A stretch of DNA of 64,000 bases, from IMG/VR virus record IMGVR_UViG_3300008259_002957; one strand, written 5' to 3'. Each line of letters begins with the position of its first letter. The stretch's first letter is position 1. Positions 1 through 64,000 of the stretch are shown here, piece by piece. This DNA is from a virus. Its lineage: Duplodnaviria; Caudoviricetes. Position numbers and translations under genes: made by a program. The notes below the pieces were generated by a model that was given only the letters and a program-made list of their open reading frames with translations, did no database searches and was not told where the DNA came from.

Positions 1-108
1 TTTCAAACTGTATGGCAAAAATATTGGAACATTAAAAAATTATGGACCTGTGCTAGAGCATGTGGCAACACATTTAGTAAACCTGTGGATCAAGTTAACA
101 ACAAATAG
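1..108 (+). CDS. 3' end of a probable radical SAM enzyme (partial, not in ORF track)
   Basis: Frame +1 reads FQTVWQKYWNIKKLWTCARACGNTFSKPVDQVNNK*; W..W...CxxxC matches the C-termini of 16396 (QNWISENRIERCANQCS) and 25543 (DSWQ...KVCAMKCG). Confidence 0.55.
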   Translation, partial: FQTVWQKYWNIKKLWTCARACGNTFSKPVDQVNNK

Positions 109-1142
109 TCCGAATATTCTTTTGCTTTAGGAACACAAACACCACAGCCACAACGCTCGTTTGGGCAAACAATTGGTTGAGGATTTTTTAAATAATTTTT
201 AACCATTGATAATATAGCATCAGTATTATCTAAAGTACCGATAGGTCCTCTTCCTGTAAATTTTGCTTGACAGGTCTGATGATGATACACATTACCAGTA
301 TGTTCTTCGATATGAAGGAAGTAATAGTTTACTTTACAAAACCAATCTTTAAAATGATTATCTACTATCGAAACTGATTTCCATGTATCTGTTTTACCTA
401 CTAGACATCTGCCTCCACAGCAACCTCTTCCTAAACTAGATCCTGCTAAAACAGCATCGCTGGTTTCTTTGGCAATTCCTTGAGTATTCCAATACCATGC
501 ATATTGTTCCGGTGTATATTGGTGCCCAGTTCTGCGTAATACACCTTCGCTATCTTCAAACCAATCGGTACGTTCTTTAACACCGTCACCGAGTGGAGTT
601 GGTACAGCATTTACTCCTGCACTTTTTAAACGATTGTATGCATCTACAGCAATATCCCAGTAGTCTGTGTGCAGCATTACATTGACAGACACCCATAACC
701 CTGCATTGTGTAATGCAATGGCATTTTGTATTGCACGTTCACGTAATTTTTCATCTGCTTCGGTGTGCCAACTTACAGTTACTCCGTTGCAATTTTTTAA
801 TATAAAATCTGTATGCTTTGGATGCCATGTTCCGTTTGTAGTAATGCCTACACCGAAGTTACTGTTTGTTTTAATGTAAGAAATCAAGTCCCAGAAACGT
901 GGATTTACTGTAGGTTCTCCTCCAGTAAAATTTATATTAACTTCTTTAAAGTCGTAAACCGAGACATATTCTTTTATAAATTCAAATGTCTTTATAAGTT
1001 GATTATAGTCTGTAGGCGGGCTATACGTATTGTGTCTAGTGCTTTCGCAATAACTACAATCAAAATTGCAACGTCTTCCGATATCCCATGTGACTAAAAA
1101 CGGTTCGGGCTTTGTTAAATTTATAGCGTTTACTTTTTCCAT
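90..1142 (-). CDS. Radical SAM enzyme, subfamily B (C-terminal auxiliary Cys cluster)
   Basis: WDIGRRCNFDCSYC, FTGGEPT, TTNGT; C-terminal CPNERCGCGVC. Likely start ATG 1142 (MEKVN), overlapping upstream stop; track start 1178. Confidence 0.9.
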   Translation of the reverse strand: MEKVNAINLTKPEPFLVTWDIGRRCNFDCSYCESTRHNTYSPPTDYNQLIKTFEFIKEYVSVYDFKEVNINFTGGEPTVNPRFWDLISYIKTNSNFGVGITTNGTWHPKHTDFILKNCNGVTVSWHTEADEKLRERAIQNAIALHNAGLWVSVNVMLHTDYWDIAVDAYNRLKSAGVNAVPTPLGDGVKERTDWFEDSEGVLRRTGHQYTPEQYAWYWNTQGIAKETSDAVLAGSSLGRGCCGGRCLVGKTDTWKSVSIVDNHFKDWFCKVNYYFLHIEEHTGNVYHHQTCQAKFTGRGPIGTLDNTDAILSMVKNYLKNPQPIVCPNERCGCGVCVPKAKEYSDYLLLT

Positions 1143-2026
1143 TTTGTAATGTTTATATCTGCGGCGCAAGTACACCATTCTCTAGTACACGTTATTTCTT
1201 CTGTTGGAACAGCAAACTCTTGTTTATAAATGTTACCTAAACTTCCACCTACTCTACAAGTTGCACGATGTATTTCGCCGTCCCAGTTAATCATTAAACT
1301 TTCTAAACCTGCACGACAAATCCAATCTTTAAACTGATTGTTTTTGTTTACTAACAGATCGTTAACATTGCACTCAATTGTTTTGTCTATTAATGTGTTT
1401 GCAGGCGGATTGTGATTTACTGTTTTTAAAAATTCACGTTCATCTAAACTATAACGACCGGTGTCGTCAAACACATCGTGGGTTTCTGTCCAACGTATAG
1501 GACGCAGTGCAAATTTTATTTCGTGCTTTGATAGATATTCGATTGCATGTTTTGCTTCGTTGAGTTTTCCCGGAAGCATCATAATATGCACAAGAACTTT
1601 GTTTTTATAAAACGGAACAGCAGTGCTTAGTATTGTTCCTAGTACTCTCTCCCAGTTGTATTCAAAGTGTAAACTAAACACAAGATAGTCAATGTATTCA
1701 CTACATATATCTCTATAAAAATCTACAGTTCGTGTTCCATTTGTTGTAACACTAATCCATTTTACACGTCTTTGTGCATAAGAAAGAATTTTTTTAAATT
1801 GTGGATGCACAGTAGGTTCACCGCCTGTAAAACTAATACGTGGATTTTTCAGTTTTGCAATTTCGTCAATTGCACGTTCTAATACACGCAAGTCTGTGTG
1901 TGTTGAACTGTTGTCATGTATTTCGCTGGGACAATAACTACAATCGTAGTTGCAACGTTTGCCTAGGTTCCATTCTATTTTAATGCTATCTTTATAATGT
2001 GGGTATAGATTTTCTACACTGTGCAT
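1130..2026 (-). CDS. Radical SAM enzyme, subfamily B
   Basis: WNLGKRCNYDCSYC, FTGGEPT, TTNGT, WICRAG, CTREWCTCAAD. Confidence 0.92.
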   Translation of the reverse strand: MHSVENLYPHYKDSIKIEWNLGKRCNYDCSYCPSEIHDNSSTHTDLRVLERAIDEIAKLKNPRISFTGGEPTVHPQFKKILSYAQRRVKWISVTTNGTRTVDFYRDICSEYIDYLVFSLHFEYNWERVLGTILSTAVPFYKNKVLVHIMMLPGKLNEAKHAIEYLSKHEIKFALRPIRWTETHDVFDDTGRYSLDEREFLKTVNHNPPANTLIDKTIECNVNDLLVNKNNQFKDWICRAGLESLMINWDGEIHRATCRVGGSLGNIYKQEFAVPTEEITCTREWCTCAADINITKWKK

Positions 2027-2853
2027 TTTATTACCTTATTAAAATCTTTTAATTTGTTAATGTCTATTTTTTCTACAATCTTAGCAACTGGAATCATTCC
2101 AAGTGCTGCTTTAGATGGATCAACATTTATATTTTTAGAGTTAGCCCAAATCCAAAATTTGTTCTCTTTATCTATAACAAACTGATCGGGTACATCAATT
2201 CCAAACTTTACCATAAAATCAGCACTATATGTACTCTGTGGTCTTATAGCATCTTTGCCAACATTTTCGTCGTTGTCTTTAAAAACATCTAACAACGGTT
2301 TTCCTACTTCGCAATAGTTTATATAAACAGTTCCAAATTCCCATTTATGAGTAAAGTACTTATAATGTTCGTTTTTTAAATTATACGTGGGTCTATCTTT
2401 GAACGTACATACAATAGTAGGATTTAGATGTGTGCTGTCTTTTTCATTTAAATAATTTTCGTATTCGTGAATTAATACATTTAATTTATCAACACTCTGT
2501 TGTACATTAACCGGAGCAGTTGCATACCAATCAGTACCGTAAACAACATGACCTCTAAGATCTTCAAAATGTTTGTGTAAAATATTTAAAAACGTTTGTT
2601 GATTATATTTTTCTAGATCGATAATTTTATCATAACTGTTGATTATATCTATGTGATGTTTTAAACTAGATTGATAGTAGTTTTCGTCTTTGTTAGATCC
2701 AGGCCATTGTGTAAAGCGATCATTTTCGTATAACAAATATTCTTTTTTTATTTCATTTGCCCATAGTTGTGCTATATCTGTTTCAAATATTTTAAAAAAC
2801 AAACTTTTTTTACTTTGATCATTTCCTAAAACCAATTCAAACATATGGTGCAT
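2014..2853 (-). CDS. Hypothetical protein
   Basis: 279-aa ORF overlapping both neighbours in the operon; no recognised motif. Confidence 0.7.
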   Translation of the reverse strand: MHHMFELVLGNDQSKKSLFFKIFETDIAQLWANEIKKEYLLYENDRFTQWPGSNKDENYYQSSLKHHIDIINSYDKIIDLEKYNQQTFLNILHKHFEDLRGHVVYGTDWYATAPVNVQQSVDKLNVLIHEYENYLNEKDSTHLNPTIVCTFKDRPTYNLKNEHYKYFTHKWEFGTVYINYCEVGKPLLDVFKDNDENVGKDAIRPQSTYSADFMVKFGIDVPDQFVIDKENKFWIWANSKNINVDPSKAALGMIPVAKIVEKIDINKLKDFNKVIKCTV

Positions 2854-4102
2854 ATTCTGGAATTACCTTTTCAAATGGTCCTTGATTCCTATTTGAATCT
2901 AAACGTCTATTAAAGTCAACAGTTTTTGGCCACAAATGACTTAGGTCTTTGCCTTTTAAGAAATTTATGTTATCGTTGATTTGTTGTTTAGTAATTGAAA
3001 GTATAGTAGGATGCATATTCATTATTGGATATGCAGCAATTTCATCTTTTAATATTTCTAATTTATTTATAACAACAGTTTTTAGTTCAACAGGTATGCA
3101 TTGTGCAGACAACACATTGGGATAATTTACACGATGACTATAAAACACAATACCCATTTCATTTAAAAAATAAGGTATTGCACTGTCTAGTTGCATTACA
3201 TTGCCTGCCTGAACTGTAAATGCTCCAACAACATACGGAACGTTGGGCATACTTTTAATAATCTTAATATTTTCTTCTACTGTTTTAAAATCGCCGTTGC
3301 TTCTGATATAATCATATACATCATGTATACCGTCAATAGAAACGTTTACTTTTACACTTTTAAACCGAGGCCAATAATCGTGAATAGTTCTTCCGCCTTT
3401 GATTCCTAGTACAGTACCGTTGGTTGCATATTTTAATTCAATGTTTTCACCATACGGAGCAAGCATATCAAGTATACGATAATGGCTTGGGTCCATTAGT
3501 GGTTCGCCACCTGCAAATTCTACTCGTCTAAAATAAGGTAACAGTTTTTCTAAGTTAGCCCAAAAATCTTCACGCTCAACAAACAAATCAATATGCGGAC
3601 GCTTATCTAATCCTAGTTTAGCAACAGCATCGACTAGGTAGTTGTTTTCTTCTCGATAAAACTCAACGACACTGCTCCAATCCTTCCACTGTGTGCTGTC
3701 GAGAGGATTGCACATTCTGCATTTTAAATTACAAAGATTGTTAATTTTAATTTCGATAGTAGGAAGTTCAAAAGGCATTGAATAATCGTCATGCAAACTA
3801 TCAAGTGCAGTTGGATAAAGATTAACTCTACTGTCTGGAAACGTATTTTTAATGTGTCGCTGTCTTAGACTTTCTACACCCTGATCTTCTAAATCAAAAC
3901 AAGGTACGCAAACAGTAGGACGTTCATTGTTTAGCACCTGGCGTCTTACTTCTCGCATTTGATCGTTGTTCCATATTTCTTCTAAACTTTCGTTTTGAAT
4001 CCATCCAACTGGTTGACTGCGACAGCAAACTTTAACAGCACCGTCTTCTCTGGTGGCTAATCCTGTAAACGGATGCATACAAAATGTTTTACTTGAGTGC
4101 AT
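2837..4102 (-). CDS. Radical SAM enzyme, subfamily A (N-terminal twitch-like Cys domain)
   Basis: FCMHPF...KVCC...CVPC then INNLCNLKCRMC, FAGGEPL, ATNGT, SIDG. Confidence 0.93.
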   Translation of the reverse strand: MHSSKTFCMHPFTGLATREDGAVKVCCRSQPVGWIQNESLEEIWNNDQMREVRRQVLNNERPTVCVPCFDLEDQGVESLRQRHIKNTFPDSRVNLYPTALDSLHDDYSMPFELPTIEIKINNLCNLKCRMCNPLDSTQWKDWSSVVEFYREENNYLVDAVAKLGLDKRPHIDLFVEREDFWANLEKLLPYFRRVEFAGGEPLMDPSHYRILDMLAPYGENIELKYATNGTVLGIKGGRTIHDYWPRFKSVKVNVSIDGIHDVYDYIRSNGDFKTVEENIKIIKSMPNVPYVVGAFTVQAGNVMQLDSAIPYFLNEMGIVFYSHRVNYPNVLSAQCIPVELKTVVINKLEILKDEIAAYPIMNMHPTILSITKQQINDNINFLKGKDLSHLWPKTVDFNRRLDSNRNQGPFEKVIPEYAPYV

Positions 4103-4784
4103 GTTTTAATCCCCAGGCTCTTTCTAAACACCAAAAACAATTACCGCAAATAGGAACAGATTGATAGGGTTTATAATTAGTATAATTTAAATCTTCAAAC
4201 TCGCCTTCGCAACTTCTAGTTATATCAAATAAATCTACTATTCCGTTTTCTGCATATCTTCGAACTATCCAGTCTTTTTGAACATTTATAAATGGATGGT
4301 GTACAGGAATACCCATATGTATTAAAACGGGAGGTATGACTGGAATATTTCTCTCTGGAAGAGCACCGTTGAATATTTCGCTAGGATTTAAATTAACACC
4401 AGCATACCATGCATCTAGTTTGTATTTGTGTGCTATGTATTCGTTATATGCTCTAAGTATTATTCTGTTACCTGATTTTAATTTTCCATATTCGTCTGGA
4501 ATTAATGGACTAACAGGTTCTTCTAATTCTGGTGGTACAAAGTTTGTTAAATGTTCAATACGATTGGTATAGCGGCGTTGAAACCAGTGTACTACGTCTC
4601 GTGCAATATATTCTTGCCACGGTCTAGTTTTCCACATTCGTATTTGTGTAGTAAAGTAAATATCAGCAGATGTATTTTCCATTATGAAATAAGCAAGTAG
4701 TGCGCTATCTGCACCACCGCTTAAACTAATACCAATCCTTTGCCAATCTTTATTTAAAGGTATTTCCACACCATCTACGATCAT
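4089..4784 (-). CDS. QueC-like PP-loop ATPase with Zn-binding C-terminus
   Basis: ISLSGGADSALL (PP-loop) and TRSCE...CGNCFWCLER, like the QueC Zn site. Confidence 0.7.
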   Translation of the reverse strand: MIVDGVEIPLNKDWQRIGISLSGGADSALLAYFIMENTSADIYFTTQIRMWKTRPWQEYIARDVVHWFQRRYTNRIEHLTNFVPPELEEPVSPLIPDEYGKLKSGNRIILRAYNEYIAHKYKLDAWYAGVNLNPSEIFNGALPERNIPVIPPVLIHMGIPVHHPFINVQKDWIVRRYAENGIVDLFDITRSCEGEFEDLNYTNYKPYQSVPICGNCFWCLERAWGLKHALK

Positions 4785-4788
4785 ACTC

Positions 4789-4824
4789 TATTTAACCTTG
4801 CGCTAAAATAGTATACACTAAATA
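4789..4824. promoter_or_regulatory. Back-to-back late-type promoter boxes
   Basis: TTAAATA (-, 4789-4795) 4 nt before ATG 4784; CTAAATA (+, 4818-4824) 5 nt before ATG 4830; no SD on either side. Confidence 0.6.
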
Positions 4825-4829
4825 TCTTT

Positions 4830-5492
4830 ATGATACAACCAACAAATTTAATTGTAAGACAAGAATTAATAGAAAAGATGGCAAGTTTCGACGGCGATGA
4901 AATGAAAGTGGTCATCAATGAGCCAACTGGAGATTTTTTTTACGATCCTTGGCGTATTAAACCTGAATTTATTGGAACACCGTTTGAAGCGGCACTAAAC
5001 TTGTTACCCGACGACATTGGAGAAGCACGTATTATTACACTTGAAAGTGGACGTTGCTACTTTTCGCATAGTGATATTGATGACAGGTATCATTTAAACT
5101 TAACAGGCGATTGTGCAGCATTAATTAACATCGAAACACAACAGTCATATTTTTTAAAACCAGACGGAATTTGGTATGACATGGACGCTGGATCTTTACA
5201 TTCGGCAGTAAACTTTGGACAACATGATCGTAAGCAGTTGGTTGTAAGAAAGTTATTAACAAAAAATAAATTAAAAATACCTATAAATGTTTTTATTAGA
5301 GCAACAGGAAAAAATGCAAGATTTGTTTTTGACAATACAATTAGTCCTTGGCTTAACCGTGCAAATAAAAGAGGTATTATAACCGACTTTGAACATAGTC
5401 TATCAAAAGTCTATTTAAAAGTCGAAGAAGAATTTAGCAGCGAGTTAGAAAAAATAATTCCTGAAGAGTTTGAATATGACTTCGATTATTAA
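4830..5492 (+). CDS. Fe(II)/2OG oxygenase, Asp/Asn beta-hydroxylase-like cupin
   Basis: FSHSDIDDRYHLNL (HxD) ... LHSAVNFG (distal His). Confidence 0.75.
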   Translation: MIQPTNLIVRQELIEKMASFDGDEMKVVINEPTGDFFYDPWRIKPEFIGTPFEAALNLLPDDIGEARIITLESGRCYFSHSDIDDRYHLNLTGDCAALINIETQQSYFLKPDGIWYDMDAGSLHSAVNFGQHDRKQLVVRKLLTKNKLKIPINVFIRATGKNARFVFDNTISPWLNRANKRGIITDFEHSLSKVYLKVEEEFSSELEKIIPEEFEYDFDY

Positions 5493-6156
5493 TTGGAGAC
5501 CGTTTTTAAAATATCACGACGGACAACTAGGAATGGCTCAACAAACATACGAACCATTAATAAGTCCAGACGGTAAAACATTTTGTGCAAACTACGATTG
5601 GCGTAATCGATATCAACGTATGAATTCAGAAAGACCATTATATACAAAAGAAGTGTGTGATTATTTTTTTGAACAAGAAGTAAAATATATAAATCTTTTT
5701 AGCAGTAAACCATACGCACCAGAGGTTGTAGACATTGATGAAAAACATAAACGCATTTTTATAAAATGGTATAATAATAATTGTAATCATTCTATATACG
5801 GTGATATGCGTTTAGATTTACAATGGTATGATATGATAAAAGATATTGTTACGGATCAATACAACACAGGTTATTATAAATTAACAATGTACCCTCACTG
5901 TCACTATATTGACAATCACGATAATATGAGAGCAATAGACTGGTATGGAGTTGTTCCGATTGATCGTCCATACATAGAAGAACGATACATGCAAGCAATT
6001 ATTCATGACTCTGCACGTTTTAGACTAGAGGAAACCGGGGAAACAAAAGATAATCTTATAGATTTATCTATAATGTTTAAACGCAGTTTAGAAACTCATG
6101 TACTTTGGGGTAAAAGCAACATGAGTTACATATACAAGGAAATTTTTAATGGCTAG
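5470..6156 (+). CDS. Kinase-like fold protein (remote)
   Basis: APEVVDID..., YKLTMYPHCHYID, MRAIDWYG resemble degenerate catalytic/DFG loops; paralog of 9933-10643. Confidence 0.4.
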   Translation: MNMTSIINWRPFLKYHDGQLGMAQQTYEPLISPDGKTFCANYDWRNRYQRMNSERPLYTKEVCDYFFEQEVKYINLFSSKPYAPEVVDIDEKHKRIFIKWYNNNCNHSIYGDMRLDLQWYDMIKDIVTDQYNTGYYKLTMYPHCHYIDNHDNMRAIDWYGVVPIDRPYIEERYMQAIIHDSARFRLEETGETKDNLIDLSIMFKRSLETHVLWGKSNMSYIYKEIFNG

Positions 6157-6718
6157 TTATTTTGGAACAACAGAAGGCATTATCGATTGGGACAGTGTTG
6201 TTGAACTTTGTATAAACAGCAACGACGGTGACAGAAATACACCAAGTGCTGTTATTGCTAGAAGCGAGTCCGAAGCAGAAGGATTTTTACTAGACAACTA
6301 TCACGAAGTATTAGGGGTGTGGATTAACGCTGGATACAATTTAGATGAAATTGTTTGGAGTGATTATTATCCAGGACATCATTTTGATATCAGCGTTCAA
6401 GATAACTTTGCTGATTTAGTAAATGCAGATCCGCTTCGTGTTTTTGTAAGTGAGGTACTGCCAGGTCGCAATGTTCCGTATCATTGGGATGTAGAAGATC
6501 ACGAGCAAGAATGGCTAGAGCAAGGTGCTATTGAACGTTGGGTCTGTTTTATAGACAAACCACGTTGGGGAAGTGTTCTAATTTTGGAAGATACTGCGTT
6601 TCACGATATTCCGCAACATAAAATTTATAAATGGGACCATTATAGAAGTTGGCATGCCGGAACTAACTGCGGAATACATCCACAATATCTATTTCATTTT
6701 GTAGGAAGACCGAGATGA
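6149..6718 (+). CDS. Fe(II)/2OG oxygenase-like cupin
   Basis: VPYHWD (HxD) ... WHAGTNCG. Confidence 0.7.
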   Translation: MASYFGTTEGIIDWDSVVELCINSNDGDRNTPSAVIARSESEAEGFLLDNYHEVLGVWINAGYNLDEIVWSDYYPGHHFDISVQDNFADLVNADPLRVFVSEVLPGRNVPYHWDVEDHEQEWLEQGAIERWVCFIDKPRWGSVLILEDTAFHDIPQHKIYKWDHYRSWHAGTNCGIHPQYLFHFVGRPR

Positions 6719-7251
6719 CTGTAAATTACATAGGAAATTGTAAACATATCAATTGGGATGTGGTGATTGAAGATTGTGCAAATACAACTCCTGCATACGT
6801 AGGACCTAGCCATAAACGTGGTGACAATCTGCCTGACCTTGATGTAATATTAGATATGTGGGATGCAGCAGAGTATAAAACTGTAGCAGAAGGTGGTACT
6901 GTTGGGTGGGATATGTTTTTACCTGGGCAGCAATTTGATCAAAGTGTAATTGATAAGTTTGTTGAATTTTTTGAAATTCCAAATTACAAAACTGCGTGGA
7001 TTAGCAGAATTAACATTGGAAGGTTTGCTCCGATACACTGGGATGTACATGACGACGAAGCAACATTAGGCGATACCTGTAGATATCACTGTCATATTGG
7101 TAAGCCGGAGTGGGGGCATGTGTTTATCGCCGACAAAAAGTGTTTTTATAATGAAGAACAAGGATCAACCTATCGTTGGGATAGCAGGAGATATTGGCAT
7201 GCCGGAACCAACTGCGGAATAACTCCTAAGTATCTTTTAAATTTGTGGTGA
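6715..7251 (+). CDS. Fe(II)/2OG oxygenase-like cupin (tandem paralog)
   Basis: APIHWD ... WHAGTNCG; ATGA-coupled to 6149 gene. Confidence 0.7.
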   Translation: MTVNYIGNCKHINWDVVIEDCANTTPAYVGPSHKRGDNLPDLDVILDMWDAAEYKTVAEGGTVGWDMFLPGQQFDQSVIDKFVEFFEIPNYKTAWISRINIGRFAPIHWDVHDDEATLGDTCRYHCHIGKPEWGHVFIADKKCFYNEEQGSTYRWDSRRYWHAGTNCGITPKYLLNLW

Positions 7252-7255
7252 ACCG

Positions 7256-8131
7256 ATGGAAACAGGTGTAATTAAATGGTATAACGATGCAAAGCGTTAT
7301 GGGTTTATTGTAGCAGACAATGACAACGCTTTAGTTATTGTTGAACAAGATAGCATACAGCACGAACCGCAGGTGTTATTTGAAATGCAAACTGTTGAGT
7401 TCAATAGAGAGCAAGACGCCGAGTATGGTGCAATTGCTAAAGATGTTAAAGTTATTGGAAAAACAGACAGAAACCCAAAAGAGTTCCTTGAAGATTTAGG
7501 TACCGATGTAAATGTAGTAACATATCTTGATATTCCTAGTATTGTGGTTTTTGAAAATGCGTTGCCAGTTGAAATTTGCAATGCGATTATTGCAAAACAT
7601 GAACGAGATAAAATGAATCCAAACAGTGGAGCAGAATCACGTCGTGAAAGTTTTGCACAAGTAACTGAATTAGTTGAGCAACGTGGAATTAGTTTAGGCA
7701 TGGATCCTCGACATTATGATATAGTTGCAAGTACAATTGTAAAATATGCTGAAATACCTTTTAGCCATATTGAAGCCTGTGATATTTACAATTATGAAAC
7801 TGGACAGTTTTTGGATCTTCATCACGATTATCCGTATGATCCAAGACAGATTAATTATTACAAGCACGGCGGCGATAGAGTAGGATCCGGAGTATTTTAT
7901 CTCAACGATAACTTTGTTGGCGGAGAAACAAACTTTCCTAAATTGGGTGTATCGGTAACACCAAAAGCAGGCTCGTTCTTATATTTTAAACAGTGTTACG
8001 ATGAAGAAACCAATTGGAGCACAATACACGAAAGTAAAATTATCACAGAAGGAACAAAGTGGGTGTCGGCATGTTTCTTTTCTGATCAGCCTAGAGTAGG
8101 TTATAATTCTCGTACGGAGTTAGAAAAATGA
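7256..8131 (+). CDS. Cold-shock domain fused to prolyl-4-hydroxylase-like 2OG oxygenase
   Basis: N-term TGVIKWYNDAKRYGFI (CSD RNP1); C-term LHHD, FYLNDNFVGGETNFP, TIHES, GTKW. Confidence 0.8.
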   Translation: METGVIKWYNDAKRYGFIVADNDNALVIVEQDSIQHEPQVLFEMQTVEFNREQDAEYGAIAKDVKVIGKTDRNPKEFLEDLGTDVNVVTYLDIPSIVVFENALPVEICNAIIAKHERDKMNPNSGAESRRESFAQVTELVEQRGISLGMDPRHYDIVASTIVKYAEIPFSHIEACDIYNYETGQFLDLHHDYPYDPRQINYYKHGGDRVGSGVFYLNDNFVGGETNFPKLGVSVTPKAGSFLYFKQCYDEETNWSTIHESKIITEGTKWVSACFFSDQPRVGYNSRTELEK

Positions 8132-8307
8132 GCGAACCGGTTATTACAGACGAGTTTTATTTAAAAAAGTTCATGCAGTTACAACAAGCAAATGTGGTGC
8201 TGTGGAGAAAATTACACAATATTAAAGAAAATGAAGATCTCAGAGCAACTATTGAAACTTATTTAGGCGACGACTTTTTTAATAACTTAGATGACTTAGT
8301 AGGATGA
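8128..8307 (+). CDS. 59-aa small protein missed by ORF track
   Basis: MSEPVITDEFYLKKFMQLQQANVVLWRKLHNIKENEDLRATIETYLGDDFFNNLDDLVG*; ATGA overlaps with both neighbours and fills the gap exactly. Confidence 0.8.
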   Translation: MSEPVITDEFYLKKFMQLQQANVVLWRKLHNIKENEDLRATIETYLGDDFFNNLDDLVG

Positions 8308-8774
8308 CAGTACACGTTGTAGGACATAGTCGAGGCTTAGGTGAATACCTCTATCGTGCATTTACAACAGATATGCACGATGTTAGAGGTTATAGTAGAT
8401 CCAATGGTTATGATTTAGAAAAAGATATTGCTAAGATTTGTTTTCAAGTAGAAGTCGATGATATTGTTATCTTAAATGCATATGCAAACGGAACACAAAT
8501 TGACTATTTAAAATCGTTAGAAAATTCTCATGCAAACATTGTAGTTATGGGCAGTATTGCATCTATATACCCCGACCCAGACGATTTAGTTTATAGTCAG
8601 CACAAAAACACATTAGAATTGTATTTTAATAAGATTTCTGCAGAACCTAAACACCCTATGCTATATCTAAGACTCACAGGTACATCCTACAATGATTACA
8701 AACTTGTTTACGATAGTATAAAGATTTGGTTAGCAAATCCTAGAATTACCACAATAGGTTACAGTGCATTATGA
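8304..8774 (+). CDS. Short-chain dehydrogenase/reductase (compact)
   Basis: VVGHSRGLG Rossmann motif, ILNAY, MGS, YSQHK (YxxxK). Confidence 0.75.
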   Translation: MTVHVVGHSRGLGEYLYRAFTTDMHDVRGYSRSNGYDLEKDIAKICFQVEVDDIVILNAYANGTQIDYLKSLENSHANIVVMGSIASIYPDPDDLVYSQHKNTLELYFNKISAEPKHPMLYLRLTGTSYNDYKLVYDSIKIWLANPRITTIGYSAL

Positions 8775-9382
8775 AAGTAGCAATTACTGGACACACCGCA
8801 GGCATTGGAAAAGAATTATACAATTATTTTAGTAGAAAAAATGCCGAAGTAATTGGCATGAGTCGCAGCAACGGCTACGACTTAGAAACGTCGGTTGACA
8901 GCATAATTGAAAACGCAAAAGACTGTGATATTTTCATTAACAATGCATATAGAGACGGGAAACAATTAGAACTGCTAAACGGCTTGTACAAGCATGTTCA
9001 TAGAATAGTTGTTTGCGGATCTGTAAGTAGATTCTATCCTGAACTTATTTTAACAGATTATGTACATGACAAGCAAGCATTAGCAGAGCGTTGCAAGATG
9101 TTAAGTTTAGCACCAGACGGAGTTGCTAATATTTTACATCTTGATTTAAGTTTTGTTGAATCAACAAATGTTAATCTAAACGATCCGTTAACTTTTACAA
9201 GCGACAACTTTATTAAGTATACGGAAATAGTTTCTGCCGTTGATTTTTGGTTGCATAATCCTAAAATTAGACAGATGGAATTTGTTTGGAAATTAACGCC
9301 ATTTGTTTATGACCAATTAAAACGAGCAAATCCAGATCATACAGAACTTGACAAACTTTATAGAGAAGTTTTAGATCTATAG
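8771..9382 (+). CDS. Short-chain dehydrogenase/reductase
   Basis: ITGHTAGIG, FINNAY, CGS, YVHDK (YxxxK). Confidence 0.78.
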   Translation: MKVAITGHTAGIGKELYNYFSRKNAEVIGMSRSNGYDLETSVDSIIENAKDCDIFINNAYRDGKQLELLNGLYKHVHRIVVCGSVSRFYPELILTDYVHDKQALAERCKMLSLAPDGVANILHLDLSFVESTNVNLNDPLTFTSDNFIKYTEIVSAVDFWLHNPKIRQMEFVWKLTPFVYDQLKRANPDHTELDKLYREVLDL

Positions 9383-9966
9383 TCGTCTAGTGCTGTTCTT
9401 GCTTCGGGCCACCAATGTTCGTCCATCTGACGATAAAATTCATCAACATTCATACGCCAAAAACTTTGAATAGCACCTCTGTATTCTAAGTCAACGGGTT
9501 CTTCTAATACGCCCGCTTTTTTAAGCCCTGGGCAATACAGTCTATGAACGTACTTTTGTGTTCCTGTATCGTTTTCGTTTGAACTTATGTATAGGTCTTT
9601 GTCTTTGCCTGCCCACTCGACGCACAATGGTAATAGCAACTGTGCTGTTAAATTTTGATGCCGTGCAATAATAGTATTTGCTGTTCTTAAAGTTTTACGT
9701 TGCCCAGTTAAATCGTCAAAGGTACAAGTTCTAGCAGCAATACGATATGCATCACCTAGTACTCCTAGTTCTTCTAAACTGTGTGCAGCAATTGAGCCTA
9801 CAACTTGATCGTTGTAGTAAAGGATCCATACTTGCCAACGGTCCATATGTAACCAAGTGTCAACTAGTTTTTCTTTACTGTCGTTATTATAAAATCCTCT
9901 TTCGCGAGCAAGACTATAATAATCAGTTAAATCTAAATCGTTGTTGTATGTTTGTATATGGAACAT
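9358..9966 (-). CDS. GNAT-like fold protein
   Basis: WQVWILYYNDQVVGSIAAH...YRIAARTC pattern; resembles 49043-49615. Confidence 0.4.
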   Translation of the reverse strand: MFHIQTYNNDLDLTDYYSLARERGFYNNDSKEKLVDTWLHMDRWQVWILYYNDQVVGSIAAHSLEELGVLGDAYRIAARTCTFDDLTGQRKTLRTANTIIARHQNLTAQLLLPLCVEWAGKDKDLYISSNENDTGTQKYVHRLYCPGLKKAGVLEEPVDLEYRGAIQSFWRMNVDEFYRQMDEHWWPEARTALDDYRSKTSL

Positions 9967-10643
9967 GCTTCATCCATTGCATCGGCAGGAAAGTCTGTTT
10001 TAAAACTTTCAAATGCTAACATTTGTATATCAAAAAAAGAAGTAGGTTTGTCTACATCAATACCTAACCTAGTCATTTTTGGTAACAGGTCATTTCTTCT
10101 ATTAATACTAATATGACTCATTACATCTGTCAAACTAATTGTTTTGTCATTTTTGTCATACGCAAAAAAATAATTAATGCTTTTTAGTTTTCCGTCTACA
10201 ACAAAGTAACTGCTTGGGTGCATACTGTATTTGTAAATTCCGAGACTGGCATGTGCTTGAATAATTTCCAACATTTGTTCTTGCCAGTTGGGTAAAACTT
10301 TATCATAATTATTTTGAGAACACTGTGCTTGTTCCCAAAAATCCGTCCCATCTATATCAAAGTATATTTTTTTGTTTATGTGATCTACAGTGTCGATTGT
10401 TGGAACATGCTGGGGATAATGTCTGGCCATAATAGTTAAAAATTTAATTTCTCTGTGCCACTTTTCTTCCATTAACCGTGGATCAACAACTTCATTGTGT
10501 CCGCTGTGATAATTCTCGTCGTTGTAATACCATTGACAAAAAGTTTTGCGATCTTTTGAAATTAGGCTAGTGTATATAAGATTGTTTCTGCACAATCCTT
10601 TTCCTGGTACATTATTATAATAGTACTCAAACTGTGTATTCAT
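9933..10643 (-). CDS. Kinase-like fold protein (remote)
   Basis: REIKFL...HVPTIDTVD, YKYSMHPSSYFVVDGKLKSINYF; paralog of 5470-6156. Confidence 0.4.
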   Translation of the reverse strand: MNTQFEYYYNNVPGKGLCRNNLIYTSLISKDRKTFCQWYYNDENYHSGHNEVVDPRLMEEKWHREIKFLTIMARHYPQHVPTIDTVDHINKKIYFDIDGTDFWEQAQCSQNNYDKVLPNWQEQMLEIIQAHASLGIYKYSMHPSSYFVVDGKLKSINYFFAYDKNDKTISLTDVMSHISINRRNDLLPKMTRLGIDVDKPTSFFDIQMLAFESFKTDFPADAMDEACSIYKHTTTI

Positions 10644-10648
10644 AACAA

Positions 10649-10664
10649 TAATTAGCGATAAGTA
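10649..10664. promoter_or_regulatory. Back-to-back variant late-type boxes
   Basis: CTAATTA (-) 5 nt before ATG 10643; ATAAGTA (+) 5 nt before ATG 10670. Confidence 0.45.
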
Positions 10665-10669
10665 TGTTT

Positions 10670-11485
10670 ATGATTAGAGGAATTGGCACAAAACCGTATA
10701 TCGACTTGGATCCTTACTTGGATATAGAAGGATTTAAAAATCTGCATCCAGAAATTGCCAAGGGTTTTGCACTAGCAAGAGACTATGCAAAAGAAGGCAC
10801 ATGGATGACTCCTGGGTTTGATTGGAAAGATGCAAGTTATATTGTCAACTGGAAACCAATTTATAGTGCAGTTGAAGAATATCTAGCACTACCAGAAACA
10901 CATCCTATACGTGTCACAGGCGATCCTATGTATTTTACAGATTTAAAAGATTTTAGAAATCGCAACATTTTTACACGTTACTTAAAAACCACAATGGGTG
11001 CAAATGACCCTTACACTTATTATTTTTTATGGGATCAGGGTGATTGGAATGAACGCAATGCTGAACGCCAAAAAACTGTAGAGTCGAAGTACTTTCCGGG
11101 TGTTGTTAAATGGGTGGAAGAATTACAGCACACAGGAATCATCGACAGAATCGGAAGAGTAATATTTTTTCATTGCGATCACAACGGCAGAGCATTTGAG
11201 CATAGAGACTTGGACGCACGTAACGGTGTGTTAGGCGATCATCAATATACTCCACACAACAATGAATTTATTCACATTCGTTATAGAACAAAGCGTGGAT
11301 TCTATATTTGGGATCCGGATACAGAAAACAAATATTATATAAACGCTAATGCTGCATTTTGGAATGATCAAGACTGGCACGGCGGAGAAGAAAGCAAAGA
11401 AATTGAGTATGGAATGAGAATTGACTGTAAGTTTAGCAATTCATTTCGCGAACAATTGGGTATTGATCATTTGGAGCACTATTGA
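10670..11485 (+). CDS. Fe(II)/2OG oxygenase-like cupin
   Basis: AFEHRD ... NDQDWHGG ... MRIDC. Start chosen at second ATG (track 10664) from promoter spacing. Confidence 0.65.
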   Translation: MIRGIGTKPYIDLDPYLDIEGFKNLHPEIAKGFALARDYAKEGTWMTPGFDWKDASYIVNWKPIYSAVEEYLALPETHPIRVTGDPMYFTDLKDFRNRNIFTRYLKTTMGANDPYTYYFLWDQGDWNERNAERQKTVESKYFPGVVKWVEELQHTGIIDRIGRVIFFHCDHNGRAFEHRDLDARNGVLGDHQYTPHNNEFIHIRYRTKRGFYIWDPDTENKYYINANAAFWNDQDWHGGEESKEIEYGMRIDCKFSNSFREQLGIDHLEHY

Positions 11486-11976
11486 TTTATCGAGGTAATT
11501 TTGCAAACTGGATCAATCCTACGTGGAGAGAACTTGTCCTAAACACAGTAGGACAAGCAAGACCCAGAGATTGGCCTCCGGAAACTGCCGTTGAAAGTGC
11601 TGAATATTGCAAGGCTCGAGATGCAGGATACGATTTAACAGCAACGCACTGGTGGGTATACGAAGAACACGATTTAAATATTAAAATAAGTCCGCCTTGG
11701 TGTACTGGAAAAACTGAATGGTGGATCACAAAGTTAATGCCTGGTCAATTTATGCCGATGCACACAGACCCATTTACACATTATGAAACTTGTAAACGAT
11801 ATTGGGTGCCATTACAAGACTATCAACCCGGGCATTTGTTTGTATACGGAAATTTAGTATTAACAAAGTATTCTGCTGGCGACGTATATGAATACATTAA
11901 CAGTCAAGATATTCATGGCGCCGCCAATATAGGACATATGCCAAGAGTAGTGTTGCAGGTCACTGAATATGAGTAA
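11482..11976 (+). CDS. Fe(II)/2OG oxygenase-like cupin
   Basis: MPMHTDP ... DIHGAAN ... RVVLQVT. Confidence 0.72.
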   Translation: MIYRGNFANWINPTWRELVLNTVGQARPRDWPPETAVESAEYCKARDAGYDLTATHWWVYEEHDLNIKISPPWCTGKTEWWITKLMPGQFMPMHTDPFTHYETCKRYWVPLQDYQPGHLFVYGNLVLTKYSAGDVYEYINSQDIHGAANIGHMPRVVLQVTEYE

Positions 11977-13117
11977 AACATATTGTCCGTTGCCATGGGT
12001 ACACTCGAGTTGGCAAAATGGAAATACTATACTTCCTTGTTGTGGATTTATGGACGGCGGAAGGTTCAATAAAACATCCGTATTTGAAAAATTGTATTTT
12101 GACAACGAAATGGATCAACTTCGGGCAGATATGCTTGCTGGTAAAACTATCAAAGGTTGCGAACAATGCTATGATCAAGAAAACAACAATTTAGATAGTA
12201 TGCGTACTAGAGCGTTAGACAAATACGGAATTGTAACAACAATAGATTTACAAGATTTGCATATTATGTTTGATAATCTATGCAATTTAAAATGTAGAAT
12301 GTGTGCAAGTTCAAACAGTCATTTATGGCACGTAGAAGAAAAAGAGTTATACGGAGAGGCATTTTCTTCTAGCAAATATTTTCAAAATACATTTTATAAA
12401 GAAGTAAATTTAAAAAACATTAAAGAAATTAATCTTACAGGCGGGGAACCACTTTATAGTCCTCATTTTATTCCTTTCTTAAAAAAATTAAAAGAAGATG
12501 CAGATACAAGCCAAATTTATATTGATTTTTTTACTAATGGAACAATACAGCCCACTGAAGAAATTCTTAGTATATTAAAAGAGTTTAAAAAAGTAACAAT
12601 TACTATTAGCATAGATGCAATAGGAAAATTAAACGACTTTATTAGAAAAAACAGTAATTTTGATGAAATAAAAAATAATTTAGATTTTTATTATAGATTA
12701 TTGTCAGATAAAATTTCAGTAAATGTTTTGACTACAGTTGGAATTTACAATGCTATCTATGTCGAAGATATTAAAAACTATTTTAGTTTAAATTATCCAA
12801 AGTTTAATTGGGGTTACGATGTAATACAGTATCCAGAATATTTAAGTATAAGACACATGCCAACTAACTTAAAAGATATCTACAAAGAGTATATCAAGGA
12901 AGAACCGTTGATATCTTATATGTACGACAGTGGCAAAGATTTATTTAAACATTTTTTATATTCTCATTATAAACTTAATAAAATAAGAAATGAAGATTTT
13001 ACTGAGAACAACATTTTGTTAAATTATATTAAAAATAATAATACTGACATTTACGAAGAAGAAACCAAAAAGTATTACAAAAATATGATTAACGAAATTC
13101 GTGGATCAAGAGATTAA
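11969..13117 (+). CDS. Radical SAM enzyme, subfamily A
   Basis: YCPLPW...LPCC...CEQC; FDNLCNLKCRMC; LTGGEPL; FTNGT; SIDA. Confidence 0.92.
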   Translation: MSKTYCPLPWVHSSWQNGNTILPCCGFMDGGRFNKTSVFEKLYFDNEMDQLRADMLAGKTIKGCEQCYDQENNNLDSMRTRALDKYGIVTTIDLQDLHIMFDNLCNLKCRMCASSNSHLWHVEEKELYGEAFSSSKYFQNTFYKEVNLKNIKEINLTGGEPLYSPHFIPFLKKLKEDADTSQIYIDFFTNGTIQPTEEILSILKEFKKVTITISIDAIGKLNDFIRKNSNFDEIKNNLDFYYRLLSDKISVNVLTTVGIYNAIYVEDIKNYFSLNYPKFNWGYDVIQYPEYLSIRHMPTNLKDIYKEYIKEEPLISYMYDSGKDLFKHFLYSHYKLNKIRNEDFTENNILLNYIKNNNTDIYEEETKKYYKNMINEIRGSRD

Positions 13118-14094
13118 TTTGTATATTTTTTTAAAACATATTCTGGTGTTTTTAAAAAACTAGTGTCTTTGTCAGAACACATGTCGCATTCTCCTATTTC
13201 GCAGTATTTTGTTTCATCAAAAAAATCAATTTCGTCGTTGTTATAATTTTCTAAATTTATAGGTTTATAATTTAAATATTTTTGCCAATCTGGGTCGTTT
13301 AATAAATTATGATGATTTAAAAATCTATTTAATGTACCCAAAGAAGAACACTTGTATAATTTTTTATCAATCAAAAAACTACACATATCACTGGTGCAGC
13401 CGTTTTGATAAGATTCGGCAGGATTGTTTGTTTTAAAGGGTTTAGGAATATTATCAATTAATTGATAATTTTGTTTAAATGTGCTTTGCTCTCTGTAATG
13501 AACAAACGTTTTATTATAAAATACCTGTTCAGTATCTTCAATGTAATCATAAAAGTTTTGTCTTTTGTCTAACCACTCTTGATACAAGATATCGTTTTTT
13601 TTATTTTCTATATCGAATAGATTTTTATAAAAATCGGACACATTTCCACTGGGCAAATTCACAGCATCTGCTAAAAGTTTAAAATTTTGTTTAACTTTAT
13701 TTGAAAGTGTTTTATCTTCAAATCCTGAAAAATGGTCACATACAAAAACACTAACATCAAACTGTTTTATTAACGCAACTAGTTCATTGAGTTTTTTATC
13801 AATAAGTGTTCCATTGGTTGGTAGTAAAAGTACAGCATCTGGATCTATGCTTTTTATAAATTTAAATATTTCTGTAATTCGATCTAAATACAGTAACGGT
13901 TCACCACCTGAAGTACCATAATAGATTATATCAAATTTTTCTTTGACTAATTTAATGCCTGTTAATATGTCATCCAATGTTGGATCATAGTTTTTTGTTT
14001 GCAACACATGGCTTCTTGCATCACAATGATTGCAGGCTAAGTTACAATAAGCACCGCAGTAAATATCTAAAAATCTCAGGTATGGTTGACTCAT
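13114..14094 (-). CDS. Radical SAM enzyme (singleton type)
   Basis: YCGAYCNLACNHC, TSGGEPL, PTNGT, C-terminal CECDMC-like Cys cluster (CEIGECDMC). Start ATG 14094 (track GTG 14115). Confidence 0.88.
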   Translation of the reverse strand: MSQPYLRFLDIYCGAYCNLACNHCDARSHVLQTKNYDPTLDDILTGIKLVKEKFDIIYYGTSGGEPLLYLDRITEIFKFIKSIDPDAVLLLPTNGTLIDKKLNELVALIKQFDVSVFVCDHFSGFEDKTLSNKVKQNFKLLADAVNLPSGNVSDFYKNLFDIENKKNDILYQEWLDKRQNFYDYIEDTEQVFYNKTFVHYREQSTFKQNYQLIDNIPKPFKTNNPAESYQNGCTSDMCSFLIDKKLYKCSSLGTLNRFLNHHNLLNDPDWQKYLNYKPINLENYNNDEIDFFDETKYCEIGECDMCSDKDTSFLKTPEYVLKKYTN

Positions 14095-14099
14095 TGTAA

Positions 14100-14149
14100 T
14101 ATTTAGTAGTATCACAATTGAGTAACTATGTTTTTGTTTGCAGTAAATA
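14100..14149. promoter_or_regulatory. Divergent late-type promoter boxes
   Basis: CTAAATA (-, 14100-14106) 5 nt before ATG 14094; GTAAATA (+, 14143-14149) followed by AGGAG and ATG 14176. Confidence 0.6.
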
Positions 14150-14175
14150 TTAGAAATAATACCACAGGAGATAAA

Positions 14176-15246
14176 ATGAAAGTATCAAAAATTCCCGGTT
14201 TAGGTTCATATGGACATTATATTGACGACTTAGACTTTGATAATATCACAGATGAAGAATGGGCAGAAATTGGAAAATTTCATTTAACTGATTTAGTAAC
14301 TATTCTAAGAAACGTTAAAATTACTAAAGATCAGTACTATAACAGAATTCGGCAATGGGGTCCTTTTATCGGTGCAACAATGTCTCGCAAGCACTTTCAA
14401 AAAAAATACGGTCAAGATTTTGATGGTAGAATTCAAGAACATTACAAAAAATTTAATGTATCATCAGAAGACGAACGTTATATTAAAATGAAACAGTTTT
14501 ATATTGAACATACTGAACATGGTAATACATTAACACGAGTTTGTGGCAAAAGAGATGAATACGGTAACCCAATGGGCAACTTTTCATCTGGCGAGTTATA
14601 TTGGCACAGTAACGAATCGTCTGTAATTAACTTTACTCCCGGAGTTGCATTGATGGGCGGAGAGTATATGGTAGGTAGTTCTACAGGATTTCTACAAACT
14701 GCTGATTATTATCAGTCAATCTCTGAAAGTTTTAGAAGCGAACTTAACGAAATGATTTTAGTTCACGCATACATTCCTGGAGGGATTAATGAACTCGAAA
14801 AAGATGATCCAAGTTTTGGAGAAAACATAAGAAAAGAATTTGCACCAGTTGACGGGGCTGAAGTACCCTTGGTAATTACAAGTCCGGGCGGAATCAAAGG
14901 ACTGCATTATACACTTAATTCTGTTGTTGGAATTAAAGGTATGAGTAAATATGATAGCGATAAAGTTTTTGCAGAAATTGACCGAGAATTGTTAACTGAA
15001 AAATATATTTACGATCACATGTACTTACAAGACAATGAGATTTGTTTATTTGATAATTCGATAACATTACATAGAAGAAAGCATCCTGGAAATCCGAACA
15101 GACTTGCATTTAGATTGCAATATTATCCTGATAGTTTAATAAAACAATCGTGGCATCCATATCATCAACAGCATTTTTACAACTATCATCAAGATGAAAT
15201 GCTAGAGTTGATGAATATCCTAGAGTTAGATTTAAAATTTCCATAA
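14176..15246 (+). CDS. TauD/TfdA-family dioxygenase
   Basis: LYWHSNES ... LFDNSITLHRR; AGGAG SD before ATG 14176 (track 14128). Confidence 0.8.
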   Translation: MKVSKIPGLGSYGHYIDDLDFDNITDEEWAEIGKFHLTDLVTILRNVKITKDQYYNRIRQWGPFIGATMSRKHFQKKYGQDFDGRIQEHYKKFNVSSEDERYIKMKQFYIEHTEHGNTLTRVCGKRDEYGNPMGNFSSGELYWHSNESSVINFTPGVALMGGEYMVGSSTGFLQTADYYQSISESFRSELNEMILVHAYIPGGINELEKDDPSFGENIRKEFAPVDGAEVPLVITSPGGIKGLHYTLNSVVGIKGMSKYDSDKVFAEIDRELLTEKYIYDHMYLQDNEICLFDNSITLHRRKHPGNPNRLAFRLQYYPDSLIKQSWHPYHQQHFYNYHQDEMLELMNILELDLKFP

Positions 15247-15253
15247 TTTTAAA

Positions 15254-16396
15254 ATGTCTGATATAAAAACAAAGTTAATCAACATCGAATGGTTATTTGT
15301 TGATCAAGATCATTACGATTTGATAATGATCGAAATTGATCAAGCAGTGCGAGAAAAATGCAACGTAATTATTTTTCTTGCACTGATGGACGGATTTGTG
15401 GCGTGGGATCCTAAATATTGGATCCCACTGATTGACAAACTCGACAATGCTTGTAAAAAATTAGGTATACAAGAGATAATTTTTATATCTGGTGCTGGAA
15501 AAACATATGAGTATGGTTTAAAACACACACACTACTTTTATGACTGGAATATGAGTGTTGTAAAAAATGCATACAAAGATTATGATAATCAAATCAAAGA
15601 TTATAATAACGATGCTGACAAGTTTTTATTTTTAACAGGTCGTTCTGCTCGTCCAAATCGTATTGGACTAATGAGTAAATTTTACGACGAAAATATGTTA
15701 AAAAATAGCACTTGGTCATTTTTTCCTCCTTGGAACGAAATAGATAACAAATGGTGCCGAAACTATTTGTCAAAATATACAGATAAAGAATATAACGAGT
15801 TTTTAAAAAACTGTAATAGATCTTTAGATAGCGATAACGAATACAACTCTTGTAAAAGTTTTTTAGGAGTTTACGAAGGCGACAACTGGCACGATATTGT
15901 AAAAGAACCCTACATACACAATCCGTCATTTATAGATTTGCATCACTATAACGATGTAAAGTTAACAGTAATAAGTGAAGGGCCGATATACTGGGAATGG
16001 AGTAACGACCGGTATTATCTTACTGATAAAACTTATAGAGAATTATTAATGAAGAAGCCAGTAATTTTATCGGGCTATGTAGAACAATACAAAGAATTGA
16101 AAAATCTAGGATTTAAGACATTTGACGAGAATTTCTTAATCAAAGAGTACGGTTTAATCGAAGATGAAGAACAGCGTCTTGAAGCAATAGTACAAAATGT
16201 AAAATATTTTTTAAACAACAGCGATTATCAAAAAGTCAAACAAGACGTTGACTTTAATACAAAGTTATTGTATTATTATTTTAAAAAGCAAGATGAATTT
16301 TTAAAGTATTTAGAAACAAAGTACAATGCTAGTAAAGAAGAAATTGAGTTTTTCTTTAATCGTAAAGGTCTTGAGCACCTAATAAGAAAACCCTAA
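15254..16396 (+). CDS. Glycosyltransferase-like (GT-B-type phage family) protein
   Basis: FLFLTGRSARPNRI...VISEG...LTDKTY...KKPVIL...LGFKTFD, a pattern typical of phage GT-like proteins. Confidence 0.45.
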   Translation: MSDIKTKLINIEWLFVDQDHYDLIMIEIDQAVREKCNVIIFLALMDGFVAWDPKYWIPLIDKLDNACKKLGIQEIIFISGAGKTYEYGLKHTHYFYDWNMSVVKNAYKDYDNQIKDYNNDADKFLFLTGRSARPNRIGLMSKFYDENMLKNSTWSFFPPWNEIDNKWCRNYLSKYTDKEYNEFLKNCNRSLDSDNEYNSCKSFLGVYEGDNWHDIVKEPYIHNPSFIDLHHYNDVKLTVISEGPIYWEWSNDRYYLTDKTYRELLMKKPVILSGYVEQYKELKNLGFKTFDENFLIKEYGLIEDEEQRLEAIVQNVKYFLNNSDYQKVKQDVDFNTKLLYYYFKKQDEFLKYLETKYNASKEEIEFFFNRKGLEHLIRKP

Positions 16397-17493
16397 TGTT
16401 TTATCAAAAAATTACTCAACTCGAACTTGAACTTACAACAAGATGCAACGCATCTTGTCCTCAGTGTGTACGTAATTTTTACGGTGGAAAAACATGGCCA
16501 ACATTGCCCATGGTCGACATTGACTTGGAATTAATTAAAACAAAAATACCAGATTCAATTTTAAAAGACTTGATAGAAATTCGTATTTGCGGAACTTATG
16601 GTGATCCCTGTATCTATCAAGATTTGATAGAGTTAGTCAAATATTTAAATTCAAAAACTTCTGCACAACTTACTATTAATACAAACGGTAGTTTACGTAC
16701 AACAAAATGGTGGAAAGATCTTGCTAACGTTTTAAAAAAAGATGATAGAGTTATTTTCGGAATAGATGGTTTAGATGACACAAACCATTTGTATAGAGTT
16801 AACACAAACTTTAAAAAAATAATCAATAATGCAAAAGCATTTATATCTGCTGGCGGATCAGCAATATGGAGTTACATTGTTTTTAAACACAACGAACATC
16901 AAGTAGATGCTGCAAGACAATTAAGCAACAAACTCGGATTTGATGGGTTTTCTTGTAAGTTGACAACTAGATTTATCGATAAACAACATAATCTAGTTGA
17001 TAAAACTCCAGTGTTTGACAAAAATAATAATCTTAATAGATATTTAGAAATGCCTGATGAAAAGAAATATCTAAACAATGGCTATAATAACTACGAAAAA
17101 ATTATAAAAGAGTTCGGATCTTATGAAAACTATTTGCAAAAATCTAAAATATTTTGTACTGCACAACACAGTAATTTAATTTATATTTCAGCCGAAGGGT
17201 ACGTTTTGCCTTGCGGATGGCTTGCTGATAGATTTTATGGGTTTGAAACCGAAAAGCACAAAGATAGAAAAAAATTATTTGAGTTGATTGACCTAAACGG
17301 CGGTCTAAACACTATTAGTTTGCATCATTTTTCATTGGACGAAATTGCAAACAGTAAAGTGTTTCACGCTATACAACAAAACTGGATTAGCGAAAATAGA
17401 ATAGAGCGTTGTGCAAATCAATGTAGTAAATACGGTATGCTTAAACAAAATGCTACAAAAGAATTACAACCTTATGTAAAAGGAAATGTATAA
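16396..17493 (+). CDS. Radical SAM enzyme, subfamily C (C-terminal twitch)
   Basis: LTTRCNASCPQCVR, CGTYGDP, NTNGS, GIDG; IFC...VLPCGW...CANQC. Confidence 0.92.
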   Translation: MFYQKITQLELELTTRCNASCPQCVRNFYGGKTWPTLPMVDIDLELIKTKIPDSILKDLIEIRICGTYGDPCIYQDLIELVKYLNSKTSAQLTINTNGSLRTTKWWKDLANVLKKDDRVIFGIDGLDDTNHLYRVNTNFKKIINNAKAFISAGGSAIWSYIVFKHNEHQVDAARQLSNKLGFDGFSCKLTTRFIDKQHNLVDKTPVFDKNNNLNRYLEMPDEKKYLNNGYNNYEKIIKEFGSYENYLQKSKIFCTAQHSNLIYISAEGYVLPCGWLADRFYGFETEKHKDRKKLFELIDLNGGLNTISLHHFSLDEIANSKVFHAIQQNWISENRIERCANQCSKYGMLKQNATKELQPYVKGNV

Positions 17494-18399
17494 ATGCACA
17501 ATATTTTTAAAAATTCTTATGCTATACAAGATCCTGAAATAGTAGACTTTATAAAACACATTGATTTTTCAGAAGCATTATGGGATAATAGTGTTACTAA
17601 AAATTTTTGTAATGCTTACAAAAATTGGATTTTAAGTTCTGCCGACAATAATTTTATAGGTTTAAATAACTTCACATATGCAATTTATAGCAACGGTGCG
17701 TCTCAAGCGTTTGATATGTTTTATATTAAAAATAAAAATAGACGTTTTAGATGTTTTAAGGGCGAATATGTTTATCACAAACTAGCCTGGAGAAATAATT
17801 GGAACGACTGGACATTTATAGAGGATTCACCTTTAGAATTTAATGATGCAGTAGTAATTAGTTTACCGTTTAGTGACACCGGAAACAAGCATGTTGAGAT
17901 GGACAGTGTTTTAGAGATATGCGATCGATTACAGATTCCAGTGTTAATTGATTGTATATATTTTGGAATTTGTAATAATATAAATTTTGATTTATCTTTT
18001 AATTGTATTACTGATGTTGTTTTTAGTTTAAGTAAAACATTTCCTGTTGCAAATGCAAGAATTGGAATAAGATTTACAAAAACAGATGACGACGACCTTA
18101 TGTTTGTATATGATAAGATGAATTACAATAACAGACTTGGTTCTCACTTAGGATTAAATCTTTTACAAAACTTTTCACCAGATTTTGTATACAATAAATA
18201 TAAAAGTAAACAACTCGAGTGTTGTAGTGTTTTAAATATTACGCCAAGTAATACAGTTTTATTTGGCGTAGACAACTTTAAAAAATACAATCAATATAAC
18301 AGAGGCACTAATACCAATAGACTAAGTCTTCAAGACTTGCTAATTTTAAACAATTTACAAATGAAAGAGATATTATATGCCAATTCAAACAAACAATGA
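17494..18399 (+). CDS. PLP-dependent fold-type I enzyme (aminotransferase-like)
   Basis: VLIDCIYFG (PLP Asp) and FSLSKTFPVANARIG (PLP Lys). Confidence 0.65.
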   Translation: MHNIFKNSYAIQDPEIVDFIKHIDFSEALWDNSVTKNFCNAYKNWILSSADNNFIGLNNFTYAIYSNGASQAFDMFYIKNKNRRFRCFKGEYVYHKLAWRNNWNDWTFIEDSPLEFNDAVVISLPFSDTGNKHVEMDSVLEICDRLQIPVLIDCIYFGICNNINFDLSFNCITDVVFSLSKTFPVANARIGIRFTKTDDDDLMFVYDKMNYNNRLGSHLGLNLLQNFSPDFVYNKYKSKQLECCSVLNITPSNTVLFGVDNFKKYNQYNRGTNTNRLSLQDLLILNNLQMKEILYANSNKQ

Positions 18400-19438
18400 T
18401 TGGGATCCTTTAGAAGAGATTGTAGTTGGTATAGCCGATCATGCAATGCTTCCAACTCTTGATAAAAGTACTCATAGTTTTTCTTATGCAGCAAACACAT
18501 ATGACGAAATTAAACATCTTAACGGAATTTTACACAATCAACAAGTCATTGACGAAGCAAATGAAGACTTAGATGGATTGTCAGATACTTTAAAAAGTTT
18601 AGGTGTTAATGTATTAAGACCTGATGTAATTGATCATAGACAAAAATTTAGTACGCCCGATTGGGAAACTACAGGGTGGCATACTTATTGTCCCAGAGAC
18701 TTGTTGTTACCTTTGGACAACATGATTATCGAGTGTCCTAGTCCTATGCGGTCTCGATACTTTGAAACTCGTGCATATTACAATCATTTATATAAATGGA
18801 TGAAGGAAGGTTCGCAATGGATCTGTGCTCCAAAGCCGATACTATTAGATGAAAGTTATCAACTAGATGATATAAAAGAAGCAACCTTACTAAATCACGA
18901 AATTGTATTTGATGCACCAAATATCGTTAGATTAGGAAGAGATTTACTTTGCCAAGTAAGCAACAGTGGAAATCAACTTGGGTTTGAATGGCTAAAAACT
19001 ATTCTCGAACCAAAAGGATACAGATTTCATATTGCAGAAAAGTATTATAGTTTTTCGCATTTTGACAGCACAGTAATTCCTCTTCGTCCTGGATTGGTTT
19101 TGTTCAACGGTGACAGATTAAATGAAGACTGGTACCCGCCTATTTTTAAAAGTTGGGATAAGATTTTTTGGCCTGGCGAAAAAATTGGTAAAATACCTAC
19201 AAATTTATCAAACGGTATCTCACCGTGCTCACCTTATATTGGACTAAACTTGTTAAGTGTAAATCCTGAACTCATTATTGTAGATGAAAATCAACAAGAA
19301 CTGATGAAAGAATTAGACAAAACATGGGGAATTGAAAGTATTGGTTTGCCAATGAGACAAGCAAGAACATTAAGCGGTGGCTTTCATTGTGTTACATTAG
19401 ATACAAAACGTAAAGGAACACTAGAGGACTATTTTTAA
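18377..19438 (+). CDS. Amidinotransferase (AGAT/StrB1 family)
   Basis: NDWDPLEEIVVG, CPRDLL, FDAPN, HFDST, GGFHCVT (Asp/His/Cys catalytic set). Confidence 0.9.
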   Translation: MPIQTNNDWDPLEEIVVGIADHAMLPTLDKSTHSFSYAANTYDEIKHLNGILHNQQVIDEANEDLDGLSDTLKSLGVNVLRPDVIDHRQKFSTPDWETTGWHTYCPRDLLLPLDNMIIECPSPMRSRYFETRAYYNHLYKWMKEGSQWICAPKPILLDESYQLDDIKEATLLNHEIVFDAPNIVRLGRDLLCQVSNSGNQLGFEWLKTILEPKGYRFHIAEKYYSFSHFDSTVIPLRPGLVLFNGDRLNEDWYPPIFKSWDKIFWPGEKIGKIPTNLSNGISPCSPYIGLNLLSVNPELIIVDENQQELMKELDKTWGIESIGLPMRQARTLSGGFHCVTLDTKRKGTLEDYF

Positions 19439-21285
19439 TGAAAAGTGTGTATTTGTTTCAAGTAAATTATCAAATGGGTTACGGAAACTTTTCTAGTCAA
19501 AGTTTACCATATAGTATTGCTGCGGTCTGGTCATATGCAGAACAGTTTGATATAGTAAAACAAAACTTTGATGTAAAGGATTGTTTTTTTAAACGTGAAC
19601 CTGTTGATTTGGTTATCACTAAAATACATGATCCAGAAATTTGTCTCTTTAGTAACTATATTTGGAACGAACAATACAATTTTCAATTGGCAAAAAAAAT
19701 AAAAGATAAATGGCCAAACTGTTTAATTGTGTTTGGCGGCCCGCAGGTTGGCGAAAAAGCAGGACACAAACTTTTACAAAAAAAGTTTATAGATAGTATT
19801 ATAATTAACGAAGGCGAAAAGTCTTTGTATTCGTTATTAACTGACTACATTACTACTGGAATAGTTAAAGAAACATATCAATTGCATCAACGTGTTGATG
19901 TTGAAGAAATGCCAAGTCCTTATATAAACAGCAACATTTTAAACAAGTTAGTCCAAGAAAATAAAAATGTAAAATTTTCAACAACCATAGAAACAAATAG
20001 AGGCTGTCCTTTTGCTTGTACATTCTGTGACTGGGGTAGTCTAACTCAAAGTAAAATTAAAAAATTTAATTTAGAAAAAGTATTTGCTGAGTTAGATTGG
20101 GTTGCAAAAAATAAAATAGAATACATTTATATTGCTGATGCTAACTTTGGTGTTTTTTATGAACGTGACAAACTTATTGTAGAATATCTAGCCAAGTTAA
20201 AAACAGAAACAGGCTATCCTCACGGAGTTACTGCTACTTGGTATAAAAACAGTGCTGAAAAAACTATTGAATTAGTTAAAATACTGCACAGTGTAGGACT
20301 TAATAGAGGTCTTACATTAAGTGTTCAAAGTATGAATGACGATACGTTAACAAACATTAAACGTAAAAATATGGAAATATCTCAGTTATCACAGATGTAC
20401 AAAGAATGTGACAAACAAGGTGTGACATATTATACAGAGTTTATTTTGGGTATGCCATACGAAACTAAACAAAGTTGGAGAGAAGGTCTTTGCGAAGCCA
20501 TACAAGCAGGATGTCATTATTTCTTAGATGTGTTTCCCTTAGAAATACTTAAAAACAGTGAGATGGCCACTGAAGTACTTGATCACGAAATGGCAGTGGA
20601 AACATATTACACAGTGTTTAATGGTCAGTTGACTAACATTCCAGAAATTCACAACTACGTAATTGCAACAAAATACATGAACAAATCGGATTACATTGAT
20701 TCTTGGTTGTGGTATTGGTTAATAATGAACTTTCATAATTATAACTGGACGCAAGTATTGGCTAAATTTGCAAACAAACATCTTGGTATTGATTATATTG
20801 ACTTTTATGAAAACTTTTTTAATAATTGTATTTTAAAAGAAGATTTTTTTCTATCACTGTATAATAAACAAAAAACCGATTTAGAAGAATTCTTTTGGAA
20901 TAAAAAAATTACAGACGTTTTTGTTAATGACAATGTTACAGTTAATTACACTCAAATTGAATGGCATAAAAATAGAAACACGGTTCAAACTAAAATTGAA
21001 CAGTGGGCTAAAAAATACTTTTCTACAGTTGACAACAATTTGTTAAACGACCTACTCAATTTTAATAAATCATACACAACAGACATTTCACGAAAACATG
21101 CTATAAGTGGTGAGTTTAATTATAATTTAAACGAGTTTTGTAATTTTAACGACAAGTTAATACAAAATAAAACAACATATAGATTTGATATATCTATACC
21201 TTGGGACACAGATATAGACTTTAAAGAAAAATTGTTCTATAAAAACAGAAGTGGTTTTAGTGTAGCAAAAATAACAAAGTTATGA
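19438..21285 (+). CDS. Cobalamin-binding radical SAM enzyme (class B methyltransferase-like)
   Basis: N-terminal B12 domain (FSNYIWN, IVFGGPQV, NEGE); TNRGCPFACTFCDW; ADANFG. Confidence 0.9.
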   Translation: MKSVYLFQVNYQMGYGNFSSQSLPYSIAAVWSYAEQFDIVKQNFDVKDCFFKREPVDLVITKIHDPEICLFSNYIWNEQYNFQLAKKIKDKWPNCLIVFGGPQVGEKAGHKLLQKKFIDSIIINEGEKSLYSLLTDYITTGIVKETYQLHQRVDVEEMPSPYINSNILNKLVQENKNVKFSTTIETNRGCPFACTFCDWGSLTQSKIKKFNLEKVFAELDWVAKNKIEYIYIADANFGVFYERDKLIVEYLAKLKTETGYPHGVTATWYKNSAEKTIELVKILHSVGLNRGLTLSVQSMNDDTLTNIKRKNMEISQLSQMYKECDKQGVTYYTEFILGMPYETKQSWREGLCEAIQAGCHYFLDVFPLEILKNSEMATEVLDHEMAVETYYTVFNGQLTNIPEIHNYVIATKYMNKSDYIDSWLWYWLIMNFHNYNWTQVLAKFANKHLGIDYIDFYENFFNNCILKEDFFLSLYNKQKTDLEEFFWNKKITDVFVNDNVTVNYTQIEWHKNRNTVQTKIEQWAKKYFSTVDNNLLNDLLNFNKSYTTDISRKHAISGEFNYNLNEFCNFNDKLIQNKTTYRFDISIPWDTDIDFKEKLFYKNRSGFSVAKITKL

Positions 21286-22725
21286 ATACAGCGGAATAAA
21301 TTTTGTTATTCCGTTGACATTTACTTCCAACCAACTGTCTGGGTTTGATGTATTAGCAGGAGATTTAGAAGTTTCTCCTACAACAGTAACATCTTTAATT
21401 ACACTTTTTAAATGCCCATCTGAATTTATAGACAATGCTTCGGTTAATTCGCCTGCATTGTTAGAAACTTTTATTGAAAAATGACCCGGTACCTTTCCTG
21501 ACGAAACAATTGCATTGCTAGAAACAGACGTTTCGATTAAAGCAACTGGTACACACGAAATACTATAATTAGTGCCACTTTGAGCACCAAATATAATACT
21601 TTGTATTCCGTCTCCGGGTTGTACAGGCTCTGGGTTAGAAATAGATCCTCTAGTTTTAATAAGAGCAAGAGTTCCTGGGAGATTACTGTCTTTTGACACA
21701 CAAATAGTCAACGGGCCGTAATCGTCGTTGATGTCTTTGTCTGAAACAAATAATGCAGTACCGCTACTTCCAACATCTTTATCACCTACTTGAAAGTTAT
21801 TAAATCTTTGAATATCCGATACAACGTTTCCGAAAAAATTTCCATAAAACGTATTAGTTTGATAATCGTAACTAATTCCGTTGGTTTCGGATAACAAGTT
21901 TGCTTTAATAATCTGTATATCAGTATCTAAAATAACTTCACCGAGATTGTTATAAACATTTCCTGCAAACGTTCCTACAAACTCGCCGACGATAGAATCA
22001 GTTACTACAATATCTTCAGCATTGATTTTTTTAACAACTAGTTCGTTTAACTCTGCAGAGTTAGTAAAAGAATCGTACATAAGATTCCCATTTGCATTAT
22101 AAACATTGCCTTTGACATTTCCGTAGATGAGGTTATTTACTTCGAGATCATCTAACCGTAAACTGTTGCTATTTGAATCATAAACAGTATCGCCTGCGTG
22201 ATCAACAATATTGCCTAAAAAATTACCAATGAATATTTTGTTTTCCGAATCAAGTACCATGGTTCCGTTTTCGTCAGCAACATTTCCAAAAAATATTCTT
22301 TGATTTTTATCAACAATTATATTTCCAAATTCGTCAACTACGTTTCCAACAACATTACCATGGAATAATTTTTCATTCTTGTCGACAACCAAATTTCCAA
22401 TATCATCAACAATATTTCCAAGAACATTACCGTAGAATATTTGTTGTGAGTTGTCGATGACTATATTTCCTGAGTCGTCAAGAACATTACCGGTAACATT
22501 ACCGTAGAATGTTTTTTCTGAAATATTAAGAACTACATTTCCTAAGTCGTCGATTACATTTCCAACAAAATTTCCGTGGAAAGTTTTGTTTTCGTAGTCA
22601 ACTATGATGTAATCGTCAACATCGACTATGTTGGCTTTGATAATACCTCTAAAGCTATCTACTATAAGAGTACTGTCCATACCTTCAATATTAATTCTAT
22701 ATGACGCACCATCGTAAAGTTCCAT
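21280..22725 (-). CDS. Repeat-rich fibre/virion-like protein
   Basis: G/N/V-rich 24-aa repeats; YRINI.G.DS module shared with 52382 gene; C-terminal WLEVNVNGITKFIPLY; own late box and SD. Confidence 0.6.
   Translation of the reverse strand: MELYDGASYRINIEGMDSTLIVDSFRGIIKANIVDVDDYIIVDYENKTFHGNFVGNVIDDLGNVVLNISEKTFYGNVTGNVLDDSGNIVIDNSQQIFYGNVLGNIVDDIGNLVVDKNEKLFHGNVVGNVVDEFGNIIVDKNQRIFFGNVADENGTMVLDSENKIFIGNFLGNIVDHAGDTVYDSNSNSLRLDDLEVNNLIYGNVKGNVYNANGNLMYDSFTNSAELNELVVKKINAEDIVVTDSIVGEFVGTFAGNVYNNLGEVILDTDIQIIKANLLSETNGISYDYQTNTFYGNFFGNVVSDIQRFNNFQVGDKDVGSSGTALFVSDKDINDDYGPLTICVSKDSNLPGTLALIKTRGSISNPEPVQPGDGIQSIIFGAQSGTNYSISCVPVALIETSVSSNAIVSSGKVPGHFSIKVSNNAGELTEALSINSDGHLKSVIKDVTVVGETSKSPANTSNPDSWLEVNVNGITKFIPLYS
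22162..22581 (-). repeat. Six tandem 20-24 aa (about 72 nt) coding repeats
   Basis: F(H/Y)GN(V/F)xGN(V/I)xDxxGNxxxD units at residues 49-188; DNA aacattacc recurs. Confidence 0.85.
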
Positions 22726-22744
22726 GTTTCTCTCCTAGACACTT

Positions 22745-22751
22745 TATTTAT
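22745..22751 (-). promoter_or_regulatory. Late-type promoter box
   Basis: ATAAATA then AGGAG SD then ATG 22725. Confidence 0.6.
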
Positions 22752-22758
22752 TTGATAT

Positions 22759-22787
22759 TTGACATCAATAGTTTTTTATGTTACTAT
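22759..22787 (+). promoter_or_regulatory. Sigma70-type promoter (leaderless)
   Basis: TTGACA-17 nt-TACTAT with extended -10 TGn; ATG 22795 lies 7 nt downstream, no SD. Confidence 0.8.
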
Positions 22788-22794
22788 ATACAAT

Positions 22795-24438
22795 ATGTTT
22801 GATATATTCTATGTACAGTCTTCTGATAATCTTTCGAATTGGAAAAAACTAAAATCTAGATTTCCTATAGCCAAGCGTGTAACAAGTTTTGCAGATGCTA
22901 AAGAATTAGCATTAACAAAATTTTTTTGGATAGTGTGGGATGACTTAGTTATTTCGGAACAATTTAATTTTGACTACATTCCAGATCAGTGGAGCGAAAA
23001 TTATGTCCATGTATTTAAAAATGCCGAACATCGTGATGGAATAATTCTAGTCTCAAAGAATGTTAGTATTACCAACAACGAAATTAAACATAGATTTTTT
23101 ATCAAGAAAAAAGAAATAGATTTACAAGCGTCTAGTCCTAAAAACTTTGACTATTATGAAGTTGAAACATACAGTGATTACTTAACTGCATTAGAAAAAT
23201 CCACTACAGAACTGTTTTGGGTCAGTTCTCCTAACATACTAGTAGACAACAACTTAATCCACAATTTTTATATATCGCATCACGAACAAATCGATCGCAA
23301 ACAAAATCATGCGTTTGTACATTTAGTTGATGATGTAAAATACTATAATGGGTTATTTTTGTGCAGCAAATATGCCCCACTTACGCAAAAAGAAGTTGAC
23401 TATAGACATGTAGTTAATAGAAAAGAATGGGATATTGTAGGAAGTGGTCCTATAAAGTACGATATTTTTAATGTTAAAAATTATGATGATTATCTAACAG
23501 CATTAAATACTTCGCATACTGAAATGTTTTGGATCGTACCAGACTATGTAAATCCAACAGAAAGATTCAAGTACGATACGTATTTTACACACGATCAAGA
23601 ATTCGAACGCAAGATAAATCATACATTTTTAAACGGAAAATATCATGACGGTATTTTACTGTGCAGTAAATATGCAAAATTTAGCAAACGAGAGTTTGAT
23701 TATAAGTTTATTGCAAATAAAAAAGAAATCAACATTATTATATCAACACCTAAGCCTTATGATATTGTGTTTATCAGTTATCAAGAACCTAGTGCTGATG
23801 AATACTACCGGTATCTAGCGAATAGATTTCCACATGCAAAACGAGTTCACGGTGTAAAAGGAATTCATCAAGCACATATCGAGGCAGCAAAACTATGCGA
23901 TACTGATATGTTTTGGATTGTGGACGGAGATGCTTTGATTGACTCGAATTTTAAATTCGACTATCAAGTTGCAAGATGGGACCGCGACACAGTGCATGTA
24001 TGGAGGTCGGTTAACCCTATCAATGACCTAGTATACGGATACGGTGGTGTAAAACTGTTTCCAACAGAATTGACTTTAAATATGGATACAAGCAAGCCCG
24101 ACATGACAACCAGTATTAGCAGTAAGTTTAAAGCAGTACAGGAAATATCAAATGTTACCGGTTTTAATACAGATTCATTTAATACTTGGAAAAGTGCATT
24201 TAGAGAATGTGTTAAACTAAGTAGTAGAGTTATTGATCGTCAAAAGGACGACGAAACACAGACTAGATTACAGACGTGGTGTACAAAAGGTGCAGATCGT
24301 CCATTTGGCAAATATGCAATTGATGGTGCTAAGTTGGGTGCAGTATTTGGTGCAAGAAATAAAGGCAATCTCGAAATGTTAAAAAATATCAACGATTTTG
24401 ATTGGTTAAAGGAACAGTTTGATGCTAGAAATATATGA
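22795..24438 (+). CDS. Glycosyltransferase-like protein with four tandem GT-A-like domains
   Basis: Four (F/Y)D....(E/K)(L/M/F)FW(I/V) units; last has WIVDGDA (DxD) and YGYGGVKLF. Track start 22759 is the -35 box. Confidence 0.6.
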   Translation: MFDIFYVQSSDNLSNWKKLKSRFPIAKRVTSFADAKELALTKFFWIVWDDLVISEQFNFDYIPDQWSENYVHVFKNAEHRDGIILVSKNVSITNNEIKHRFFIKKKEIDLQASSPKNFDYYEVETYSDYLTALEKSTTELFWVSSPNILVDNNLIHNFYISHHEQIDRKQNHAFVHLVDDVKYYNGLFLCSKYAPLTQKEVDYRHVVNRKEWDIVGSGPIKYDIFNVKNYDDYLTALNTSHTEMFWIVPDYVNPTERFKYDTYFTHDQEFERKINHTFLNGKYHDGILLCSKYAKFSKREFDYKFIANKKEINIIISTPKPYDIVFISYQEPSADEYYRYLANRFPHAKRVHGVKGIHQAHIEAAKLCDTDMFWIVDGDALIDSNFKFDYQVARWDRDTVHVWRSVNPINDLVYGYGGVKLFPTELTLNMDTSKPDMTTSISSKFKAVQEISNVTGFNTDSFNTWKSAFRECVKLSSRVIDRQKDDETQTRLQTWCTKGADRPFGKYAIDGAKLGAVFGARNKGNLEMLKNINDFDWLKEQFDARNI

Positions 24439-25339
24439 ATTACTAGATAGATTTGAATTACTGTATCCATATAATACAAAACTATCTGACTTACGTAGAT
24501 CTTATATCGATCGTGATTTAACCAGTATTTTTAGATTATTGCCTAATACAGTATCTGGTGATATCGACGATTTACGAAAAGCAGTGTTAGAAAAAAATCT
24601 ACACAGTATCTTTAGACTTGTTGATGACGAAGATTTACGTAAATTAGTTATCGAAGACAATGTATGGAAACTATGGCCTATTCTTGAAAGATATGTTGAT
24701 ACACAGTTTGTTGCTGCATTTAAAAACTTTTTTGTTAACAATATAAAAATTGACCCCGATTGTTTTAGTAGAGGACAACTTCAAAGTAAATTATGGTTAG
24801 TTGAACAACTAAAAAAGTGTGACGTAGATTTAGGCACAGTATTTTTATGTGCAGGTTGGTATGGAACACTAGCAGTGATGCTATTTGAAAGCGGTATAAA
24901 AGTTGAAAAAATTCGTAGTTTTGACATAGATACTACAACTGTTGATATAGCAGAAACATTTAACAAGCCGTGGTTCACAGATCAATGGTGTTATAAAGCC
25001 TTAATAAATAATATTCACGATATTGATTACAAAGAGCATACATGGCAATATTGGAGTAACACTAATAATAGAATGAGTTATCCTATAACTGATACGCCAA
25101 ATACTATCATTAATACTAGTTGTGAACATATAGAAAATTATGCAGAATGGTATAATAAAATACCTCTAGGAAAACTAGTTGTGTTACAAGGAAATAATTA
25201 TTTTGAAATCTTAGAACACGTTAATTGTTCAAGTAATCTCCAAGAATTTAGTAATAAATCTCCTATGACAAAAACACTCTACGAAGGCGAATTAGAATTG
25301 CCTAAATATAAAAGGTTTATGAAAATTGGATTTAGATAA
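24419..25339 (+). CDS. Class I SAM-dependent methyltransferase-like
   Basis: FLCAGWYG (motif I), RSFDID, INTSCEH; N-terminal DLRK repeats. Confidence 0.6.
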   Translation: MMLEIYELLDRFELLYPYNTKLSDLRRSYIDRDLTSIFRLLPNTVSGDIDDLRKAVLEKNLHSIFRLVDDEDLRKLVIEDNVWKLWPILERYVDTQFVAAFKNFFVNNIKIDPDCFSRGQLQSKLWLVEQLKKCDVDLGTVFLCAGWYGTLAVMLFESGIKVEKIRSFDIDTTTVDIAETFNKPWFTDQWCYKALINNIHDIDYKEHTWQYWSNTNNRMSYPITDTPNTIINTSCEHIENYAEWYNKIPLGKLVVLQGNNYFEILEHVNCSSNLQEFSNKSPMTKTLYEGELELPKYKRFMKIGFR

Positions 25340-25550
25340 GTTAAGTTTACGAGAACTGCAAACAGAGTGTGCAAGAGCACTAAGTACAATGCAAGCAACA
25401 AATAACAATATAACTCAATTTAATAAAGTAGCACATCACGATAGTCAACGTTGGTATCGAGCAGTTATAACTTGGTATGTCGAACAATATGGCGATTTAC
25501 CTAGTAAAACAGGACCTGGGAAGGACGTAACGTTAATACACGATGTATGA
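25326..25550 (+). CDS. Small hypothetical protein (74 aa)
   Basis: Overlaps both neighbours in operon orientation. Confidence 0.7.
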   Translation: MDLDKLSLRELQTECARALSTMQATNNNITQFNKVAHHDSQRWYRAVITWYVEQYGDLPSKTGPGKDVTLIHDV

Positions 25551-26622
25551 ATATAAAGATATAAGAACAATACACTTAGAAGTCACACAGAATTGTCAAG
25601 CAAGTTGTCCTATGTGCGATCGTAATCAAAACGGTGGCGCATTAAATCCTCACATTAATTTAGATGAACTTACAATTGGTGATGTCAAACGTATATTTAC
25701 ACCCGAGTTTATTGCACAGTTAAATACTATGTATATGTGCGGCAATCTAGGAGATCCTATTGTTGCTCGAGATACTTTAGAAATCTTTACATATTTTAGA
25801 GAACACAATCCTAATATGTGGTTGAGCATGAATACCAATGCTGGTGCAAAAACTCCTGCATGGTGGCATGCACTTGCTAAAACTCTAGGAACAAATGGTG
25901 CAGTTATATTCAGTGTTGACGGATTAAAAGATACAAATCATATATATCGTCAGGGAGTAAACTGGGACAATGTTTATCGTAGTATGAAAGCATTTATCGC
26001 TGCCGGCGGCAGAGCTCGTTGGGACTTCCTTATATTTGAGCACAATCAGCACCAAGTAGATGAGGCAAAAGAACTTTCGCAAACAATGGGGTTTGAAAAG
26101 TTTGTTGCTAAAAAAACTGGAAGATTTATAAGTGCTAACAGCGAAAAGAAAGAAACCCATCAAGCAGTAGATCGCAAAGGCAATCAAACAACAGAACTTA
26201 AAAAGCCTGAAGAAAAATATGTTAACAGTGCTTTGAAAAAGCAAACAATGTTAGAAATAAAATACGGTAGCATGGATAATTACTATGAACAAACTCCTAT
26301 TCGTTGTAAAGTTAAAGACGAAGGTAGTTTGTTTATTACTGCCGAAGGATTAGCCTTGCCTTGCTGTTGGACTGCCGGGCGTATGTACAAGTGGTGGAAC
26401 AAAGATCCTAAACAAGAACAGATATGGAAATTTATAGAGTTTGCAGGTGGCAAGGATGCTATCAATGCTAAAATTCATGGGTTAGAACGTGTATTTAAAA
26501 CAGAGATATTCACTCTTATAGAAGATTCGTGGCAAGAAACTAGTTATGAATCGGGCAGACTTAAAGTATGTGCAATGAAATGTGGAATCGAGTTTGACCC
26601 ATTTGCAGAACAATTTAAATAA
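25543..26622 (+). CDS. Radical SAM enzyme, subfamily C
   Basis: VTQNCQASCPMCDR, CGNLGDP, SVDG; IRC...ALPCCW...CAMKC. Confidence 0.93.
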   Translation: MYEYKDIRTIHLEVTQNCQASCPMCDRNQNGGALNPHINLDELTIGDVKRIFTPEFIAQLNTMYMCGNLGDPIVARDTLEIFTYFREHNPNMWLSMNTNAGAKTPAWWHALAKTLGTNGAVIFSVDGLKDTNHIYRQGVNWDNVYRSMKAFIAAGGRARWDFLIFEHNQHQVDEAKELSQTMGFEKFVAKKTGRFISANSEKKETHQAVDRKGNQTTELKKPEEKYVNSALKKQTMLEIKYGSMDNYYEQTPIRCKVKDEGSLFITAEGLALPCCWTAGRMYKWWNKDPKQEQIWKFIEFAGGKDAINAKIHGLERVFKTEIFTLIEDSWQETSYESGRLKVCAMKCGIEFDPFAEQFK

Positions 26623-26629
26623 GAGATGA

Positions 26630-27652
26630 TTGATGACAAAATATTATGAGTATAATGATATAAATTTTATTGATATCGAAATAACAAATTTTTGTAATGC
26701 ATCTTGCGGAGCATGTGACAGAAATGTCGATGGCGGTGAAGTACGACAAAATCTTAAATTAATTCATATGACTGATGATACATGGAATTCATTGATTTCT
26801 ACTGTCAATTTACATAACATTAAAAAAATAACACTCGACGGTAATGTCGGCGATGCTAGTATGCATCCGAATTTAATTAACATGCTCAACAAACTTGCAG
26901 ACGTTAAGCCGGACATGTTTTTAAAAGTAGCAACAAACGGCGGTGCAAGAAATATACAATTTTGGAAAGAACTTTCTACAGTTTTAAAAAGATTTGATGA
27001 TCATCAAGTAACATTTGCAATCGATGGACTAAAGGATACAAATCATATTTATAGAAGAAATGTAAATTGGGAAAAACTTATAGAAAATGTAACCGCTTTT
27101 AACGAAGATCCTCAGAGTATATCTGCTTGGAGATGCATTATATTTGGTCATAACAAACACCAAATAAATGATATGTTAAACTTAGCGCAAAAATTAGGAT
27201 TTTCATCATTTAGAACAGAACGAAATAGAGTAACACCGATAACTCTTCAATCATACAAAAAGCTCCCTGGCGGAATTATTACATCTCCAACCCGTGATGA
27301 ATTTATAAAAAGATATAAACTATACAAGCAATTTAAAAACATTTATAATAGAACAGAGATTGATGAAATATATGATAAAACATATAATTGTCCTTTTGGA
27401 CAACAAAGATTAGTATCTATGGATGTTGTTGGAAATATATGGCCATGCTGCCACATATATAGTAATTATCTTAATCGATATGCGGCATTTCCATGGGACA
27501 TATGGAACGATAAAAACAATATAAACACTAAAGACTTAAAACAAATTTTACAGTTTATACAACAAACGCTCTACAAAGATTGGAAAAAGAATGAAAATGC
27601 AATTTGCAATACATGCTCAAGTAGAACAAATTCTGCTATTAGATATAATTAA
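26630..27652 (+). CDS. Radical SAM enzyme, subfamily C
   Basis: ITNFCNASCGACDR, ATNGG, AIDG; YNCPF...IWPCC...CNTC. Confidence 0.92.
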   Translation: MMTKYYEYNDINFIDIEITNFCNASCGACDRNVDGGEVRQNLKLIHMTDDTWNSLISTVNLHNIKKITLDGNVGDASMHPNLINMLNKLADVKPDMFLKVATNGGARNIQFWKELSTVLKRFDDHQVTFAIDGLKDTNHIYRRNVNWEKLIENVTAFNEDPQSISAWRCIIFGHNKHQINDMLNLAQKLGFSSFRTERNRVTPITLQSYKKLPGGIITSPTRDEFIKRYKLYKQFKNIYNRTEIDEIYDKTYNCPFGQQRLVSMDVVGNIWPCCHIYSNYLNRYAAFPWDIWNDKNNINTKDLKQILQFIQQTLYKDWKKNENAICNTCSSRTNSAIRYN

Positions 27653-27657
27653 GAATT

Positions 27658-28677
27658 ATGATAAATCTTTACAAGTTTGAAACAATAAAAAAGATTGAAA
27701 TTGACTGTACTTCTTTCTGCAATGCATTTTGCGGTGCTTGTGATAGAAATATAAATGGTGGAAAAACTGTAAATAATTTAAATTTAACAAATTTATCTTT
27801 AGAAACTTGGCATAAATTAATCACCAAAGAAAATTTACAATTTGTTAACGAAATAATTTTTAATGGAAATTTTGGTGATTTTAGTATGCATCCAAAATTT
27901 ATAGAAATGCTAGAACATTTAGTTGATACTAAAAAAGATATCTATGTTAACTTACATACAAATGGAGGTGCAAGAGACAATTCTTTTTGGACTAACTTGG
28001 CAATTGTTTTACAAAAATTTTCCAAACACGATGTTAAGTTTGGCATAGATGGATTAGAAGATACTCATGATCTATATCGTAGGGGAATTGATTGGAAAAA
28101 GCGGATTGAAAATTTAAAAACATTTAATAAACACGGCGGCAATAGTATATGGAAATGTATTGTGTTTGATTATAACATTGATCAATTAGATACTATTAGT
28201 AGTTTTGCAAACAGTATAGGATGCATGGCTTTTCAAACAAACCGTAATAGATCGATTCCGCTTGACATGGACGAATATAAAAGTTTTCCTAAGATGACAC
28301 TAACTTCCCCTACTCTAAACGAATTTAATGAAAATTATAAAAGAAAAGATGTATTTAAGAAACAAGTCAATACACCAACTACTGATGCAGAATTTGTAAT
28401 TACAGAAAAAATACCATGTCCTTATGCATCAGAAGGAATGATACAAGTTGATCCATGGGGAAATCTGTGGCCTTGTTGCTATATAAGTGGCAGACAAGTA
28501 GATAAAAAAACTAATTTTAACTATACTAAATATATTGGAAAAAACAATATATTAACATCGAGTCTTAAAGAGATACTAGATTTCTTCAAAGACGATTTAT
28601 ATAATTCTTGGAGCAAACAGTCGATTGACTTGTGTAATAATTGTTCAGGAATTAAAAAACCAACACCGGTATATTAA
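27658..28677 (+). CDS. Radical SAM enzyme, subfamily C (tandem paralog)
   Basis: CTSFCNAFCGACDR, HTNGG, GIDG; IPCPY...LWPCC...CNNC. Confidence 0.92.
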   Translation: MINLYKFETIKKIEIDCTSFCNAFCGACDRNINGGKTVNNLNLTNLSLETWHKLITKENLQFVNEIIFNGNFGDFSMHPKFIEMLEHLVDTKKDIYVNLHTNGGARDNSFWTNLAIVLQKFSKHDVKFGIDGLEDTHDLYRRGIDWKKRIENLKTFNKHGGNSIWKCIVFDYNIDQLDTISSFANSIGCMAFQTNRNRSIPLDMDEYKSFPKMTLTSPTLNEFNENYKRKDVFKKQVNTPTTDAEFVITEKIPCPYASEGMIQVDPWGNLWPCCYISGRQVDKKTNFNYTKYIGKNNILTSSLKEILDFFKDDLYNSWSKQSIDLCNNCSGIKKPTPVY

Positions 28678-28679
28678 TA

Positions 28680-29804
28680 ATGAACACATATTGTAATTTA
28701 GTAAACACTGGGCTTTATGTTTCTACAAGAGGAGAAGTAGGGCACTGTTGTATACAAAAAAACAGGCACGATTTAAAATGGAACAACGATAGCGACGTAA
28801 ATAAATTTTACAAAGAAGATCCGCGTTTATCAGAAATAAGACAAGATTTAAATCATCAAAATATAAGAAATTTAGCATGTCAACAATGCTGGAATGCTGA
28901 GAATTCTGGTATTATAAGCAAAAGGCAACGAATAAACAACGGCGAGATAATAAAAGAGCCCGAGTTACAGCACTTGGATTTAAGACTTAGTAACAAATGT
29001 AATTTACAATGTCGAATGTGTTCTGCGTCTGAAAGTAGTCAAATTGAAAAACTGGCATACGAATTAAAGGATCCTATATTGCTAAATTTTTCAAAAACTC
29101 GTTTACAAGACCATCATAACTTATCGAGTTTTTTAAATAGCTTTTTAAATGTTAAAACACTTAAAACAATCCGTTTTGCAGGCGGCGAACCTTTTATAAT
29201 GGAAGAAGTTGACGAATTTTTGTCAAGATTAATTGAAAATGATATGACACATCTTGAAATTGAATTTATAACTAATTGTACAAGTGCAAGAACAAAAGTA
29301 ATCAACAAGTTAGAAAAATTTAAAAGAGTGGTGTTGGGTTGCAGTATAGATGGAATAGCCGATGAATTTGAGTATCAACGATATCCTGCAAAGTGGTCAT
29401 CAGTTGAAAAAAACTTTATAAAATTTTATAATAGTAATCTTCATGTGAACATAACCCCGTGTGTTAGTTTTCTTACATATTTAACTTTAGATAAATTTTT
29501 TAATTGGGCTAATCAATTTCCTAAATCAAAGGTTTTTTATAACGAAGTTGACAAACCGTTTATGGATTTTAGATTAATTCCGATTGAGCATAGACAAGAC
29601 TTTATAAGTAGATTTAAAAATATAAAATTTAAAAATGCACAAAGCAATTGGCTACAGTTTCAAGAAACTTTGATGTACGAAGAAAAAACTTTGTCTAAAG
29701 AAGATAAACAACTTTTAAAACATTATATTGGTATTTGGGATTATCGAACAAACAAACAATTTCTAGAATCATATACATGGGCAGAAAACTTAATAAATGA
29801 GTAA
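28680..29804 (+). CDS. Radical SAM enzyme, subfamily A
   Basis: YCNLV...GHCC...CQQC; LSNKCNLQCRMC; FAGGEPF. Confidence 0.92.
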   Translation: MNTYCNLVNTGLYVSTRGEVGHCCIQKNRHDLKWNNDSDVNKFYKEDPRLSEIRQDLNHQNIRNLACQQCWNAENSGIISKRQRINNGEIIKEPELQHLDLRLSNKCNLQCRMCSASESSQIEKLAYELKDPILLNFSKTRLQDHHNLSSFLNSFLNVKTLKTIRFAGGEPFIMEEVDEFLSRLIENDMTHLEIEFITNCTSARTKVINKLEKFKRVVLGCSIDGIADEFEYQRYPAKWSSVEKNFIKFYNSNLHVNITPCVSFLTYLTLDKFFNWANQFPKSKVFYNEVDKPFMDFRLIPIEHRQDFISRFKNIKFKNAQSNWLQFQETLMYEEKTLSKEDKQLLKHYIGIWDYRTNKQFLESYTWAENLINE

Positions 29805-30744
29805 ACTTTATAAGATAGAAACAGTAAACAATATTTTAGTAGTAGACTGGATATTGTCTAATGTATGTAATTACAAGTGCAGTTATTGCGGCCCCGACAG
29901 CAACGGCGGCGATCAATATTGGCCAGATATAGAAAATTGCGAAATAGCAATAAAAAAAATAACAGAACAGAGTAAGCACGATCATAGAATTTATACTATA
30001 TTAGGAGGAGAGCCTACGGTTTGGAAAAATTTTACTAAATTAGCACAACTAATAAAAGAAAATGATCCAAATAGCATGGTAAACATTTTAACAAATGGAT
30101 CAAGGACTATGAATTGGTGGAATAAAACAAAACCTTTTCTAGATAAAGTATCGATAAGTTTTCATCATGAAAATGCAAATGTTGATCATATTATTGACGT
30201 AGTTAATAATATAAAAACTGATTGCCAAACAAATATTCAAATATTAATGGATATAAATTATTTTGATAAATGTGTTAAAATTTTTGAAACATTTAGAGAT
30301 AACACAGACGTTCCGATTCAAATAAAAAAATTACAAATCGAGTTTGGAAAACATCAGTGGATGCTGTATACAGAAGATCAAAAAAAACTAATGATGGAAT
30401 TGCACTTACAAACCTCCGGAAGACCAGCATCAAAAAGAAACAAAACCAGCCTAGGAATTAATTGTTTCTATGACGATGGTACTGTGATAAGACAGGGTAA
30501 TCACGAATTAATACAAAAAGGCTTAAATAATTTTTATAATTGGAAATGTAACATTGGTCAGGATTTGCTTGTTATAAAGCCTAACGGAAACATAATACCG
30601 GCAAATGCTTGCAATAATAATATAATACTAGGAAATATAAAAAATGATCCGGAAAGTATTAAATTACTTACAGAAAGTGTTATTTGCAAATACAAAGAAT
30701 GCACTTGTGGTAGTGACATTGAGATTACTAAAATAGCACACTGA
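29797..30744 (+). CDS. Radical SAM enzyme, subfamily B
   Basis: WILSNVCNYKCSYC, LGGEPT, LTNGS, WKCNIG, CKYKECTCGSD. Confidence 0.92.
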   Translation: MSKLYKIETVNNILVVDWILSNVCNYKCSYCGPDSNGGDQYWPDIENCEIAIKKITEQSKHDHRIYTILGGEPTVWKNFTKLAQLIKENDPNSMVNILTNGSRTMNWWNKTKPFLDKVSISFHHENANVDHIIDVVNNIKTDCQTNIQILMDINYFDKCVKIFETFRDNTDVPIQIKKLQIEFGKHQWMLYTEDQKKLMMELHLQTSGRPASKRNKTSLGINCFYDDGTVIRQGNHELIQKGLNNFYNWKCNIGQDLLVIKPNGNIIPANACNNNIILGNIKNDPESIKLLTESVICKYKECTCGSDIEITKIAH

Positions 30745-30775
30745 TTCAATAATAAAAAACAAAAATAACCGAGTA

Positions 30776-30782
30776 ATAAATA
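30776..30782 (+). promoter_or_regulatory. Late-type promoter box
   Basis: ATAAATA 4 nt before SD-less ATG 30787. Confidence 0.55.
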
Positions 30783-30786
30783 TTGC

Positions 30787-32202
30787 ATGACTGATAAATT
30801 ACCATCTGAAACATTCTGTATATTGCCGTGGGTTCACCTAAGCACTAGACCTGACGGATCTATGAGAGTGTGCTGTACAGCAAATGCAAGCAGTGTAGGT
30901 GCAACAAATGATAAAGAATACGGCGGCCAGGTTGGAATTTTACGAACTGAAGATGGAAAGCCTAGTAATTTAAATGTAAGTGATTTTTTATCTAGTTGGA
31001 ACAGTACTTACATGAAAAATGTTCGTAAGCAAATGTTAAATGGTGAAAAACCTCCTAGTTGTCTTAAATGCTATAAAGAAGAGGCAGCAGGTCATTGTAG
31101 TAAACGTCAATGGGAAACATCTTATTGGAAACAACGTGTTGATTTAGATAAAATTTTATCTGAAACTGCGGACGACGGAAGTGTTCCGCCACAGTTGGCA
31201 TACATCGATCTTAGATTTGGTACCAAATGCCAACTTGCTTGTGTAATGTGCAGTCCACACGATAGCAGTGGTTGGATTAAAGACTACAAAGCAATATTTC
31301 CTGCGGTAGAAAATGCTAGTCTTAAAGAAATTATGCAATGGGATAATAAAGGTAGCACCAACGGAAGTAGTTATAATTGGCATAAGCAAAATCCTAAATT
31401 TTGGAAACAATTTTATGAACAAATTCCAAATATGCAACAAATTTATTTTGCAGGCGGTGAAAGTCTTATTATCGAAGAACATTACGAAATTCTTGAAGAA
31501 TGTATCAAACAGGGTTATGCAAAAAATCTAGAACTACGATATAATTCAAATGGAGTTGAATGGAGAGAAGATCTATTTGATTTATGGAAAGAATTTAAAC
31601 TTGTACGTTTTCACTATAGCATAGACAGCATAGAACAAATGAACGATTATATTCGTTATCCTAGTAAGTGGAATAGACAAGAAGAAGTATTTCACATTTT
31701 AGACAATGAAACTAGTGATAATGTAGAAATTACTATTGCTTGTGCAGTGCAAGCACTAAATGTTTATTACTTGCCTGATTTTATACAATGGAAATTAGAA
31801 AAAGGTTTTAAAAAAATCAATATGTGGCCCTTTGGAGCAGGCGGCATAAGTCAACACTTTGTATATTGGCCTGCTCATCTAAATGTAAAAGTTTTGCCCA
31901 AATGGTTCAAAGAAGAATGCAGACGCAAATACGAGTCATGGTATCCGTGGTGGGAAGCAAATTGGGAAAAAGGAATTCCTAGTTGGCATAACGGTAATGT
32001 AAACTTTGAGCAATGGCGCAATGCCGAATATGGTATTAAAAGACTAAATGGAATACTTAGCTTCATGGAAAGTGAAGACTGGAGTCAACGACTTCCTGAA
32101 ATGAAAGAATTTTTAAATCTTTGTGACAAACAAAGAAATATTAATTTTTCAAATGTATTTCCTGAAATGAAGGGCATCTTTGACAATGAACAAACGTCTT
32201 GA
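30787..32202 (+). CDS. Radical SAM enzyme, subfamily A
   Basis: FCILPW...RVCC...CLKC; FGTKCQLACVMC; FAGGESL; NSNG. Confidence 0.93.
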   Translation: MTDKLPSETFCILPWVHLSTRPDGSMRVCCTANASSVGATNDKEYGGQVGILRTEDGKPSNLNVSDFLSSWNSTYMKNVRKQMLNGEKPPSCLKCYKEEAAGHCSKRQWETSYWKQRVDLDKILSETADDGSVPPQLAYIDLRFGTKCQLACVMCSPHDSSGWIKDYKAIFPAVENASLKEIMQWDNKGSTNGSSYNWHKQNPKFWKQFYEQIPNMQQIYFAGGESLIIEEHYEILEECIKQGYAKNLELRYNSNGVEWREDLFDLWKEFKLVRFHYSIDSIEQMNDYIRYPSKWNRQEEVFHILDNETSDNVEITIACAVQALNVYYLPDFIQWKLEKGFKKINMWPFGAGGISQHFVYWPAHLNVKVLPKWFKEECRRKYESWYPWWEANWEKGIPSWHNGNVNFEQWRNAEYGIKRLNGILSFMESEDWSQRLPEMKEFLNLCDKQRNINFSNVFPEMKGIFDNEQTS

Positions 32203-33649
32203 TATATTAATATGCATTGTACCTAAAATTTTTCCAGATGCTCCAACAGTTGGTCCAGCAGTATTAAAGTCTCATATAGAATCTGCCGGATTTTCTTGCG
32301 AAGTTATAGATTTAAATATTAAATTATATAACGAATTTAAACAACACGGAGATGAAGATCAGTTTTTTGATAAAGATAGTGCATTTAGATGTCGAGATAT
32401 TGAAAAAGTCGACGAAGTGTTTGGTGAAAATTATAAAAAATACAAATATGTTTTTGACGAATGGATCAACCTTTTCAAAGAAAAAAATCCTAAGTGGATA
32501 GGGTTAAGTTTATTAACAGTAATGAGTAGTGCAGTTGCAATAAAACTTAGTCAACTTATTAGAGAAAACTTACCAGAAACAAAGATAATATGGGGCGGCG
32601 CCGAAGTTACAAGAGGACGTACTAAAAAATACTTTGAACACGGACTAATTGATCATTGGATCAGCGGTGACGGCGAAGTTCCGATCATTAATTTGTTAAA
32701 GGGAGAAATAGATAACGATGGCATTGATGATAGACCTCCTTATCAATTAATCGATATAAACAGTGTACTAGTTCCAAACTATAATGACATTACTTGGAAC
32801 GAATATCCATTTATTAATCAACCCGAACCAGTATATATTACCGGAAGCAGAGGGTGTGTTAAACGTTGTGATTTTTGCAATGTTTATGAAATATGGCCAA
32901 AATATGTTTTTAGAAGTGGCGAAAGTATTGCTAACGAAATTATTCAAGTTAAACAAAAGTATAACAGAACTACTTTTAAATTTACAGATAGTCTTATAAA
33001 TGGTAGTATGAAAGCGTTTAGAGAAATGCTTCATATTTTAGCAGATTTTAACAATACAAGAAATACCGAAGATGAAAAAATTAGATGGCATAGTCAATGG
33101 ATAGTAAGAAACTTTAGACAAAGTCCAGAAGAAGACTACTGTCTTATGAAAGAAAGTGGCTGCTATGCACTCGACGTTGGTGTTGAAAGTTTTAGTCAAG
33201 CAGTCAGGTTTGAACTAGGAAAAAAGTTTACAGATGAAGATATGTGGTGGTGCTTTGAAATGTTGCAAAAATACGAAATACACCACACACTGTTAATGTT
33301 TGTTGGTCATCCTTTTGAAACCGACATAGACCATCAAATAACTTTAGATACTATTAAAAAATTATATGAAAAAGGCTATTCCACAAAAAGAGTTAATGAA
33401 AAAAAACTTATGTATGTTAGTATGGCAAATACTATGATGTTATCTGATGATACTCCAGTATGGAATAAAGTAAAAGATGAACTTGAATATTGGTACAACG
33501 ACTGGAATTGGAAATTTAGAGATAATACACTTGAAGTAAGACTCAAACGTCTTGAAGAAGCAAACGACTTTTTATCTAAATTTGCAGAGCAAGAAAAATC
33601 GTGGATGGTGCGTAAAAAAATTGAAATGATAAAGAAAAGTTTTGGATAA
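32180..33649 (+). CDS. Cobalamin-binding radical SAM enzyme
   Basis: PTVGPAVLKS, IGLSLL, IIWGGAEV, GDGE; GSRGCVKRCDFC; FTDSLING; GVES. Confidence 0.88.
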   Translation: MTMNKRLDILICIVPKIFPDAPTVGPAVLKSHIESAGFSCEVIDLNIKLYNEFKQHGDEDQFFDKDSAFRCRDIEKVDEVFGENYKKYKYVFDEWINLFKEKNPKWIGLSLLTVMSSAVAIKLSQLIRENLPETKIIWGGAEVTRGRTKKYFEHGLIDHWISGDGEVPIINLLKGEIDNDGIDDRPPYQLIDINSVLVPNYNDITWNEYPFINQPEPVYITGSRGCVKRCDFCNVYEIWPKYVFRSGESIANEIIQVKQKYNRTTFKFTDSLINGSMKAFREMLHILADFNNTRNTEDEKIRWHSQWIVRNFRQSPEEDYCLMKESGCYALDVGVESFSQAVRFELGKKFTDEDMWWCFEMLQKYEIHHTLLMFVGHPFETDIDHQITLDTIKKLYEKGYSTKRVNEKKLMYVSMANTMMLSDDTPVWNKVKDELEYWYNDWNWKFRDNTLEVRLKRLEEANDFLSKFAEQEKSWMVRKKIEMIKKSFG

Positions 33650-34713
33650 TGCCATTTTGTAATGCGTTGACAAATCATATGTGTATTACAGTAGCAGCAA
33701 GTTGGCGGCCCTGTTGTCGGTTTAATAATTTTCCTTTGGTGGATATAAACCAAGTCGATTTTAAATCATATCAAGACAGTGATTTTTATAAATCTATTAA
33801 ATCAGATATGTTTTCCGGATGGTCGTCTGGTTGTAAAAAATGCAAAGAAGAAGAAGAGCGAGGACAAACAAGTTTACGAGAAGTGTTAAATAAAACTTTA
33901 TCAGGTAGTTCGGATATTGAATATGTTGAGATTAGTTTAAGTAATAACTGCAATCTTGCTTGTAAGATGTGTTCTCCTACTTACAGTACTTTTTGGAATA
34001 AATTAGTAACTGACAACCAAGTATTAAATGATTATTATACTACAACTATTCAACCAACTATTAGTGTAGAAAAAATATTTTCAACGATTGATTTGTCTAA
34101 GTTAAAAAAAATTAAATACCTAGGAGGAGAACCATTTATAACTCCAGAAATAAAAGAACTGTTTGAATTTTTAGAAATAAAAGGAATAATACAAAACATT
34201 GAATTTGAATGTAATACCAACTGTACACTTTTTCCTACAAAATGGTTACATTACTTAGATAAATTTAAAAAAGTAACAATAGAACTTAGCATCGACGGTG
34301 TTGGATTAGTTAACGATTATATTAGATACGGAAAGATGTGGAATACTATTGAAAAAAATATTATAAAGTGGTCTAAAACAGATTACGATGTAAATGTTTA
34401 TAGTACTGTACAAGCATATAACTTACATGACATGAAAAATGTTAAAGAACTCGCAAATAGTCTATCTTTAAAACATTACAGTAGTTTGCTAGTAGTTCCT
34501 GAATTTTTAAGTGTACACACGTTACCGTTGGACTATTTAGAAATTATCAAAGATAATTACAATCAAAAATATTTTAAAAGTATTAAAAACAATAATAAAT
34601 TTGCAGAATTGACTAAATTTACAAAGACGATAGATAACATTACTGGATTGCATTTAAAAAACGTAGTGCCATTATTGTATAATTTTATGGAGAATAACAA
34701 TGAGTCGAATTGA
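33649..34713 (+). CDS. Radical SAM enzyme, subfamily A
   Basis: FCNAL...RPCC...CKKC; LSNNCNLACKMC; YLGGEPF. Confidence 0.92.
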   Translation: MPFCNALTNHMCITVAASWRPCCRFNNFPLVDINQVDFKSYQDSDFYKSIKSDMFSGWSSGCKKCKEEEERGQTSLREVLNKTLSGSSDIEYVEISLSNNCNLACKMCSPTYSTFWNKLVTDNQVLNDYYTTTIQPTISVEKIFSTIDLSKLKKIKYLGGEPFITPEIKELFEFLEIKGIIQNIEFECNTNCTLFPTKWLHYLDKFKKVTIELSIDGVGLVNDYIRYGKMWNTIEKNIIKWSKTDYDVNVYSTVQAYNLHDMKNVKELANSLSLKHYSSLLVVPEFLSVHTLPLDYLEIIKDNYNQKYFKSIKNNNKFAELTKFTKTIDNITGLHLKNVVPLLYNFMENNNESN

Positions 34714-35593
34714 CGAACCGGGATATTATCAACTACCGATGGACCATCCTATTGCTATAGAAAATGTTCGTAGACATTCGAGCAAAGCCGCATGTATTGA
34801 AAATATGTGGGATGAAAAAGAACTTGATTGGCTTTGGAAAAATGCTTTTACAGCAGACTACAATGTTCCTAGATTAAACAAAAATGGGACAGTAATCATT
34901 GATGTTGATATGAGCAAAATATATCAGCGTTATAAAGAAAAGTTTGATGCAGCATTAGGCACAACTGCTGAAAAAACTCCAGTAATTGGCGGCAACTATT
35001 TTATTACTCCCCAGCAGTATGGGTTGCACCAAGATGCAATGCGTGAAAAAGGTTATAAAAACATGCTAGAGCATGTGCCTTTAAACCATCCTCAAAGAAA
35101 ATATACCACGTGGAAAAATATTATTACACCATTATGGATAGGAACACATCTTGATACAATAGACGGCGGACAGATAGTCTTCTTCGAAGAACGTGATATA
35201 GGATGGGCTAAAGTTTACAACGGCGGTGCCGAAACTAAAAATATTGCCAGTATTTACGAAATTGTAACCGACTATAAACACCTTCAATTTTATGACAGAG
35301 ATGGCAACCCTATACCGCAGTCCGACGAGCCGTTTGACAAAGATTTTTATAACAAGTATATGAATACTCCTTATCGTAGATTACAAGGTTTAAACCCTGA
35401 ATCAGTATTTGATTGGACCCCGGGATCTCCGTGTATATTTGATGCTGTGCAATTACACGCAACAAACGAAGGCACCAAAGGCGGCGAACATAAAAAGACA
35501 TGGAACAGTAAAATGGGTCTACTTATGATGTTTATGATCGAATTGGATGAGGATCTATTAATAGAATGGCGCAAAGAACAAGAGAAGATGTAA
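34700..35593 (+). CDS. Fe(II)/2OG oxygenase-like
   Basis: YGLHQDA (HxD) ... FDAVQLHAT. Confidence 0.65.
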   Translation: MSRIDEPGYYQLPMDHPIAIENVRRHSSKAACIENMWDEKELDWLWKNAFTADYNVPRLNKNGTVIIDVDMSKIYQRYKEKFDAALGTTAEKTPVIGGNYFITPQQYGLHQDAMREKGYKNMLEHVPLNHPQRKYTTWKNIITPLWIGTHLDTIDGGQIVFFEERDIGWAKVYNGGAETKNIASIYEIVTDYKHLQFYDRDGNPIPQSDEPFDKDFYNKYMNTPYRRLQGLNPESVFDWTPGSPCIFDAVQLHATNEGTKGGEHKKTWNSKMGLLMMFMIELDEDLLIEWRKEQEKM

Positions 35594-35595
35594 AC

Positions 35596-36195
35596 ATGAT
35601 AATAACAAAAGCAATGGATATACCCGGAGAAACAACCGAACTTCAACATGAGTGGTATCAAAAAATTGTTAATTGGTTTTATTATAAACCTAAAATTTTA
35701 GAAATTGGATGTGCGTGGGGTAGAGGATCGTGGGCATGGTTAGATTGTATAACTGATACCAACGACGGCTCTTTAGAAATTTTAGATAATTGGGCGTACT
35801 CAAGGAGATATAGCAAAATTAAAATTTATGATGAAAATTATTATAATCACATAGGACAGATTTTTCCCGATTATAATCAAAAAGAAATATTGTTGTATAA
35901 TTTAAAACAAAACAAAAATTTTAAAAAATTAAAACACATTTATACAGGCAAGTATTTAGCCGCACCAAAATCTTATGATATTGTTTATTTAGATGATGAT
36001 CATAGTCAAGAAAACGTATTAAACGAATTAAATTATTTTAATGGAATTCCTGTAATATGTGGAGATGACTTTGCCCAAAGTCAACCCGGAGTTCTAAAAG
36101 CAATATGTAAATTTTATTCTAAAAATTTTAATAATTATAAATTATATACAGATCCTGATGCTAGATTTTGGGTAATGAAACGAATAGACATATGA
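35596..36195 (+). CDS. Class I methyltransferase (Methyltransf_24-like)
   Basis: ILEIGCAWGRGS, YDIVYLDDDHS, ICGDDF. Start ATG 35596 preferred to track 35566. Confidence 0.75.
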   Translation: MIITKAMDIPGETTELQHEWYQKIVNWFYYKPKILEIGCAWGRGSWAWLDCITDTNDGSLEILDNWAYSRRYSKIKIYDENYYNHIGQIFPDYNQKEILLYNLKQNKNFKKLKHIYTGKYLAAPKSYDIVYLDDDHSQENVLNELNYFNGIPVICGDDFAQSQPGVLKAICKFYSKNFNNYKLYTDPDARFWVMKRIDI

Positions 36196-36286
36196 CGATA
36201 TCTATAAACAACAAGTTAAGTATGTAATTGTTTTATAGATATTGCTTAATTTTCTTAGACAATAACAAAAACGACAGGATTATATT

Positions 36287-36991
36287 ATGCTAGATCTTTC
36301 TAAAAATAAAATAAGTTACACTATAAACAAGTATAAAATTATGACAGGTAATTGTGATTTTAAAACACATCTTCTATTATTGAATTATCTAAATCCTATG
36401 TCTGTTTGGGAATTAGGAGCCGGCCGAGGGTCGTGGTGCCTTGGATTACATGAATTTTCTAATAATAACACACGTTATAATTTAGTTGAAGATTTTTCTT
36501 GGTGCAAACACGGTTACGATAAATTATTTGTTGATTATTATTGGCCAAAAAATATTAAGGATTTAGAAAGTTTTATAAAAAGTACAAACAGTAATATAAA
36601 TTACAAAATATTTGATGGTGACATTTCAAATTTTAAAGAAAGTCTTAAAAATGTAGAAGTAATTAGAATTGATTGTGATTTATTAAACACACAAGACACT
36701 ATAGACACAATATTAACTAATAGTTTTGATAATTTAGTTATTTTAATAGATGACATTAGACCCAATGGTGCCTTTAATAGACTGTTTGATGTACTAAGTT
36801 TTATAGAAAAAAATAAATTAAAAATAATTTTAACAGCAGACGAGACAGTAGTATTAGCTAAACCACAATTTGATGTTGACAATTTATATCAACACTGTCT
36901 TACATATAAAGAAAAATTTAAAAAGATTTCTTTTAGAAATGATTACAACATATATAATAAACAAGCAGAATATTTACAATTTAAAGATTAA
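36287..36991 (+). CDS. Class I methyltransferase-like (TylF/Methyltransf_24-like)
   Basis: VWELGAGRGS, IRIDCD, ILIDD; AGGA SD. Confidence 0.55.
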   Translation: MLDLSKNKISYTINKYKIMTGNCDFKTHLLLLNYLNPMSVWELGAGRGSWCLGLHEFSNNNTRYNLVEDFSWCKHGYDKLFVDYYWPKNIKDLESFIKSTNSNINYKIFDGDISNFKESLKNVEVIRIDCDLLNTQDTIDTILTNSFDNLVILIDDIRPNGAFNRLFDVLSFIEKNKLKIILTADETVVLAKPQFDVDNLYQHCLTYKEKFKKISFRNDYNIYNKQAEYLQFKD

Positions 36992-36993
36992 TC

Positions 36994-38145
36994 ATGTCAC
37001 ACACATTTTGTAGCGAACCTTATAAACAAATACATTTCGATAGTAGAGGAAACTTGGGACCGTGTTGTCAATATGTAGGTATTAGACCAGAAATGACAAG
37101 TTTTAATGAATACTTAAATAGTGATTGGTTAAAAAATTTAAAAAACCAGTTAAACAACAATCATAAAACAAGTGGATGCAATTTTTGTTGGAAACAAGAA
37201 AACAATGGATCTAAAAGTATGCGTGAAAAAAGAAATGCATACTATGAAAATAAACCCAACAACGGAATAGAACATATTATGATTACTTACGGCAATCAAT
37301 GCAATACTGCATGTCGTATATGCAACTCGAGTAGAAGTAGTTTAATTGAAAAACAGTATAGAGAAATGAAAGATAACGTTACTGATCAAGAACTTTTGAA
37401 TTTAATAAGTAAAAAACATGTATGGAATAAAACAAAGACTTGGTATCGTAATATAAACAATGATATAATTTCAATCGCAGACACTATTCGAAAAATTGAA
37501 ATCAGTGGTGGCGAACCTTTTATAAATGTTCATTTTGATAAACTTATAGATGGTTTAATTGAGTCTGGTAAAAAATTGCCAGGACTTAATATAACAACTA
37601 ACGGAAGTTTTACAGAGGAACAAATTGTTAAGCTAAAAGAATTCGAGCATGTACATATAAACTTTAGTATCGACGGAGTAGGAAAAGATTTTTACGAATA
37701 TTTAAGATGGCCCTTAAAATGGAATGACGTCTTATCAAAAATTGATATTCTTAAAAAGTATCCGTGGATAACTTGCGAATTTGTTATAGTTCCTCATAAC
37801 TTAAACGTTTTAAATTTAAGTGAAAGTATCATTTGGTTTAAAGAATATACAAATTACGATACTAGATTTAAGATAGGATTTAGTTGGCTTAACGGAGCAC
37901 CTTGGTATAGTATTGATAATACTCCGAAACGGGCAAGAGATAAGGCTATAGCAGATATAGAAAGTACTATATTTGTAGATTACACTGACGTAGAGATAGA
38001 ACAGATTAACGAATTAATTTTTATTTTAAAGAACGCAAACAACCCTAAAGAATTAAATTTATTAAAATCTCATGTTGCAATGACTGATTCTTATAGAAAT
38101 TGTAACACATGGGATGTTGTTGGATGGAAATTAGAAGAGATATGA
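36994..38145 (+). CDS. Radical SAM enzyme, subfamily A
   Basis: FCSEPY...GPCC...CNFC; YGNQCNTACRIC; ISGGEPF. Confidence 0.92.
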   Translation: MSHTFCSEPYKQIHFDSRGNLGPCCQYVGIRPEMTSFNEYLNSDWLKNLKNQLNNNHKTSGCNFCWKQENNGSKSMREKRNAYYENKPNNGIEHIMITYGNQCNTACRICNSSRSSLIEKQYREMKDNVTDQELLNLISKKHVWNKTKTWYRNINNDIISIADTIRKIEISGGEPFINVHFDKLIDGLIESGKKLPGLNITTNGSFTEEQIVKLKEFEHVHINFSIDGVGKDFYEYLRWPLKWNDVLSKIDILKKYPWITCEFVIVPHNLNVLNLSESIIWFKEYTNYDTRFKIGFSWLNGAPWYSIDNTPKRARDKAIADIESTIFVDYTDVEIEQINELIFILKNANNPKELNLLKSHVAMTDSYRNCNTWDVVGWKLEEI

Positions 38146-39236
38146 ATAAACCTTTTTGCTATGCACCTTGGACAACAATCCAATACAGTGGAGTATATAG
38201 TGGCGGCGGAACGTCTCCGTGTTGTGAATGGAGGGGAGAAAAATATAAAGGAAAAGTTAAAGATTACCAAGATAGTGAATATTTGGATAAAATAAAACTT
38301 GCAATGGAAACACACGATACAAGTTTTATTGCTTTTAGTTGTCAAGAATGTATTAATACTGAGTCACATGGCATCTTGTCGGCTAGAAATTTTATTGATA
38401 AAAACGTAAAAAATAATAAGTATGAAATAGGAAAAATAAACAAATTAGATTATAGGCCGGATAATTTGTGTAATTTAAAATGTAGAATGTGTAGCCCGAG
38501 TAGTAGCAGCCTCATCGAAGAAGAACGAGTTTTACATAATTTGATAAAGCCTATTGAAAAAAGAGATACCAATGACGTGTTAGACTTTGATTTATCTAGT
38601 TTAAGACATCTTGCTATATTAGGTGGCGAACCAACAGTTAACAAAAATCTCTTTCCTATTTTAGATTATTTTATAGAGACCGGTATGACAGAAACTGTTC
38701 GCTTGCAGTATACAACTAATTGTACAAGTGTTAATAACCCGTGGATGAGTCGAGTGAAACAATTTAAAGAGGTCAACATAAATTTAAGTTTAGACGGCGC
38801 TGGAAAATCTTATGAGTATATAAGAACAGGTGCAAAATGGTATAATGTTGAAAAAAACATTCATAAAATAATAAAATCTGCAAATAATTACAGTATTAAC
38901 ATGTGTATTCAAATGGTAAATTTTGTGCTAGTTGAAGACTGGATAGAATACTTTTTTCAGTTTGATTCTGATAAAGTACACATGAATCCTATGTTTGGAG
39001 CAGTTCCAGGAAAGGTTGACTGCATACCTGACGATATTAGAGAACAAAAAATAGAATATTTGCAATCTTTAAAACATCCTATATCGGATAAATTAGTTGA
39101 TAGATTTAAAAATTACAAATTTAATATAAATGAACTTATACGATACAAAGAATTCAACAGTTGGCATGACAACATAAGAAATACAAATTTATTAGACCTT
39201 GATCCTATTTTTTCAAAAATCTTAACAATGGTCTAA
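38142..39236 (+). CDS. Radical SAM enzyme, subfamily A
   Basis: FCYAPW...SPCC...CQEC; DNLCNLKCRMC; LGGEPT. ATGA-coupled start 38142 (track 38109). Confidence 0.92.
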   Translation: MNKPFCYAPWTTIQYSGVYSGGGTSPCCEWRGEKYKGKVKDYQDSEYLDKIKLAMETHDTSFIAFSCQECINTESHGILSARNFIDKNVKNNKYEIGKINKLDYRPDNLCNLKCRMCSPSSSSLIEEERVLHNLIKPIEKRDTNDVLDFDLSSLRHLAILGGEPTVNKNLFPILDYFIETGMTETVRLQYTTNCTSVNNPWMSRVKQFKEVNINLSLDGAGKSYEYIRTGAKWYNVEKNIHKIIKSANNYSINMCIQMVNFVLVEDWIEYFFQFDSDKVHMNPMFGAVPGKVDCIPDDIREQKIEYLQSLKHPISDKLVDRFKNYKFNINELIRYKEFNSWHDNIRNTNLLDLDPIFSKILTMV

Positions 39237-40050
39237 TACCAACAGGTTTGCCAGCGGCAGTTTTGGCTAAATGTATAGATTTAGTCGGCAACAGTTGAAA
39301 GTCAGTTATTACTTTTTTATATTCTTCGTTATATGTTTTCCAAAAATATTCTGGGCCAAATGTTTCCATAAATTTAATACCCATACTAACCAATGCTTGA
39401 CTATTCATATTAAAGTCGTTCATTATAGTTACTGCACCTAGTGGAGTATTTCTTGCAAACCGCACCCCTATTCTATTTCCACCTAGCCCTCCCTTGCTTA
39501 AACTAATACCAAATGTTTGAATAGCAGGGTGGTCAAAGTCGAATTCGATATCTCGAATACAACTTATCCAAGCACCATCGATGTGTACAGGTATTTTTAG
39601 TTTATAGCAAGTATTTAAAATTTCTGTCATTTCTGGATGTACATCACCGTAGTACGGAAACGGCATTGAAATTAACAACTCTTTATTTGGATCTAATGTA
39701 TCAATAGTAGTATAAGTTATATTAGGATTTAATCTATAATGATACTTATAGTCGTTTTCAAAAGTTTGTAACGAACCGCAGCGTTGATAAAGATCATCGA
39801 TATATTGAGTACAGCCGTTTATAATGTCTAATCTTTTAAAAACATCTACACCTTTAAATTTACTATACTGATGATTTTTAAGCCAATTAACAAATGTTTC
39901 TTTAAAAATCGAGTCTAAATCTGCGGTATGTACTGGATTTTCTTTATAAAAATTATCGTAAAACTCGTTAATTTTATTACTGTACATAGGTTGCGGCCTG
40001 TCAGTTTGTAACCATTCTTTAGTATACTCTCTTGTTACGTTATCTCTCAT
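39205..40050 (-). CDS. PLP-dependent fold-type I enzyme
   Basis: VHIDGAW and ISLSKGGLGGNRIG; paralog of 17494-18399. Confidence 0.65.
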   Translation of the reverse strand: MRDNVTREYTKEWLQTDRPQPMYSNKINEFYDNFYKENPVHTADLDSIFKETFVNWLKNHQYSKFKGVDVFKRLDIINGCTQYIDDLYQRCGSLQTFENDYKYHYRLNPNITYTTIDTLDPNKELLISMPFPYYGDVHPEMTEILNTCYKLKIPVHIDGAWISCIRDIEFDFDHPAIQTFGISLSKGGLGGNRIGVRFARNTPLGAVTIMNDFNMNSQALVSMGIKFMETFGPEYFWKTYNEEYKKVITDFQLLPTKSIHLAKTAAGKPVGIRPLLRFLKK

Positions 40051-40055
40051 GAAAA

Positions 40056-40084
40056 TATTTATATGCGTAGTTAACTACTAAATA
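40056..40084. promoter_or_regulatory. Back-to-back late-type promoter boxes around a 12-bp palindrome
   Basis: ATAAATA (-, 40056-40062) and CTAAATA (+, 40078-40084), each exactly 5 nt before an SD-less ATG; GTAGTTAACTAC at 40067-40078. Confidence 0.65.
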
Positions 40085-40089
40085 ACAAT

Positions 40090-41280
40090 ATGAAACCTTG
40101 CATACTTCCTTGGATAAATTTTAGCACCAACACATTCGGTCGTCCTCGAACTTGCGGCTATGCAGATCAGGCAGTTGTAAAAGATGCACAAGTCAAGTTA
40201 AAAGGTAGTAGTATAGAAAACGAATGGAACAATGATTATTTTAAAAAAATACGTATAGATTTTTTAAACGGAAAATGGCCAGAGAACTGTAAGCGTTGCG
40301 AGTACGTTGAAAGTTTAAATGGTCATAGTAAACGATTAGAAGAAAACAAATACCATTACGAAACAAACAAACATCTCATCAATGAAACTAAATCCGATGG
40401 CAGTGTTCCGTATTACCCACCTAATATTGATATTCGTGTTGGCACAATTTGTAATTTGAAGTGTATACATTGCGGCACCGGCGCTAGCAGCAAATGGAAC
40501 GAAGACAAGTCCCTATTAAACAAATATCCTAATACAGAATCGTATAACATAGATAACAAGTGGATAGAACAAGATAGTTTTATATGGGATAATATAAAAG
40601 AAAATCTACATCAAACAAAAAAGTTTAACTTTTTAGGTGGAGAGCCATTTGCTAATAAACAACACAATAAATTTATCGAAGAAATTTCAAAAACAGAACA
40701 CGCAAGTAAAATAACACTTCACTATGTCAGTAACGGAACATTGTTAACTGAAAAGATACTTAATCAACTATCTAAATTTGAAAGTGTTGTAATTAGATTA
40801 AGTGTTGACGCTATTGATATTCCTGGAGAATATTTTAGATTTCCTATTAAATGGGAAACATTTAAAAAGAAACTCGAATTAATACAACAATATGCAAAAC
40901 AGTATAGTAACTTTGATGTTGGGGTACAGTGGACCTGCTCAAATATAAGTATGTTTTATCTAGTTGAGACGTATGATTACATAAAATTTAATTTTCCAGA
41001 TATAAAATTTATTCTTTGTAATCATGTAGAATGGCCGATTCACATGAGTGCTCAAGTGTTACCCGTAGAATTAAAACAAATTATCAAAGAAAAAATAAAT
41101 CGATACAATTTTGATGACACAGACAAAATAGAATTTTATGTTAATCACATGTTTGAAAAAGATTTATGGAACGAATACGGAAAAACATTCATTTCTTATC
41201 TAAATGACCTAGACACCGCACGAAACATATCATGGAAGCATAGTTTTAAAGAAATGAAAATTGAAAACTACACATATTGA
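40090..41280 (+). CDS. Radical SAM enzyme, subfamily A
   Basis: CILPW...RTCG...CKRC; VGTICNLKCIHC; FLGGEPF; VSNGT. Confidence 0.92.
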   Translation: MKPCILPWINFSTNTFGRPRTCGYADQAVVKDAQVKLKGSSIENEWNNDYFKKIRIDFLNGKWPENCKRCEYVESLNGHSKRLEENKYHYETNKHLINETKSDGSVPYYPPNIDIRVGTICNLKCIHCGTGASSKWNEDKSLLNKYPNTESYNIDNKWIEQDSFIWDNIKENLHQTKKFNFLGGEPFANKQHNKFIEEISKTEHASKITLHYVSNGTLLTEKILNQLSKFESVVIRLSVDAIDIPGEYFRFPIKWETFKKKLELIQQYAKQYSNFDVGVQWTCSNISMFYLVETYDYIKFNFPDIKFILCNHVEWPIHMSAQVLPVELKQIIKEKINRYNFDDTDKIEFYVNHMFEKDLWNEYGKTFISYLNDLDTARNISWKHSFKEMKIENYTY

Positions 41281-41304
41281 CTATTTAAAAAAAGACGTTA
41301 TAAT
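41277..41304 (+). promoter_or_regulatory. Sigma70-type promoter (leaderless)
   Basis: TTGACT-16 nt-TATAAT, ATG 41310 5 nt downstream, no SD. Confidence 0.6.
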
Positions 41305-41309
41305 AAATT

Positions 41310-42422
41310 ATGAATGAAGATTTAAAATGGAGTAATTATGATTTTACCAAGATTCCGTTTGACGACATTATACAAGTCGGCCAGCGGACACTCTTATATA
41401 GAGACTTATTTACTGTATCTTGGCTCCTTGGAAGATACTGCAACTACAGATGCTCATACTGCTGGCCCTATGCAAGATCTGACAGAAAAGATCATAGACC
41501 TACAGAGTTATGTCTCAAAACCATCGACGAAATAAAGCGTCAGGCTCGTGACAATGGATTTAATAGTTTTCACTTTTCGTTAAGTGGTGGTGAGCCTACA
41601 TTTCATCCTGGATACTTAGACATACTAAAACATCTAGCAGATGATGTTGACAATACCAATTATACTAGTGTACATATGACATCGAATTGTAGTAGACCTG
41701 TGCGCTGGTTTGAAGATTATGTAGAAAAAGTCAAGCCGTTTCACAGAGCAAGCATTACAGCAAGTTTGCACACTGAACATTTAGATACAACAGCAAAGAT
41801 GCAGGATTTTGCAGACAAACTGATATTATGTCAAGAACACGATGTTCAAGTTACTATCAACATGGTTATGGTACCCGAATGGTTTGAACGTGATTGGGAC
41901 AATGCACTATTCTTCCACGAGCAGGGCATAAACGTAACGCTAAAGCCTCAAAGCGACCCTACAGCAAGCCGAGTAGTAGATGGATACACAGATGACAATC
42001 TAAAACGTTTACACAACGGTATGCCGCAGCGTGCTTATACAGAAACAAAGCGTAAATGGAACGACCGTCCTAGACCTAATTTTGAACTACCTAAACACGC
42101 TTTAGTTAATAATGATTCAAATGTTCCTAGCCATTTTCAAGTAGAATTTTTAGATTCTACAGGAAAAAAATGGTACATGGATCAAGCCGAAAGATTTAAT
42201 GCTTTTAATTTTAATAAATTTAAAGGCTGGAATTGCAATGCTGGGTATCAAGGAATTATTATCAGAGAACCTGACGGAAGTATAAAACGTAGTTACAGTT
42301 GTTCAGATGTTCCATTAGGAAACATTGAAACAGGATTTAAATTGTTTTCTAATCCAATGCCCTGTATAACTGATAGTTGTGTTAGTTCGGCTGACAGTAA
42401 AATACCAAAAAGAAAACACTAA
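41310..42422 (+). CDS. Radical SAM enzyme, subfamily B
   Basis: WLLGRYCNYRCSYC, LSGGEPT, TSNCS, WNCNAG, CITDSC. Confidence 0.93.
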   Translation: MNEDLKWSNYDFTKIPFDDIIQVGQRTLLYRDLFTVSWLLGRYCNYRCSYCWPYARSDRKDHRPTELCLKTIDEIKRQARDNGFNSFHFSLSGGEPTFHPGYLDILKHLADDVDNTNYTSVHMTSNCSRPVRWFEDYVEKVKPFHRASITASLHTEHLDTTAKMQDFADKLILCQEHDVQVTINMVMVPEWFERDWDNALFFHEQGINVTLKPQSDPTASRVVDGYTDDNLKRLHNGMPQRAYTETKRKWNDRPRPNFELPKHALVNNDSNVPSHFQVEFLDSTGKKWYMDQAERFNAFNFNKFKGWNCNAGYQGIIIREPDGSIKRSYSCSDVPLGNIETGFKLFSNPMPCITDSCVSSADSKIPKRKH

Positions 42423-43468
42423 TGCCAATCTGTAAAGCCCTTCATAATCAAGTGTGTATAGAACTCAGTGGTTTTTATAAACCATGCTGTTCGTACAAAG
42501 GTATAAGTAAAATTTCTGTAAATGATATGTCTCCGGATGACTTTTTACATTCCGAATATATAGCAAATATAAGAAAAAATATGGAGGGCAATTCATGGGA
42601 TCCGGGTTGCTACAACTGTAAAAAACACATCGAACTAGGATTACATTCTGTAAAAGATTCTTATGATTTTTATTGTAAATCTGACTTAAACACTTTTGAA
42701 ATGTTAGAGTTGTCTGTTAGTAATAAATGTAATAATCAATGTAGAATGTGTGATTCTAGACATAGTAGTTTGTGGCAAAAAACTTTAGGAGGCAGCAATA
42801 TACCTGTGTCTTATTATAATTTAGAAAACGTTCTATCTAAGATAAAAAGTAAAGATATTAAAATTATAAAATATCTAGGTGGAGAACCATTAATAACTGA
42901 TGAAGTGTTTCATATATTTGAGTTTATCGAAAAAAATAAAGAAAATAAAATTTCTTTTTATGTAAACACAAATTTAACAGTTCCTCCTGAAAAATATTTA
43001 AAACATTTTACAAATATAGACAGTTTTATAATTGGATATAGTATTGACGGTACTGGATTAACAAACGAATATATTAGAGATGGAAGCAAATGGGAAACTA
43101 TAAAAAGAAATCTAGATAAGTGGGAAAACTATATTAATAAAAGAAACGATAACAGTGAAAGATATGTTCATACAGTTTTGCAAGCCTATAATTATCATGA
43201 TATAGAAAATATAAACAAATTATGTCAAGATTACGGATTATACTATAATATTTTTCCTATTACATATCCTTTGGAATTTTCGATAAATGCTTTACCTCAA
43301 TGGTATATTGAAAAACATATGTGCAAAGAAACTGAAGAATTTTTAAAAAATTACAATCACGACACTGAGTTACTCTCTAAATTAATTGAAACTACGGCAA
43401 GTCAAGACAATGTGCTTCAAAAGTCAATAAATGACTTTATACCAGAATTGAGTTTTTTAAAAACTTAA
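42422..43468 (+). CDS. Radical SAM enzyme, subfamily A
   Basis: ICKAL...KPCC...CYNC; VSNKCNNQCRMC; YLGGEPL. Confidence 0.92.
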   Translation: MPICKALHNQVCIELSGFYKPCCSYKGISKISVNDMSPDDFLHSEYIANIRKNMEGNSWDPGCYNCKKHIELGLHSVKDSYDFYCKSDLNTFEMLELSVSNKCNNQCRMCDSRHSSLWQKTLGGSNIPVSYYNLENVLSKIKSKDIKIIKYLGGEPLITDEVFHIFEFIEKNKENKISFYVNTNLTVPPEKYLKHFTNIDSFIIGYSIDGTGLTNEYIRDGSKWETIKRNLDKWENYINKRNDNSERYVHTVLQAYNYHDIENINKLCQDYGLYYNIFPITYPLEFSINALPQWYIEKHMCKETEEFLKNYNHDTELLSKLIETTASQDNVLQKSINDFIPELSFLKT

Positions 43469-43470
43469 AT

Positions 43471-44124
43471 TTATTTAATGAATTTTACTTCAATAGGCTG
43501 TTTTGTCTTTGTCGGAAAAATATAAGAGTTATCAACGTGTGATATTCTTCTATTAAGACTTTGATTTTTAAAACCTATACCCATTAAAAGTAAGACATCA
43601 TTTTCAAGACTAAGATACTCTTTAACTTTATCTTGATTAAAACAAGAACAACACCCAGTTGAATAGCCTAAAATGCTAGCAGTAAGATTTAAATATCCTG
43701 CGGCTACACCTACAGCAAGATTTCTATCTCTTTCTAACGTCTTTGTGGCTTGATACGAATCAACGGAATTAGTGGTTATTGCTCTAGTTTGATCATTTCT
43801 TGTTGAATCTTTGTCATTGTTTAGATTTTCGTATTTTTCAAAAACAACTAAAAGATTTGCTAGAGTTTGTGTATTTGTAGTGTACTCGGGTGTTGGTTCT
43901 AATGTAACAACAAACCCTTTGGTATTATCATGAATCTCTTCGATGATATTTCTGTTGGTTATAAAATGAAGTCGATAAAACGCTACATTTTGTTTGCTTG
44001 GACATTGTGTTCCAGCAGTTACTAGAAGATTTAGATCGTCTTCGGGTATTTCTTTTGAAAGATCCCAATTACGCTGACAATGTTGACTGCGTATAATAGA
44101 TTGTTTAATATCAATATGATTCAT
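43471..44124 (-). CDS. Nitroreductase-family flavoprotein
   Basis: IIRSQHCQRNWD...AGTQCPSKQN...LGYSTGCC...LLMGIG. Confidence 0.75.
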   Translation of the reverse strand: MNHIDIKQSIIRSQHCQRNWDLSKEIPEDDLNLLVTAGTQCPSKQNVAFYRLHFITNRNIIEEIHDNTKGFVVTLEPTPEYTTNTQTLANLLVVFEKYENLNNDKDSTRNDQTRAITTNSVDSYQATKTLERDRNLAVGVAAGYLNLTASILGYSTGCCSCFNQDKVKEYLSLENDVLLLMGIGFKNQSLNRRISHVDNSYIFPTKTKQPIEVKFIK

Positions 44125-44144
44125 AGTATAACTCCAATATAAAA

Positions 44145-44151
44145 TATTTAT
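44145..44151 (-). promoter_or_regulatory. Late-type promoter box
   Basis: ATAAATA then GGAG SD then ATG 44124. Confidence 0.5.
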
Positions 44152-44157
44152 TCTATT

Positions 44158-45552
44158 TTACATTTTATTTTTGATAAGATAGTGTTTAAACTCCCAAGTT
44201 TTTTCTGTTGAACTATTTGGATACCAATCTGAATATTCTTTAACATATTTTCCTAAGTATGGTTTTGAATTTTCAATTATAAAGTTATAGGGTAAGTCAT
44301 CGGGTTCTAAAATTCCGTTATGTGTATTATCCATCATCCATAAAATTGCACTACATAATGGAGCAACAACTTGTAAACTAGTTGCATTATTGTTTTCAAC
44401 TAAATTTCTAGTTTCGTCAATAGACAATTGACTACCTACCCAATAAGAGCCAAATTCTCCCATTAACAATACGCCTAATTCGTCCATTCCGCCTACTATG
44501 CTATCTGTTATAATTCTAGATTGTGCTTGACCTTTAAGATTGTTTTGTGTAAGTTCATTTAAACTTTCAACTGCTTGGTCGCAAGGATGGTAGGCATAAT
44601 GAACTGTAGGTCTGTATAAAGAATGATCGTCATTAATTGACAAAAATTCTGCTAAAGTTATAGATTCTTGGTGTGTTATTAAAAATCCTTCAAATTCTTT
44701 AGCATTTGGAGCCCAAGATTTTACTTTTGTTGCACATCCGGGATTGTTTAAAAATATAGATGCTTTACTTCCGTGTATATGAGTCACTCCGTTATCCGGA
44801 AGTTCGGGTTCGTGTGACCCCCAACCGAGTTCAGCAGGAAGGATACCTTCAGCAATAAAACCATCTACGCTCCATGTGTTTACAAATTCGTTTGGTTTTT
44901 TCTTATCTAAATCAAATTGTGAATCTCGTTCGGAAACATGTATAACTTTAAGACCTACTTTTTTAGCAAGATCTGCCCAGTCTAGTTGAGATGTTGGAGT
45001 TTCGTTGACATTAAGTTTTTTTGCAATATCAATTAGTGCATCTTTAACTAAATGATTAACTAATCCAGGATTAGCACCGTGTGAAAGAACGGCTGTTGCT
45101 TTATTTTTTGATGTTTTTTTATTTTTTATCATGTCTTCTCTTAGAGAGTAGTTTGTTCTATCTCTAGGATCCATATCGAAGTTATCAAAAAATCCTGGCC
45201 ACGGCTGAATACAAGTGTCTATGTACATAACATCGTTTTTTTGACATTCTTCAACTAAATCTTTTGATGATACATCTACTGTTAAATTAATAACAATATC
45301 GCCTTTTGATGTATATTTTTGTAAAATGTTTTTGTAGTTGTCAATGCTAATATTTTCAATTACTCTTTCGACATCATACTTGTTAGTTATACTCCAATTT
45401 CGACTGTCGTTGGATATAATTGTTATTTTATTAGACTTTATATGTTTTTTTAAGAGAGGAAGCAATGCAACACAGATGCTTCCTGCACCTAAAATAGTTA
45501 TATTATGATTAAATTCTTTAAAAATCGTAGTAACTTGTGTCATTTTCGTCAA
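44158..45552 (-). CDS. hss: Homospermidine synthase
   Basis: ILGAGSI, HGANPGLV, SERD, NTWSVDGF, PAELGWG, LITHQES, YRPTVHYAYHPCD, GMDELGVLL, NATSLQV. Confidence 0.92.
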   Translation of the reverse strand: MTKMTQVTTIFKEFNHNITILGAGSICVALLPLLKKHIKSNKITIISNDSRNWSITNKYDVERVIENISIDNYKNILQKYTSKGDIVINLTVDVSSKDLVEECQKNDVMYIDTCIQPWPGFFDNFDMDPRDRTNYSLREDMIKNKKTSKNKATAVLSHGANPGLVNHLVKDALIDIAKKLNVNETPTSQLDWADLAKKVGLKVIHVSERDSQFDLDKKKPNEFVNTWSVDGFIAEGILPAELGWGSHEPELPDNGVTHIHGSKASIFLNNPGCATKVKSWAPNAKEFEGFLITHQESITLAEFLSINDDHSLYRPTVHYAYHPCDQAVESLNELTQNNLKGQAQSRIITDSIVGGMDELGVLLMGEFGSYWVGSQLSIDETRNLVENNNATSLQVVAPLCSAILWMMDNTHNGILEPDDLPYNFIIENSKPYLGKYVKEYSDWYPNSSTEKTWEFKHYLIKNKM

Positions 45553-46789
45553 ATCCTCTAGTTAAAAAGTCGTTTGAAGTGGTTCTAATAATTTGCCAAT
45601 TGTTAAACGCTTTTTCTGTTAAAATATCTTTGATGGGATGAATATATTGTGTCATTGGTTTTAAAGTCCAGTCTATATCATCTATTGTTTGCATAGTAAG
45701 TTCATGTAGATCTTTATTAAAATACTCTTTTAAGTATTCTTTTATAAATTCGTAACCGGTTAATTTGTTATAATAATTTACATTAGGGTTTCCATATTTT
45801 TTACTAATTTTAAATTTAAAATCATAGTCAACTGTAGTGGTGTTTTTAACATCGTTAATATCGAGAAATGAATATATTTGTTCTGGGCTATACATAAAAA
45901 AATCATATATACAGGTTTTGTTTGTTATATGAGCCCAGGTGGGTGCAGATAATCCGATAGAGTACGAGCAATCGCCTATTACTGGCTCTTTATCTTTGTT
46001 AAATTTTATCTCAACTTGGTCTGATGCCATAACAGGAACAGCACCTATACTGTTTATGTATTCGATCATTAACTGTTGTGTATATAATCCCGGAATTAGA
46101 AAATATGTTTCATATACTCCATTAATAAAATAATCTCTATGACGATTGTTATAAAGATCTTCGAGAATGTTTATTTCTTTTGTAATATGTTTAATATTAT
46201 ATTTTTTACAAAAGTTAATAGCATTAATAACATCGTGGTGATTTAATATATGATCTTTATGTTTGTATACTAATGAAAATCCTATAAAGTCTACGTTTGC
46301 GTCAACAAATGCAAGACCCATTAATTCTGAATCGATTCCACCGCTAAAACATAAGAATATATCTCGATATTTGGATTTAATATCGATTGCACTTTTTTTA
46401 CATTCTTCCCACCAAATTAAATTTTCAGTATTGTCAGGTATAGCAAATCTTTCAATAAAGGGTAGTTTTGGTAATTTTGGTAATGCAGTTAGTCCATATC
46501 CAAAACTTAAATGATTATTTTTTGAAAATTTACATTGATTATCTGTTTTATAATCTTTATTAATAATATAGTAATCGTGTTCTTTATGGTCAAGTAACAC
46601 TTTTATATGTTTATGACTTTCAGTACTTGAGATGAATCGAGGAAATGAATTTTTATCAACAATATCATAGGGAATAATACCGGAATCAATAGATCCGCAG
46701 TTGATATAAATTGCCGGATTTGCAATCGTAGGCGCTGTTAACTTTGACTTTAAATAGCCCTCAACTTCAGAAATGCTTATAGAACTCAT
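45518..46789 (-). CDS. Asparagine-synthetase-like PP-loop ATP pyrophosphatase
   Basis: FLCFSGGIDSEL PP-loop motif. Confidence 0.55.
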   Translation of the reverse strand: MSSISISEVEGYLKSKLTAPTIANPAIYINCGSIDSGIIPYDIVDKNSFPRFISSTESHKHIKVLLDHKEHDYYIINKDYKTDNQCKFSKNNHLSFGYGLTALPKLPKLPFIERFAIPDNTENLIWWEECKKSAIDIKSKYRDIFLCFSGGIDSELMGLAFVDANVDFIGFSLVYKHKDHILNHHDVINAINFCKKYNIKHITKEINILEDLYNNRHRDYFINGVYETYFLIPGLYTQQLMIEYINSIGAVPVMASDQVEIKFNKDKEPVIGDCSYSIGLSAPTWAHITNKTCIYDFFMYSPEQIYSFLDINDVKNTTTVDYDFKFKISKKYGNPNVNYYNKLTGYEFIKEYLKEYFNKDLHELTMQTIDDIDWTLKPMTQYIHPIKDILTEKAFNNWQIIRTTSNDFLTRGFDENDTSYYDF

Positions 46790-47646
46790 TTTACAAAAAG
46801 TTTATTTTGTACAATTTCTTTTAACGATTTTTTATAATTAGAATTAAATCTCCATTCATCGTTGGATTCATTATAATCTAACCACGGAGTAAGACCTAAC
46901 ACTAAATGTATTCTCGGTTCGGTATCTGTAGTTTCTTCTTTTACAGTAACTTGATGCGGAATTATTGTATTCCAAATATATGCTTTACCGACTTCGAGAT
47001 GTTTTTCGATAGATAATTTATTTCCGTACTTGTCTTTGCCTTCGGCCTTTAAAATATGATTACTGTTAGTCTTAAGTGGAATATTAACTCTTAGCAGATA
47101 AAGTGGCAACTCGTCAACATGAATACCCGAAGTATCGGGTAATTTGGTTTTATGTGGATAAAAATAACTTACTCTTGATCTAGACAATCCGCAATTAAAT
47201 TTATTAAACAAATTGTTAAAGTACTTTCTTACAACCGGATGAACATGTCTAAAACCGAATGTATCATAATAGGTATTTTTTATAACACCCGGTAAACTCT
47301 TTTCTCCTCTAATTCCGTAAACTTGAGTCATTTCTTTGGTACCCATAGTTTGATTATACAGCCCTTGATCGCCTATATAGTCTTTATTATAAGTTAACGA
47401 AAATCCTTTGTAATCATCAAATTCGAAGTTTTTAGTAGTCCAGTTGTACAATCCAACTTCTTTTTCTAATTGTAAAATATTTTCTAACATAGTCTCAGCA
47501 GACGGTAGTCCGAGTTCTTCTAGTGTAAATTCGTAAAACAAAAAATCTTTCATGTAATCAGTATAGTCATTGTTTGTTACAAACAAACAATTATCTTCTA
47601 TATGAGTTATCATTGACACATCGTTACTATAATCATGACCTATCAT
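46786..47646 (-). CDS. Fe(II)/2OG oxygenase, beta-hydroxylase-like cupin
   Basis: SGIHVDE, RVNIPL, WNTIIPHQV, RIHLVLG. Confidence 0.7.
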   Translation of the reverse strand: MIGHDYSNDVSMITHIEDNCLFVTNNDYTDYMKDFLFYEFTLEELGLPSAETMLENILQLEKEVGLYNWTTKNFEFDDYKGFSLTYNKDYIGDQGLYNQTMGTKEMTQVYGIRGEKSLPGVIKNTYYDTFGFRHVHPVVRKYFNNLFNKFNCGLSRSRVSYFYPHKTKLPDTSGIHVDELPLYLLRVNIPLKTNSNHILKAEGKDKYGNKLSIEKHLEVGKAYIWNTIIPHQVTVKEETTDTEPRIHLVLGLTPWLDYNESNDEWRFNSNYKKSLKEIVQNKLFVK

Positions 47647-49064
47647 TATACAAGTACTTTCTTTAAAAGTTCGTTTCTTTTTATTTTTCCGTTATAAGAC
47701 ATAGGAATTTTTTTTAAATTTAAATATATCAACCTGTCTATATTATACACTAATTTCATATAGTTGTCTATCCGGTATTTATCGCTATCAGAAACACTTT
47801 TTACAAACACATAATTGTTTTCTTTGTTTTGCACTATAATAACTGTCTTGTTAATAATTTTTTGTAGTTCGTTTTCGATGTTAACTGGATTATATGCTAC
47901 ACTGTTATATAGGAATAGATCTTTATAACGACCAATTAAAACCAAATCACCGTCAACAAGTTTGCCATAATCGCCAGTATTAAACCATCCGTTATCTGTG
48001 TACGGAGTAATGCTAGTATTGGATTCATAATATCCTTGTCCTATAGTATCTCCACGAAGATATACTATTCCTTCTGTTGATGTTTGTTTGTTGTCTAACA
48101 TAAATTTTAATTCTAACCCGTTGATTAGTTTTCCTACGCCTTTCATAGTTCCGTCGTTAATACTAATGGTAGCAGTAGTTTCTGTCATGCCGTAGCCGTT
48201 TACTAGTTTTAGATTGAAGAATTTTTCTATATAGTTTTTACGTTCTTCGGTTAGTGCATCGCCTCCGTAAGAAATGTATCTTATAGATGATGCAGAAATT
48301 TGTTGTTCCTCCATTATAGAAGTGATTCTCGACAGGCTAATTGGAGTCGATGATAACATGGATATCTTATTTTTTTCAAAAGATTTTACGTGTGATCTTT
48401 TAAATTTATTAGCCACAAATACAGAACCCGAAGAGTAAAATATACCAAGTGTAAGATTTAATCCAAATACAAAAGTAGCAGGTAAAATTAAATATAAGAC
48501 GTCTTGTTCAGTAACGGCTCTATTCTTTTTTGTCTTTATTGCTCCAGAAATTAAATTATCTTCAGACAATGCTACAACTTTAATATTTCCACTTGTTCCT
48601 GAAGTATGTAGCATAACACCTGTTTTATCTAATGATGTGTCTATGTTGAGGTTTTTTGTTTTAATATAATTAAAAGTTAACACAGTTCCTATTATTTGTT
48701 CGTCAAAAAATCTTTCTATTTTTTGACTTGCTAAAAACACAAAATTTGGATTTGATTTTTCAACAATTACTGTTAATTCTTTGTTGTTTATTGCAGTACT
48801 AATTAATATAGGAATACCTCCAAGTAATTTTATAGCAAAAAACAATACAAAAAAGTCAATAGAATTATTGCTTATCATCATAATTTTATGATATTTTTTA
48901 ACACCAATTGTTTTTAATATATCGGAAGCAGTTTGAATTTTAATAAAAAACTCGGAATTAGATAACGAAGTTGTTTCATCTAATATTGCAATTTTTGATT
49001 TATGATTAACAGCATTATGCTTTAGAAAATCTACGACAGAATTCATTCTTTTAAGGATTTCCAT
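47646..49064 (-). CDS. AMP-binding (ANL) acyl-CoA synthetase/ligase
   Basis: HTSGTSGNIK, NGYGMTET, FNTGDYG, IGRYKD, PMSYNGKI. Confidence 0.92.
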   Translation of the reverse strand: MEILKRMNSVVDFLKHNAVNHKSKIAILDETTSLSNSEFFIKIQTASDILKTIGVKKYHKIMMISNNSIDFFVLFFAIKLLGGIPILISTAINNKELTVIVEKSNPNFVFLASQKIERFFDEQIIGTVLTFNYIKTKNLNIDTSLDKTGVMLHTSGTSGNIKVVALSEDNLISGAIKTKKNRAVTEQDVLYLILPATFVFGLNLTLGIFYSSGSVFVANKFKRSHVKSFEKNKISMLSSTPISLSRITSIMEEQQISASSIRYISYGGDALTEERKNYIEKFFNLKLVNGYGMTETTATISINDGTMKGVGKLINGLELKFMLDNKQTSTEGIVYLRGDTIGQGYYESNTSITPYTDNGWFNTGDYGKLVDGDLVLIGRYKDLFLYNSVAYNPVNIENELQKIINKTVIIVQNKENNYVFVKSVSDSDKYRIDNYMKLVYNIDRLIYLNLKKIPMSYNGKIKRNELLKKVLV

Positions 49065-49615
49065 TCTTCTGTGCTTATAAAGTTAAATGGTATTTCGCCC
49101 TTAAACATTTTATACATTATTTTTTGATAAGCAGATTTTTTATTTGACCTTGGTACAACATGTACCATTCCGGGATGTATTATCCAGTCATTATAAAACT
49201 CAATCTTTTCTTTTGCTTTTTTAAAATATAACTCTGCTTTGTAGTGTTCTCTTGAATTAAAAACCAAACTAATTTCGTTTTTGTGAAATTCAACTTGCGA
49301 AGGTACAATAAATTGTGGATTTAAAAAATTATATACTTTGGTTCTGTATTCTGGATTGACAAAGGTTCTATTTGAACTTCTAAATATACCTTCGCCCCAT
49401 GCTGGTCTATTATAAAGTCCGCTAAAGCAAACAATCTTTTTGTTATCAACTAGTAAATCGAAAGTCATATGATTTTCAAGGTCAAGAGATCTTAATGAAT
49501 AATTTTCTTTTCTTTTATCTTCTGACAACGACAATTCTTCTAAAAGTAGTAAAAATTTTTTATAAAAATACTGATCAGTTATCTCTCCGTATTTTAAAAT
49601 ATTAACAACCTTCAT
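49043..49615 (-). CDS. GNAT-like fold protein
   Basis: FDLLVDNKKIVCFSGLY...FRSSNRTFV; resembles 9358-9966. Confidence 0.35.
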   Translation of the reverse strand: MKVVNILKYGEITDQYFYKKFLLLLEELSLSEDKRKENYSLRSLDLENHMTFDLLVDNKKIVCFSGLYNRPAWGEGIFRSSNRTFVNPEYRTKVYNFLNPQFIVPSQVEFHKNEISLVFNSREHYKAELYFKKAKEKIEFYNDWIIHPGMVHVVPRSNKKSAYQKIMYKMFKGEIPFNFISTEEWKSLKE

Positions 49616-50736
49616 TTTAACACTTTCGTTTTAATAGGACTAAATCCGTTAAATCTAGTTGAATAAACACTAGTATATGATCCTGTGTTATATATTAAAA
49701 TTTTATCTCCGCTTTTAATATCCTTTGGCAGTAATGGTCGATATTTTTCGTATAAAATGTCAGCACTGTGCAATGTTGGACCAGCAACTATATATGGAAC
49801 ATTTTCGCCACTAGAGTGGGGTGCAGTTATTTTATATTTAAAAATCTCTCCATCTGTACTATAAAGTCCTCCAAATCTTCCTATGTTAAGATACAGCCAT
49901 GTATCTGTATCGTTGATATCTTTTTTACTCACTAGTATAGATTCTGCAATTACAATACCAGAATTTGCAACTAACGCTCTACCCGGTTCTGCAAAAATAT
50001 TTTCAACAGCACCAAATTTTTGTTGTATTGTGTTTTTAATTACGTTACAATATATAGGCACATTGGTGATATCTTCGTCGTACTTAGAAGGAAATCCACC
50101 CCCGATATTAAGGACTGTTAAATTATATCCTTTATTTTTTAATTTATTCCAAAGTGTTGATACTATATCTAAACTATCAAACCACATGTGTGGATGTAAT
50201 GTTTGCGATCCAACATGAAAACTAAGTCCTACTAAATTAATATTTAAATTTTTTGCTTGTTCGAATAGATGTTCTGCCATGTCGGTACTACAGCCGAATT
50301 TTTTATTCAACGGTCTTAGTGCTTCAGTGTCTCCAAGTAGTACACGAATAAACACATCGCTGCCGGGTGCATAGGTTTCTATTTTTTTTAATTCTTCGAT
50401 TGAATCCGCAGCAAACAGTGTTACACCGTTTTTGTAAGAGTATTTTATATCCTTTATACTTTTAATAGTACTACCAAAACTTAATTTTTTAGGATCGGCT
50501 CCTGCTTTAAGACATTGTTTAATTTCGTTGCCACTAGCAACATCAAAATAACTATCTAATTTTACTAACAGTTTTAATACATCGAGGTTTGGGTTAGCTT
50601 TAACAGCATAGTGTATTTTATAATCTTGAAGAGAATTTTTAAAAATATTAAAATTCTCTTCTACAATATTTAAATCAATTACAAGGGTAGGCGAAGATAC
50701 CGATGTTGCAAGACAATAGTTTTCTAGTTTATTCAT
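49612..50736 (-). CDS. Ornithine decarboxylase-like PLP fold-III enzyme (variant active site)
   Basis: YAVKANP, FDVAS, KFGC, FHVGSQ, IGGGFP, EPGRAL; GPTLHSAD replaces the usual GPTCDSxD. Confidence 0.88.
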   Translation of the reverse strand: MNKLENYCLATSVSSPTLVIDLNIVEENFNIFKNSLQDYKIHYAVKANPNLDVLKLLVKLDSYFDVASGNEIKQCLKAGADPKKLSFGSTIKSIKDIKYSYKNGVTLFAADSIEELKKIETYAPGSDVFIRVLLGDTEALRPLNKKFGCSTDMAEHLFEQAKNLNINLVGLSFHVGSQTLHPHMWFDSLDIVSTLWNKLKNKGYNLTVLNIGGGFPSKYDEDITNVPIYCNVIKNTIQQKFGAVENIFAEPGRALVANSGIVIAESILVSKKDINDTDTWLYLNIGRFGGLYSTDGEIFKYKITAPHSSGENVPYIVAGPTLHSADILYEKYRPLLPKDIKSGDKILIYNTGSYTSVYSTRFNGFSPIKTKVLK

Positions 50737-50752
50737 TAAAACCTCTAAAAGA

Positions 50753-50780
50753 AAGTGTGCTAACTGTAATTAGCACACTT
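50753..50780 (-). terminator. Intrinsic terminator-like hairpin
   Basis: 11-bp stem AAGTGTGCTAA/TTAGCACACTT, 6-nt loop, followed by TCTTTT on the minus strand. Confidence 0.75.
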
Positions 50781-50810
50781 ATTGCATAGATATATTTTTT
50801 TTGATTAAAT

Positions 50811-52382
50811 TTAGTTTTTATTTTTTAATAGTACTGTTGTTGACATTGGTCCGGTAATTCCGCCAACTGTTGCTTGGTTATACTTATTGTATAAGAAAAG
50901 ATTATTGCCACCTTCGATACTTCGGTCATTGGTGTAATCATTGCTTAACCCTGTTGTATAAACAACGTTTTGTTTACTGTCAGCAAGTATTTTTGTTTTG
51001 AGTTGTGCAGGAGTCATTTGCGGATTGATTTGCAAATAACATGCTGCAACACCAGCAACCTGTGGTGACGCCATACTAGTACCACCGATATTTGTCTGTC
51101 TATAATTACTGTCTAAATAGTAATTTTGAGATCCGCCACCCCATTCGTTGGTTGTACTAGTGCAACTCATAATATTTGTACCGGGTGCCCAAATATCTAC
51201 GCCAGGTCCACTTTCGCTACTGCTGGCTTTGTATTCGGTGGTTGCACTAAACACTGTACTATCGATGTTGCCAACCATAAACGCTTGGTCGTCTATGGGT
51301 GAACCACCTCTGTGATAATAAACATCGCCGGTACCTGTTTTAGTATAATAGTTGTTGTAGTCGAGACCGCCGGATACATCAATTTTTTGGTATGTATTTC
51401 CAGCAGCAATAAACACATGCACACCTACATCAATAAGTTCTTGTAAATCGACATCTACTGAATCTACTCTAACAACGTGTCTATAACCAGAAAGGGTAAA
51501 GGAACCGATCATTCCTTTTGATGTATCTCTACTAGTACCTACCCATGGAGTACCTCGATATGACCCGCCGGTGATATTTGTAAAGGTTGTACCATATCCC
51601 CAACTCATATTTACCACAGTTGGTCGTTTATATCCAGTTGCTGGATCAATGGGTTTGTTTTGGTGCCACCCTTTTACAACATCAAAACAGTCTGTGATAG
51701 AAATTCCAGTTCCGCTATCGCCAGCACCTTCTAAACCATTAACCTTAAGAGCATAGATTCTTGCATTTTTGGCCCACCCAAATGTTTTGCCAGCAGCAAT
51801 TCCTCCAACGTGTGTACCGTGTCCGTCGTAGTCTCTATAATGGTTTACACTTTGTGTTCCTGCCAAGCCACTTTCTGTATACCAATTGATTAGTTGAACT
51901 CTACTAATACCATTTGCATCGTTGAATTCAGGATGATCAACTTGTAATCCTGAATCGTGTATAACAATGTCAACACCTGAACCATCAGCACTGTAGGAAA
52001 ATAAGTTATCAATAGTAGTTCCAGATCCGTAATTATTAGTTTCAGAAATACAACGTTTTAAACCCCAGTTGATAAAACTCCCCGAGTCCGAACTTGTTTT
52101 AGTAAAATTGCCAGTTTGCACAGCATTGTGACCAATAGAAATATCATCACGTTGATTTGGCGGAATTTCTACAGAATAAATTCTAGGATCGTTGCGTAAT
52201 GCTTCTGCTTCGGCATCAGTTAAATGATAATGAGTCTGTCTAGTACTTAATGGTCTACTATTGCAGATTTCACAACTTCTATTTGGAATAGTACTACTAC
52301 CAGTTGACGCAGTCATCTCTGTATCGACATCTGCAATATCTATACCACGTATTGTGCTAACGATATATTCTTTGGTTTCCAT
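50811..52382 (-). CDS. Subtilisin-like (S8) serine protease
   Basis: IHDSG (Asp), GHGTHVGG (His), AAGN, GGTSMASP (Ser). Confidence 0.93.
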   Translation of the reverse strand: METKEYIVSTIRGIDIADVDTEMTASTGSSTIPNRSCEICNSRPLSTRQTHYHLTDAEAEALRNDPRIYSVEIPPNQRDDISIGHNAVQTGNFTKTSSDSGSFINWGLKRCISETNNYGSGTTIDNLFSYSADGSGVDIVIHDSGLQVDHPEFNDANGISRVQLINWYTESGLAGTQSVNHYRDYDGHGTHVGGIAAGKTFGWAKNARIYALKVNGLEGAGDSGTGISITDCFDVVKGWHQNKPIDPATGYKRPTVVNMSWGYGTTFTNITGGSYRGTPWVGTSRDTSKGMIGSFTLSGYRHVVRVDSVDVDLQELIDVGVHVFIAAGNTYQKIDVSGGLDYNNYYTKTGTGDVYYHRGGSPIDDQAFMVGNIDSTVFSATTEYKASSSESGPGVDIWAPGTNIMSCTSTTNEWGGGSQNYYLDSNYRQTNIGGTSMASPQVAGVAACYLQINPQMTPAQLKTKILADSKQNVVYTTGLSNDYTNDRSIEGGNNLFLYNKYNQATVGGITGPMSTTVLLKNKN

Positions 52383-54010
52383 TATGCAGAAGTTCCGTCG
52401 TCTAGATTAATCCAAGCACCGTTTTGATATGCCTGAATTCTGTTTGCAGTTGAGTTGTATATCATATCGCCATTTGCAGCAGTTAATGCATTTCGTTGAG
52501 TTGTTGTAAGATTTGCTAATCTAAATGGAGCACCTATTACTCTAACAGCGTTACCTGCTTGTAGATCGAGGTTTGTAGCACTTTCTAGTGTAGGAGTTCC
52601 TGCTCCGGTACTAATGAAACTATCGGCAGTAACACTTGCAAAACGTACATCAGATGTTTCTTCGAGTTCTTGATTTGCAAGCGGGATCCATGAACCGGAT
52701 TGGAAAAATTCAAATCTGTCGCTATCTGAATTATAAACTATAGAACCGGTAATGTTTGCACTGTCAAGTCCAAAAGAATTTATAGTGGCTTGATCATATG
52801 CTCCAATAAATAAACCTCCAGGTAACACTGTTTCAAGTGCTGTGCTTCCGGATGCTACAATATTTCTCCATTCAACACCGTCATAGAACGCTAGTGTGTT
52901 GTTATTGATATCAACAGTTAGTTCGTAAAGTGAAGCCGGAGAGATGTCTAAAAGATTTCTTGATTCGTTGAATCTTAAACTGCCGTCTTTAATTTCAAGT
53001 TTTGTTTGCGGATCAAAAACTCCTATTCCAAAATTATTATCTGCAGAAAAAACAACGTACTCAGGTTCGTTAGAAGTAATTCCTGTTGGGTTAATAGCAA
53101 AAAATAATCCTAGGTTATCAGCACCAACAGTTGCAGTAGTGACAAGTCCGCCAGGATCGTTTTTTACAAAATCTAATCTACCATAAACCATACTATCGTT
53201 AATTGTTGAGTTTGACTCTCTTGATATTGTTACTCTAGAAAGTTCGTCAACACTATTAACATTAAGAGTAGTTCTAACCCCAACAGTAGCGTTTTCTACT
53301 TTTAGAGCACCGCCTGTATGTTTTATACTATCAGAATATATTGTTCCGTCAATGCCGTCAATAATTATTGACGAGTTGTCTGTAAATACAGAACCAGAAA
53401 GTTCTCCAACAAACTGTCCACTTATTGTATTTGTATTAGTATCAATTATTCTAGTGCTATCGGTTCCGATAATATTGATTCGATAGTCGCCACCTGCAAC
53501 TATACCTTCGCCACCGGTTGCGGGTGCGTTAACCCAGAAGCCATCAGTGTAAGTTAGCACTTCTCCGTTGCTAGGAAATGATATAAATGCATCGTCGAGT
53601 TGGTCTAGTAAGATGTTGGTAATATTGCTACCGTCGCCTACAAACAAACCGGTTAATGTATTTGTAGCAGAATTTACAATAGTACTACTATCGTTTCCAA
53701 CAATATTAATTCTGTAATTTACACCCTCGACTACACCGCCTGCACCGATAGGTAAGTTAGTAAGTCCGCTGCCGTCGCCTACAAAGGCAGTTGCAGTAAC
53801 AGTACCACTTCCGAGAATGTTGAATCCGTCTAAGTCTAAGTTTTGTGTAAGTGCATCTGGAGATCCAACATTAGAAACTTTAATACCTCCAGGTGTTACC
53901 CCGTCTCCGGCATAAAGGTCTTTGGTGTCAGTTACATAAACTAATTCGCCTTCTTGAAAGATGACAGAACCTCTTTCTGCCTCAGTCCCGCGTCTTAATC
54001 GCAATGCCAT
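52382..54010 (-). CDS. Tail fibre/virion structural protein
   Basis: N-terminal ALRLRRGTEAER...EGELVYVTDTKDLYAGDGVTPGG (tropism-determinant-like head); repeated YRINI.G.DS and G.I.YN.....F....G.W modules. Confidence 0.75.
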   Translation of the reverse strand: MALRLRRGTEAERGSVIFQEGELVYVTDTKDLYAGDGVTPGGIKVSNVGSPDALTQNLDLDGFNILGSGTVTATAFVGDGSGLTNLPIGAGGVVEGVNYRINIVGNDSSTIVNSATNTLTGLFVGDGSNITNILLDQLDDAFISFPSNGEVLTYTDGFWVNAPATGGEGIVAGGDYRINIIGTDSTRIIDTNTNTISGQFVGELSGSVFTDNSSIIIDGIDGTIYSDSIKHTGGALKVENATVGVRTTLNVNSVDELSRVTISRESNSTINDSMVYGRLDFVKNDPGGLVTTATVGADNLGLFFAINPTGITSNEPEYVVFSADNNFGIGVFDPQTKLEIKDGSLRFNESRNLLDISPASLYELTVDINNNTLAFYDGVEWRNIVASGSTALETVLPGGLFIGAYDQATINSFGLDSANITGSIVYNSDSDRFEFFQSGSWIPLANQELEETSDVRFASVTADSFISTGAGTPTLESATNLDLQAGNAVRVIGAPFRLANLTTTQRNALTAANGDMIYNSTANRIQAYQNGAWINLDDGTSA

Positions 54011-54015
54011 ATTGA

Positions 54016-54066
54016 AAATCTCCTAGAGTGATAATACTTTTATATATTTATCACTCTAGGAGATTT
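54016..54066 (-). promoter_or_regulatory. 19-bp inverted repeat enclosing a late-type promoter and sequestering the SD
   Basis: AAATCTCCTAGAGTGATAA / TTATCACTCTAGGAGATTT, 13-nt loop; ATAAATA at 54045-54051 (-); AGGAG in the downstream arm. Confidence 0.8.
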
Positions 54067-54067
54067 A

Positions 54068-54385
54068 TTATCTGTTTAATTTTAAGAACTTATAAACACG
54101 CTTACTAACGTCTGTCTGAACACGTTTTAAGTCAAGTCTAAAATCAATAGATTCGATGTTGTCGTCATATTCTTCAAAAAGTTGATCTAACGAATCTTCT
54201 ATTTGTTCGATAGGTTGCTTTTTTTTACTATCTTTTATATCAATGTCCCATACACTACCGTCTTGAAAAGTAATTAGTATGCGGTCAATATATTCTAGAG
54301 GAAGATAGTCCATCTCGACAGAATCAAAAATTTCTTGCCAGTGTTCTTCTGTTTCAGGATCGGGATGAACTTTTCTTTTAGGCAC
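54068..54385 (-). CDS. Hypothetical phage protein
   Basis: 105-aa acidic ORF, GTG start overlapping upstream stop. Confidence 0.75.
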   Translation of the reverse strand: MPKRKVHPDPETEEHWQEIFDSVEMDYLPLEYIDRILITFQDGSVWDIDIKDSKKKQPIEQIEDSLDQLFEEYDDNIESIDFRLDLKRVQTDVSKRVYKFLKLNR

Positions 54386-55001
54386 TTTTTTCTGCTTTGA
54401 CTTTCTTTACAGTTGGAACAAGTGTTTCTGCAACTTCTCGCATTTTCTTTGCTTCCTTGAACATAGCATCTGCTTGACTACGCAATTGTGCTGCCATTTC
54501 TTCTGCGGTAGGCGGCATTGTAGTTACAGCATCTGTAATCTGTGAGTTAACAGTTTCAGCAGCCATTAGAGGCATTTCGTTGATAACCTGTGGGGTTTCG
54601 GCAGATTGACCCGAAGGTTTAAGAGCCAAATCTTCTAACGAAATTCCACGTTGCTGAGCAATGGCTTCATTTAACTTGTCAAGACTGATAACAGTTTTGC
54701 TATCAGGAGTCATTTCAATTTCGTTGGTTGGAACTTTTCTTAATTTTCCAGTAGTATGAAATCCAGAAAGCATGTTACGCCCGTCAGGAAGATATGACCT
54801 AGCCATTACTTCTGCTAACTCGTATGCATCTTGACCTGCAGGCGACTCAACTACTTTGATTAGTACATCGTGTTCATCTGACGGAAGTGATTCGGTTAGA
54901 ACTACTAAACAATTATACGGATCACCTGGCAGTGTACGATATGCAACAATTGCTCTCCGTTTATTGTTTTTGATTCTGCCTACGTGTTTAATATTAGGCA
55001 T
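54378..55001 (-). CDS. Hypothetical phage protein
   Basis: Likely start MPNIKHVGR at 55001 (track 55070). Confidence 0.8.
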   Translation of the reverse strand: MPNIKHVGRIKNNKRRAIVAYRTLPGDPYNCLVVLTESLPSDEHDVLIKVVESPAGQDAYELAEVMARSYLPDGRNMLSGFHTTGKLRKVPTNEIEMTPDSKTVISLDKLNEAIAQQRGISLEDLALKPSGQSAETPQVINEMPLMAAETVNSQITDAVTTMPPTAEEMAAQLRSQADAMFKEAKKMREVAETLVPTVKKVKAEKSA

Positions 55002-55233
55002 TGGTGTTTTCCTCTGTTGCAGCAGGTGTTGCAGCCTGTGCGGCTTTTGCTGCCTTTTGTTGTTCTTCAACAGTTTTTAGAAAATGTTCTAACTTTGTGT
55101 ACACTGTTCCAACAGCGGCCATTTCTGCTGGTTTAAAAGCACTACGTTCGCTAGCAATGTCGATGATTTGTTTCATAATTGCTAAATCTTGAATAGTTAG
55201 ATCCATTGGGTTTGGTTGAGTTTGTTCAGACAT
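54994..55233 (-). CDS. Hypothetical phage protein
   Basis: AGGAG SD; 79 aa. Confidence 0.8.
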   Translation of the reverse strand: MSEQTQPNPMDLTIQDLAIMKQIIDIASERSAFKPAEMAAVGTVYTKLEHFLKTVEEQQKAAKAAQAATPAATEENTNA

Positions 55234-55266
55234 AGTAATCTCCTTGTATTAATATATATTATAGAT

Positions 55267-55551
55267 TTATCTGTTGTATTTCAAAAGTGGACAAGCTATC
55301 ATAAAATAACTTAGTTCCGAGGGATTTTCAAAACCAATTTTAATTTTTTGTTTAAATGGTGTTGATTCGCCTAATTCGATAGTGTTACCAACGTAGAATC
55401 GGCTGGAACAGTTTTCGTAGATCCACTCTTCTAATGCCTTGGAAAGATTGTATGTAGGATTAATAACAATCGTTTCGAAATAAGGAGGGCAGAATTCTAC
55501 CCTCCTTACCTCAAGCACGTTGAGTGGATTAATTTTATTCTTCTTAACCAC
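55267..55551 (-). CDS. Hypothetical phage protein
   Basis: 94-aa ORF in operon orientation. Confidence 0.7.
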   Translation of the reverse strand: MVKKNKINPLNVLEVRRVEFCPPYFETIVINPTYNLSKALEEWIYENCSSRFYVGNTIELGESTPFKQKIKIGFENPSELSYFMIACPLLKYNR

Positions 55552-56833
55552 GTGACTCCTCGTAGTGGGCAGTTACGCCAAACGGTGCTTGCAAAGATTT
55601 GTTGTGGTTACTGTGGATAATAAAAATAGTATCACAGTAAGACTCGTCTCCCCAACTACCGAACGGATATCCATCAGTAAACATAACAAACTTCTTAGGC
55701 TGGACATCATTTGATTTCATGTATTTCCAGTTACAGTCGAAGTCTGTACCGCCGCCGCCCATGATTTCATAATCCATAAGCGATTCGCCGCCGTCTGCAC
55801 TAAAGTCCTGTTCGTTGTAAACCTTAGTGTCAAAACACCACAGTTTAATACGATAGTCCTTGTATTCGTCCATAATGCCTTTGATCTCACTCAAAAAGTC
55901 ACGAGCCTGATCGTTACCAATAGAACCTGACATATCGATAGCAACAGTAATATCGATAGTTTCGTCAAAGTTCATACCAGGAAGAATAGCACCAGTGTGC
56001 CAGCCTTTACGACTAGGACGAGCAAAAGTGTAATCGTTACGAATAGTGCTTTGGATTTGCTGACGCAGAAGTTCGCGCCAGTTCATCTTAGGCTCAGTTA
56101 GTTCTTTGATCATACGCTGGATCTCACCAGGAGTGTTGCCAGCACCTGCACTCTGTGCAGCATTGATCATTGCTTCTTTGATTTCGTCCTTGATTGCATC
56201 AAGTTCGGCCTTGGTCAGTCTAGGACGACCTTTGCCCGAGCCATTGCCTTCTTTGCCATCACCTTCTTCATCGCCTGCTTCCCAGTCAATGTGTTCGTCA
56301 AGCAGTTCGCCAAGAGCATCAAAGTCGATCTTATGAGCGTTCTTGAACAGATCGTCATAGACTTCTTCTGAAGTCCACTTATCATACTTGAAGTCTTGAT
56401 AGCAATCAACTACACGAGGCTTTTGACCAATCTTGTCACGAACAAGAAGGTTGTTAACAATGTAGTCTGCAGAGATGTTGTAAAGCATTGGATCACGATC
56501 TTCACGACGAGTAAGGTGATCGTAAACACAGTGAAGGATTTCGTGTGCAATAACAAACTCAATTTCTTTATTGTTCATTGCATTAAAGAACTGAGTGTTA
56601 AAGTAAAGATGACGACCGTCTGTTGCCGCAGTCATGCACCATTCGTCGGCACTTTCAACACGCAGACGAGTAGCCATACTACCGAAAAAAGGATGCTTTA
56701 GAAGCAAGCCTACACGAGCAACAATAATGCGATCGAGGACGTCTACACGCATACGATCAAGTGCTTCGGGAGTAATGTTAGGATCTGGAGCCCAGTTCTT
56801 TTTACGCTTGGATTGAGTCTTTTTGACAGACAT
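55544..56833 (-). CDS. Metallopeptidase-like (HEXXH) plus vWA domain protein
   Basis: AHEILHC; DMSGS, T and TDG MIDAS residues. Confidence 0.88.
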   Translation of the reverse strand: MSVKKTQSKRKKNWAPDPNITPEALDRMRVDVLDRIIVARVGLLLKHPFFGSMATRLRVESADEWCMTAATDGRHLYFNTQFFNAMNNKEIEFVIAHEILHCVYDHLTRREDRDPMLYNISADYIVNNLLVRDKIGQKPRVVDCYQDFKYDKWTSEEVYDDLFKNAHKIDFDALGELLDEHIDWEAGDEEGDGKEGNGSGKGRPRLTKAELDAIKDEIKEAMINAAQSAGAGNTPGEIQRMIKELTEPKMNWRELLRQQIQSTIRNDYTFARPSRKGWHTGAILPGMNFDETIDITVAIDMSGSIGNDQARDFLSEIKGIMDEYKDYRIKLWCFDTKVYNEQDFSADGGESLMDYEIMGGGGTDFDCNWKYMKSNDVQPKKFVMFTDGYPFGSWGDESYCDTIFIIHSNHNKSLQAPFGVTAHYEESRG

Positions 56834-56863
56834 AGTTAACCTCTTGTTCAGTGCCTATAATGT

Positions 56864-56891
56864 AATATAACATATTTACTTGCTTTGTCAA
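56864..56891 (-). promoter_or_regulatory. Sigma70-type early promoter
   Basis: TTGACA-16 nt-TATATT (TGn extended), then ATAGGCACTGAA and GAGG SD. Confidence 0.7.
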
Positions 56892-56904
56892 GCATTAGAT
56901 AGAA

Positions 56905-56932
56905 AGAGTGGGCAGTTTGACCTGCCCACTCT
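56905..56932 (-). terminator. Intrinsic terminator
   Basis: 11-bp GC-rich stem AGAGTGGGCAG/CTGCCCACTCT, 6-nt loop, TTCT tail after the AAA gene. Confidence 0.8.
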
Positions 56933-56944
56933 AGTGTCACCGTA

Positions 56945-58024
56945 TTAGGCCGAAGCAGCACTAATATACTTGCCATAACGAGCGTGGAACTCGTCAAAGC
57001 AATCAATTGCTTCGGGATCAATCGGAAGATTATACTGAGTCAGTGCGAGTTTAATACCCATAACAACCAATTCAGTATCGAAGTTATCCATCGAGAACCG
57101 CATGAAGTTATTGACCATAAAGTCGAACTTCTTGTCGTTCTTGTCAGATGCTTCTTTAAGTTCGTAGCAGAGCGAGACAGTCAAGGAATACATGGCACTG
57201 ATTTCACGAGTCTTCATCTCTTTAACCTTACCAGCGAGGATTTCGGTTGGATCGGGCATAGAACTTGCAATCTTACGGTGAGCCATAAACTTGACAGCAA
57301 GACCTTCGCCAACTGCACCTGCAACCAGGTCAGTAGTAGTGCCATCGTCAAGGTTATCTTCGAGCAATTCGCTAACAAACGACCACGAACGTGGAGTAGC
57401 AAACGAACGGCTAGGAGACTTAGGATCAAAGTCGTAAAGGTCCTTCTTCGAGAAGTTAAGGAAACCTACAACGTCTTTGTTGATTTTGTTGTTAACTGCC
57501 CACTGGAACCAATCGTCGAAGTCGACTTTCATTTCAAGGTGGACAAAGCGGTTAGCAAGCGGAGCAGGCATACGATAAGTAACACCTTTATCTGCTTCAC
57601 GGTTACCAGCAGCAACAATCATAACGTTATCAGGCAGTCGATAAGTACCAACCTTACGGTTAAGAATAAGTTGGTATGCAGCAGCCTGCACAGCCGGAGC
57701 AGCACTGTTCATTTCGTCGAGGAAAAGAACAACGTTCTTATGCTTGGCTGCAAACTCTGCGTCGGGCAGTTCGCCTGGAGGAGCCCAAACCATTTTGCTG
57801 GTATTGGAATCAAAGTACGGAATACCCTTAATATCAGTGGGTTCCCAAAGGCTAAGACGAACGTCGATAACAGGAGCATTAAATTGCTCTGCAATCTGGT
57901 GAACAATGTCCGACTTACCAATACCCGGGGGACCCCAGAGGAAGATCGGACGCTTTTTAAGCATTGCATGACGAATGCTTGCTTTAGCCTTGTTCGGGCT
58001 AACAGTACGAGTAAGTTCTGACAT
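56945..58024 (-). CDS. MoxR-like AAA+ ATPase
   Basis: GPPGIGKS (Walker A), LFLDEMN (Walker B), AAGNR, LANRF. Confidence 0.92.
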   Translation of the reverse strand: MSELTRTVSPNKAKASIRHAMLKKRPIFLWGPPGIGKSDIVHQIAEQFNAPVIDVRLSLWEPTDIKGIPYFDSNTSKMVWAPPGELPDAEFAAKHKNVVLFLDEMNSAAPAVQAAAYQLILNRKVGTYRLPDNVMIVAAGNREADKGVTYRMPAPLANRFVHLEMKVDFDDWFQWAVNNKINKDVVGFLNFSKKDLYDFDPKSPSRSFATPRSWSFVSELLEDNLDDGTTTDLVAGAVGEGLAVKFMAHRKIASSMPDPTEILAGKVKEMKTREISAMYSLTVSLCYELKEASDKNDKKFDFMVNNFMRFSMDNFDTELVVMGIKLALTQYNLPIDPEAIDCFDEFHARYGKYISAASA

Positions 58025-58061
58025 GGAGTATTCCTTTCTGTGTTTCAGTGCCTATGTGTTA

Positions 58062-58090
58062 GTTATACAGCACGAAACACAGAAGGTCAA
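58062..58090 (-). promoter_or_regulatory. Sigma70-type early promoter
   Basis: TTGACC-17 nt-TATAAC, then ATAGGCACTGAA and AAGGA SD. Confidence 0.72.
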
Positions 58091-58638
58091 CTACTTTTTT
58101 CCCATATGTTGAGATTTTTCATCCAAATGTAATCAGGCTTGTATAATTTGGGTATAGCGTGTTTAAAGTATTCAAGTACATCAAGAGGTGTTTCGTCCAT
58201 TCTTGCAAAATGTTGAACAAATGACGGATGACGTTGATTGGTGAATCCAAAATACATATCCACATATTCCATTCTAACATAACAAGTGTTGTTGCAAATG
58301 TATTCATTATTAAAATTATATAACATTGACTGCAACGCAGTGTGTTCGTCATAATGGTGTCTTACGCGAAAATTTTCTAACCACTGTTTGGCATCAGCAA
58401 CAGTCCAGTTTTTTATAGGTGGGATATCGTCCCACTCAAAAGAATAAAACCAACTTACCCATCTTTCGTACGGATCTCTAACAATTTTTATAATTGTGTA
58501 ATCTTCAAAAGACTCTTTAGTAACTCTTCTTCTTTCCACCCATCCTACTGTTTTTAAAACACTTCTTACATGGTTGCTTCCGCATCTTGGCAGAACACAA
58601 CACACCATCTTTTTTTCGTTATTTACTAATACATCCAT
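58087..58638 (-). CDS. Sulfotransferase-family protein
   Basis: VLPRCGSN (5'-PSB-like) and IVRDPYERWVSWF (3'-PB-like). Confidence 0.6.
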   Translation of the reverse strand: MDVLVNNEKKMVCCVLPRCGSNHVRSVLKTVGWVERRRVTKESFEDYTIIKIVRDPYERWVSWFYSFEWDDIPPIKNWTVADAKQWLENFRVRHHYDEHTALQSMLYNFNNEYICNNTCYVRMEYVDMYFGFTNQRHPSFVQHFARMDETPLDVLEYFKHAIPKLYKPDYIWMKNLNIWEKSS

Positions 58639-58651
58639 TTGATAATTCGTT

Positions 58652-59032
58652 CTATAATGTTCTAGAACGTGTTAATGCTTTGTTTAATCCGTACTTGCGT
58701 ACATCGCCACTAAACAGTGCAAGTTCTACTGCTTTTTTTTCATTTGTTACAAGTATGCCATCTTTTGTTAAGTAATAAGGGCAATCAATAAATTTGTCTA
58801 AAAAAATAATTATTTGAGTTGTTAGTGGCATATCTTTTGGAAAAGGTATGTCATAAACTTTTAAATCAATTTTTTGTATAACTTCAAATCCGTCGTCTGT
58901 TAATCTTAAACCACTGTTGTCTTTTTGACGAGTGTTTTGCCACCACAGAGGTAAATGTTCAGTTATCGAATTATCAGAAGTACTTTTTCCAAGTTCTTGT
59001 AAAAATAACTTGGTGTAGACTTTTTTATTCAT
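58652..59032 (-). CDS. Hypothetical phage protein
   Basis: 126-aa ORF in operon orientation. Confidence 0.75.
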   Translation of the reverse strand: MNKKVYTKLFLQELGKSTSDNSITEHLPLWWQNTRQKDNSGLRLTDDGFEVIQKIDLKVYDIPFPKDMPLTTQIIIFLDKFIDCPYYLTKDGILVTNEKKAVELALFSGDVRKYGLNKALTRSRTL

Positions 59033-59315
59033 CTTCTACTTCTTCGCCTGTGGTTAATTTATAAACTGCAAAATCTGCGGTCTTAAACATCAAATTTAAC
59101 TTACTTGCTAAATTAAATGCATGTCCAGGATTAGAAAAACTTGTTTTTTTATATTTTGGACCAGGATAACTTGTTAGACTATTAGAGCTTTTGAGATTAA
59201 AAGGCTTGCCTTTATAAAAGACAGCCCATACTGCTTCAGCATCTAGAACTTGTTCACACTTGTAAGTTCTACTATTTGTATACTCTAAAAGAACATTCGG
59301 TTTAGGTCTGCTCAT
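59025..59315 (-). CDS. Hypothetical phage protein
   Basis: MSRPKP start with GGAG SD (track 59327); ATAAATA box at 59341-59347. Confidence 0.8.
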   Translation of the reverse strand: MSRPKPNVLLEYTNSRTYKCEQVLDAEAVWAVFYKGKPFNLKSSNSLTSYPGPKYKKTSFSNPGHAFNLASKLNLMFKTADFAVYKLTTGEEVEDE

Positions 59316-59350
59316 TGCGTACTCCAATTATATACGCATATATTTATGAC

Positions 59351-59596
59351 TTATGACCAGTTACCGCCAGCGTCCATTGATATTGTAATAGTTTCGTCGG
59401 AGGTTTTAGTGGAATATTCTTTTACAAATTTTTCCAGATCGCCGTTCATTCTACTCATAACAATACCCAAAGTAAATGCAAGGCTTTTTGCAACAGCAAT
59501 ATCTAATCGAACTTCTCTTGCATTGCTGGATTCTGCACCTTTAACCTGTTGTATAAATTGTGTTATAGGTGTTGTGTTAATTGGTTCTGTTGACAT
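59351..59596 (-). CDS. Hypothetical phage protein
   Basis: 81-aa ORF in operon orientation. Confidence 0.7.
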   Translation of the reverse strand: MSTEPINTTPITQFIQQVKGAESSNAREVRLDIAVAKSLAFTLGIVMSRMNGDLEKFVKEYSTKTSDETITISMDAGGNWS

Positions 59597-60059
59597 TGCT
59601 CAATGCAGCCTTCATTTCTAGTTCGGTCTTGAAAGGTCCGAGGTATTCGTTTCTTTCAATAGTAATCAGTTTTGGACAAAAACTTTTAAGCCAGTTAACA
59701 TTAAATTTGATCAAGTAATAGCCAGCACAATAAACGCTTTTTGACTTTTCACTTTTTGTAAAAAGAGGTAATCTATGCACAATGTCGTACATACTGTTGT
59801 ACGGTATACTGCGAGTAGGATATCCGTGTACACTAGTATCAGTTTTTGAATTTTCGTTTTGTGTAATTTTGGCAGTAAGAAAGTTTTTACCAAACTGTTT
59901 TTTTAATTGCTTCTCATCTTTGTAAAAACTAATCTCACCTTTGCGTGACAGGATAAAAGAATTTTCATCCTTTGTAAGTGTTCCTACACGCATACCTTGA
60001 TCTTCGACTATCCAAAATCTATTCTCAAGAACTTCTTTTGCTGTAATTTGTTGTTTCAC
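59577..60059 (-). CDS. Hypothetical phage protein
   Basis: 160-aa ORF, GTG start with AAGGA SD. Confidence 0.75.
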   Translation of the reverse strand: MKQQITAKEVLENRFWIVEDQGMRVGTLTKDENSFILSRKGEISFYKDEKQLKKQFGKNFLTAKITQNENSKTDTSVHGYPTRSIPYNSMYDIVHRLPLFTKSEKSKSVYCAGYYLIKFNVNWLKSFCPKLITIERNEYLGPFKTELEMKAALSNVNRTN

Positions 60060-60061
60060 TT

Positions 60062-61048
60062 TTATTCCTTGGTGTATCTAGCGTTTAATGGCTCTGCATA
60101 GAGTGTGGCCTGATCTGCAATTTTTTGCATGTTCCATTTAGCACAAAACTTCATAAGTTTCATACCGACTTGACCGATGTCCTTGGGTTCAACACTATGA
60201 ATACTAGTGTTTATAACTTCTCTAATATGTGTTGGCTGTGCCGATAGATCACAAAGTATAACGTTACGTTGATAGTCATCGATAACACGGTGTTCGACAC
60301 CGTTGTGATCTACCCAACGCTGCAACATAAGATTATTCCAAGCAAAGCCTTTGCTTTTTTTATCAGCAAATGCTTCGGTAAGGCCTACTTTGTTTTTTGT
60401 ACCTTTGACACGTACACCGGGATATGCGGAGAATACGTTGTCGCTGGTGTCGCCGCGCATACACTTTTCAAACAGCATCCATTCTGGGTCGGATGCAGTT
60501 TTAACAATGCCAGTCTTTTTATCTTTAATTGGCTTACCTTTGTCGTCAAAAAAGCCTTCGTGCGTGATAATCATATTTTGAACGCCATTGTACTGTTTCA
60601 CTTTAGGTGAAATCAACTGTGCAAAGTCGCCATCTGTACTAATAATCACGTGACTGTCATTGGGATGATTTTGGATCCATCCAGCAATAAGGTCGTCTGC
60701 TTCAAGCACAGGATTCTGAAGTACAGTACAGTTGGTTTTATTAGTAACAAAGTCTTTAAACTCGTCAAAGATTTCCCAAAACACTTTGTCTTCTTCTGCT
60801 TCTCTCGGACTCATAGCATTACGAGTTTCTTGACGATTACGCTTGTATGGCTGATAAAAGTCTTTGCGCCAACTACGACCTTCAAGACAAAAGACAACGT
60901 GGTCGGCTTTAAAGTCTGTCCACGCTTTCTTAATGCTGTTAAATGTAATGTGTAGAGCCATGCCTACTTTTGTATCGATGTCGCCACGAACAACGTGTCG
61001 GGCACGAAAAAAAGTGTTAGCAGTGTCTACAAGAATGTAAGTTGTCAT
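60062..61048 (-). CDS. rnh: T4-type RNase H / 5'-3' flap exonuclease
   Basis: ILVDTAN, EGRSWRK, LEADDLIA, ISTDGDF, GDTSDNV. Confidence 0.88.
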   Translation of the reverse strand: MTTYILVDTANTFFRARHVVRGDIDTKVGMALHITFNSIKKAWTDFKADHVVFCLEGRSWRKDFYQPYKRNRQETRNAMSPREAEEDKVFWEIFDEFKDFVTNKTNCTVLQNPVLEADDLIAGWIQNHPNDSHVIISTDGDFAQLISPKVKQYNGVQNMIITHEGFFDDKGKPIKDKKTGIVKTASDPEWMLFEKCMRGDTSDNVFSAYPGVRVKGTKNKVGLTEAFADKKSKGFAWNNLMLQRWVDHNGVEHRVIDDYQRNVILCDLSAQPTHIREVINTSIHSVEPKDIGQVGMKLMKFCAKWNMQKIADQATLYAEPLNARYTKE

Positions 61049-61497
61049 GATACTTCTGATTTGCCTTTTGCAATGGGTACTACATTAATATAGCCGGAAC
61101 CGCGCTGTGTGTCAAGTCCTTCTGCATTCAACATTTGAAAAACAATGTCTCTAAACCAACGATCTACAATTTCTTCTTCAGGATCTGCTTCTGTACCATA
61201 CCCATACAACATTAATTCTTTAATAAAGTATTCATTCCAGTCTAGTTCAAAAAACCCGTTGCGAATATTTTCTGGATTGATCTTGGTTTCAAGAACAGAA
61301 ACGTAAGGCTCTTCTTTGCGAGTTGCACGATCTTTAGGAGAAAGACGTGCTAATTCTGCTTCTTCTTCGGCTTTTATTCTTTCAACTGTAAGTCGTTGTA
61401 ATTCTTCTTCTTCTTTTATTCGTTTTGTTTCTGCTTCGATAGCAGCGGCTTCAATGGCTGCAACACCTGTTATTTTTTTGAGCCAATTTTTTACCAT
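61045..61497 (-). CDS. Hypothetical phage protein
   Basis: Likely start MVKNWL at 61497 (track 61548); coiled-coil N-half. Confidence 0.75.
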   Translation of the reverse strand: MVKNWLKKITGVAAIEAAAIEAETKRIKEEEELQRLTVERIKAEEEAELARLSPKDRATRKEEPYVSVLETKINPENIRNGFFELDWNEYFIKELMLYGYGTEADPEEEIVDRWFRDIVFQMLNAEGLDTQRGSGYINVVPIAKGKSEVS

Positions 61498-62588
61498 CCG
61501 ATTTTCTCCCAAGGTACATCTTTGTCTCCAAAGTGTCCATATACACAATTTTTGCTATACTCGTGAAAGTTAAACAAATCAAATCTATCAATAATGCCTT
61601 TTGGACTTAGATCGATTTCGTTGCGAATAAAGCGTTCAATACTACGATTATGACCATTGCTGTCAATAAGAATACTAGTTGGCTGTTTAACACCGATAGC
61701 ATAACTCAATTGAATGTTACACCAATCTGCCATTTCATCTGCTACTACGTTTTTAGCAAGCCAGCGAGCCATATATGCAGCACTGCGGTCTACTTTGGTA
61801 GGATCCTTGCCACTAAACGCACCACCACCGTGGGGAGCAAATCCACCGTAGGTATCAACAATAATCTTACGTCCAGTTACACCAGCATCGCCGTCTGGTC
61901 CACCGATAACAAAATTTCCAGTAGGATTGATGTGCCAAACAGTGCGTTCATCAATTAAATCTCCCAATACCTGTTTTACTGCATCACGAATTGGTGCCTT
62001 AACACTGTGATTAAACCCATCACGGTGCTGTTGACTAACAACAATTTGATCGATACGTTTAATGATACCTTCGCGCCTAGCACCATTATACTCAACACTT
62101 ACTTGTGATTTAGCATCGGGCAACAAGAAATTATAGCCATCTAGTCGCATTGCTTTTAGTTTTTTCAAAATTTCATGACTGTAATGAATAGGTGCTGGCA
62201 TCATGCTAGGTGTATGATTACAAGCATAACCAAACATAATGCCTTGATCACCGGCACCAAAATCGTCTGTGCCTAGAGCAATATCAGCACTTTGACTATG
62301 GATTTCATTGTAGATCTTTAGTCGATCCCAATGAAACCCATCTTGTTCATAGCCAATCTCTCGAACCTTATTGCGTACAATTTCGTTGACTTCGTCTTTG
62401 TTTAGATTAAAGTTCTTTACTTCGCCCGCCAACGTAACATGGTTGGTAGTTACAAGTGTTTCGACTGCAACACGAGTAGTAGTGTCACCTGCCTTTAACC
62501 CAGCATCAACGAGTGCGTCTGAGATTTGGTCTGCAACCTTATCCGGGTGTCCGTCGCTAACACTTTCGCTAGTAAAAATATAGTTCAT
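61491..62588 (-). CDS. metK: S-adenosylmethionine synthetase
   Basis: FTSESVSDGHPDKVADQISD, GAGDQG, PDAKSQV, GGPDGDAGVTGRKII, GGGAFSGKDPTKVDRS. Confidence 0.98.
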   Translation of the reverse strand: MNYIFTSESVSDGHPDKVADQISDALVDAGLKAGDTTTRVAVETLVTTNHVTLAGEVKNFNLNKDEVNEIVRNKVREIGYEQDGFHWDRLKIYNEIHSQSADIALGTDDFGAGDQGIMFGYACNHTPSMMPAPIHYSHEILKKLKAMRLDGYNFLLPDAKSQVSVEYNGARREGIIKRIDQIVVSQQHRDGFNHSVKAPIRDAVKQVLGDLIDERTVWHINPTGNFVIGGPDGDAGVTGRKIIVDTYGGFAPHGGGAFSGKDPTKVDRSAAYMARWLAKNVVADEMADWCNIQLSYAIGVKQPTSILIDSNGHNRSIERFIRNEIDLSPKGIIDRFDLFNFHEYSKNCVYGHFGDKDVPWEKIGW

Positions 62589-62654
62589 AAATCTTTCCTT
62601 AAATTATTAAATTGTTCTTCGGTATGTATGCCTTTTGTGTAAGGTACAACTTTA

Positions 62655-63527
62655 TCAAGTTCCCCAGGCATTTCCGAATAGGCTAATGTGGAGTCTTGGT
62701 GTAAACCGCCACCCTTTCGCCATAGCAAGCCGCGCAATCTCTTGAACGGTAAGGTTATAACCTTCTGTACGTCCGCCAACTGGCATAAGGTACACAGGGC
62801 ATTCCACCCCCTCAGCACGATACGCTTCAACTGCTCTACCGACTTCTTCAACATCCACGTGATCAGCCACGACAAACTTAAGATAAAGTTCAGTGCCAGT
62901 GATATCGTAGTACTGACGAGCAACGCTAGGCTTAATAGCATCAGTCCAAGACTCTCCACTAACGGATAACTTTGGACTGCAACTAAACGTTGTTTTAAAT
63001 CTTGCACGAGTTCCAAGGTATTCTCTAAACTCATCATGCAACCATTGTGTAGTATTTGTTTCAAATGTAACATTTTTTAGATCCGCCATCTTTGGGTGTT
63101 CAAATAGTTCGATGTATAGTCGTTGCCATGCCAGCAGTGGCTCGCCGCCTGTCATAATAAGATGAACGTCCTGACCGTTATCCATAGTCCACTTGCCTTC
63201 GGGCAGTAAACCTAGCAAATGTTCAACAACTTCATCCACAGTTTTATCCATTACAAGGTGTCTAAATTCAGGATAGATGCTTGCATATGTATCGCAACCA
63301 GTATGCACCAACGGCAGGTCAGTAAATGTTTTGGTAGTTTCGTGAACACCGTCTTCAATAAGTTTTTGTACTTCGATATTGTAACGTCCTTTAGGAGTAT
63401 CACGTGGCAATCCAAAATTCATGCAGCGAAAGTTACAACCAAAGGTACGTAGGAATACACTGGGTACTCCTACAAACTTGCCTTCGCCTTGTACACTGTA
63501 AAATGCTTCACTATAACGTAATTTCAT
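62655..63527 (-). CDS. queE: 7-carboxy-7-deazaguanine synthase-like radical SAM enzyme
   Basis: YSEAFYSVQGEG...VFLRTFGCNFRC...GCDT, TGGEPL, FETN, CSPKL, PRLH; adjacent to folE. Start TAATG-coupled at 63527. Confidence 0.8.
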   Translation of the reverse strand: MKLRYSEAFYSVQGEGKFVGVPSVFLRTFGCNFRCMNFGLPRDTPKGRYNIEVQKLIEDGVHETTKTFTDLPLVHTGCDTYASIYPEFRHLVMDKTVDEVVEHLLGLLPEGKWTMDNGQDVHLIMTGGEPLLAWQRLYIELFEHPKMADLKNVTFETNTTQWLHDEFREYLGTRARFKTTFSCSPKLSVSGESWTDAIKPSVARQYYDITGTELYLKFVVADHVDVEEVGRAVEAYRAEGVECPVYLMPVGGRTEGYNLTVQEIARLAMAKGWRFTPRLHISLFGNAWGT

Positions 63528-63805
63528 TATCGTAGTAACTCCAGGCTCACGCACTTGCTGACATATTCAACTACATCTTTATCTTTTTCAACAATGTAAA
63601 TACTTCTATCACTTCTATCAGTTTTACGATCGTACTTGTTAAATTCAAGTATTTTGCCGTTCTGTGCATTATAGATACGAAAGTTAAGAATTGGTTCGTC
63701 GTCGACCCTGTTTTCAACTGATACTGCTATAAGTCCCTTTTCGCCCCTAGCAGATTCCCAATCTTCTCTAACCCATTTAATAACTAATTTTTTCAAAAAA
63801 TTCAT
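63527..63805 (-). CDS. Small hypothetical protein
   Basis: 92 aa, coupled to folE (ATGA) and queE (TAATG). Confidence 0.75.
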   Translation of the reverse strand: MNFLKKLVIKWVREDWESARGEKGLIAVSVENRVDDEPILNFRIYNAQNGKILEFNKYDRKTDRSDRSIYIVEKDKDVVEYVSKCVSLELLR

Positions 63806-64000
63806 CTTGGTGCAAATCCCTGTTGTAGTTTAATGTTGTCGAAGAACTCTTTCTTAACACCGCTGTCTGATTTAAACACACCTTCGAGGACAGTTGTTTG
63901 TGTAAGACTGCTATGTGCCATAATGCCGCGATTTTCACAACATCCATGAGTTGCTTGTATATACACAGCAACGTCTTTTGATCCAGTTGCTTTGCTAATT
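63802..64000 (-). CDS. folE: GTP cyclohydrolase I, 3' end (partial)
   Basis: ISKATGSKDVAVYIQATHGCCENRGIMAHSSLTQTTVLEGVF...KEFF*, the FolE C-terminal HxC...RG signature. Confidence 0.88.
   Translation of the reverse strand, partial: ISKATGSKDVAVYIQATHGCCENRGIMAHSSLTQTTVLEGVFKSDSGVKKEFFDNIKLQQGFAPR

Follow-up and report, generated by a model that had tools for sequence, protein, structure and literature searches.

What does a bacteriophage make with 24 radical SAM (rSAM) genes, and do these genes serve one pathway or several? The genes are spread across a 76,348-base viral contig (six-frame search, all above cut-off), and the window considered here, the whole stretch of DNA that was analysed, covers 64,000 nucleotides, to which all coordinates refer. 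They occupy an island of ca. 60 kb and low GC in a large freshwater T4-like phage, with large structural genes on one side and a fibre/MoxR module on the other. Related T4-like jumbo phages hold the island at the same site, with 5–22 rSAM genes each; it is a hyperplastic accessory region whose position does not vary across this lineage. Synteny of this kind had been named as a check by the sequence-only reading, and the phage origin which that reading proposed is borne out by the T4 Gp23 capsid in relatives and by strong PHROGs matches of the flank genes. As to function, our tentative answer, to which we give somewhat less than an even chance, is that the island would carry out modular tailoring of a carbohydrate-type substrate ending as a surface glycoconjugate.

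Radical SAM complement

A regular expression for CX3CX2C, run over every ORF of positions 1–50736, returned exactly 20 genes, all of which match PF04055 (Radical_SAM). By hmmscan, 19 of the 20 exceed the gathering score of that model (29.5 bits), the exception being 25543–26622 at 28.0. All-vs-all BLASTP divides them into 9 subfamily A, 4 B, 4 C, 2 B12-type and 1 singleton, so that both the count and the split first read from the letters were reproduced, while the suspected partial gene at 1–108 (+) proved to be the last 35 codons of a subfamily B gene whose remainder lies upstream of the window (L001:56-1099). Four further rSAM genes are found within 12 kb beyond the window start, which brings the contig to its 24. 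Contig-wide, the families comprise 10 NF033640 (N_Twi_rSAM) genes, 5 with a C-terminal SPASM-like region, a third family of 6 plus 1 singleton, and 2 of B12 type.

Subfamily A corresponds to N_Twi_rSAM, in which an N-terminal, 4-Cys auxiliary-cluster domain precedes the CX3CX2C core. The ten contig genes score 204–423 bits against NF033640 (cut-off 170), and their four invariant N-terminal Cys align to the twitch region of BtrN; no characterised member of NF033640, and no paper on it, was found in the literature. Within the window these genes lie at 2837–4102 (−; N-terminal twitch/SPASM-like cluster, 319 bits), 11969–13117 (+), 28680–29804 (+), 30787–32202 (+; 423 bits, 60–75% identity to Bdellovibrionota genes), 33649–34713 (+), 36994–39236 (+; two genes), 40090–41280 (+; a core gene with 294 bits, modelled by AF2 at pLDDT 94 with generic fold matches) and 42422–43468 (+).

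Subfamily B, with its C-terminal SPASM-like region, is represented at 16396–17493 (+) and by three tandem genes (25543–26622, 26630–27652 and 27658–28677, +). Subfamily C is found at 90–1178 (−; CNFDCSYC at residue 37, PF04055 61.2 bits), 1130–2026 (−; 56.7 bits), 29797–30744 (+) and 41310–42422 (+), the last being a core gene whose identity is 82–87% in the majority of related phage records, but 64% in G002 and 65–68% in Bdellovibrionota. The singleton (13114–14115, −) carries CNLACNHC and scores 47.3 bits against PF04055. Both B12-type genes are on the plus strand: that at 19438–21285 is nearest to KedN5-family C-methyltransferases (NF033712 205 bits, below cut-off), and that at 32180–33649 matches PF04055 (58.6 bits) and PF02310 (31.4 bits).

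Accessory tailoring enzymes

The strongest accessory assignment is a StrB1-like amidinotransferase (18377–19438, +), which has the GGFHCVT catalytic Cys motif and matches PDB 1bwd (E 1.2e-104) and AGAT (E 2e-69). Upstream of it is a short PLP aminotransferase-like gene with an SLSK motif (17494–18399, +), a paralog of the core gene at 39205–40050 (−), in which S-L-S-K is invariant, which matches PDB 3if2 (E 4e-5) and whose identity is 65–78% in the nine related viral records where it was recovered. The core gene lies next to rSAM genes in the core trio 39205/40090/41310, and its paralog does likewise in 16396/17494/18377. The far end of the island bears an NDP-sugar 4,6-dehydratase-like SDR and a LegC/PseC-like aminotransferase fragment. 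Together with the twitch and B12-type rSAMs and the GT-A fold described below, this content upholds the earlier comparison with sugar and aminocyclitol tailoring.

Other assignments are of varying strength. A PP-loop (SGGxDS) ATP-pyrophosphatase-like gene (4089–4784, −) weakly matches QueC (E 2e-4). It is followed by four small genes (4830–7251, +), of which three (4830 and the paralogs 6149 and 6715) carry cupin/2OG-like HxD...H motifs with no significant match by hhalign, and 5470 is kinase-like by motif only. The next gene fuses a cold-shock domain to a 2OG-Fe(II) oxygenase (7256–8131, +; PF00313, PF13640); it is the sole nucleic-acid-type enzyme recognised in the island. Two short SDR-like paralogs (8304–9382, +) show weak adh_short/RmlD matches, and a TauD-family 2OG dioxygenase lies at 14128–15246 (+; PF02668 55.1 bits). 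The gene at 34700–35593 (+; 297 aa, HQD...H) is a probable DUF6445/2OG-like oxygenase, an Atlas lead with 70–93% identity in relatives and no PDB match. Two class-I methyltransferase-like genes (35566–36991, +; Methyltransf_24 E 3.5e-4, GxGxG motif) and a nitroreductase-family flavoprotein (43471–44124, −; PF00881) complete the central part. Thus, of about nine 2OG oxygenases proposed initially, two are recognised by Pfam in the window (7256, 14128) and one by the Atlas lead (34700), the rest having HxD...H only; more broadly, the amidinotransferase (strongly) and the GT-A fold stand, while most 2OG, kinase and methyltransferase calls are motif only and the kinase-like and acyltransferase-like functions of the first reading are putative.

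The minus-strand block at 44158–50736 is of amine/polyamine type. Its six genes encode a saccharopine-DH-like protein, a PP-loop protein, an HxD...H protein, an AMP-dependent ligase, a 190-aa protein and a DAP/Orn-type PLP decarboxylase, with Pfam matches for the decarboxylase, the ligase and the saccharopine-DH-like protein. Farther along, a SAM synthetase (MetK; 61491–62588, −) was not found in related phage records.

Hypermodification of phage DNA bases had been put forward as one destination for these enzymes. rSAM, PLP and kinase enzymes have precedent in phage base modification, and this precedent, the weak QueC/PP-loop matches and the cold-shock-domain–2OG fusion speak for it. However, TGT/DpdA was not found in G000, G001 or G003, Pfam scans of contig genes gave no recognised hydroxymethylase, DNA kinase or DNA glycosylase-type transferase, and homologous clusters reside in cellular Bdellovibrionota chromosomes, so that we regard this proposal as highly improbable.

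Glycosyltransferase-like and fibre-like genes

A repeat protein (22759–24438, +) ends in a DxD domain (23746–24435) whose AF2 model (pLDDT 92) adopts a GT-A fold, resembling B4GALNT1, ThuS and WrtF (VIA Z 11.9, rmsd 2.8 Å over 138 aa). More than 5000 homologs without Pfam assignment were found, and the DGD motif is invariant; the modelling supports a predicted novel GT-A-fold domain. Its conserved partner (24419–25339, +) is Rossmann/methyltransferase-like by motif only. A member of a 4-paralog family (15254–16396, +) weakly resembles GT10 fucosyltransferases, a lead only, with no PDB profile match.

Fibre-like genes occur within and beside the island, an observation counted in support of the carbohydrate reading. 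The internal one (21280–22725, −) contains the unit F-x-G-N-x-x-G-N six times, generally at a spacing of 24 aa, and has no family match. The flank (−) opens with an S8 subtilase and an Mtd_N-bearing fibre-like protein (50811–54010; the latter at 52382–54010), followed by a conserved phage module of a DUF2201 metallopeptidase/VWA protein and a MoxR AAA ATPase (55544–58024).

Such neighbours raise the alternative that the rSAMs modify a protein, for example these fibre-like proteins, or a peptide, in a RiPP-like or anSME-like manner. Fold and profile matches do include anSME, CteB, SkfB, SuiB and EpeE; the contig also has an Asp/Asn beta-hydroxylase-like gene and the S8 protease, and a 74-aa ORF (25326–25550, +), the only conserved small ORF of the island, lies directly ahead of an rSAM gene. 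However, this ORF is uniformly conserved across related phages (67–76%) without a variable core, no RRE/PqqD domain or precursor peptide was found, all NCBIfam peptide-maturase models score far below cut-off, G001 is without the S8 protease and the fibre proteins hold 0–2 Cys. The amidinotransferase, 4,6-dehydratase and GT-A fold point instead to small-molecule or sugar chemistry, and we consider protein or peptide modification unlikely.

Distribution and conservation

Paralogs among the rSAM genes share 20–44% identity by all-vs-all BLASTP, while individual paralogs are syntenic at 70–93% across related phages, which suggests that they do distinct jobs. Bdellovibrionota chromosomes carry homologous multi-rSAM clusters, with 2–16 N_Twi_rSAM genes per genome and 60–75% identity to the island core. 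Several paralogs have counterparts there at 47–75%, closer than any within the phage; the diversity therefore appears old, inherited or transferred as blocks rather than amplified in the phage, contrary to the paralog expansion supposed earlier.

Whether all of this constitutes one pathway is a separate matter. A single late-expressed pathway, as first proposed, was not sustained: only 3 copies of the T4 late motif TATAAATA are present where 12.3 would be expected, RNA evidence amounts to one 171-nt contig, and modules vary in presence between relatives. Five of the six polyamine-block genes are common to G001 (46786–47646 is not); G003, G004 and G005 lack the block but retain the rSAM core. 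At the extreme, the island may be a hyperplastic "gene nursery" of independent cassettes (rSAM core, amidino module, deoxy-aminosugar module, polyamine module) acting on separate substrates. Module variation, the alternation of at least 11 gene blocks between strands, a GC content that in three phages is 6–8 points lower than in the flanks, and the presence of only subsets of island genes in Bdellovibrionota clusters are consistent with this. The rSAM families nevertheless accompany one another in all relatives as well as in the cellular clusters, with local order conserved, which favours one common core pathway at least and makes wholly separate cassettes rather improbable.

Proposed tailoring pathway

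In the carbohydrate reading, the enzymes would act on a nucleotide sugar, on an aminosugar or cyclitol, or on a glycan that has already been installed. The three twitch/SPASM rSAM families may abstract hydrogen at unactivated C–H bonds, with ketone oxidation, epimerisation, dehydration or C–C bond formation as possible outcomes. Resulting ketones could then be converted to amines by the PLP aminotransferase-like enzymes and amines to guanidines by the StrB1-like amidinotransferase, while methyl groups would come from B12-type rSAMs and class-I methyltransferases, and hydroxylation from 2OG oxygenases. The sugar would be moved to an acceptor by the DxD protein of GT-A fold and by the GT10-like paralogs; this acceptor would most probably be a glycoconjugate of the cell envelope or virion surface that affects adsorption or recognition.

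Several findings count against this scheme. No enzyme that would form the scaffold was found, whether sugar nucleotidyltransferase, 2-deoxy-scyllo-inosose synthase or inositol-phosphate synthase, no flippase, polymerase or exporter was seen, and canonical GT2 is lacking in G000 and G003. Among the matches of the rSAM models are both peptide-modifying enzymes (anSME, CteB, SkfB) and sugar-modifying enzymes (BlsE, DesII, viperin). The PLP genes are weakly assigned, and most 2OG, kinase and methyltransferase assignments are motif-based.

The missing canonical glycan-assembly machinery favours a small molecule that is released and diffuses, for example an aminoglycoside-like compound, a guanidino-aminocyclitol or a polyamine conjugate, used by the phage, or by the predator in the cellular clusters, against host, prey or competitors. 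In its StrB1-like amidinotransferase, twitch rSAMs, B12-rSAMs and PLP genes the island follows the logic of the streptomycin, butirosin and gentamicin pathways; next to it lies the polyamine-type block, which includes an AMP-ligase, and both carriers, phage and Bdellovibrio-like predators, kill bacteria. However, nothing recognisable as a scaffold synthase, an exporter or a self-resistance gene was seen, the island has GT-A and GT10-like transferases as well as fibre genes, and the rSAM core persists in the three relatives devoid of the polyamine block; a free product seems fairly unlikely.

Comparison with known systems

The island shares with NF033640 its domain order, here in a virus and in 10 copies within 76 kb. 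With aminoglycoside and aminocyclitol tailoring (BtrN, StrB1, GenK/GenD1-type) it has enzyme classes in common, BtrN being a twitch rSAM dehydrogenase and GenK/GenD1 B12 rSAM methylases. It differs in lacking orthologs of BtrN, GenK and 2-DOI synthase as well as any scaffold synthase, in the N-terminal rather than C-terminal position of its twitch domain relative to BtrN, and in its phage carrier.

Marine T4-like host-recognition or hyperplastic clusters are likewise variable, lie near tail-fibre genes and contain rSAM cassettes, amidinotransferase and sugar aminotransferase. The pelagimyophage HRC includes "radical SAM cassettes" (PMC7029224) and cyanophage S-SCSM2R has AHBA_syn with rSAM and amidinotransferase (PMC12801897), both reports noting one to few such genes and assigning no function, whereas the present island, in a jumbo phage from freshwater, has 24 rSAM genes over ~60 kb, a conserved core that can be defined and counterparts in cellular genomes. 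Those counterparts, the Bdellovibrionota clusters, differ in cellular context, in other accessory genes and in that the 74-aa ORF was not found, but share the cassette order GT-A-like, 24419-like, rSAM A, B, C and PLP-like, with identities of 60–75% for rSAM A, 47–63% for rSAM B, 65–68% for rSAM C and 33–34% for the PLP-like gene. The gene set, uncharacterised in either carrier, is common to related giant phages and predatory Bdellovibrio-like bacteria.

Radical SAM Genes of the Island

A mechanical ORF list combined with a motif scan places CX3CX2C, the motif of the SAM-binding [4Fe-4S] cluster, in exactly 20 ORFs between positions 1 and 50736 of the window, and the motif is also present in 4/4 radical SAM (rSAM) genes of the contig sequence upstream of the window start (L001, which has its own numbering). 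All 20 window ORFs match Pfam Radical_SAM (PF04055), 19 of them above its gathering cut-off of 29.5 bits in hmmscan and 25543-26622 at 28.0 bits, and in a six-frame search of the contig 24/24 matches lay above the cut-off. The 20 complete CX3CX2C enzymes of the sequence-only reading are thereby borne out, and its probable partial gene at 1-108 is real, namely the final 35 codons of another rSAM gene, which extends upstream as L001:56-1099. With three more genes in the 12 kb past the window, the contig holds 24 rSAM genes in 76 kb. The window corresponds to the minus strand of positions 463-64462 in this IMG/VR viral contig, whose length is 76,348 bases. Ordinary bacterial genomes contain a few dozen rSAM genes per several megabases, and the density of the contig is far above theirs.

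All-against-all BLASTP returns the same subfamilies as had been proposed before, with paralogs just 20-44% identical. Subfamily A, with 9 members in the window and 10 in the contig, carries the rSAM motif at residues about 100-160, after an N-terminal domain, and all ten members match NF033640, the “twitch domain-containing radical SAM protein” family (N_Twi_rSAM), over the whole protein at 204–423 bits, the curated cut-off being 170 bits. Within the N-terminal domain C4, C22, C67 and C70 are invariant across the ten paralogs, three members have Pfam SPASM matches at residues 8-105, and BtrN aligns with the domain through its twitch region (E 3e-4). In subfamily B (4 in the window, 5 in the contig) the motif stands at residues 17-22 and the C-terminal region is Cys-rich. 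Subfamily C comprises 4 genes of the window and 6 of the contig, to which the singleton 13114-14115 is added; here the motif lies at residues 24-44, with a C-terminal C...C-x-C. The two candidate B12-type rSAM genes, 19438 and 32180, score below the cut-off of 32.1 bits for the B12-binding family PF02310 (17 and 31.4 bits, respectively) and far under the cut-offs of the KedN5 and PhpK models.

Profiles of the three rSAM families, run against PDB sequences, gave generic MoaA, SkfB, CteB and viperin matches only. The AlphaFold (AF2) model of the subfamily A enzyme 40090-41280 (pLDDT 94) shares with known structures (Foldseek, VIA) the common rSAM core only, viperin, BlsE, anSME, SkfB, DesII and CteB being tied at Z 12-13. 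Because the structural matches are to this generic, tied core, homology does not point to any substrate. A literature search found nothing on N-terminal twitch rSAMs.

Genome Identity, Habitat and Expression

Genes of the flank at 50.8–64 kb match phage families (phrog_1297, E 1e-104; phrog_1314, E 6e-116), among cultured phages the MoxR ATPase has its closest relatives in jumbo phages (PA5oct at 51%, followed by Phosso and Atu_ph07), and a Gp23-type capsid protein (PF07068) is found at 332 and 267 bits in the related viral records G001 and G002, the capsid gene not being on the contig itself. From this it follows that the contig is part of a T4-like, Straboviridae-like jumbo phage, in agreement with the earlier phage assignment, and neither cellular nor NCLDV DNA. 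A 5'-3' exonuclease of T4-type replication is encoded in the window, in which no tRNA genes were found. Cyanophage identity was rejected, as psbA is lacking from the complete relative G001 (381,886 bases, rated 100% complete), and so was a marine origin of this population, which occurs in lake and freshwater runs; near-identical DNA is present in such metagenome runs of at least 14 studies. CheckV puts the completeness of the 76-kb contig at 4%, an estimate only, which would imply an implausible genome of 1.9 Mb, while the relatives suggest 270–380 kb. The GC content of the island is 0.30–0.33 against 0.39–0.41 in the flanks, and an offset of 6–8 points recurs in G001 and G003. Within the window, 1-50736 has a GC content of 0.30–0.32 and the conserved flank at 50737-64000 one of 0.39.

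Late expression of the pathway, as assumed before, is unsupported, since the T4 late-promoter motif TATAAATA is depleted (3 copies in the window against 12.3 expected from shuffles) and the metatranscriptome evidence consists of one chimeric contig of 171 nt. Gene 39205-40050 has one TATAAATA copy 5 nt ahead of its start.

Distribution Among Phages

The orthologue of 40090-41280 has hundreds of metagenomic relatives at 50–94% identity, the longest of their contigs reaching 271 kb. The related viral records carry 5, 6, 11, 14 and 22 rSAM genes, and the present contig with its 24 is the largest example found in this analysis. The island of G001, at about 240–273 kb, is flanked by very large ORFs (1911, 687, 553 and 504 aa) that look structural, and its other side has polyamine, fibre and MoxR genes in common with the window. 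The site of the island is fixed and its content is variable. A core composed of genes 30787, 32180, 34700, 36994, 39205, 40090 and 41310 keeps 65–93% identity in most related records, with the distant relative G002 having part of it only, at lower identity. The amidinotransferase, the polyamine block, an S8 protease and the left-hand genes are modules present or absent among relatives. That the island is an assemblage of several independent cassettes, and not one pathway, is nonetheless regarded as improbable. Marine contigs repeat a cassette of GT-A-like gene, 24419-like gene, 74-aa ORF and rSAM B, followed further on by rSAM A, a 282-aa gene probably encoding a PLP-like protein, and another rSAM.

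No PHROGs matches were obtained for the ten island proteins searched. Among GenBank phages the island has no nucleotide match, only KVP40-like single rSAMs matched at the protein level (21–24% identity), and the core subfamily C gene 41310 found no match; RsoM2USA encodes one homolog of the GT-A-like domain, among unannotated genes. No isolated phage carrying the cluster was found there at either the nucleotide or the protein level, and this, together with the missing PHROGs matches for the ten families, indicates that the island has so far been missed by experimental work.

Cellular Counterparts in Bdellovibrionota

A subfamily A profile run against species-representative genomes matched mostly Bdellovibrionota, predatory Bdellovibrio-like bacteria, in which the loci are multi-rSAM clusters on chromosome-sized contigs with the same local order as in the phage. 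Identity to the phage proteins is 60–75% for gene 30787, 65–68% for 41310, 47–63% for 25543, 35–65% for 24419 and the C-terminal domain of 22759-24438, and 33–34% for 39205. Five Bdellovibrionota genomes contain 2–16 N_Twi_rSAM genes each. This sharing is a direct observation, as are the gene identities, counts and synteny. Precomputed Pfam annotation of the neighbour genes in these clusters is mostly blank, and nothing was found in the literature on Bdellovibrio rSAM clusters.

A tree of the 41310 family groups the viral sequences in a single clade (SH-aLRT 99), which is nested among those of Bdellovibrionota; as the root of the tree depends on very long outgroup branches, a direction of transfer is no more than suggested. 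Several phage paralogs have a nearer counterpart in Bdellovibrionota than within the phage, which indicates that the paralog diversity is old and moves as blocks; the paralog expansion envisaged in the sequence-only reading was thus not a recent event in this phage. Phage versions of island genes, the 74-aa ORF included, also occur in PAAV01000055.1, NZGL01000008.1 and CANEUJ010000032.1, which are binned in Chloroflexota, Gammaproteobacteria and Neisseriaceae MAGs, respectively. The 41310 gene, recovered from the first two, falls inside the viral clade in both, and by their gene content all three are probably misbinned phage DNA.

Residence of the cluster in cellular chromosomes also bears on the proposal, made earlier, that the island hypermodifies phage DNA. 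No TGT/DpdA (PF01702) is present in the contig, G001 or G003, and no base hydroxymethylase, DNA kinase or aGPT-Pplase was recognised among the Pfam-scan matches of the contig genes, so that DNA modification is now considered very improbable.

GT-A-Like Domain, Small ORF and Repeat Protein

The last 230 residues of 22759-24438 (23746-24435, + strand) constitute, with moderate support, a GT-A-fold DxD domain. Its model (pLDDT 92) is of GT-A type, with Z 11.9 and an rmsd of 2.8 A over 138 aa to B4GALNT1; ThuS/SunS, WrtF and hyaluronan synthase follow close behind. As IspD-type nucleotidyltransferases score nearly equally, the domain is only a candidate glycosyltransferase. D60 and D62 of the DxD motif are invariant in 37 sequences and G61 nearly so, and more than 5000 metagenomic homologs, mostly viral, share 60–84% identity. 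The domain matches no Pfam family, curated GT families included, and PF00535 is absent from the contig. The N-terminal 330 residues of the same protein resemble three degenerate copies of a related unit. Of the components of a conventional glycan locus, canonical GT2 is absent from the contig and G003, and no flippase, polymerase or nucleotidyltransferase was recognised.

The 74-aa ORF (25326-25550, + strand), flanked by the 24419-like gene and a gene of rSAM subfamily B, is 67–76% identical in G001, G003 and G005, and the marine contig L115 encodes a close counterpart. The ORF is without a family match and is absent from the bona fide Bdellovibrionota clusters found. Were the rSAM enzymes to modify a protein or peptide, a precursor with a variable core might be sought in such a gene, but this is the sole conserved small ORF of the island and its conservation is uniform. 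In addition, no RRE match was found and all curated peptide-maturase models score far under their cut-offs, leaving peptide or protein modification a poor prospect.

Also inside the island, 21280-22725 (- strand) encodes a protein of 481 aa with a non-repetitive C-terminus, in which the unit F-x-G-N-x-x-G-N occurs six times, mostly at a spacing of 24 residues. The repeat pattern suggests a fibre or beta-helix protein; it has neither a Pfam nor a PHROG match, and a 26%-identical counterpart of 618 aa exists in G003.

Accessory Enzymes

The StrB1-like amidinotransferase (18377-19438) matches PDB 1bwd at E 1.2e-104 over residues 4-331 and glycine amidinotransferases at E about 2e-69, and H337 and C338 (the catalytic His-Cys) of its GG-x-H-C-x-T motif are invariant in 4 homologs. 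Likewise firm is a DAP/ornithine-type PLP decarboxylase (49612-50736), in a block at 44–51 kb that also encodes an AMP-dependent ligase, a saccharopine-dehydrogenase-like protein and a nitroreductase. Two 2OG oxygenases are firm, a TauD-family dioxygenase (14128-15246) and a fusion of a nucleic-acid-binding cold-shock domain with a prolyl-hydroxylase-type 2OG domain (7256-8131, + strand), whose odd architecture is a hint that this one enzyme may act on a substrate linked to RNA or ssDNA. The remainder of the roughly nine counted earlier are leads only, namely the highly conserved DUF6445/2OG gene 34700-35593 and the HxD...H motifs of genes 4830, 6149, 6715, 11482, 10664 and 46786; the small HxD...H families, aligned by hhalign to the Pfam-supported 2OG gene of the window, gave no significant match.

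Sugar-related genes include an NDP-sugar 4,6-dehydratase/epimerase (L001:8183-9094; Epimerase at 136 bits, dTDP-glucose dehydratase and LegB models at about 105 bits) and, with moderate support, a gene (L001:11355-11942) whose resemblance is to the PLP-lysine region of LegC/PseC sugar aminotransferases. Support is also moderate for a short PLP aminotransferase-like protein (39205-40050) and its paralog (17494-18399), which have an invariant S-L-S-K and match PDB 3if2 at E 4e-5. Further leads are a GT10 resemblance in the four-paralog 15254 family, PP-loop motifs in 4089 and 45518, and methyltransferase motifs in 35566, 36287 and 24419. Profiles of the 34700, 15254 and 24419 families and of the GT-A-like domain found no match among PDB sequences.

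At a distance of 18 kb from the island there is a complete SAM synthetase gene, metK (61491-62588, - strand; three Pfam domains, E 1e-32 to 1e-56), of which no counterpart was found in the related records G001, G003 and G004. A phage with 24 SAM-consuming enzymes and its own MetK is a suggestive combination. A nitroreductase-family flavoprotein (43471-44124, - strand), 48–50% identical in G004 and contig L012, abuts the last rSAM gene and, speculatively, could be a reductant partner of the Fe-S enzymes.

Proposed Pathway and Significance

Taken together, the best reading is a modular tailoring of a carbohydrate-type substrate, which is put forward tentatively, at somewhat less than even probability. 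What we infer of substrate, order of steps, acceptor and role would run as follows. Twitch/SPASM rSAM enzymes may abstract hydrogen, with oxidation, epimerisation or dehydration as the outcome; PLP enzymes would convert the resulting type of ketone to an amine; the StrB1-like enzyme could amidinate an amine; B12-rSAMs and methyltransferases may methylate and 2OG enzymes hydroxylate; and the GT-A and GT10-like proteins would transfer what is made to an acceptor, which is probably a glycoconjugate of the envelope or virion surface in the vicinity of the fibres. That the product is instead a free molecule, aminoglycoside-like or a polyamine conjugate, is unlikely. Among the scanned contig genes, about 20 of which have no family assignment, no Pfam/NCBIfam match was obtained to a scaffold synthase (2-deoxy-scyllo-inosose or inositol-phosphate synthase) or to pathway-specific aminoglycoside orthologs.

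The carbohydrate reading can be extended to the proposal that giant phages of aquatic habitats and the predatory Bdellovibrionota share an undescribed rSAM pathway, in which at least a dozen consecutive C-H functionalisations produce a densely decorated amino/guanidino sugar or cyclitol without precedent, acting at the attack interface (fibres or envelope) or released, with N_Twi_rSAM as a new carbohydrate-modifying class. This fuller version is doubtful; if true, the functionalisations would comprise oxidation and amination, amidination, C-methylation and hydroxylation. rSAM enzymes are costly and oxygen-sensitive, usually consuming one SAM per turnover, and given this cost, the maintenance of 24 genes, each kept in synteny across relatives, argues for strong selection for the product. 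Its place in a hypervariable region beside fibre genes, and its presence both in predatory bacteria and on thousands of phage contigs from aquatic habitats, suggest that the product of the island may be of importance to host recognition or killing in freshwater and marine systems.

Comparison with Known Systems

New from the window are the core-versus-variable dissection over five relatives, the GT-A fold of the C-terminal domain of 22759-24438, the conserved 74-aa ORF, the GC offset of the island, and a MetK 18 kb away that lacks a counterpart in relatives. The published mentions found of this system are in passing only: pelagimyophages have “radical SAM cassettes” in their host-recognition cluster (PMC7029224), and cyanophage S-SCSM2R has an AHBA_syn/rSAM/amidinotransferase trio (PMC12801897). 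The main family of the island is named in NF033640, to which no function is assigned, and with N_Twi_rSAM being without a known reaction, the island offers a co-evolving set of enzymes in which to find new chemistry.

What the first reader, a model, noticed from the sequence alone, without database searches (positions are those of the whole stretch)
14176..21285. Coupled module TauD - GT-like - rSAM - PLP enzyme - amidinotransferase - B12 rSAM
Seen: one late-box-driven unit whose genes abut or overlap. Established: streptidine synthesis uses oxidation, PLP transamination and StrB1 amidino transfer; class B rSAMs C-methylate aminosugars. Inference: makes a guanidino, C-methylated sugar or cyclitol transferred by the GT-like protein. 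An AGAT/StrB1-family amidinotransferase is an unusual phage gene.
Basis: partly seen in the sequence, partly recalled or inferred. Interest (0 to 1): 0.62.

Follow-up and report, generated by a model that had tools for sequence, protein, structure and literature searches.

The report
Phage amine-to-guanidine enzyme pair
A giant freshwater phage carries a streptomycin-type amidinotransferase fused by gene overlap to a miniature, virus-only PLP aminotransferase; this pair recurs in hundreds of aquatic phage contigs and probably puts a guanidino group on an unknown building block, but the proposed six-gene unit is not conserved as a unit.

Summary
They are a TauD-family protein, a GT-B-fold protein, a rSAM-SPASM enzyme, a 301-aa class I/II PLP-fold protein, a StrB1-like amidinotransferase (AT) and a TokK/KedN5-like B12 rSAM.

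The AT is not a plain glycine amidinotransferase. Its best solved match is StrB1 (E 1.6e-86, against 1e-56 for AGAT), its catalytic Cys/His/Asp are intact, and it lies in a tight viral clade on the StrB1 side of the family tree.

The six genes are not conserved as a unit. In 160 related viral and metagenome loci:
- The mini-PLP gene accompanies the AT in 151, nearly always directly upstream.
- TauD and the adjacent rSAM never accompany it.
- The B12 rSAM does so in 4 loci and the GT-B gene in 5.

The recurrent set is a small cupin oxygenase, PLP, AT, two other rSAM types and a distantly related GT-B family. The window holds all of these between 11482 and 19438.

The most likely function is that the PLP enzyme makes a primary amine and the AT converts it to a guanidine, inside a glycan or metabolite tailoring island. 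The product is unknown.

The scan already reported a paralogous AT with a mini-aminotransferase elsewhere in this genome (e1-5337033). AT genes in phages are published, without a function.

The parts
11482..11976 (+). It belongs to the recurrent partner set.
   Evidence: hhalign against the f2 family alignment A8 gives probability 98.1, E 7.7e-14. The family has an invariant HxD...H. f2 sits directly upstream of the PLP gene in most viral loci. The ESM Atlas gives Asp_Arg_Hydrox as a lead only.
11969..13117 (+). Radical SAM enzyme with an N-terminal twitch domain. It belongs to the recurrent partner set.
   Evidence: NF033640 at 1.3e-73, above its cut-off. CX3CX2C at residue 105. Relatives lie near the AT in 66/80 viral and 46/80 metagenome loci.
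13114..14115 (-). Radical SAM enzyme (family 'rSAM5'), divergent from the module. Its likely start is the ATG at 14094. It belongs to the recurrent partner set.
   Evidence: PF04055 at 3.4e-12. CX3CX2C at residue 24. The family lies directly downstream of the AT in 43 viral loci. TAAATA lies 11 nt before 14094.
14176..15246 (+). TauD/TfdA-family protein with WHSN in place of the usual WH-x-D. This is a lineage-specific member of the block.
   Evidence: PF02668 at 55.1 bits (cut-off 27) and phrog_24590 at 1.2e-83. It is 40% identical to the Prochlorococcus phage P-HM1/P-HM2 'taurine dioxygenase'. The HxN motif is shown. It is absent from all 160 related loci.
15254..16396 (+). GT-B-fold protein (probable glycosyltransferase) with no sequence-family match.
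   Evidence: AF2 model pLDDT 90.6. All top 50 VIA-align hits are GT-B enzymes, Z 8.2-11.5, including T4 BGT (10.7) and AGT (10.6). It is homologous to the recurrent 386-aa family fam4: hhalign probability 99.1, E 4e-19.
16396..17493 (+). Radical SAM enzyme with a SPASM/twitch-like C-terminus. This is a lineage-specific member with paralogues in the window.
   Evidence: PF04055 at 1.6e-11; SPASM at 19 bits, below its cut-off. CX3CX2C at residue 17. Paralogues lie at 25543-28677. It is 24-27% identical to CP220 gp080/083/084. It is absent from the 160 related loci at E 1e-8.
17494..18399 (+). Miniature (301 aa) class I/II aminotransferase-fold PLP enzyme. This is core gene 1 of the conserved pair.
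   Evidence: Model pLDDT 89.9. Foldseek finds HisC, AspAT, CobD and Pad-1 at E about 1e-10. Invariant D153, S178, S180, K181 and R189, and near-invariant R276. ESM Atlas clusters are 95-100% viral, with PF00155 in 12-27% of members. Present in 80/80 and 71/80 related loci.
18377..19438 (+). L-arginine-dependent amidinotransferase of the StrB1 side of the AGAT/StrB1 family. This is core gene 2. It overlaps the PLP gene by 23 nt.
   Evidence: PDB matches: StrB1 1.6e-86, SxtG 3.9e-61, HsvA 3.1e-60, AGAT 1.3e-56. C338, H228 and D179 align with the StrB1 catalytic residues and are invariant or nearly so in the family.
19438..21285 (+). Cobalamin-dependent (class B) radical SAM enzyme, a probable C-methyltransferase. 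It is a lineage-specific addition.
   Evidence: NF033712 (KedN5 family) at 1.1e-60, but 205 bits against a cut-off of 700. TokK 1e-66 and CysS 2e-37. CX3CX2C at residue 190. It lies near the AT in only 4 of 160 loci and in L085.
21289..21316 (+). Hairpin with an 11-bp stem, 4 nt after the last stop codon. It is a possible terminator and lies inside the 3' end of the convergent ORF.
   Evidence: The count is no higher than in shuffles (4 found, 4.3 expected), so this is weak.

Best explanation
The functional core is a two-gene cassette, not the six-gene block. The 301-aa PLP enzyme (17494-18399) produces a primary amine on a precursor. It does so either by transaminating a carbonyl or, as the structurally similar CobD does, by decarboxylating an amino acid. 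The overlapping, co-translated amidinotransferase (18377-19438) then moves the amidino group of L-arginine through its Cys338 thiouronium intermediate onto that amine. This gives a guanidino group plus ornithine.

The cassette sits in a phage tailoring island. Oxidising enzymes there (the small cupin oxygenase at 11482, the TauD-like protein and several radical SAM enzymes) would prepare or further tailor the substrate. In this lineage a B12 radical SAM enzyme would add C-methyl groups, and a GT-B-fold protein would attach the unit to a glycan or add a sugar to it.

The product is probably a cationic, guanidino-bearing sugar-like or amino-acid-like unit used to decorate a glycan on the infected cell envelope or on the virion.

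Shown: the enzyme folds, intact catalytic residues, gene overlap and strict co-occurrence of the pair. Inferred: the order of the steps, the substrate, the product and its destination.
For: - The AT is a bona fide family member with its catalytic residues intact.
- The PLP partner has the fold and the PLP-binding Asp/Lys/Arg.
- PLP and AT co-occur in 80/80 IMG/VR loci and in 71/80 JGI loci (71 of the 80 have at least 950 nt upstream of the AT), with 63 directly upstream. The reading frames overlap here by 23 nt.
- Among 80 cellular genome loci the partner gene appears only on two short 'Bdellovibrionota MAG' contigs.
- A second phage AT lineage (S-SCSM2R ORF309) lies three genes from a non-orthologous mini-aminotransferase of the DegT class. 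A PLP gene near the AT therefore recurs with different enzymes.
- In Pelagibacter phage Mosig the mini-PLP homologue occurs without an AT. Its island, beside the tail-fibre genes, holds an N-acetyltransferase, TauD, Asp_Arg_Hydrox and rSAM genes. This is consistent with a PLP-made amine that is capped in different ways.
- The recurrent architecture is 2OG - f2 - PLP - AT - rSAM - GT-B - rSAM, and the window holds the same families.
- The neighbourhoods contain GT8, cytidylyltransferase/cupin and NDP-sugar epimerase/dehydratase genes.
Against: - No product, substrate or expression data exist. No RNA-holding run was listed.
- The PLP enzyme is of the HisC/AspAT/CobD class and keeps the C-terminal Arg that binds a carboxylate or phosphate in that class. 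This points towards an amino-acid-like or phosphorylated substrate rather than an NDP-sugar.
- The GT-B protein next to the pair here is not its usual neighbour, and fold alone does not show sugar transfer.
- The TauD-like protein has HxN instead of the HxD metal ligands, so it may not be an ordinary hydroxylase.
- Campylobacter phage ATs show no recognisable PLP partner.
- Co-occurrence in related phages partly reflects shared ancestry.
Confidence: 0.5

Rival explanations
1. The pair and its neighbours make a free guanidino amino acid or other small metabolite (a homoarginine-, enduracididine- or phaseolotoxin-type building block, or an antibiotic-like compound), or they modify a peptide or virion protein such as a tail fibre. 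No glycan is involved.
For: - The PLP enzyme is of the amino-acid aminotransferase class and keeps the carboxylate/phosphate-binding Arg.
- From my own knowledge, TauD-family oxygenases include enzymes acting on arginine-type substrates (VioC, OrfP, clavaminate synthase).
- TokK/CysS/KedN5-type B12 rSAMs methylate secondary-metabolite carbons.
- SPASM/twitch rSAMs are typical peptide maturases.
- L085 joins the AT with a carbamoyltransferase and a tryptophan halogenase.
- The S-SCSM2R authors read their genes as 'antibiotic synthesis genes' and found a second AT in the virion proteome (PMC12801897).
- The islands lie beside tail-fibre genes.
Against: - GT-B, GT8, GT2/GT25, nucleotidyltransferase and NDP-sugar epimerase genes surround the pair in many loci.
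- No precursor peptide, NRPS, ATP-grasp or export gene was seen next to the pair.
- No reason is known for a lytic phage to make an antibiotic.
Confidence: 0.25
2. One reading: the six genes 14176-21285 form one fixed pathway, a streptidine-like oxidation, transamination and amidination plus C-methylation of a sugar or cyclitol, which the GT-like protein then transfers.
For: - The genes are tightly coupled, with a TAAATA box in front.
- All six enzyme classes are confirmed.
- The nearest relative probably keeps at least GT-B to AT on one 7.4-kb contig. This is inferred only from equal contig lengths for P0002 and P0122.
Against: - TauD, rSAM365 and the B12 rSAM are missing from almost all 160 related loci, while the pair persists.
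- The recurrent partners (f2, the N-twitch rSAM, rSAM5) lie outside the block, at 11482-14115.
- The PLP enzyme is not of the StsC/DegT type.
- No inositol dehydrogenase or kinase is present.
Confidence: 0.12
3. The cassette modifies the phage's DNA. A primary amine on a hypermodified base (for example an aminoalkyl pyrimidine or 7-aminomethyl-7-deazaguanine) is converted to a guanidine, and the GT-B protein acts on DNA as T4 AGT and BGT do.
For: - T4 BGT and AGT are ranks 2 and 3 among the fold matches of the GT-B protein (Z 10.7 and 10.6).
- From my own knowledge, PLP and rSAM enzymes occur in thymidine hypermodification pathways.
- In 15 related loci a GTP cyclohydrolase I gene lies 2-6 kb from the pair.
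- AT-bearing Campylobacter phages have fully 7-deazaguanine-modified DNA.
Against: - The Z scores of the DNA glucosyltransferases tie with those of many ordinary GT-B enzymes.
- No DpdA/TGT, hydroxymethylase or base-kinase gene was seen next to the pair.
- GTP cyclohydrolase I lies among genes that look like phage backbone genes (RNase H-like exonuclease, RecA/UvsX-like, UvdE), so its adjacency may only reflect where the island is inserted.
- dADG in CP220 is explained without an amidinotransferase.
Confidence: 0.05
4. The AT is an ordinary glycine amidinotransferase making guanidinoacetate, the 'creatine pathway' auxiliary metabolic gene reading used in ocean virome surveys.
For: JGI and KEGG-style names on many homologues read 'glycine amidinotransferase'. 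A global-ocean AMG survey discusses viral creatine-pathway genes (PMC11360552).
Against: - StrB1 scores 294 bits against 195 for AGAT.
- A clade that truly resembles AGAT is separate in the tree.
- The AGAT 300-flap D-P-N-P-M (PMC4887976) corresponds here to Y-Y-S-F-S, and the protein has StrB1's length.
- The AT is strictly coupled to a PLP enzyme, which guanidinoacetate synthesis does not need.
Confidence: 0.04

Closest known systems
StrB1, L-arginine:inosamine-phosphate amidinotransferase of streptomycin (streptidine) biosynthesis (PDB 1bwd)
   Same: Best solved match, collinear over 349 residues (E 1.6e-86). Same length class, same Cys/His/Asp catalytic residues, and no AGAT-type flap. An amine-making PLP step precedes amidination in both pathways.
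   Different: The phage clade's nearest cellular kin, in Streptomyces, cyanobacteria and myxobacteria, are 40-47% identical in tblastn best segments. The partner aminotransferase is a 301-aa class I/II enzyme, not the DegT-type StsC. No inositol dehydrogenase or kinase is present, and the acceptor is unknown.
Glycine amidinotransferases AGAT and CyrA/AoaA, SxtG (saxitoxin), HsvA (Erwinia) and AmtA (phaseolotoxin)
   Same: Same family and same catalytic mechanism.
   Different: They score lower (SxtG 210 bits, HsvA 207, AGAT 195) and fall in a separate tree clade. The flap sequence differs, and none is described with an obligatory PLP partner.
Radical-SAM plus amidinotransferase module of Campylobacter phages CP220/CPt10 (Timms et al. 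2010, PMC2853527)
   Same: A T4-like phage with an AT embedded among five rSAM genes and GT-A-like genes. The CP220 rSAMs are related to the window's rSAM365. Function unknown.
   Different: The CP220 AT belongs to a different, distant AT clade. No mini-PLP or f2 homologue could be detected next to it.
Synechococcus phage S-SCSM2R ORF305-310 (PMC12801897)
   Same: A cyanomyovirus island holding a mini-aminotransferase, an rSAM (rSAM5 family), a GT, an f2-type oxygenase, the AT and a GT2.
   Different: Its AT is in another subclade (36% identity). Its PLP partner is a 195-aa DegT-class protein, not the class I/II mini-enzyme. The authors interpret the genes as antibiotic synthesis genes.
Earlier scan finding e1-5337033: AT plus half-size sugar aminotransferase elsewhere in the same genome
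   Same: Same logic (PLP amine formation followed by amidination), same phage, same tailoring island.
   Different: A different gene pair about 20 kb away. Here the PLP enzyme is of the HisC/AspAT/CobD class and the AT belongs to the large clade with at least 60% identity. I could not read that other locus, because it lies outside the 76-kb genome piece held.
TokK, CysS and KedN5 cobalamin-dependent radical SAM C-methyltransferases
   Same: Best matches of the 615-aa protein. It has the N-terminal B12 domain plus a CX3CX2C core.
   Different: It scores far below the KedN5 family cut-off (205 bits against 700). The substrates of the known enzymes are carbapenem, benzoate and naphthonate side chains, not aminosugars.

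Membership tests
AGAT/StrB1 amidinotransferase family (pentein fold, EC 2.1.4.x) | Full-length collinear similarity to solved members | tested here: met
   StrB1 1.6e-86 (query residues 4-352 against 5-346), SxtG 3.9e-61, HsvA 3.1e-60, AGAT 1.3e-56. Pfam gave no hit at E<=0.01.
AGAT/StrB1 amidinotransferase family (pentein fold, EC 2.1.4.x) | Catalytic Cys-His-Asp (AGAT Cys407, His303, Asp254; PMC3684758) | tested here: met
   C338 (GGFHC), H228 (HFDST) and D179 (FDAPN) align with the same StrB1 motifs. C338 and H228 are invariant and D179 nearly invariant.
AGAT/StrB1 amidinotransferase family (pentein fold, EC 2.1.4.x) | Arginine-dependent amidino transfer with ornithine release | not testable with these tools
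   Needs an enzyme assay.
StrB1-type inosamine-phosphate amidinotransferase (orthologue) | Groups with StrB1 rather than with AGAT, SxtG or HsvA | tested here: inconclusive
   Bit scores favour StrB1 (294 against 195-210). The window lies in the 48/51-row group that is separate from the AGAT-like group. StrB1 itself could not be placed in the tree, because no reference sequence was available from the tools.
StrB1-type inosamine-phosphate amidinotransferase (orthologue) | Streptidine gene context: DegT-type StsC aminotransferase, inositol dehydrogenase, kinase | tested here: not met
   None of these is in 11482-21285. The PLP partner is of the class I/II fold.
Glycine amidinotransferase (AGAT/CyrA) | 300-flap D-P-N-P-M (or CyrA D-I-F-P-S) and lid helix 9 (PMC4887976) | tested here: not met
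   The corresponding stretch before H228 is K-Y-Y-S-F-S, and in StrB1 K-L-Y-A-S-T. The protein has 353 aa, StrB1 348, the AGAT chains 385-423.
Class I/II aminotransferases (Pfam PF00155, fold type I PLP) | Fold of the large PLP-binding domain | tested here: met
   Model pLDDT 89.9. At least 500 Foldseek hits at E<=0.001, led by HisC, AspAT, Pad-1, TyrAT and CobD.
Class I/II aminotransferases (Pfam PF00155, fold type I PLP) | PLP-binding residues: Schiff-base Lys in S-x-S-K, Asp to the pyridine N, Arg to the phosphate | tested here: met
   K181, S178, S180, D153 and R189 are invariant in 25 sequences. The mapping onto AspAT K258, D222 and R266 rests on my knowledge of the family.
Class I/II aminotransferases (Pfam PF00155, fold type I PLP) | Passes the family HMM and has the normal two-domain size (about 360-420 aa) | tested here: not met
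   No Pfam hit, and only a valine-pyruvate transaminase fragment at 5e-4. The family is 283-304 aa long. The ESM Atlas shows PF00155 in 12-27% of the members of its virus-only clusters.
DegT/DnrJ/EryC1/StsC sugar or cyclitol aminotransferases (PF01041) | Family HMM or fold match | tested here: not met
   No PF01041 hit for 17494-18399. The S-SCSM2R ORF305 partner does hit it, at 1.8e-17.
GT-B glycosyltransferases | Two-Rossmann GT-B fold | tested here: met
   the 50 best of 48,161 chains are all GT-B enzymes, Z 8.2-11.5, with 220-278 residues aligned in nearly all. Foldseek alone was weak.
GT-B glycosyltransferases | Membership of a CAZy/Pfam GT sequence family; nucleotide-sugar binding | tested here: inconclusive
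   No Pfam, NCBIfam or PDB sequence hit. Donor binding was not tested.
Class B (cobalamin-dependent) radical SAM methyltransferases | CX3CX2C core plus an N-terminal B12-binding domain | tested here: met
   CPFACTFC at residue 190. PF04055 at 1.1e-12. PF02310 only at 0.0055, but the TokK alignment spans residues 23-469.
KedN5 family (NF033712) | Score above the curated cut-off | tested here: not met
   205.6 bits against a cut-off of 700.
TauD/TfdA Fe(II)/2OG dioxygenases (PF02668) | Family HMM above the gathering score | tested here: met
   55.1 bits against 27.
TauD/TfdA Fe(II)/2OG dioxygenases (PF02668) | HxD...H metal-binding triad | tested here: inconclusive
   The motif is W-H144-S-N146, where RdpA has W-H-T-D. 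N146 is conserved in the P-HM2 and Mosig homologues, while the following Glu is not. The distal His299 is present.

The most novel reading that the evidence does not exclude
The mini-PLP/amidinotransferase pair is a widespread, virus-specific 'guanidinylation cassette'. Its product is a guanidino-bearing sugar or ulosonic-acid unit built into a glycan on the virion fibres or on the infected cell's envelope. I found no such glycan decoration described in nature. It would give aquatic T4-like phages a permanently cationic surface chemistry. An even less likely variant is that the acceptor is an amine on hypermodified phage DNA.
Probability: 0.3. Interest if true: 0.75.

Novelty: new variant of a known kind. 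Interest (0 to 1): 0.55.

Why it matters
Amidinotransferases are known from creatine, streptomycin, saxitoxin, cylindrospermopsin and phaseolotoxin chemistry. Phage copies have been noted twice in the literature but never explained.

This work shows three things:
- One large AT clade is essentially viral and is abundant in lakes, estuaries and oceans.
- That clade is not a glycine amidinotransferase, so 'creatine pathway' AMG labels on it are probably wrong.
- It is locked to a miniature PLP enzyme found only in viruses.

This turns a vague 'odd phage gene' into a two-protein system that can be expressed and assayed. It also redraws the boundaries of the module in this phage and flags a possible new cationic decoration of glycans or virions. 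Such a decoration could bear on adsorption, superinfection exclusion or grazing resistance in major aquatic phage groups.

Tried and rejected
I therefore could not read the contigs of the closest relatives (AT 80-88% identical). Public-collection scans returned nothing closer than 76%. The claim that the nearest relative keeps GT-B to AT rests only on equal contig lengths.
- A single-protein scan of viral contigs found nothing. The alignment query worked.
- A diverse alignment (A4) was too divergent for the genome-contig scan. The narrower one (A5) used the pattern ...HCV, which StrB1 (HCA) cannot match. StrB1, AGAT, SxtG and CyrA sequences could not be put into the trees, so the clades were anchored indirectly by PDB searches.
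- CP220 gp082 (279 aa) and gp085 (173 aa) were tested as possible mini-PLP or f2 homologues. There was no signal (hhalign probability 0.2).
- The exact T4 late box TATAAATA is absent before the module.
- Sigma-70-like promoters and terminator-like sites are no more frequent than in shuffles.
- No RNA holder was listed for the stretch.
- Pfam, NCBIfam and PHROGs gave nothing useful for the GT-B protein, the mini-PLP or f2.
- The listing of cluster members gave only generic names.
- Both structure-prediction jobs went to the two unknown proteins. The AT acceptor pocket and a PLP-AT complex were therefore not modelled.

Full report
**1. Observation**

Between two strand switches the window holds six co-directional ORFs: 14176-15246, 15254-16396, 16396-17493, 17494-18399, 18377-19438 and 19438-21285. 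The junctions are a 7-nt spacer, TAATG, TAAATG, a 23-nt overlap and TAATG.

The ATG at 14176 has GGAG 8 nt upstream, so it is a better start than 14128.

The canonical T4 late box TATAAATA is not present before the block. It has 3 sites in the whole window against 12.3 expected. A TAAATA core lies 32 nt before 14176, and another lies 11 nt before the divergent gene's ATG at 14094. This core occurs in 12 of 21 upstream gaps, against about 0.04 expected per 60 nt. It is therefore a real promoter-like box. That it is 'late' is only an analogy to T4.

A hairpin with an 11-bp stem follows the last stop codon (21289-21316). Such sites are no more frequent than in shuffles.

**2. What the six proteins are**

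(i) 14176-15246 is a TauD/TfdA-family protein.
- PF02668 scores 55 bits and phrog_24590 1.2e-83.
- It is 40% identical to the 'taurine dioxygenase' of Prochlorococcus phages P-HM1 and P-HM2.
- Its first metal motif reads W-H-S-N instead of W-H-x-D. The Asn is conserved in the P-HM2 and Pelagibacter phage Mosig homologues.

(ii) 15254-16396 has no sequence family.
- A 34-sequence alignment gave a confident model (pLDDT 90.6).
- Its 50 best structural matches among 48,161 chains are all GT-B glycosyltransferases, Z 8.2-11.5. T4 beta- and alpha-glucosyltransferase are ranks 2 and 3.

(iii) 16396-17493 is a radical SAM enzyme with CX3CX2C and a sub-threshold SPASM tail.

(iv) 17494-18399 gave only a faint aminotransferase fragment by sequence.
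- Its model (pLDDT 89.9) matches class I/II aminotransferase-fold enzymes: HisC, AspAT, TyrAT, Pad-1 and CobD, at E about 1e-10.
- The family alignment keeps D153, S178-x-S180-K181 and R189 invariant, and R276 nearly so. These are the positions of the PLP-binding Asp, the Schiff-base Lys, the phosphate Arg and the substrate-carboxylate/phosphate Arg of that class. The mapping rests on my knowledge of AspAT.
- The family is uniformly 283-304 aa long, so it is a genuine miniature enzyme and not a fragment.
- ESM Atlas places it in clusters that are 95-100% viral.

(v) 18377-19438 is an amidinotransferase.
- PDB matches are StrB1 1.6e-86, SxtG 3.9e-61, HsvA 3.1e-60 and AGAT 1.3e-56.
- The catalytic Cys338, His228 and Asp179 sit in StrB1-like motifs.
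- The AGAT '300-flap' D-P-N-P-M (PMC4887976) is replaced by a StrB1-like stretch.

(vi) 19438-21285 is a cobalamin-dependent radical SAM enzyme. Its nearest relatives are TokK (1e-66), CysS (2e-37) and the KedN5 family (1e-60, far below that family's cut-off).

**3. Where the amidinotransferase sits in its family**

At 50% clustering, 1432 representatives match the AT. Everything at 60% identity or more collapses into one cluster. The next neighbours score about 300 bits, the same level as StrB1.

Two trees gave the same picture (121 rows, 66 rows).
- The window protein lies in a tight clade (SH-aLRT 96-99) made of uncultured viral contigs plus one short 'Bdellovibrionaceae MAG' contig.
- This clade lies inside a larger group (SH-aLRT 95-97) that also holds the Streptomyces, cyanobacterial, myxobacterial and other cellular homologues. 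Those are 40-47% identical in tblastn best segments.
- A separate clade is AGAT-like: its member P0258 scores 294 bits with AGAT and 185 with StrB1.
- A third clade is equidistant from all solved members.

The cultured-phage enzymes fall elsewhere. S-SCSM2R ORF309 lies in another subclade of the StrB1-side group, and CP220 gp086 lies in the third clade. Phage amidinotransferases are therefore polyphyletic.

StrB1, AGAT, SxtG and CyrA themselves could not be put into the trees, so this anchoring is indirect.

**4. Is the module conserved?**

An alignment query found 317 IMG/VR contigs encoding relatives, and 112 JGI metagenome stretches were confirmed. I examined the best 80 of each.
- The mini-PLP gene is present in 80/80 viral loci.
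- It is present in 71/80 metagenome loci. Seventy-one of the 80 have at least 950 nt upstream of the AT. In 63 the PLP gene is directly upstream.
- TauD and rSAM365 are present in none of the 160.
- The B12 rSAM is present in 4 and the GT-B gene in 5.

Clustering the neighbours revealed a different recurrent architecture:

2OG oxygenase - f2 (about 172 aa) - PLP - AT - rSAM5 - fam4 (about 386 aa) - N-twitch rSAM (opposite strand) - f9 - 2OG oxygenase

- f2 has an invariant HxD...H, with an Asp_Arg_Hydrox lead only.
- Profile comparison shows that the window's GT-B protein is homologous to fam4 (probability 99.1).
- The window's gene at 11482-11976 is an f2 member (probability 98.1).
- The window's genes at 11969-13117 and 13114-14115 are the N-twitch rSAM and rSAM5 types.

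The conserved set therefore lies at 11482-19438 in a rearranged order. TauD, rSAM365 and the B12 rSAM are lineage-specific additions.

Among 80 cellular genome loci, the PLP partner appears only on two short 'Bdellovibrionota MAG' contigs at 63% AT identity, which may be mis-binned phage DNA. A 'Chloroflexota MAG' contig (L085) joins a B12 rSAM, a 2OG oxygenase, the AT, a DegT-type mini-aminotransferase, a carbamoyltransferase and a tryptophan halogenase in one overlapping gene string.

**5. Independent hints on how the pair works**

- In S-SCSM2R a different AT lineage lies three genes from a different miniature aminotransferase, of the DegT class and 195 aa long. An rSAM5-family rSAM, an f2-type protein and GTs lie with them.
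- In Pelagibacter phage Mosig the only cultured-phage homologue of the mini-PLP occurs without an AT. Its island holds an N-acetyltransferase, TauD, two Asp_Arg_Hydrox proteins, rSAMs and a DegT aminotransferase, directly beside tail-fibre genes.

Both patterns fit a PLP-made primary amine that is then capped, by amidination or by acetylation.

The neighbourhoods also contain GT8, a cytidylyltransferase/cupin fusion and an NDP-sugar epimerase/dehydratase. These favour a glycan context. On the other hand, the HisC/AspAT/CobD class of the PLP enzyme and its retained substrate Arg favour a carboxylate- or phosphate-bearing substrate. StrB1's own substrate is a phosphate ester, and CobD, among the fold matches with the highest TM-score (0.70), is a decarboxylase of a phospho-amino acid.

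**6. Explanation and rivals**

Best explanation (confidence about 0.5): the two genes form an amine-to-guanidine cassette working inside a phage tailoring island. The product is a guanidino-bearing sugar-like or amino-acid-like unit. Its destination, the host envelope or the virion, is unknown.

Rivals:
- A free guanidino amino acid or metabolite, or a peptide or virion-protein modification (0.25).
- DNA hypermodification (0.05).
- A plain glycine amidinotransferase of the 'creatine AMG' kind (0.04).

**7. Comparison with what is known**

Phage amidinotransferases are on record. The CP220/CPt10 module of five rSAM genes plus an AT was described without a function (PMC2853527). The S-SCSM2R genes were read as 'antibiotic synthesis genes', and a second AT was detected in that phage's virion proteome (PMC12801897). 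I found no paper describing the obligate pairing with a virus-only class I/II mini-aminotransferase, and none describing a natural guanidino sugar in a glycan. These searches cover open-access text only.

The scan itself has already reported a paralogous AT with a mini-aminotransferase in this same genome (e1-5337033) and the surrounding island of more than 50 kb (e1-5337042). The present pair is a second, non-identical instance in that genome.

**8. Verdict**

The feature is a new variant of a known kind of chemistry (PLP amination followed by arginine-dependent amidination). The AT clade is widespread in phages, the partner enzyme is virus-specific, and the product is unknown. Interest 0.55.

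The sequence is near-identical in lake, freshwater and estuary metagenomes of 13 studies. No RNA-holding run was listed.

Noticed in passing
window 14176-15246; L244:1090-2148; L243:8366-9175: The phage TauD-like proteins share W-H-S-N where TauD/RdpA have W-H-x-D, so the carboxylate metal ligand appears to be replaced by Asn. The Asn is conserved in the window protein, Prochlorococcus phage P-HM2 and Pelagibacter phage Mosig. This may be a non-canonical Fe/2OG enzyme or an inactive one.
   Followed up: partly
window 61491-62588 (-): A complete S-adenosylmethionine synthetase (MetK, three Pfam domains, E down to 1.7e-56) is encoded by the phage, in the same window as at least ten radical SAM genes. 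It is plausibly there to feed them.
   Followed up: no
window 49612-50736 (-): A PLP-dependent ornithine/arginine/DAP decarboxylase (PF02784, 1.8e-55). Ornithine is the by-product of the amidinotransferase, so a link to polyamine formation is conceivable but untested.
   Followed up: no
window 39205-40050 (-), with 38109-39236 (+) and 40090-41280 (+): A second mini-PLP paralogue (26% identical, E 1e-22) lies between two radical SAM genes, with no amidinotransferase beside it. One of the window's three exact TATAAATA boxes lies just upstream of it, at 40056-40063.
   Followed up: partly
window 25543-28677 (+) and the gene running across the window's start (to 108): A tandem array of three paralogues of rSAM365 (31-33% identity), plus another paralogue at the window's start (36% identity). 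This is a locally expanded rSAM-SPASM family, also related to CP220 gp080/083/084.
   Followed up: no
window-wide; examples at 14144, 14105 (-), 30777, 40056 (-), 44145 (-): A TAAATA(T) core is strongly enriched just upstream of genes that follow an intergenic gap: 12 of 21 gaps, against about 0.04 expected per 60 nt. The full T4 box TATAAATA is depleted. This is probably this phage's variant late promoter.
   Followed up: partly
window 50811-54010 (-), 55544-58024 (-): A subtilase (PF00082) lies next to a protein with the Mtd_N major-tropism-determinant N-terminal domain. Nearby is a MoxR-type AAA ATPase with a DUF2201 metallopeptidase/VWA protein. The tailoring island abuts fibre or tropism genes, as it does in Mosig.
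   Followed up: no
L085 (PAAV01000010.1, 'Chloroflexota MAG'), 5592-14072: A string of overlapping genes: B12 rSAM - 2OG oxygenase - AT (52% identical) - two unknowns - DegT-type mini-aminotransferase - carbamoyltransferase - a 107-aa ORF - tryptophan halogenase. It looks like a phage-type tailoring island binned into a MAG.
   Followed up: partly
L083, L084 ('Bdellovibrionota' MAG contigs of 10-14 kb): The closest 'cellular' AT homologues (63% identity) lie on short contigs that also carry the virus-specific mini-PLP gene, here downstream on the opposite strand. They are probably phage contigs mis-binned into MAGs.
   Followed up: no
L007, L012, L022, L024, L026 and about 10 further viral loci: In smaller relatives the PLP-AT pair lies only 2-6 kb from GTP cyclohydrolase I, a phosphoribosyltransferase, an RNase H-like 5'-3' exonuclease, RecA/UvsX-like and UvdE genes. 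In the window, homologues of the exonuclease and two further families of this set lie about 40-45 kb from the pair (59577-63554), and the GTP cyclohydrolase I-family ORF lies just past the window's end. The island seems to have expanded at one fixed insertion site.
   Followed up: no
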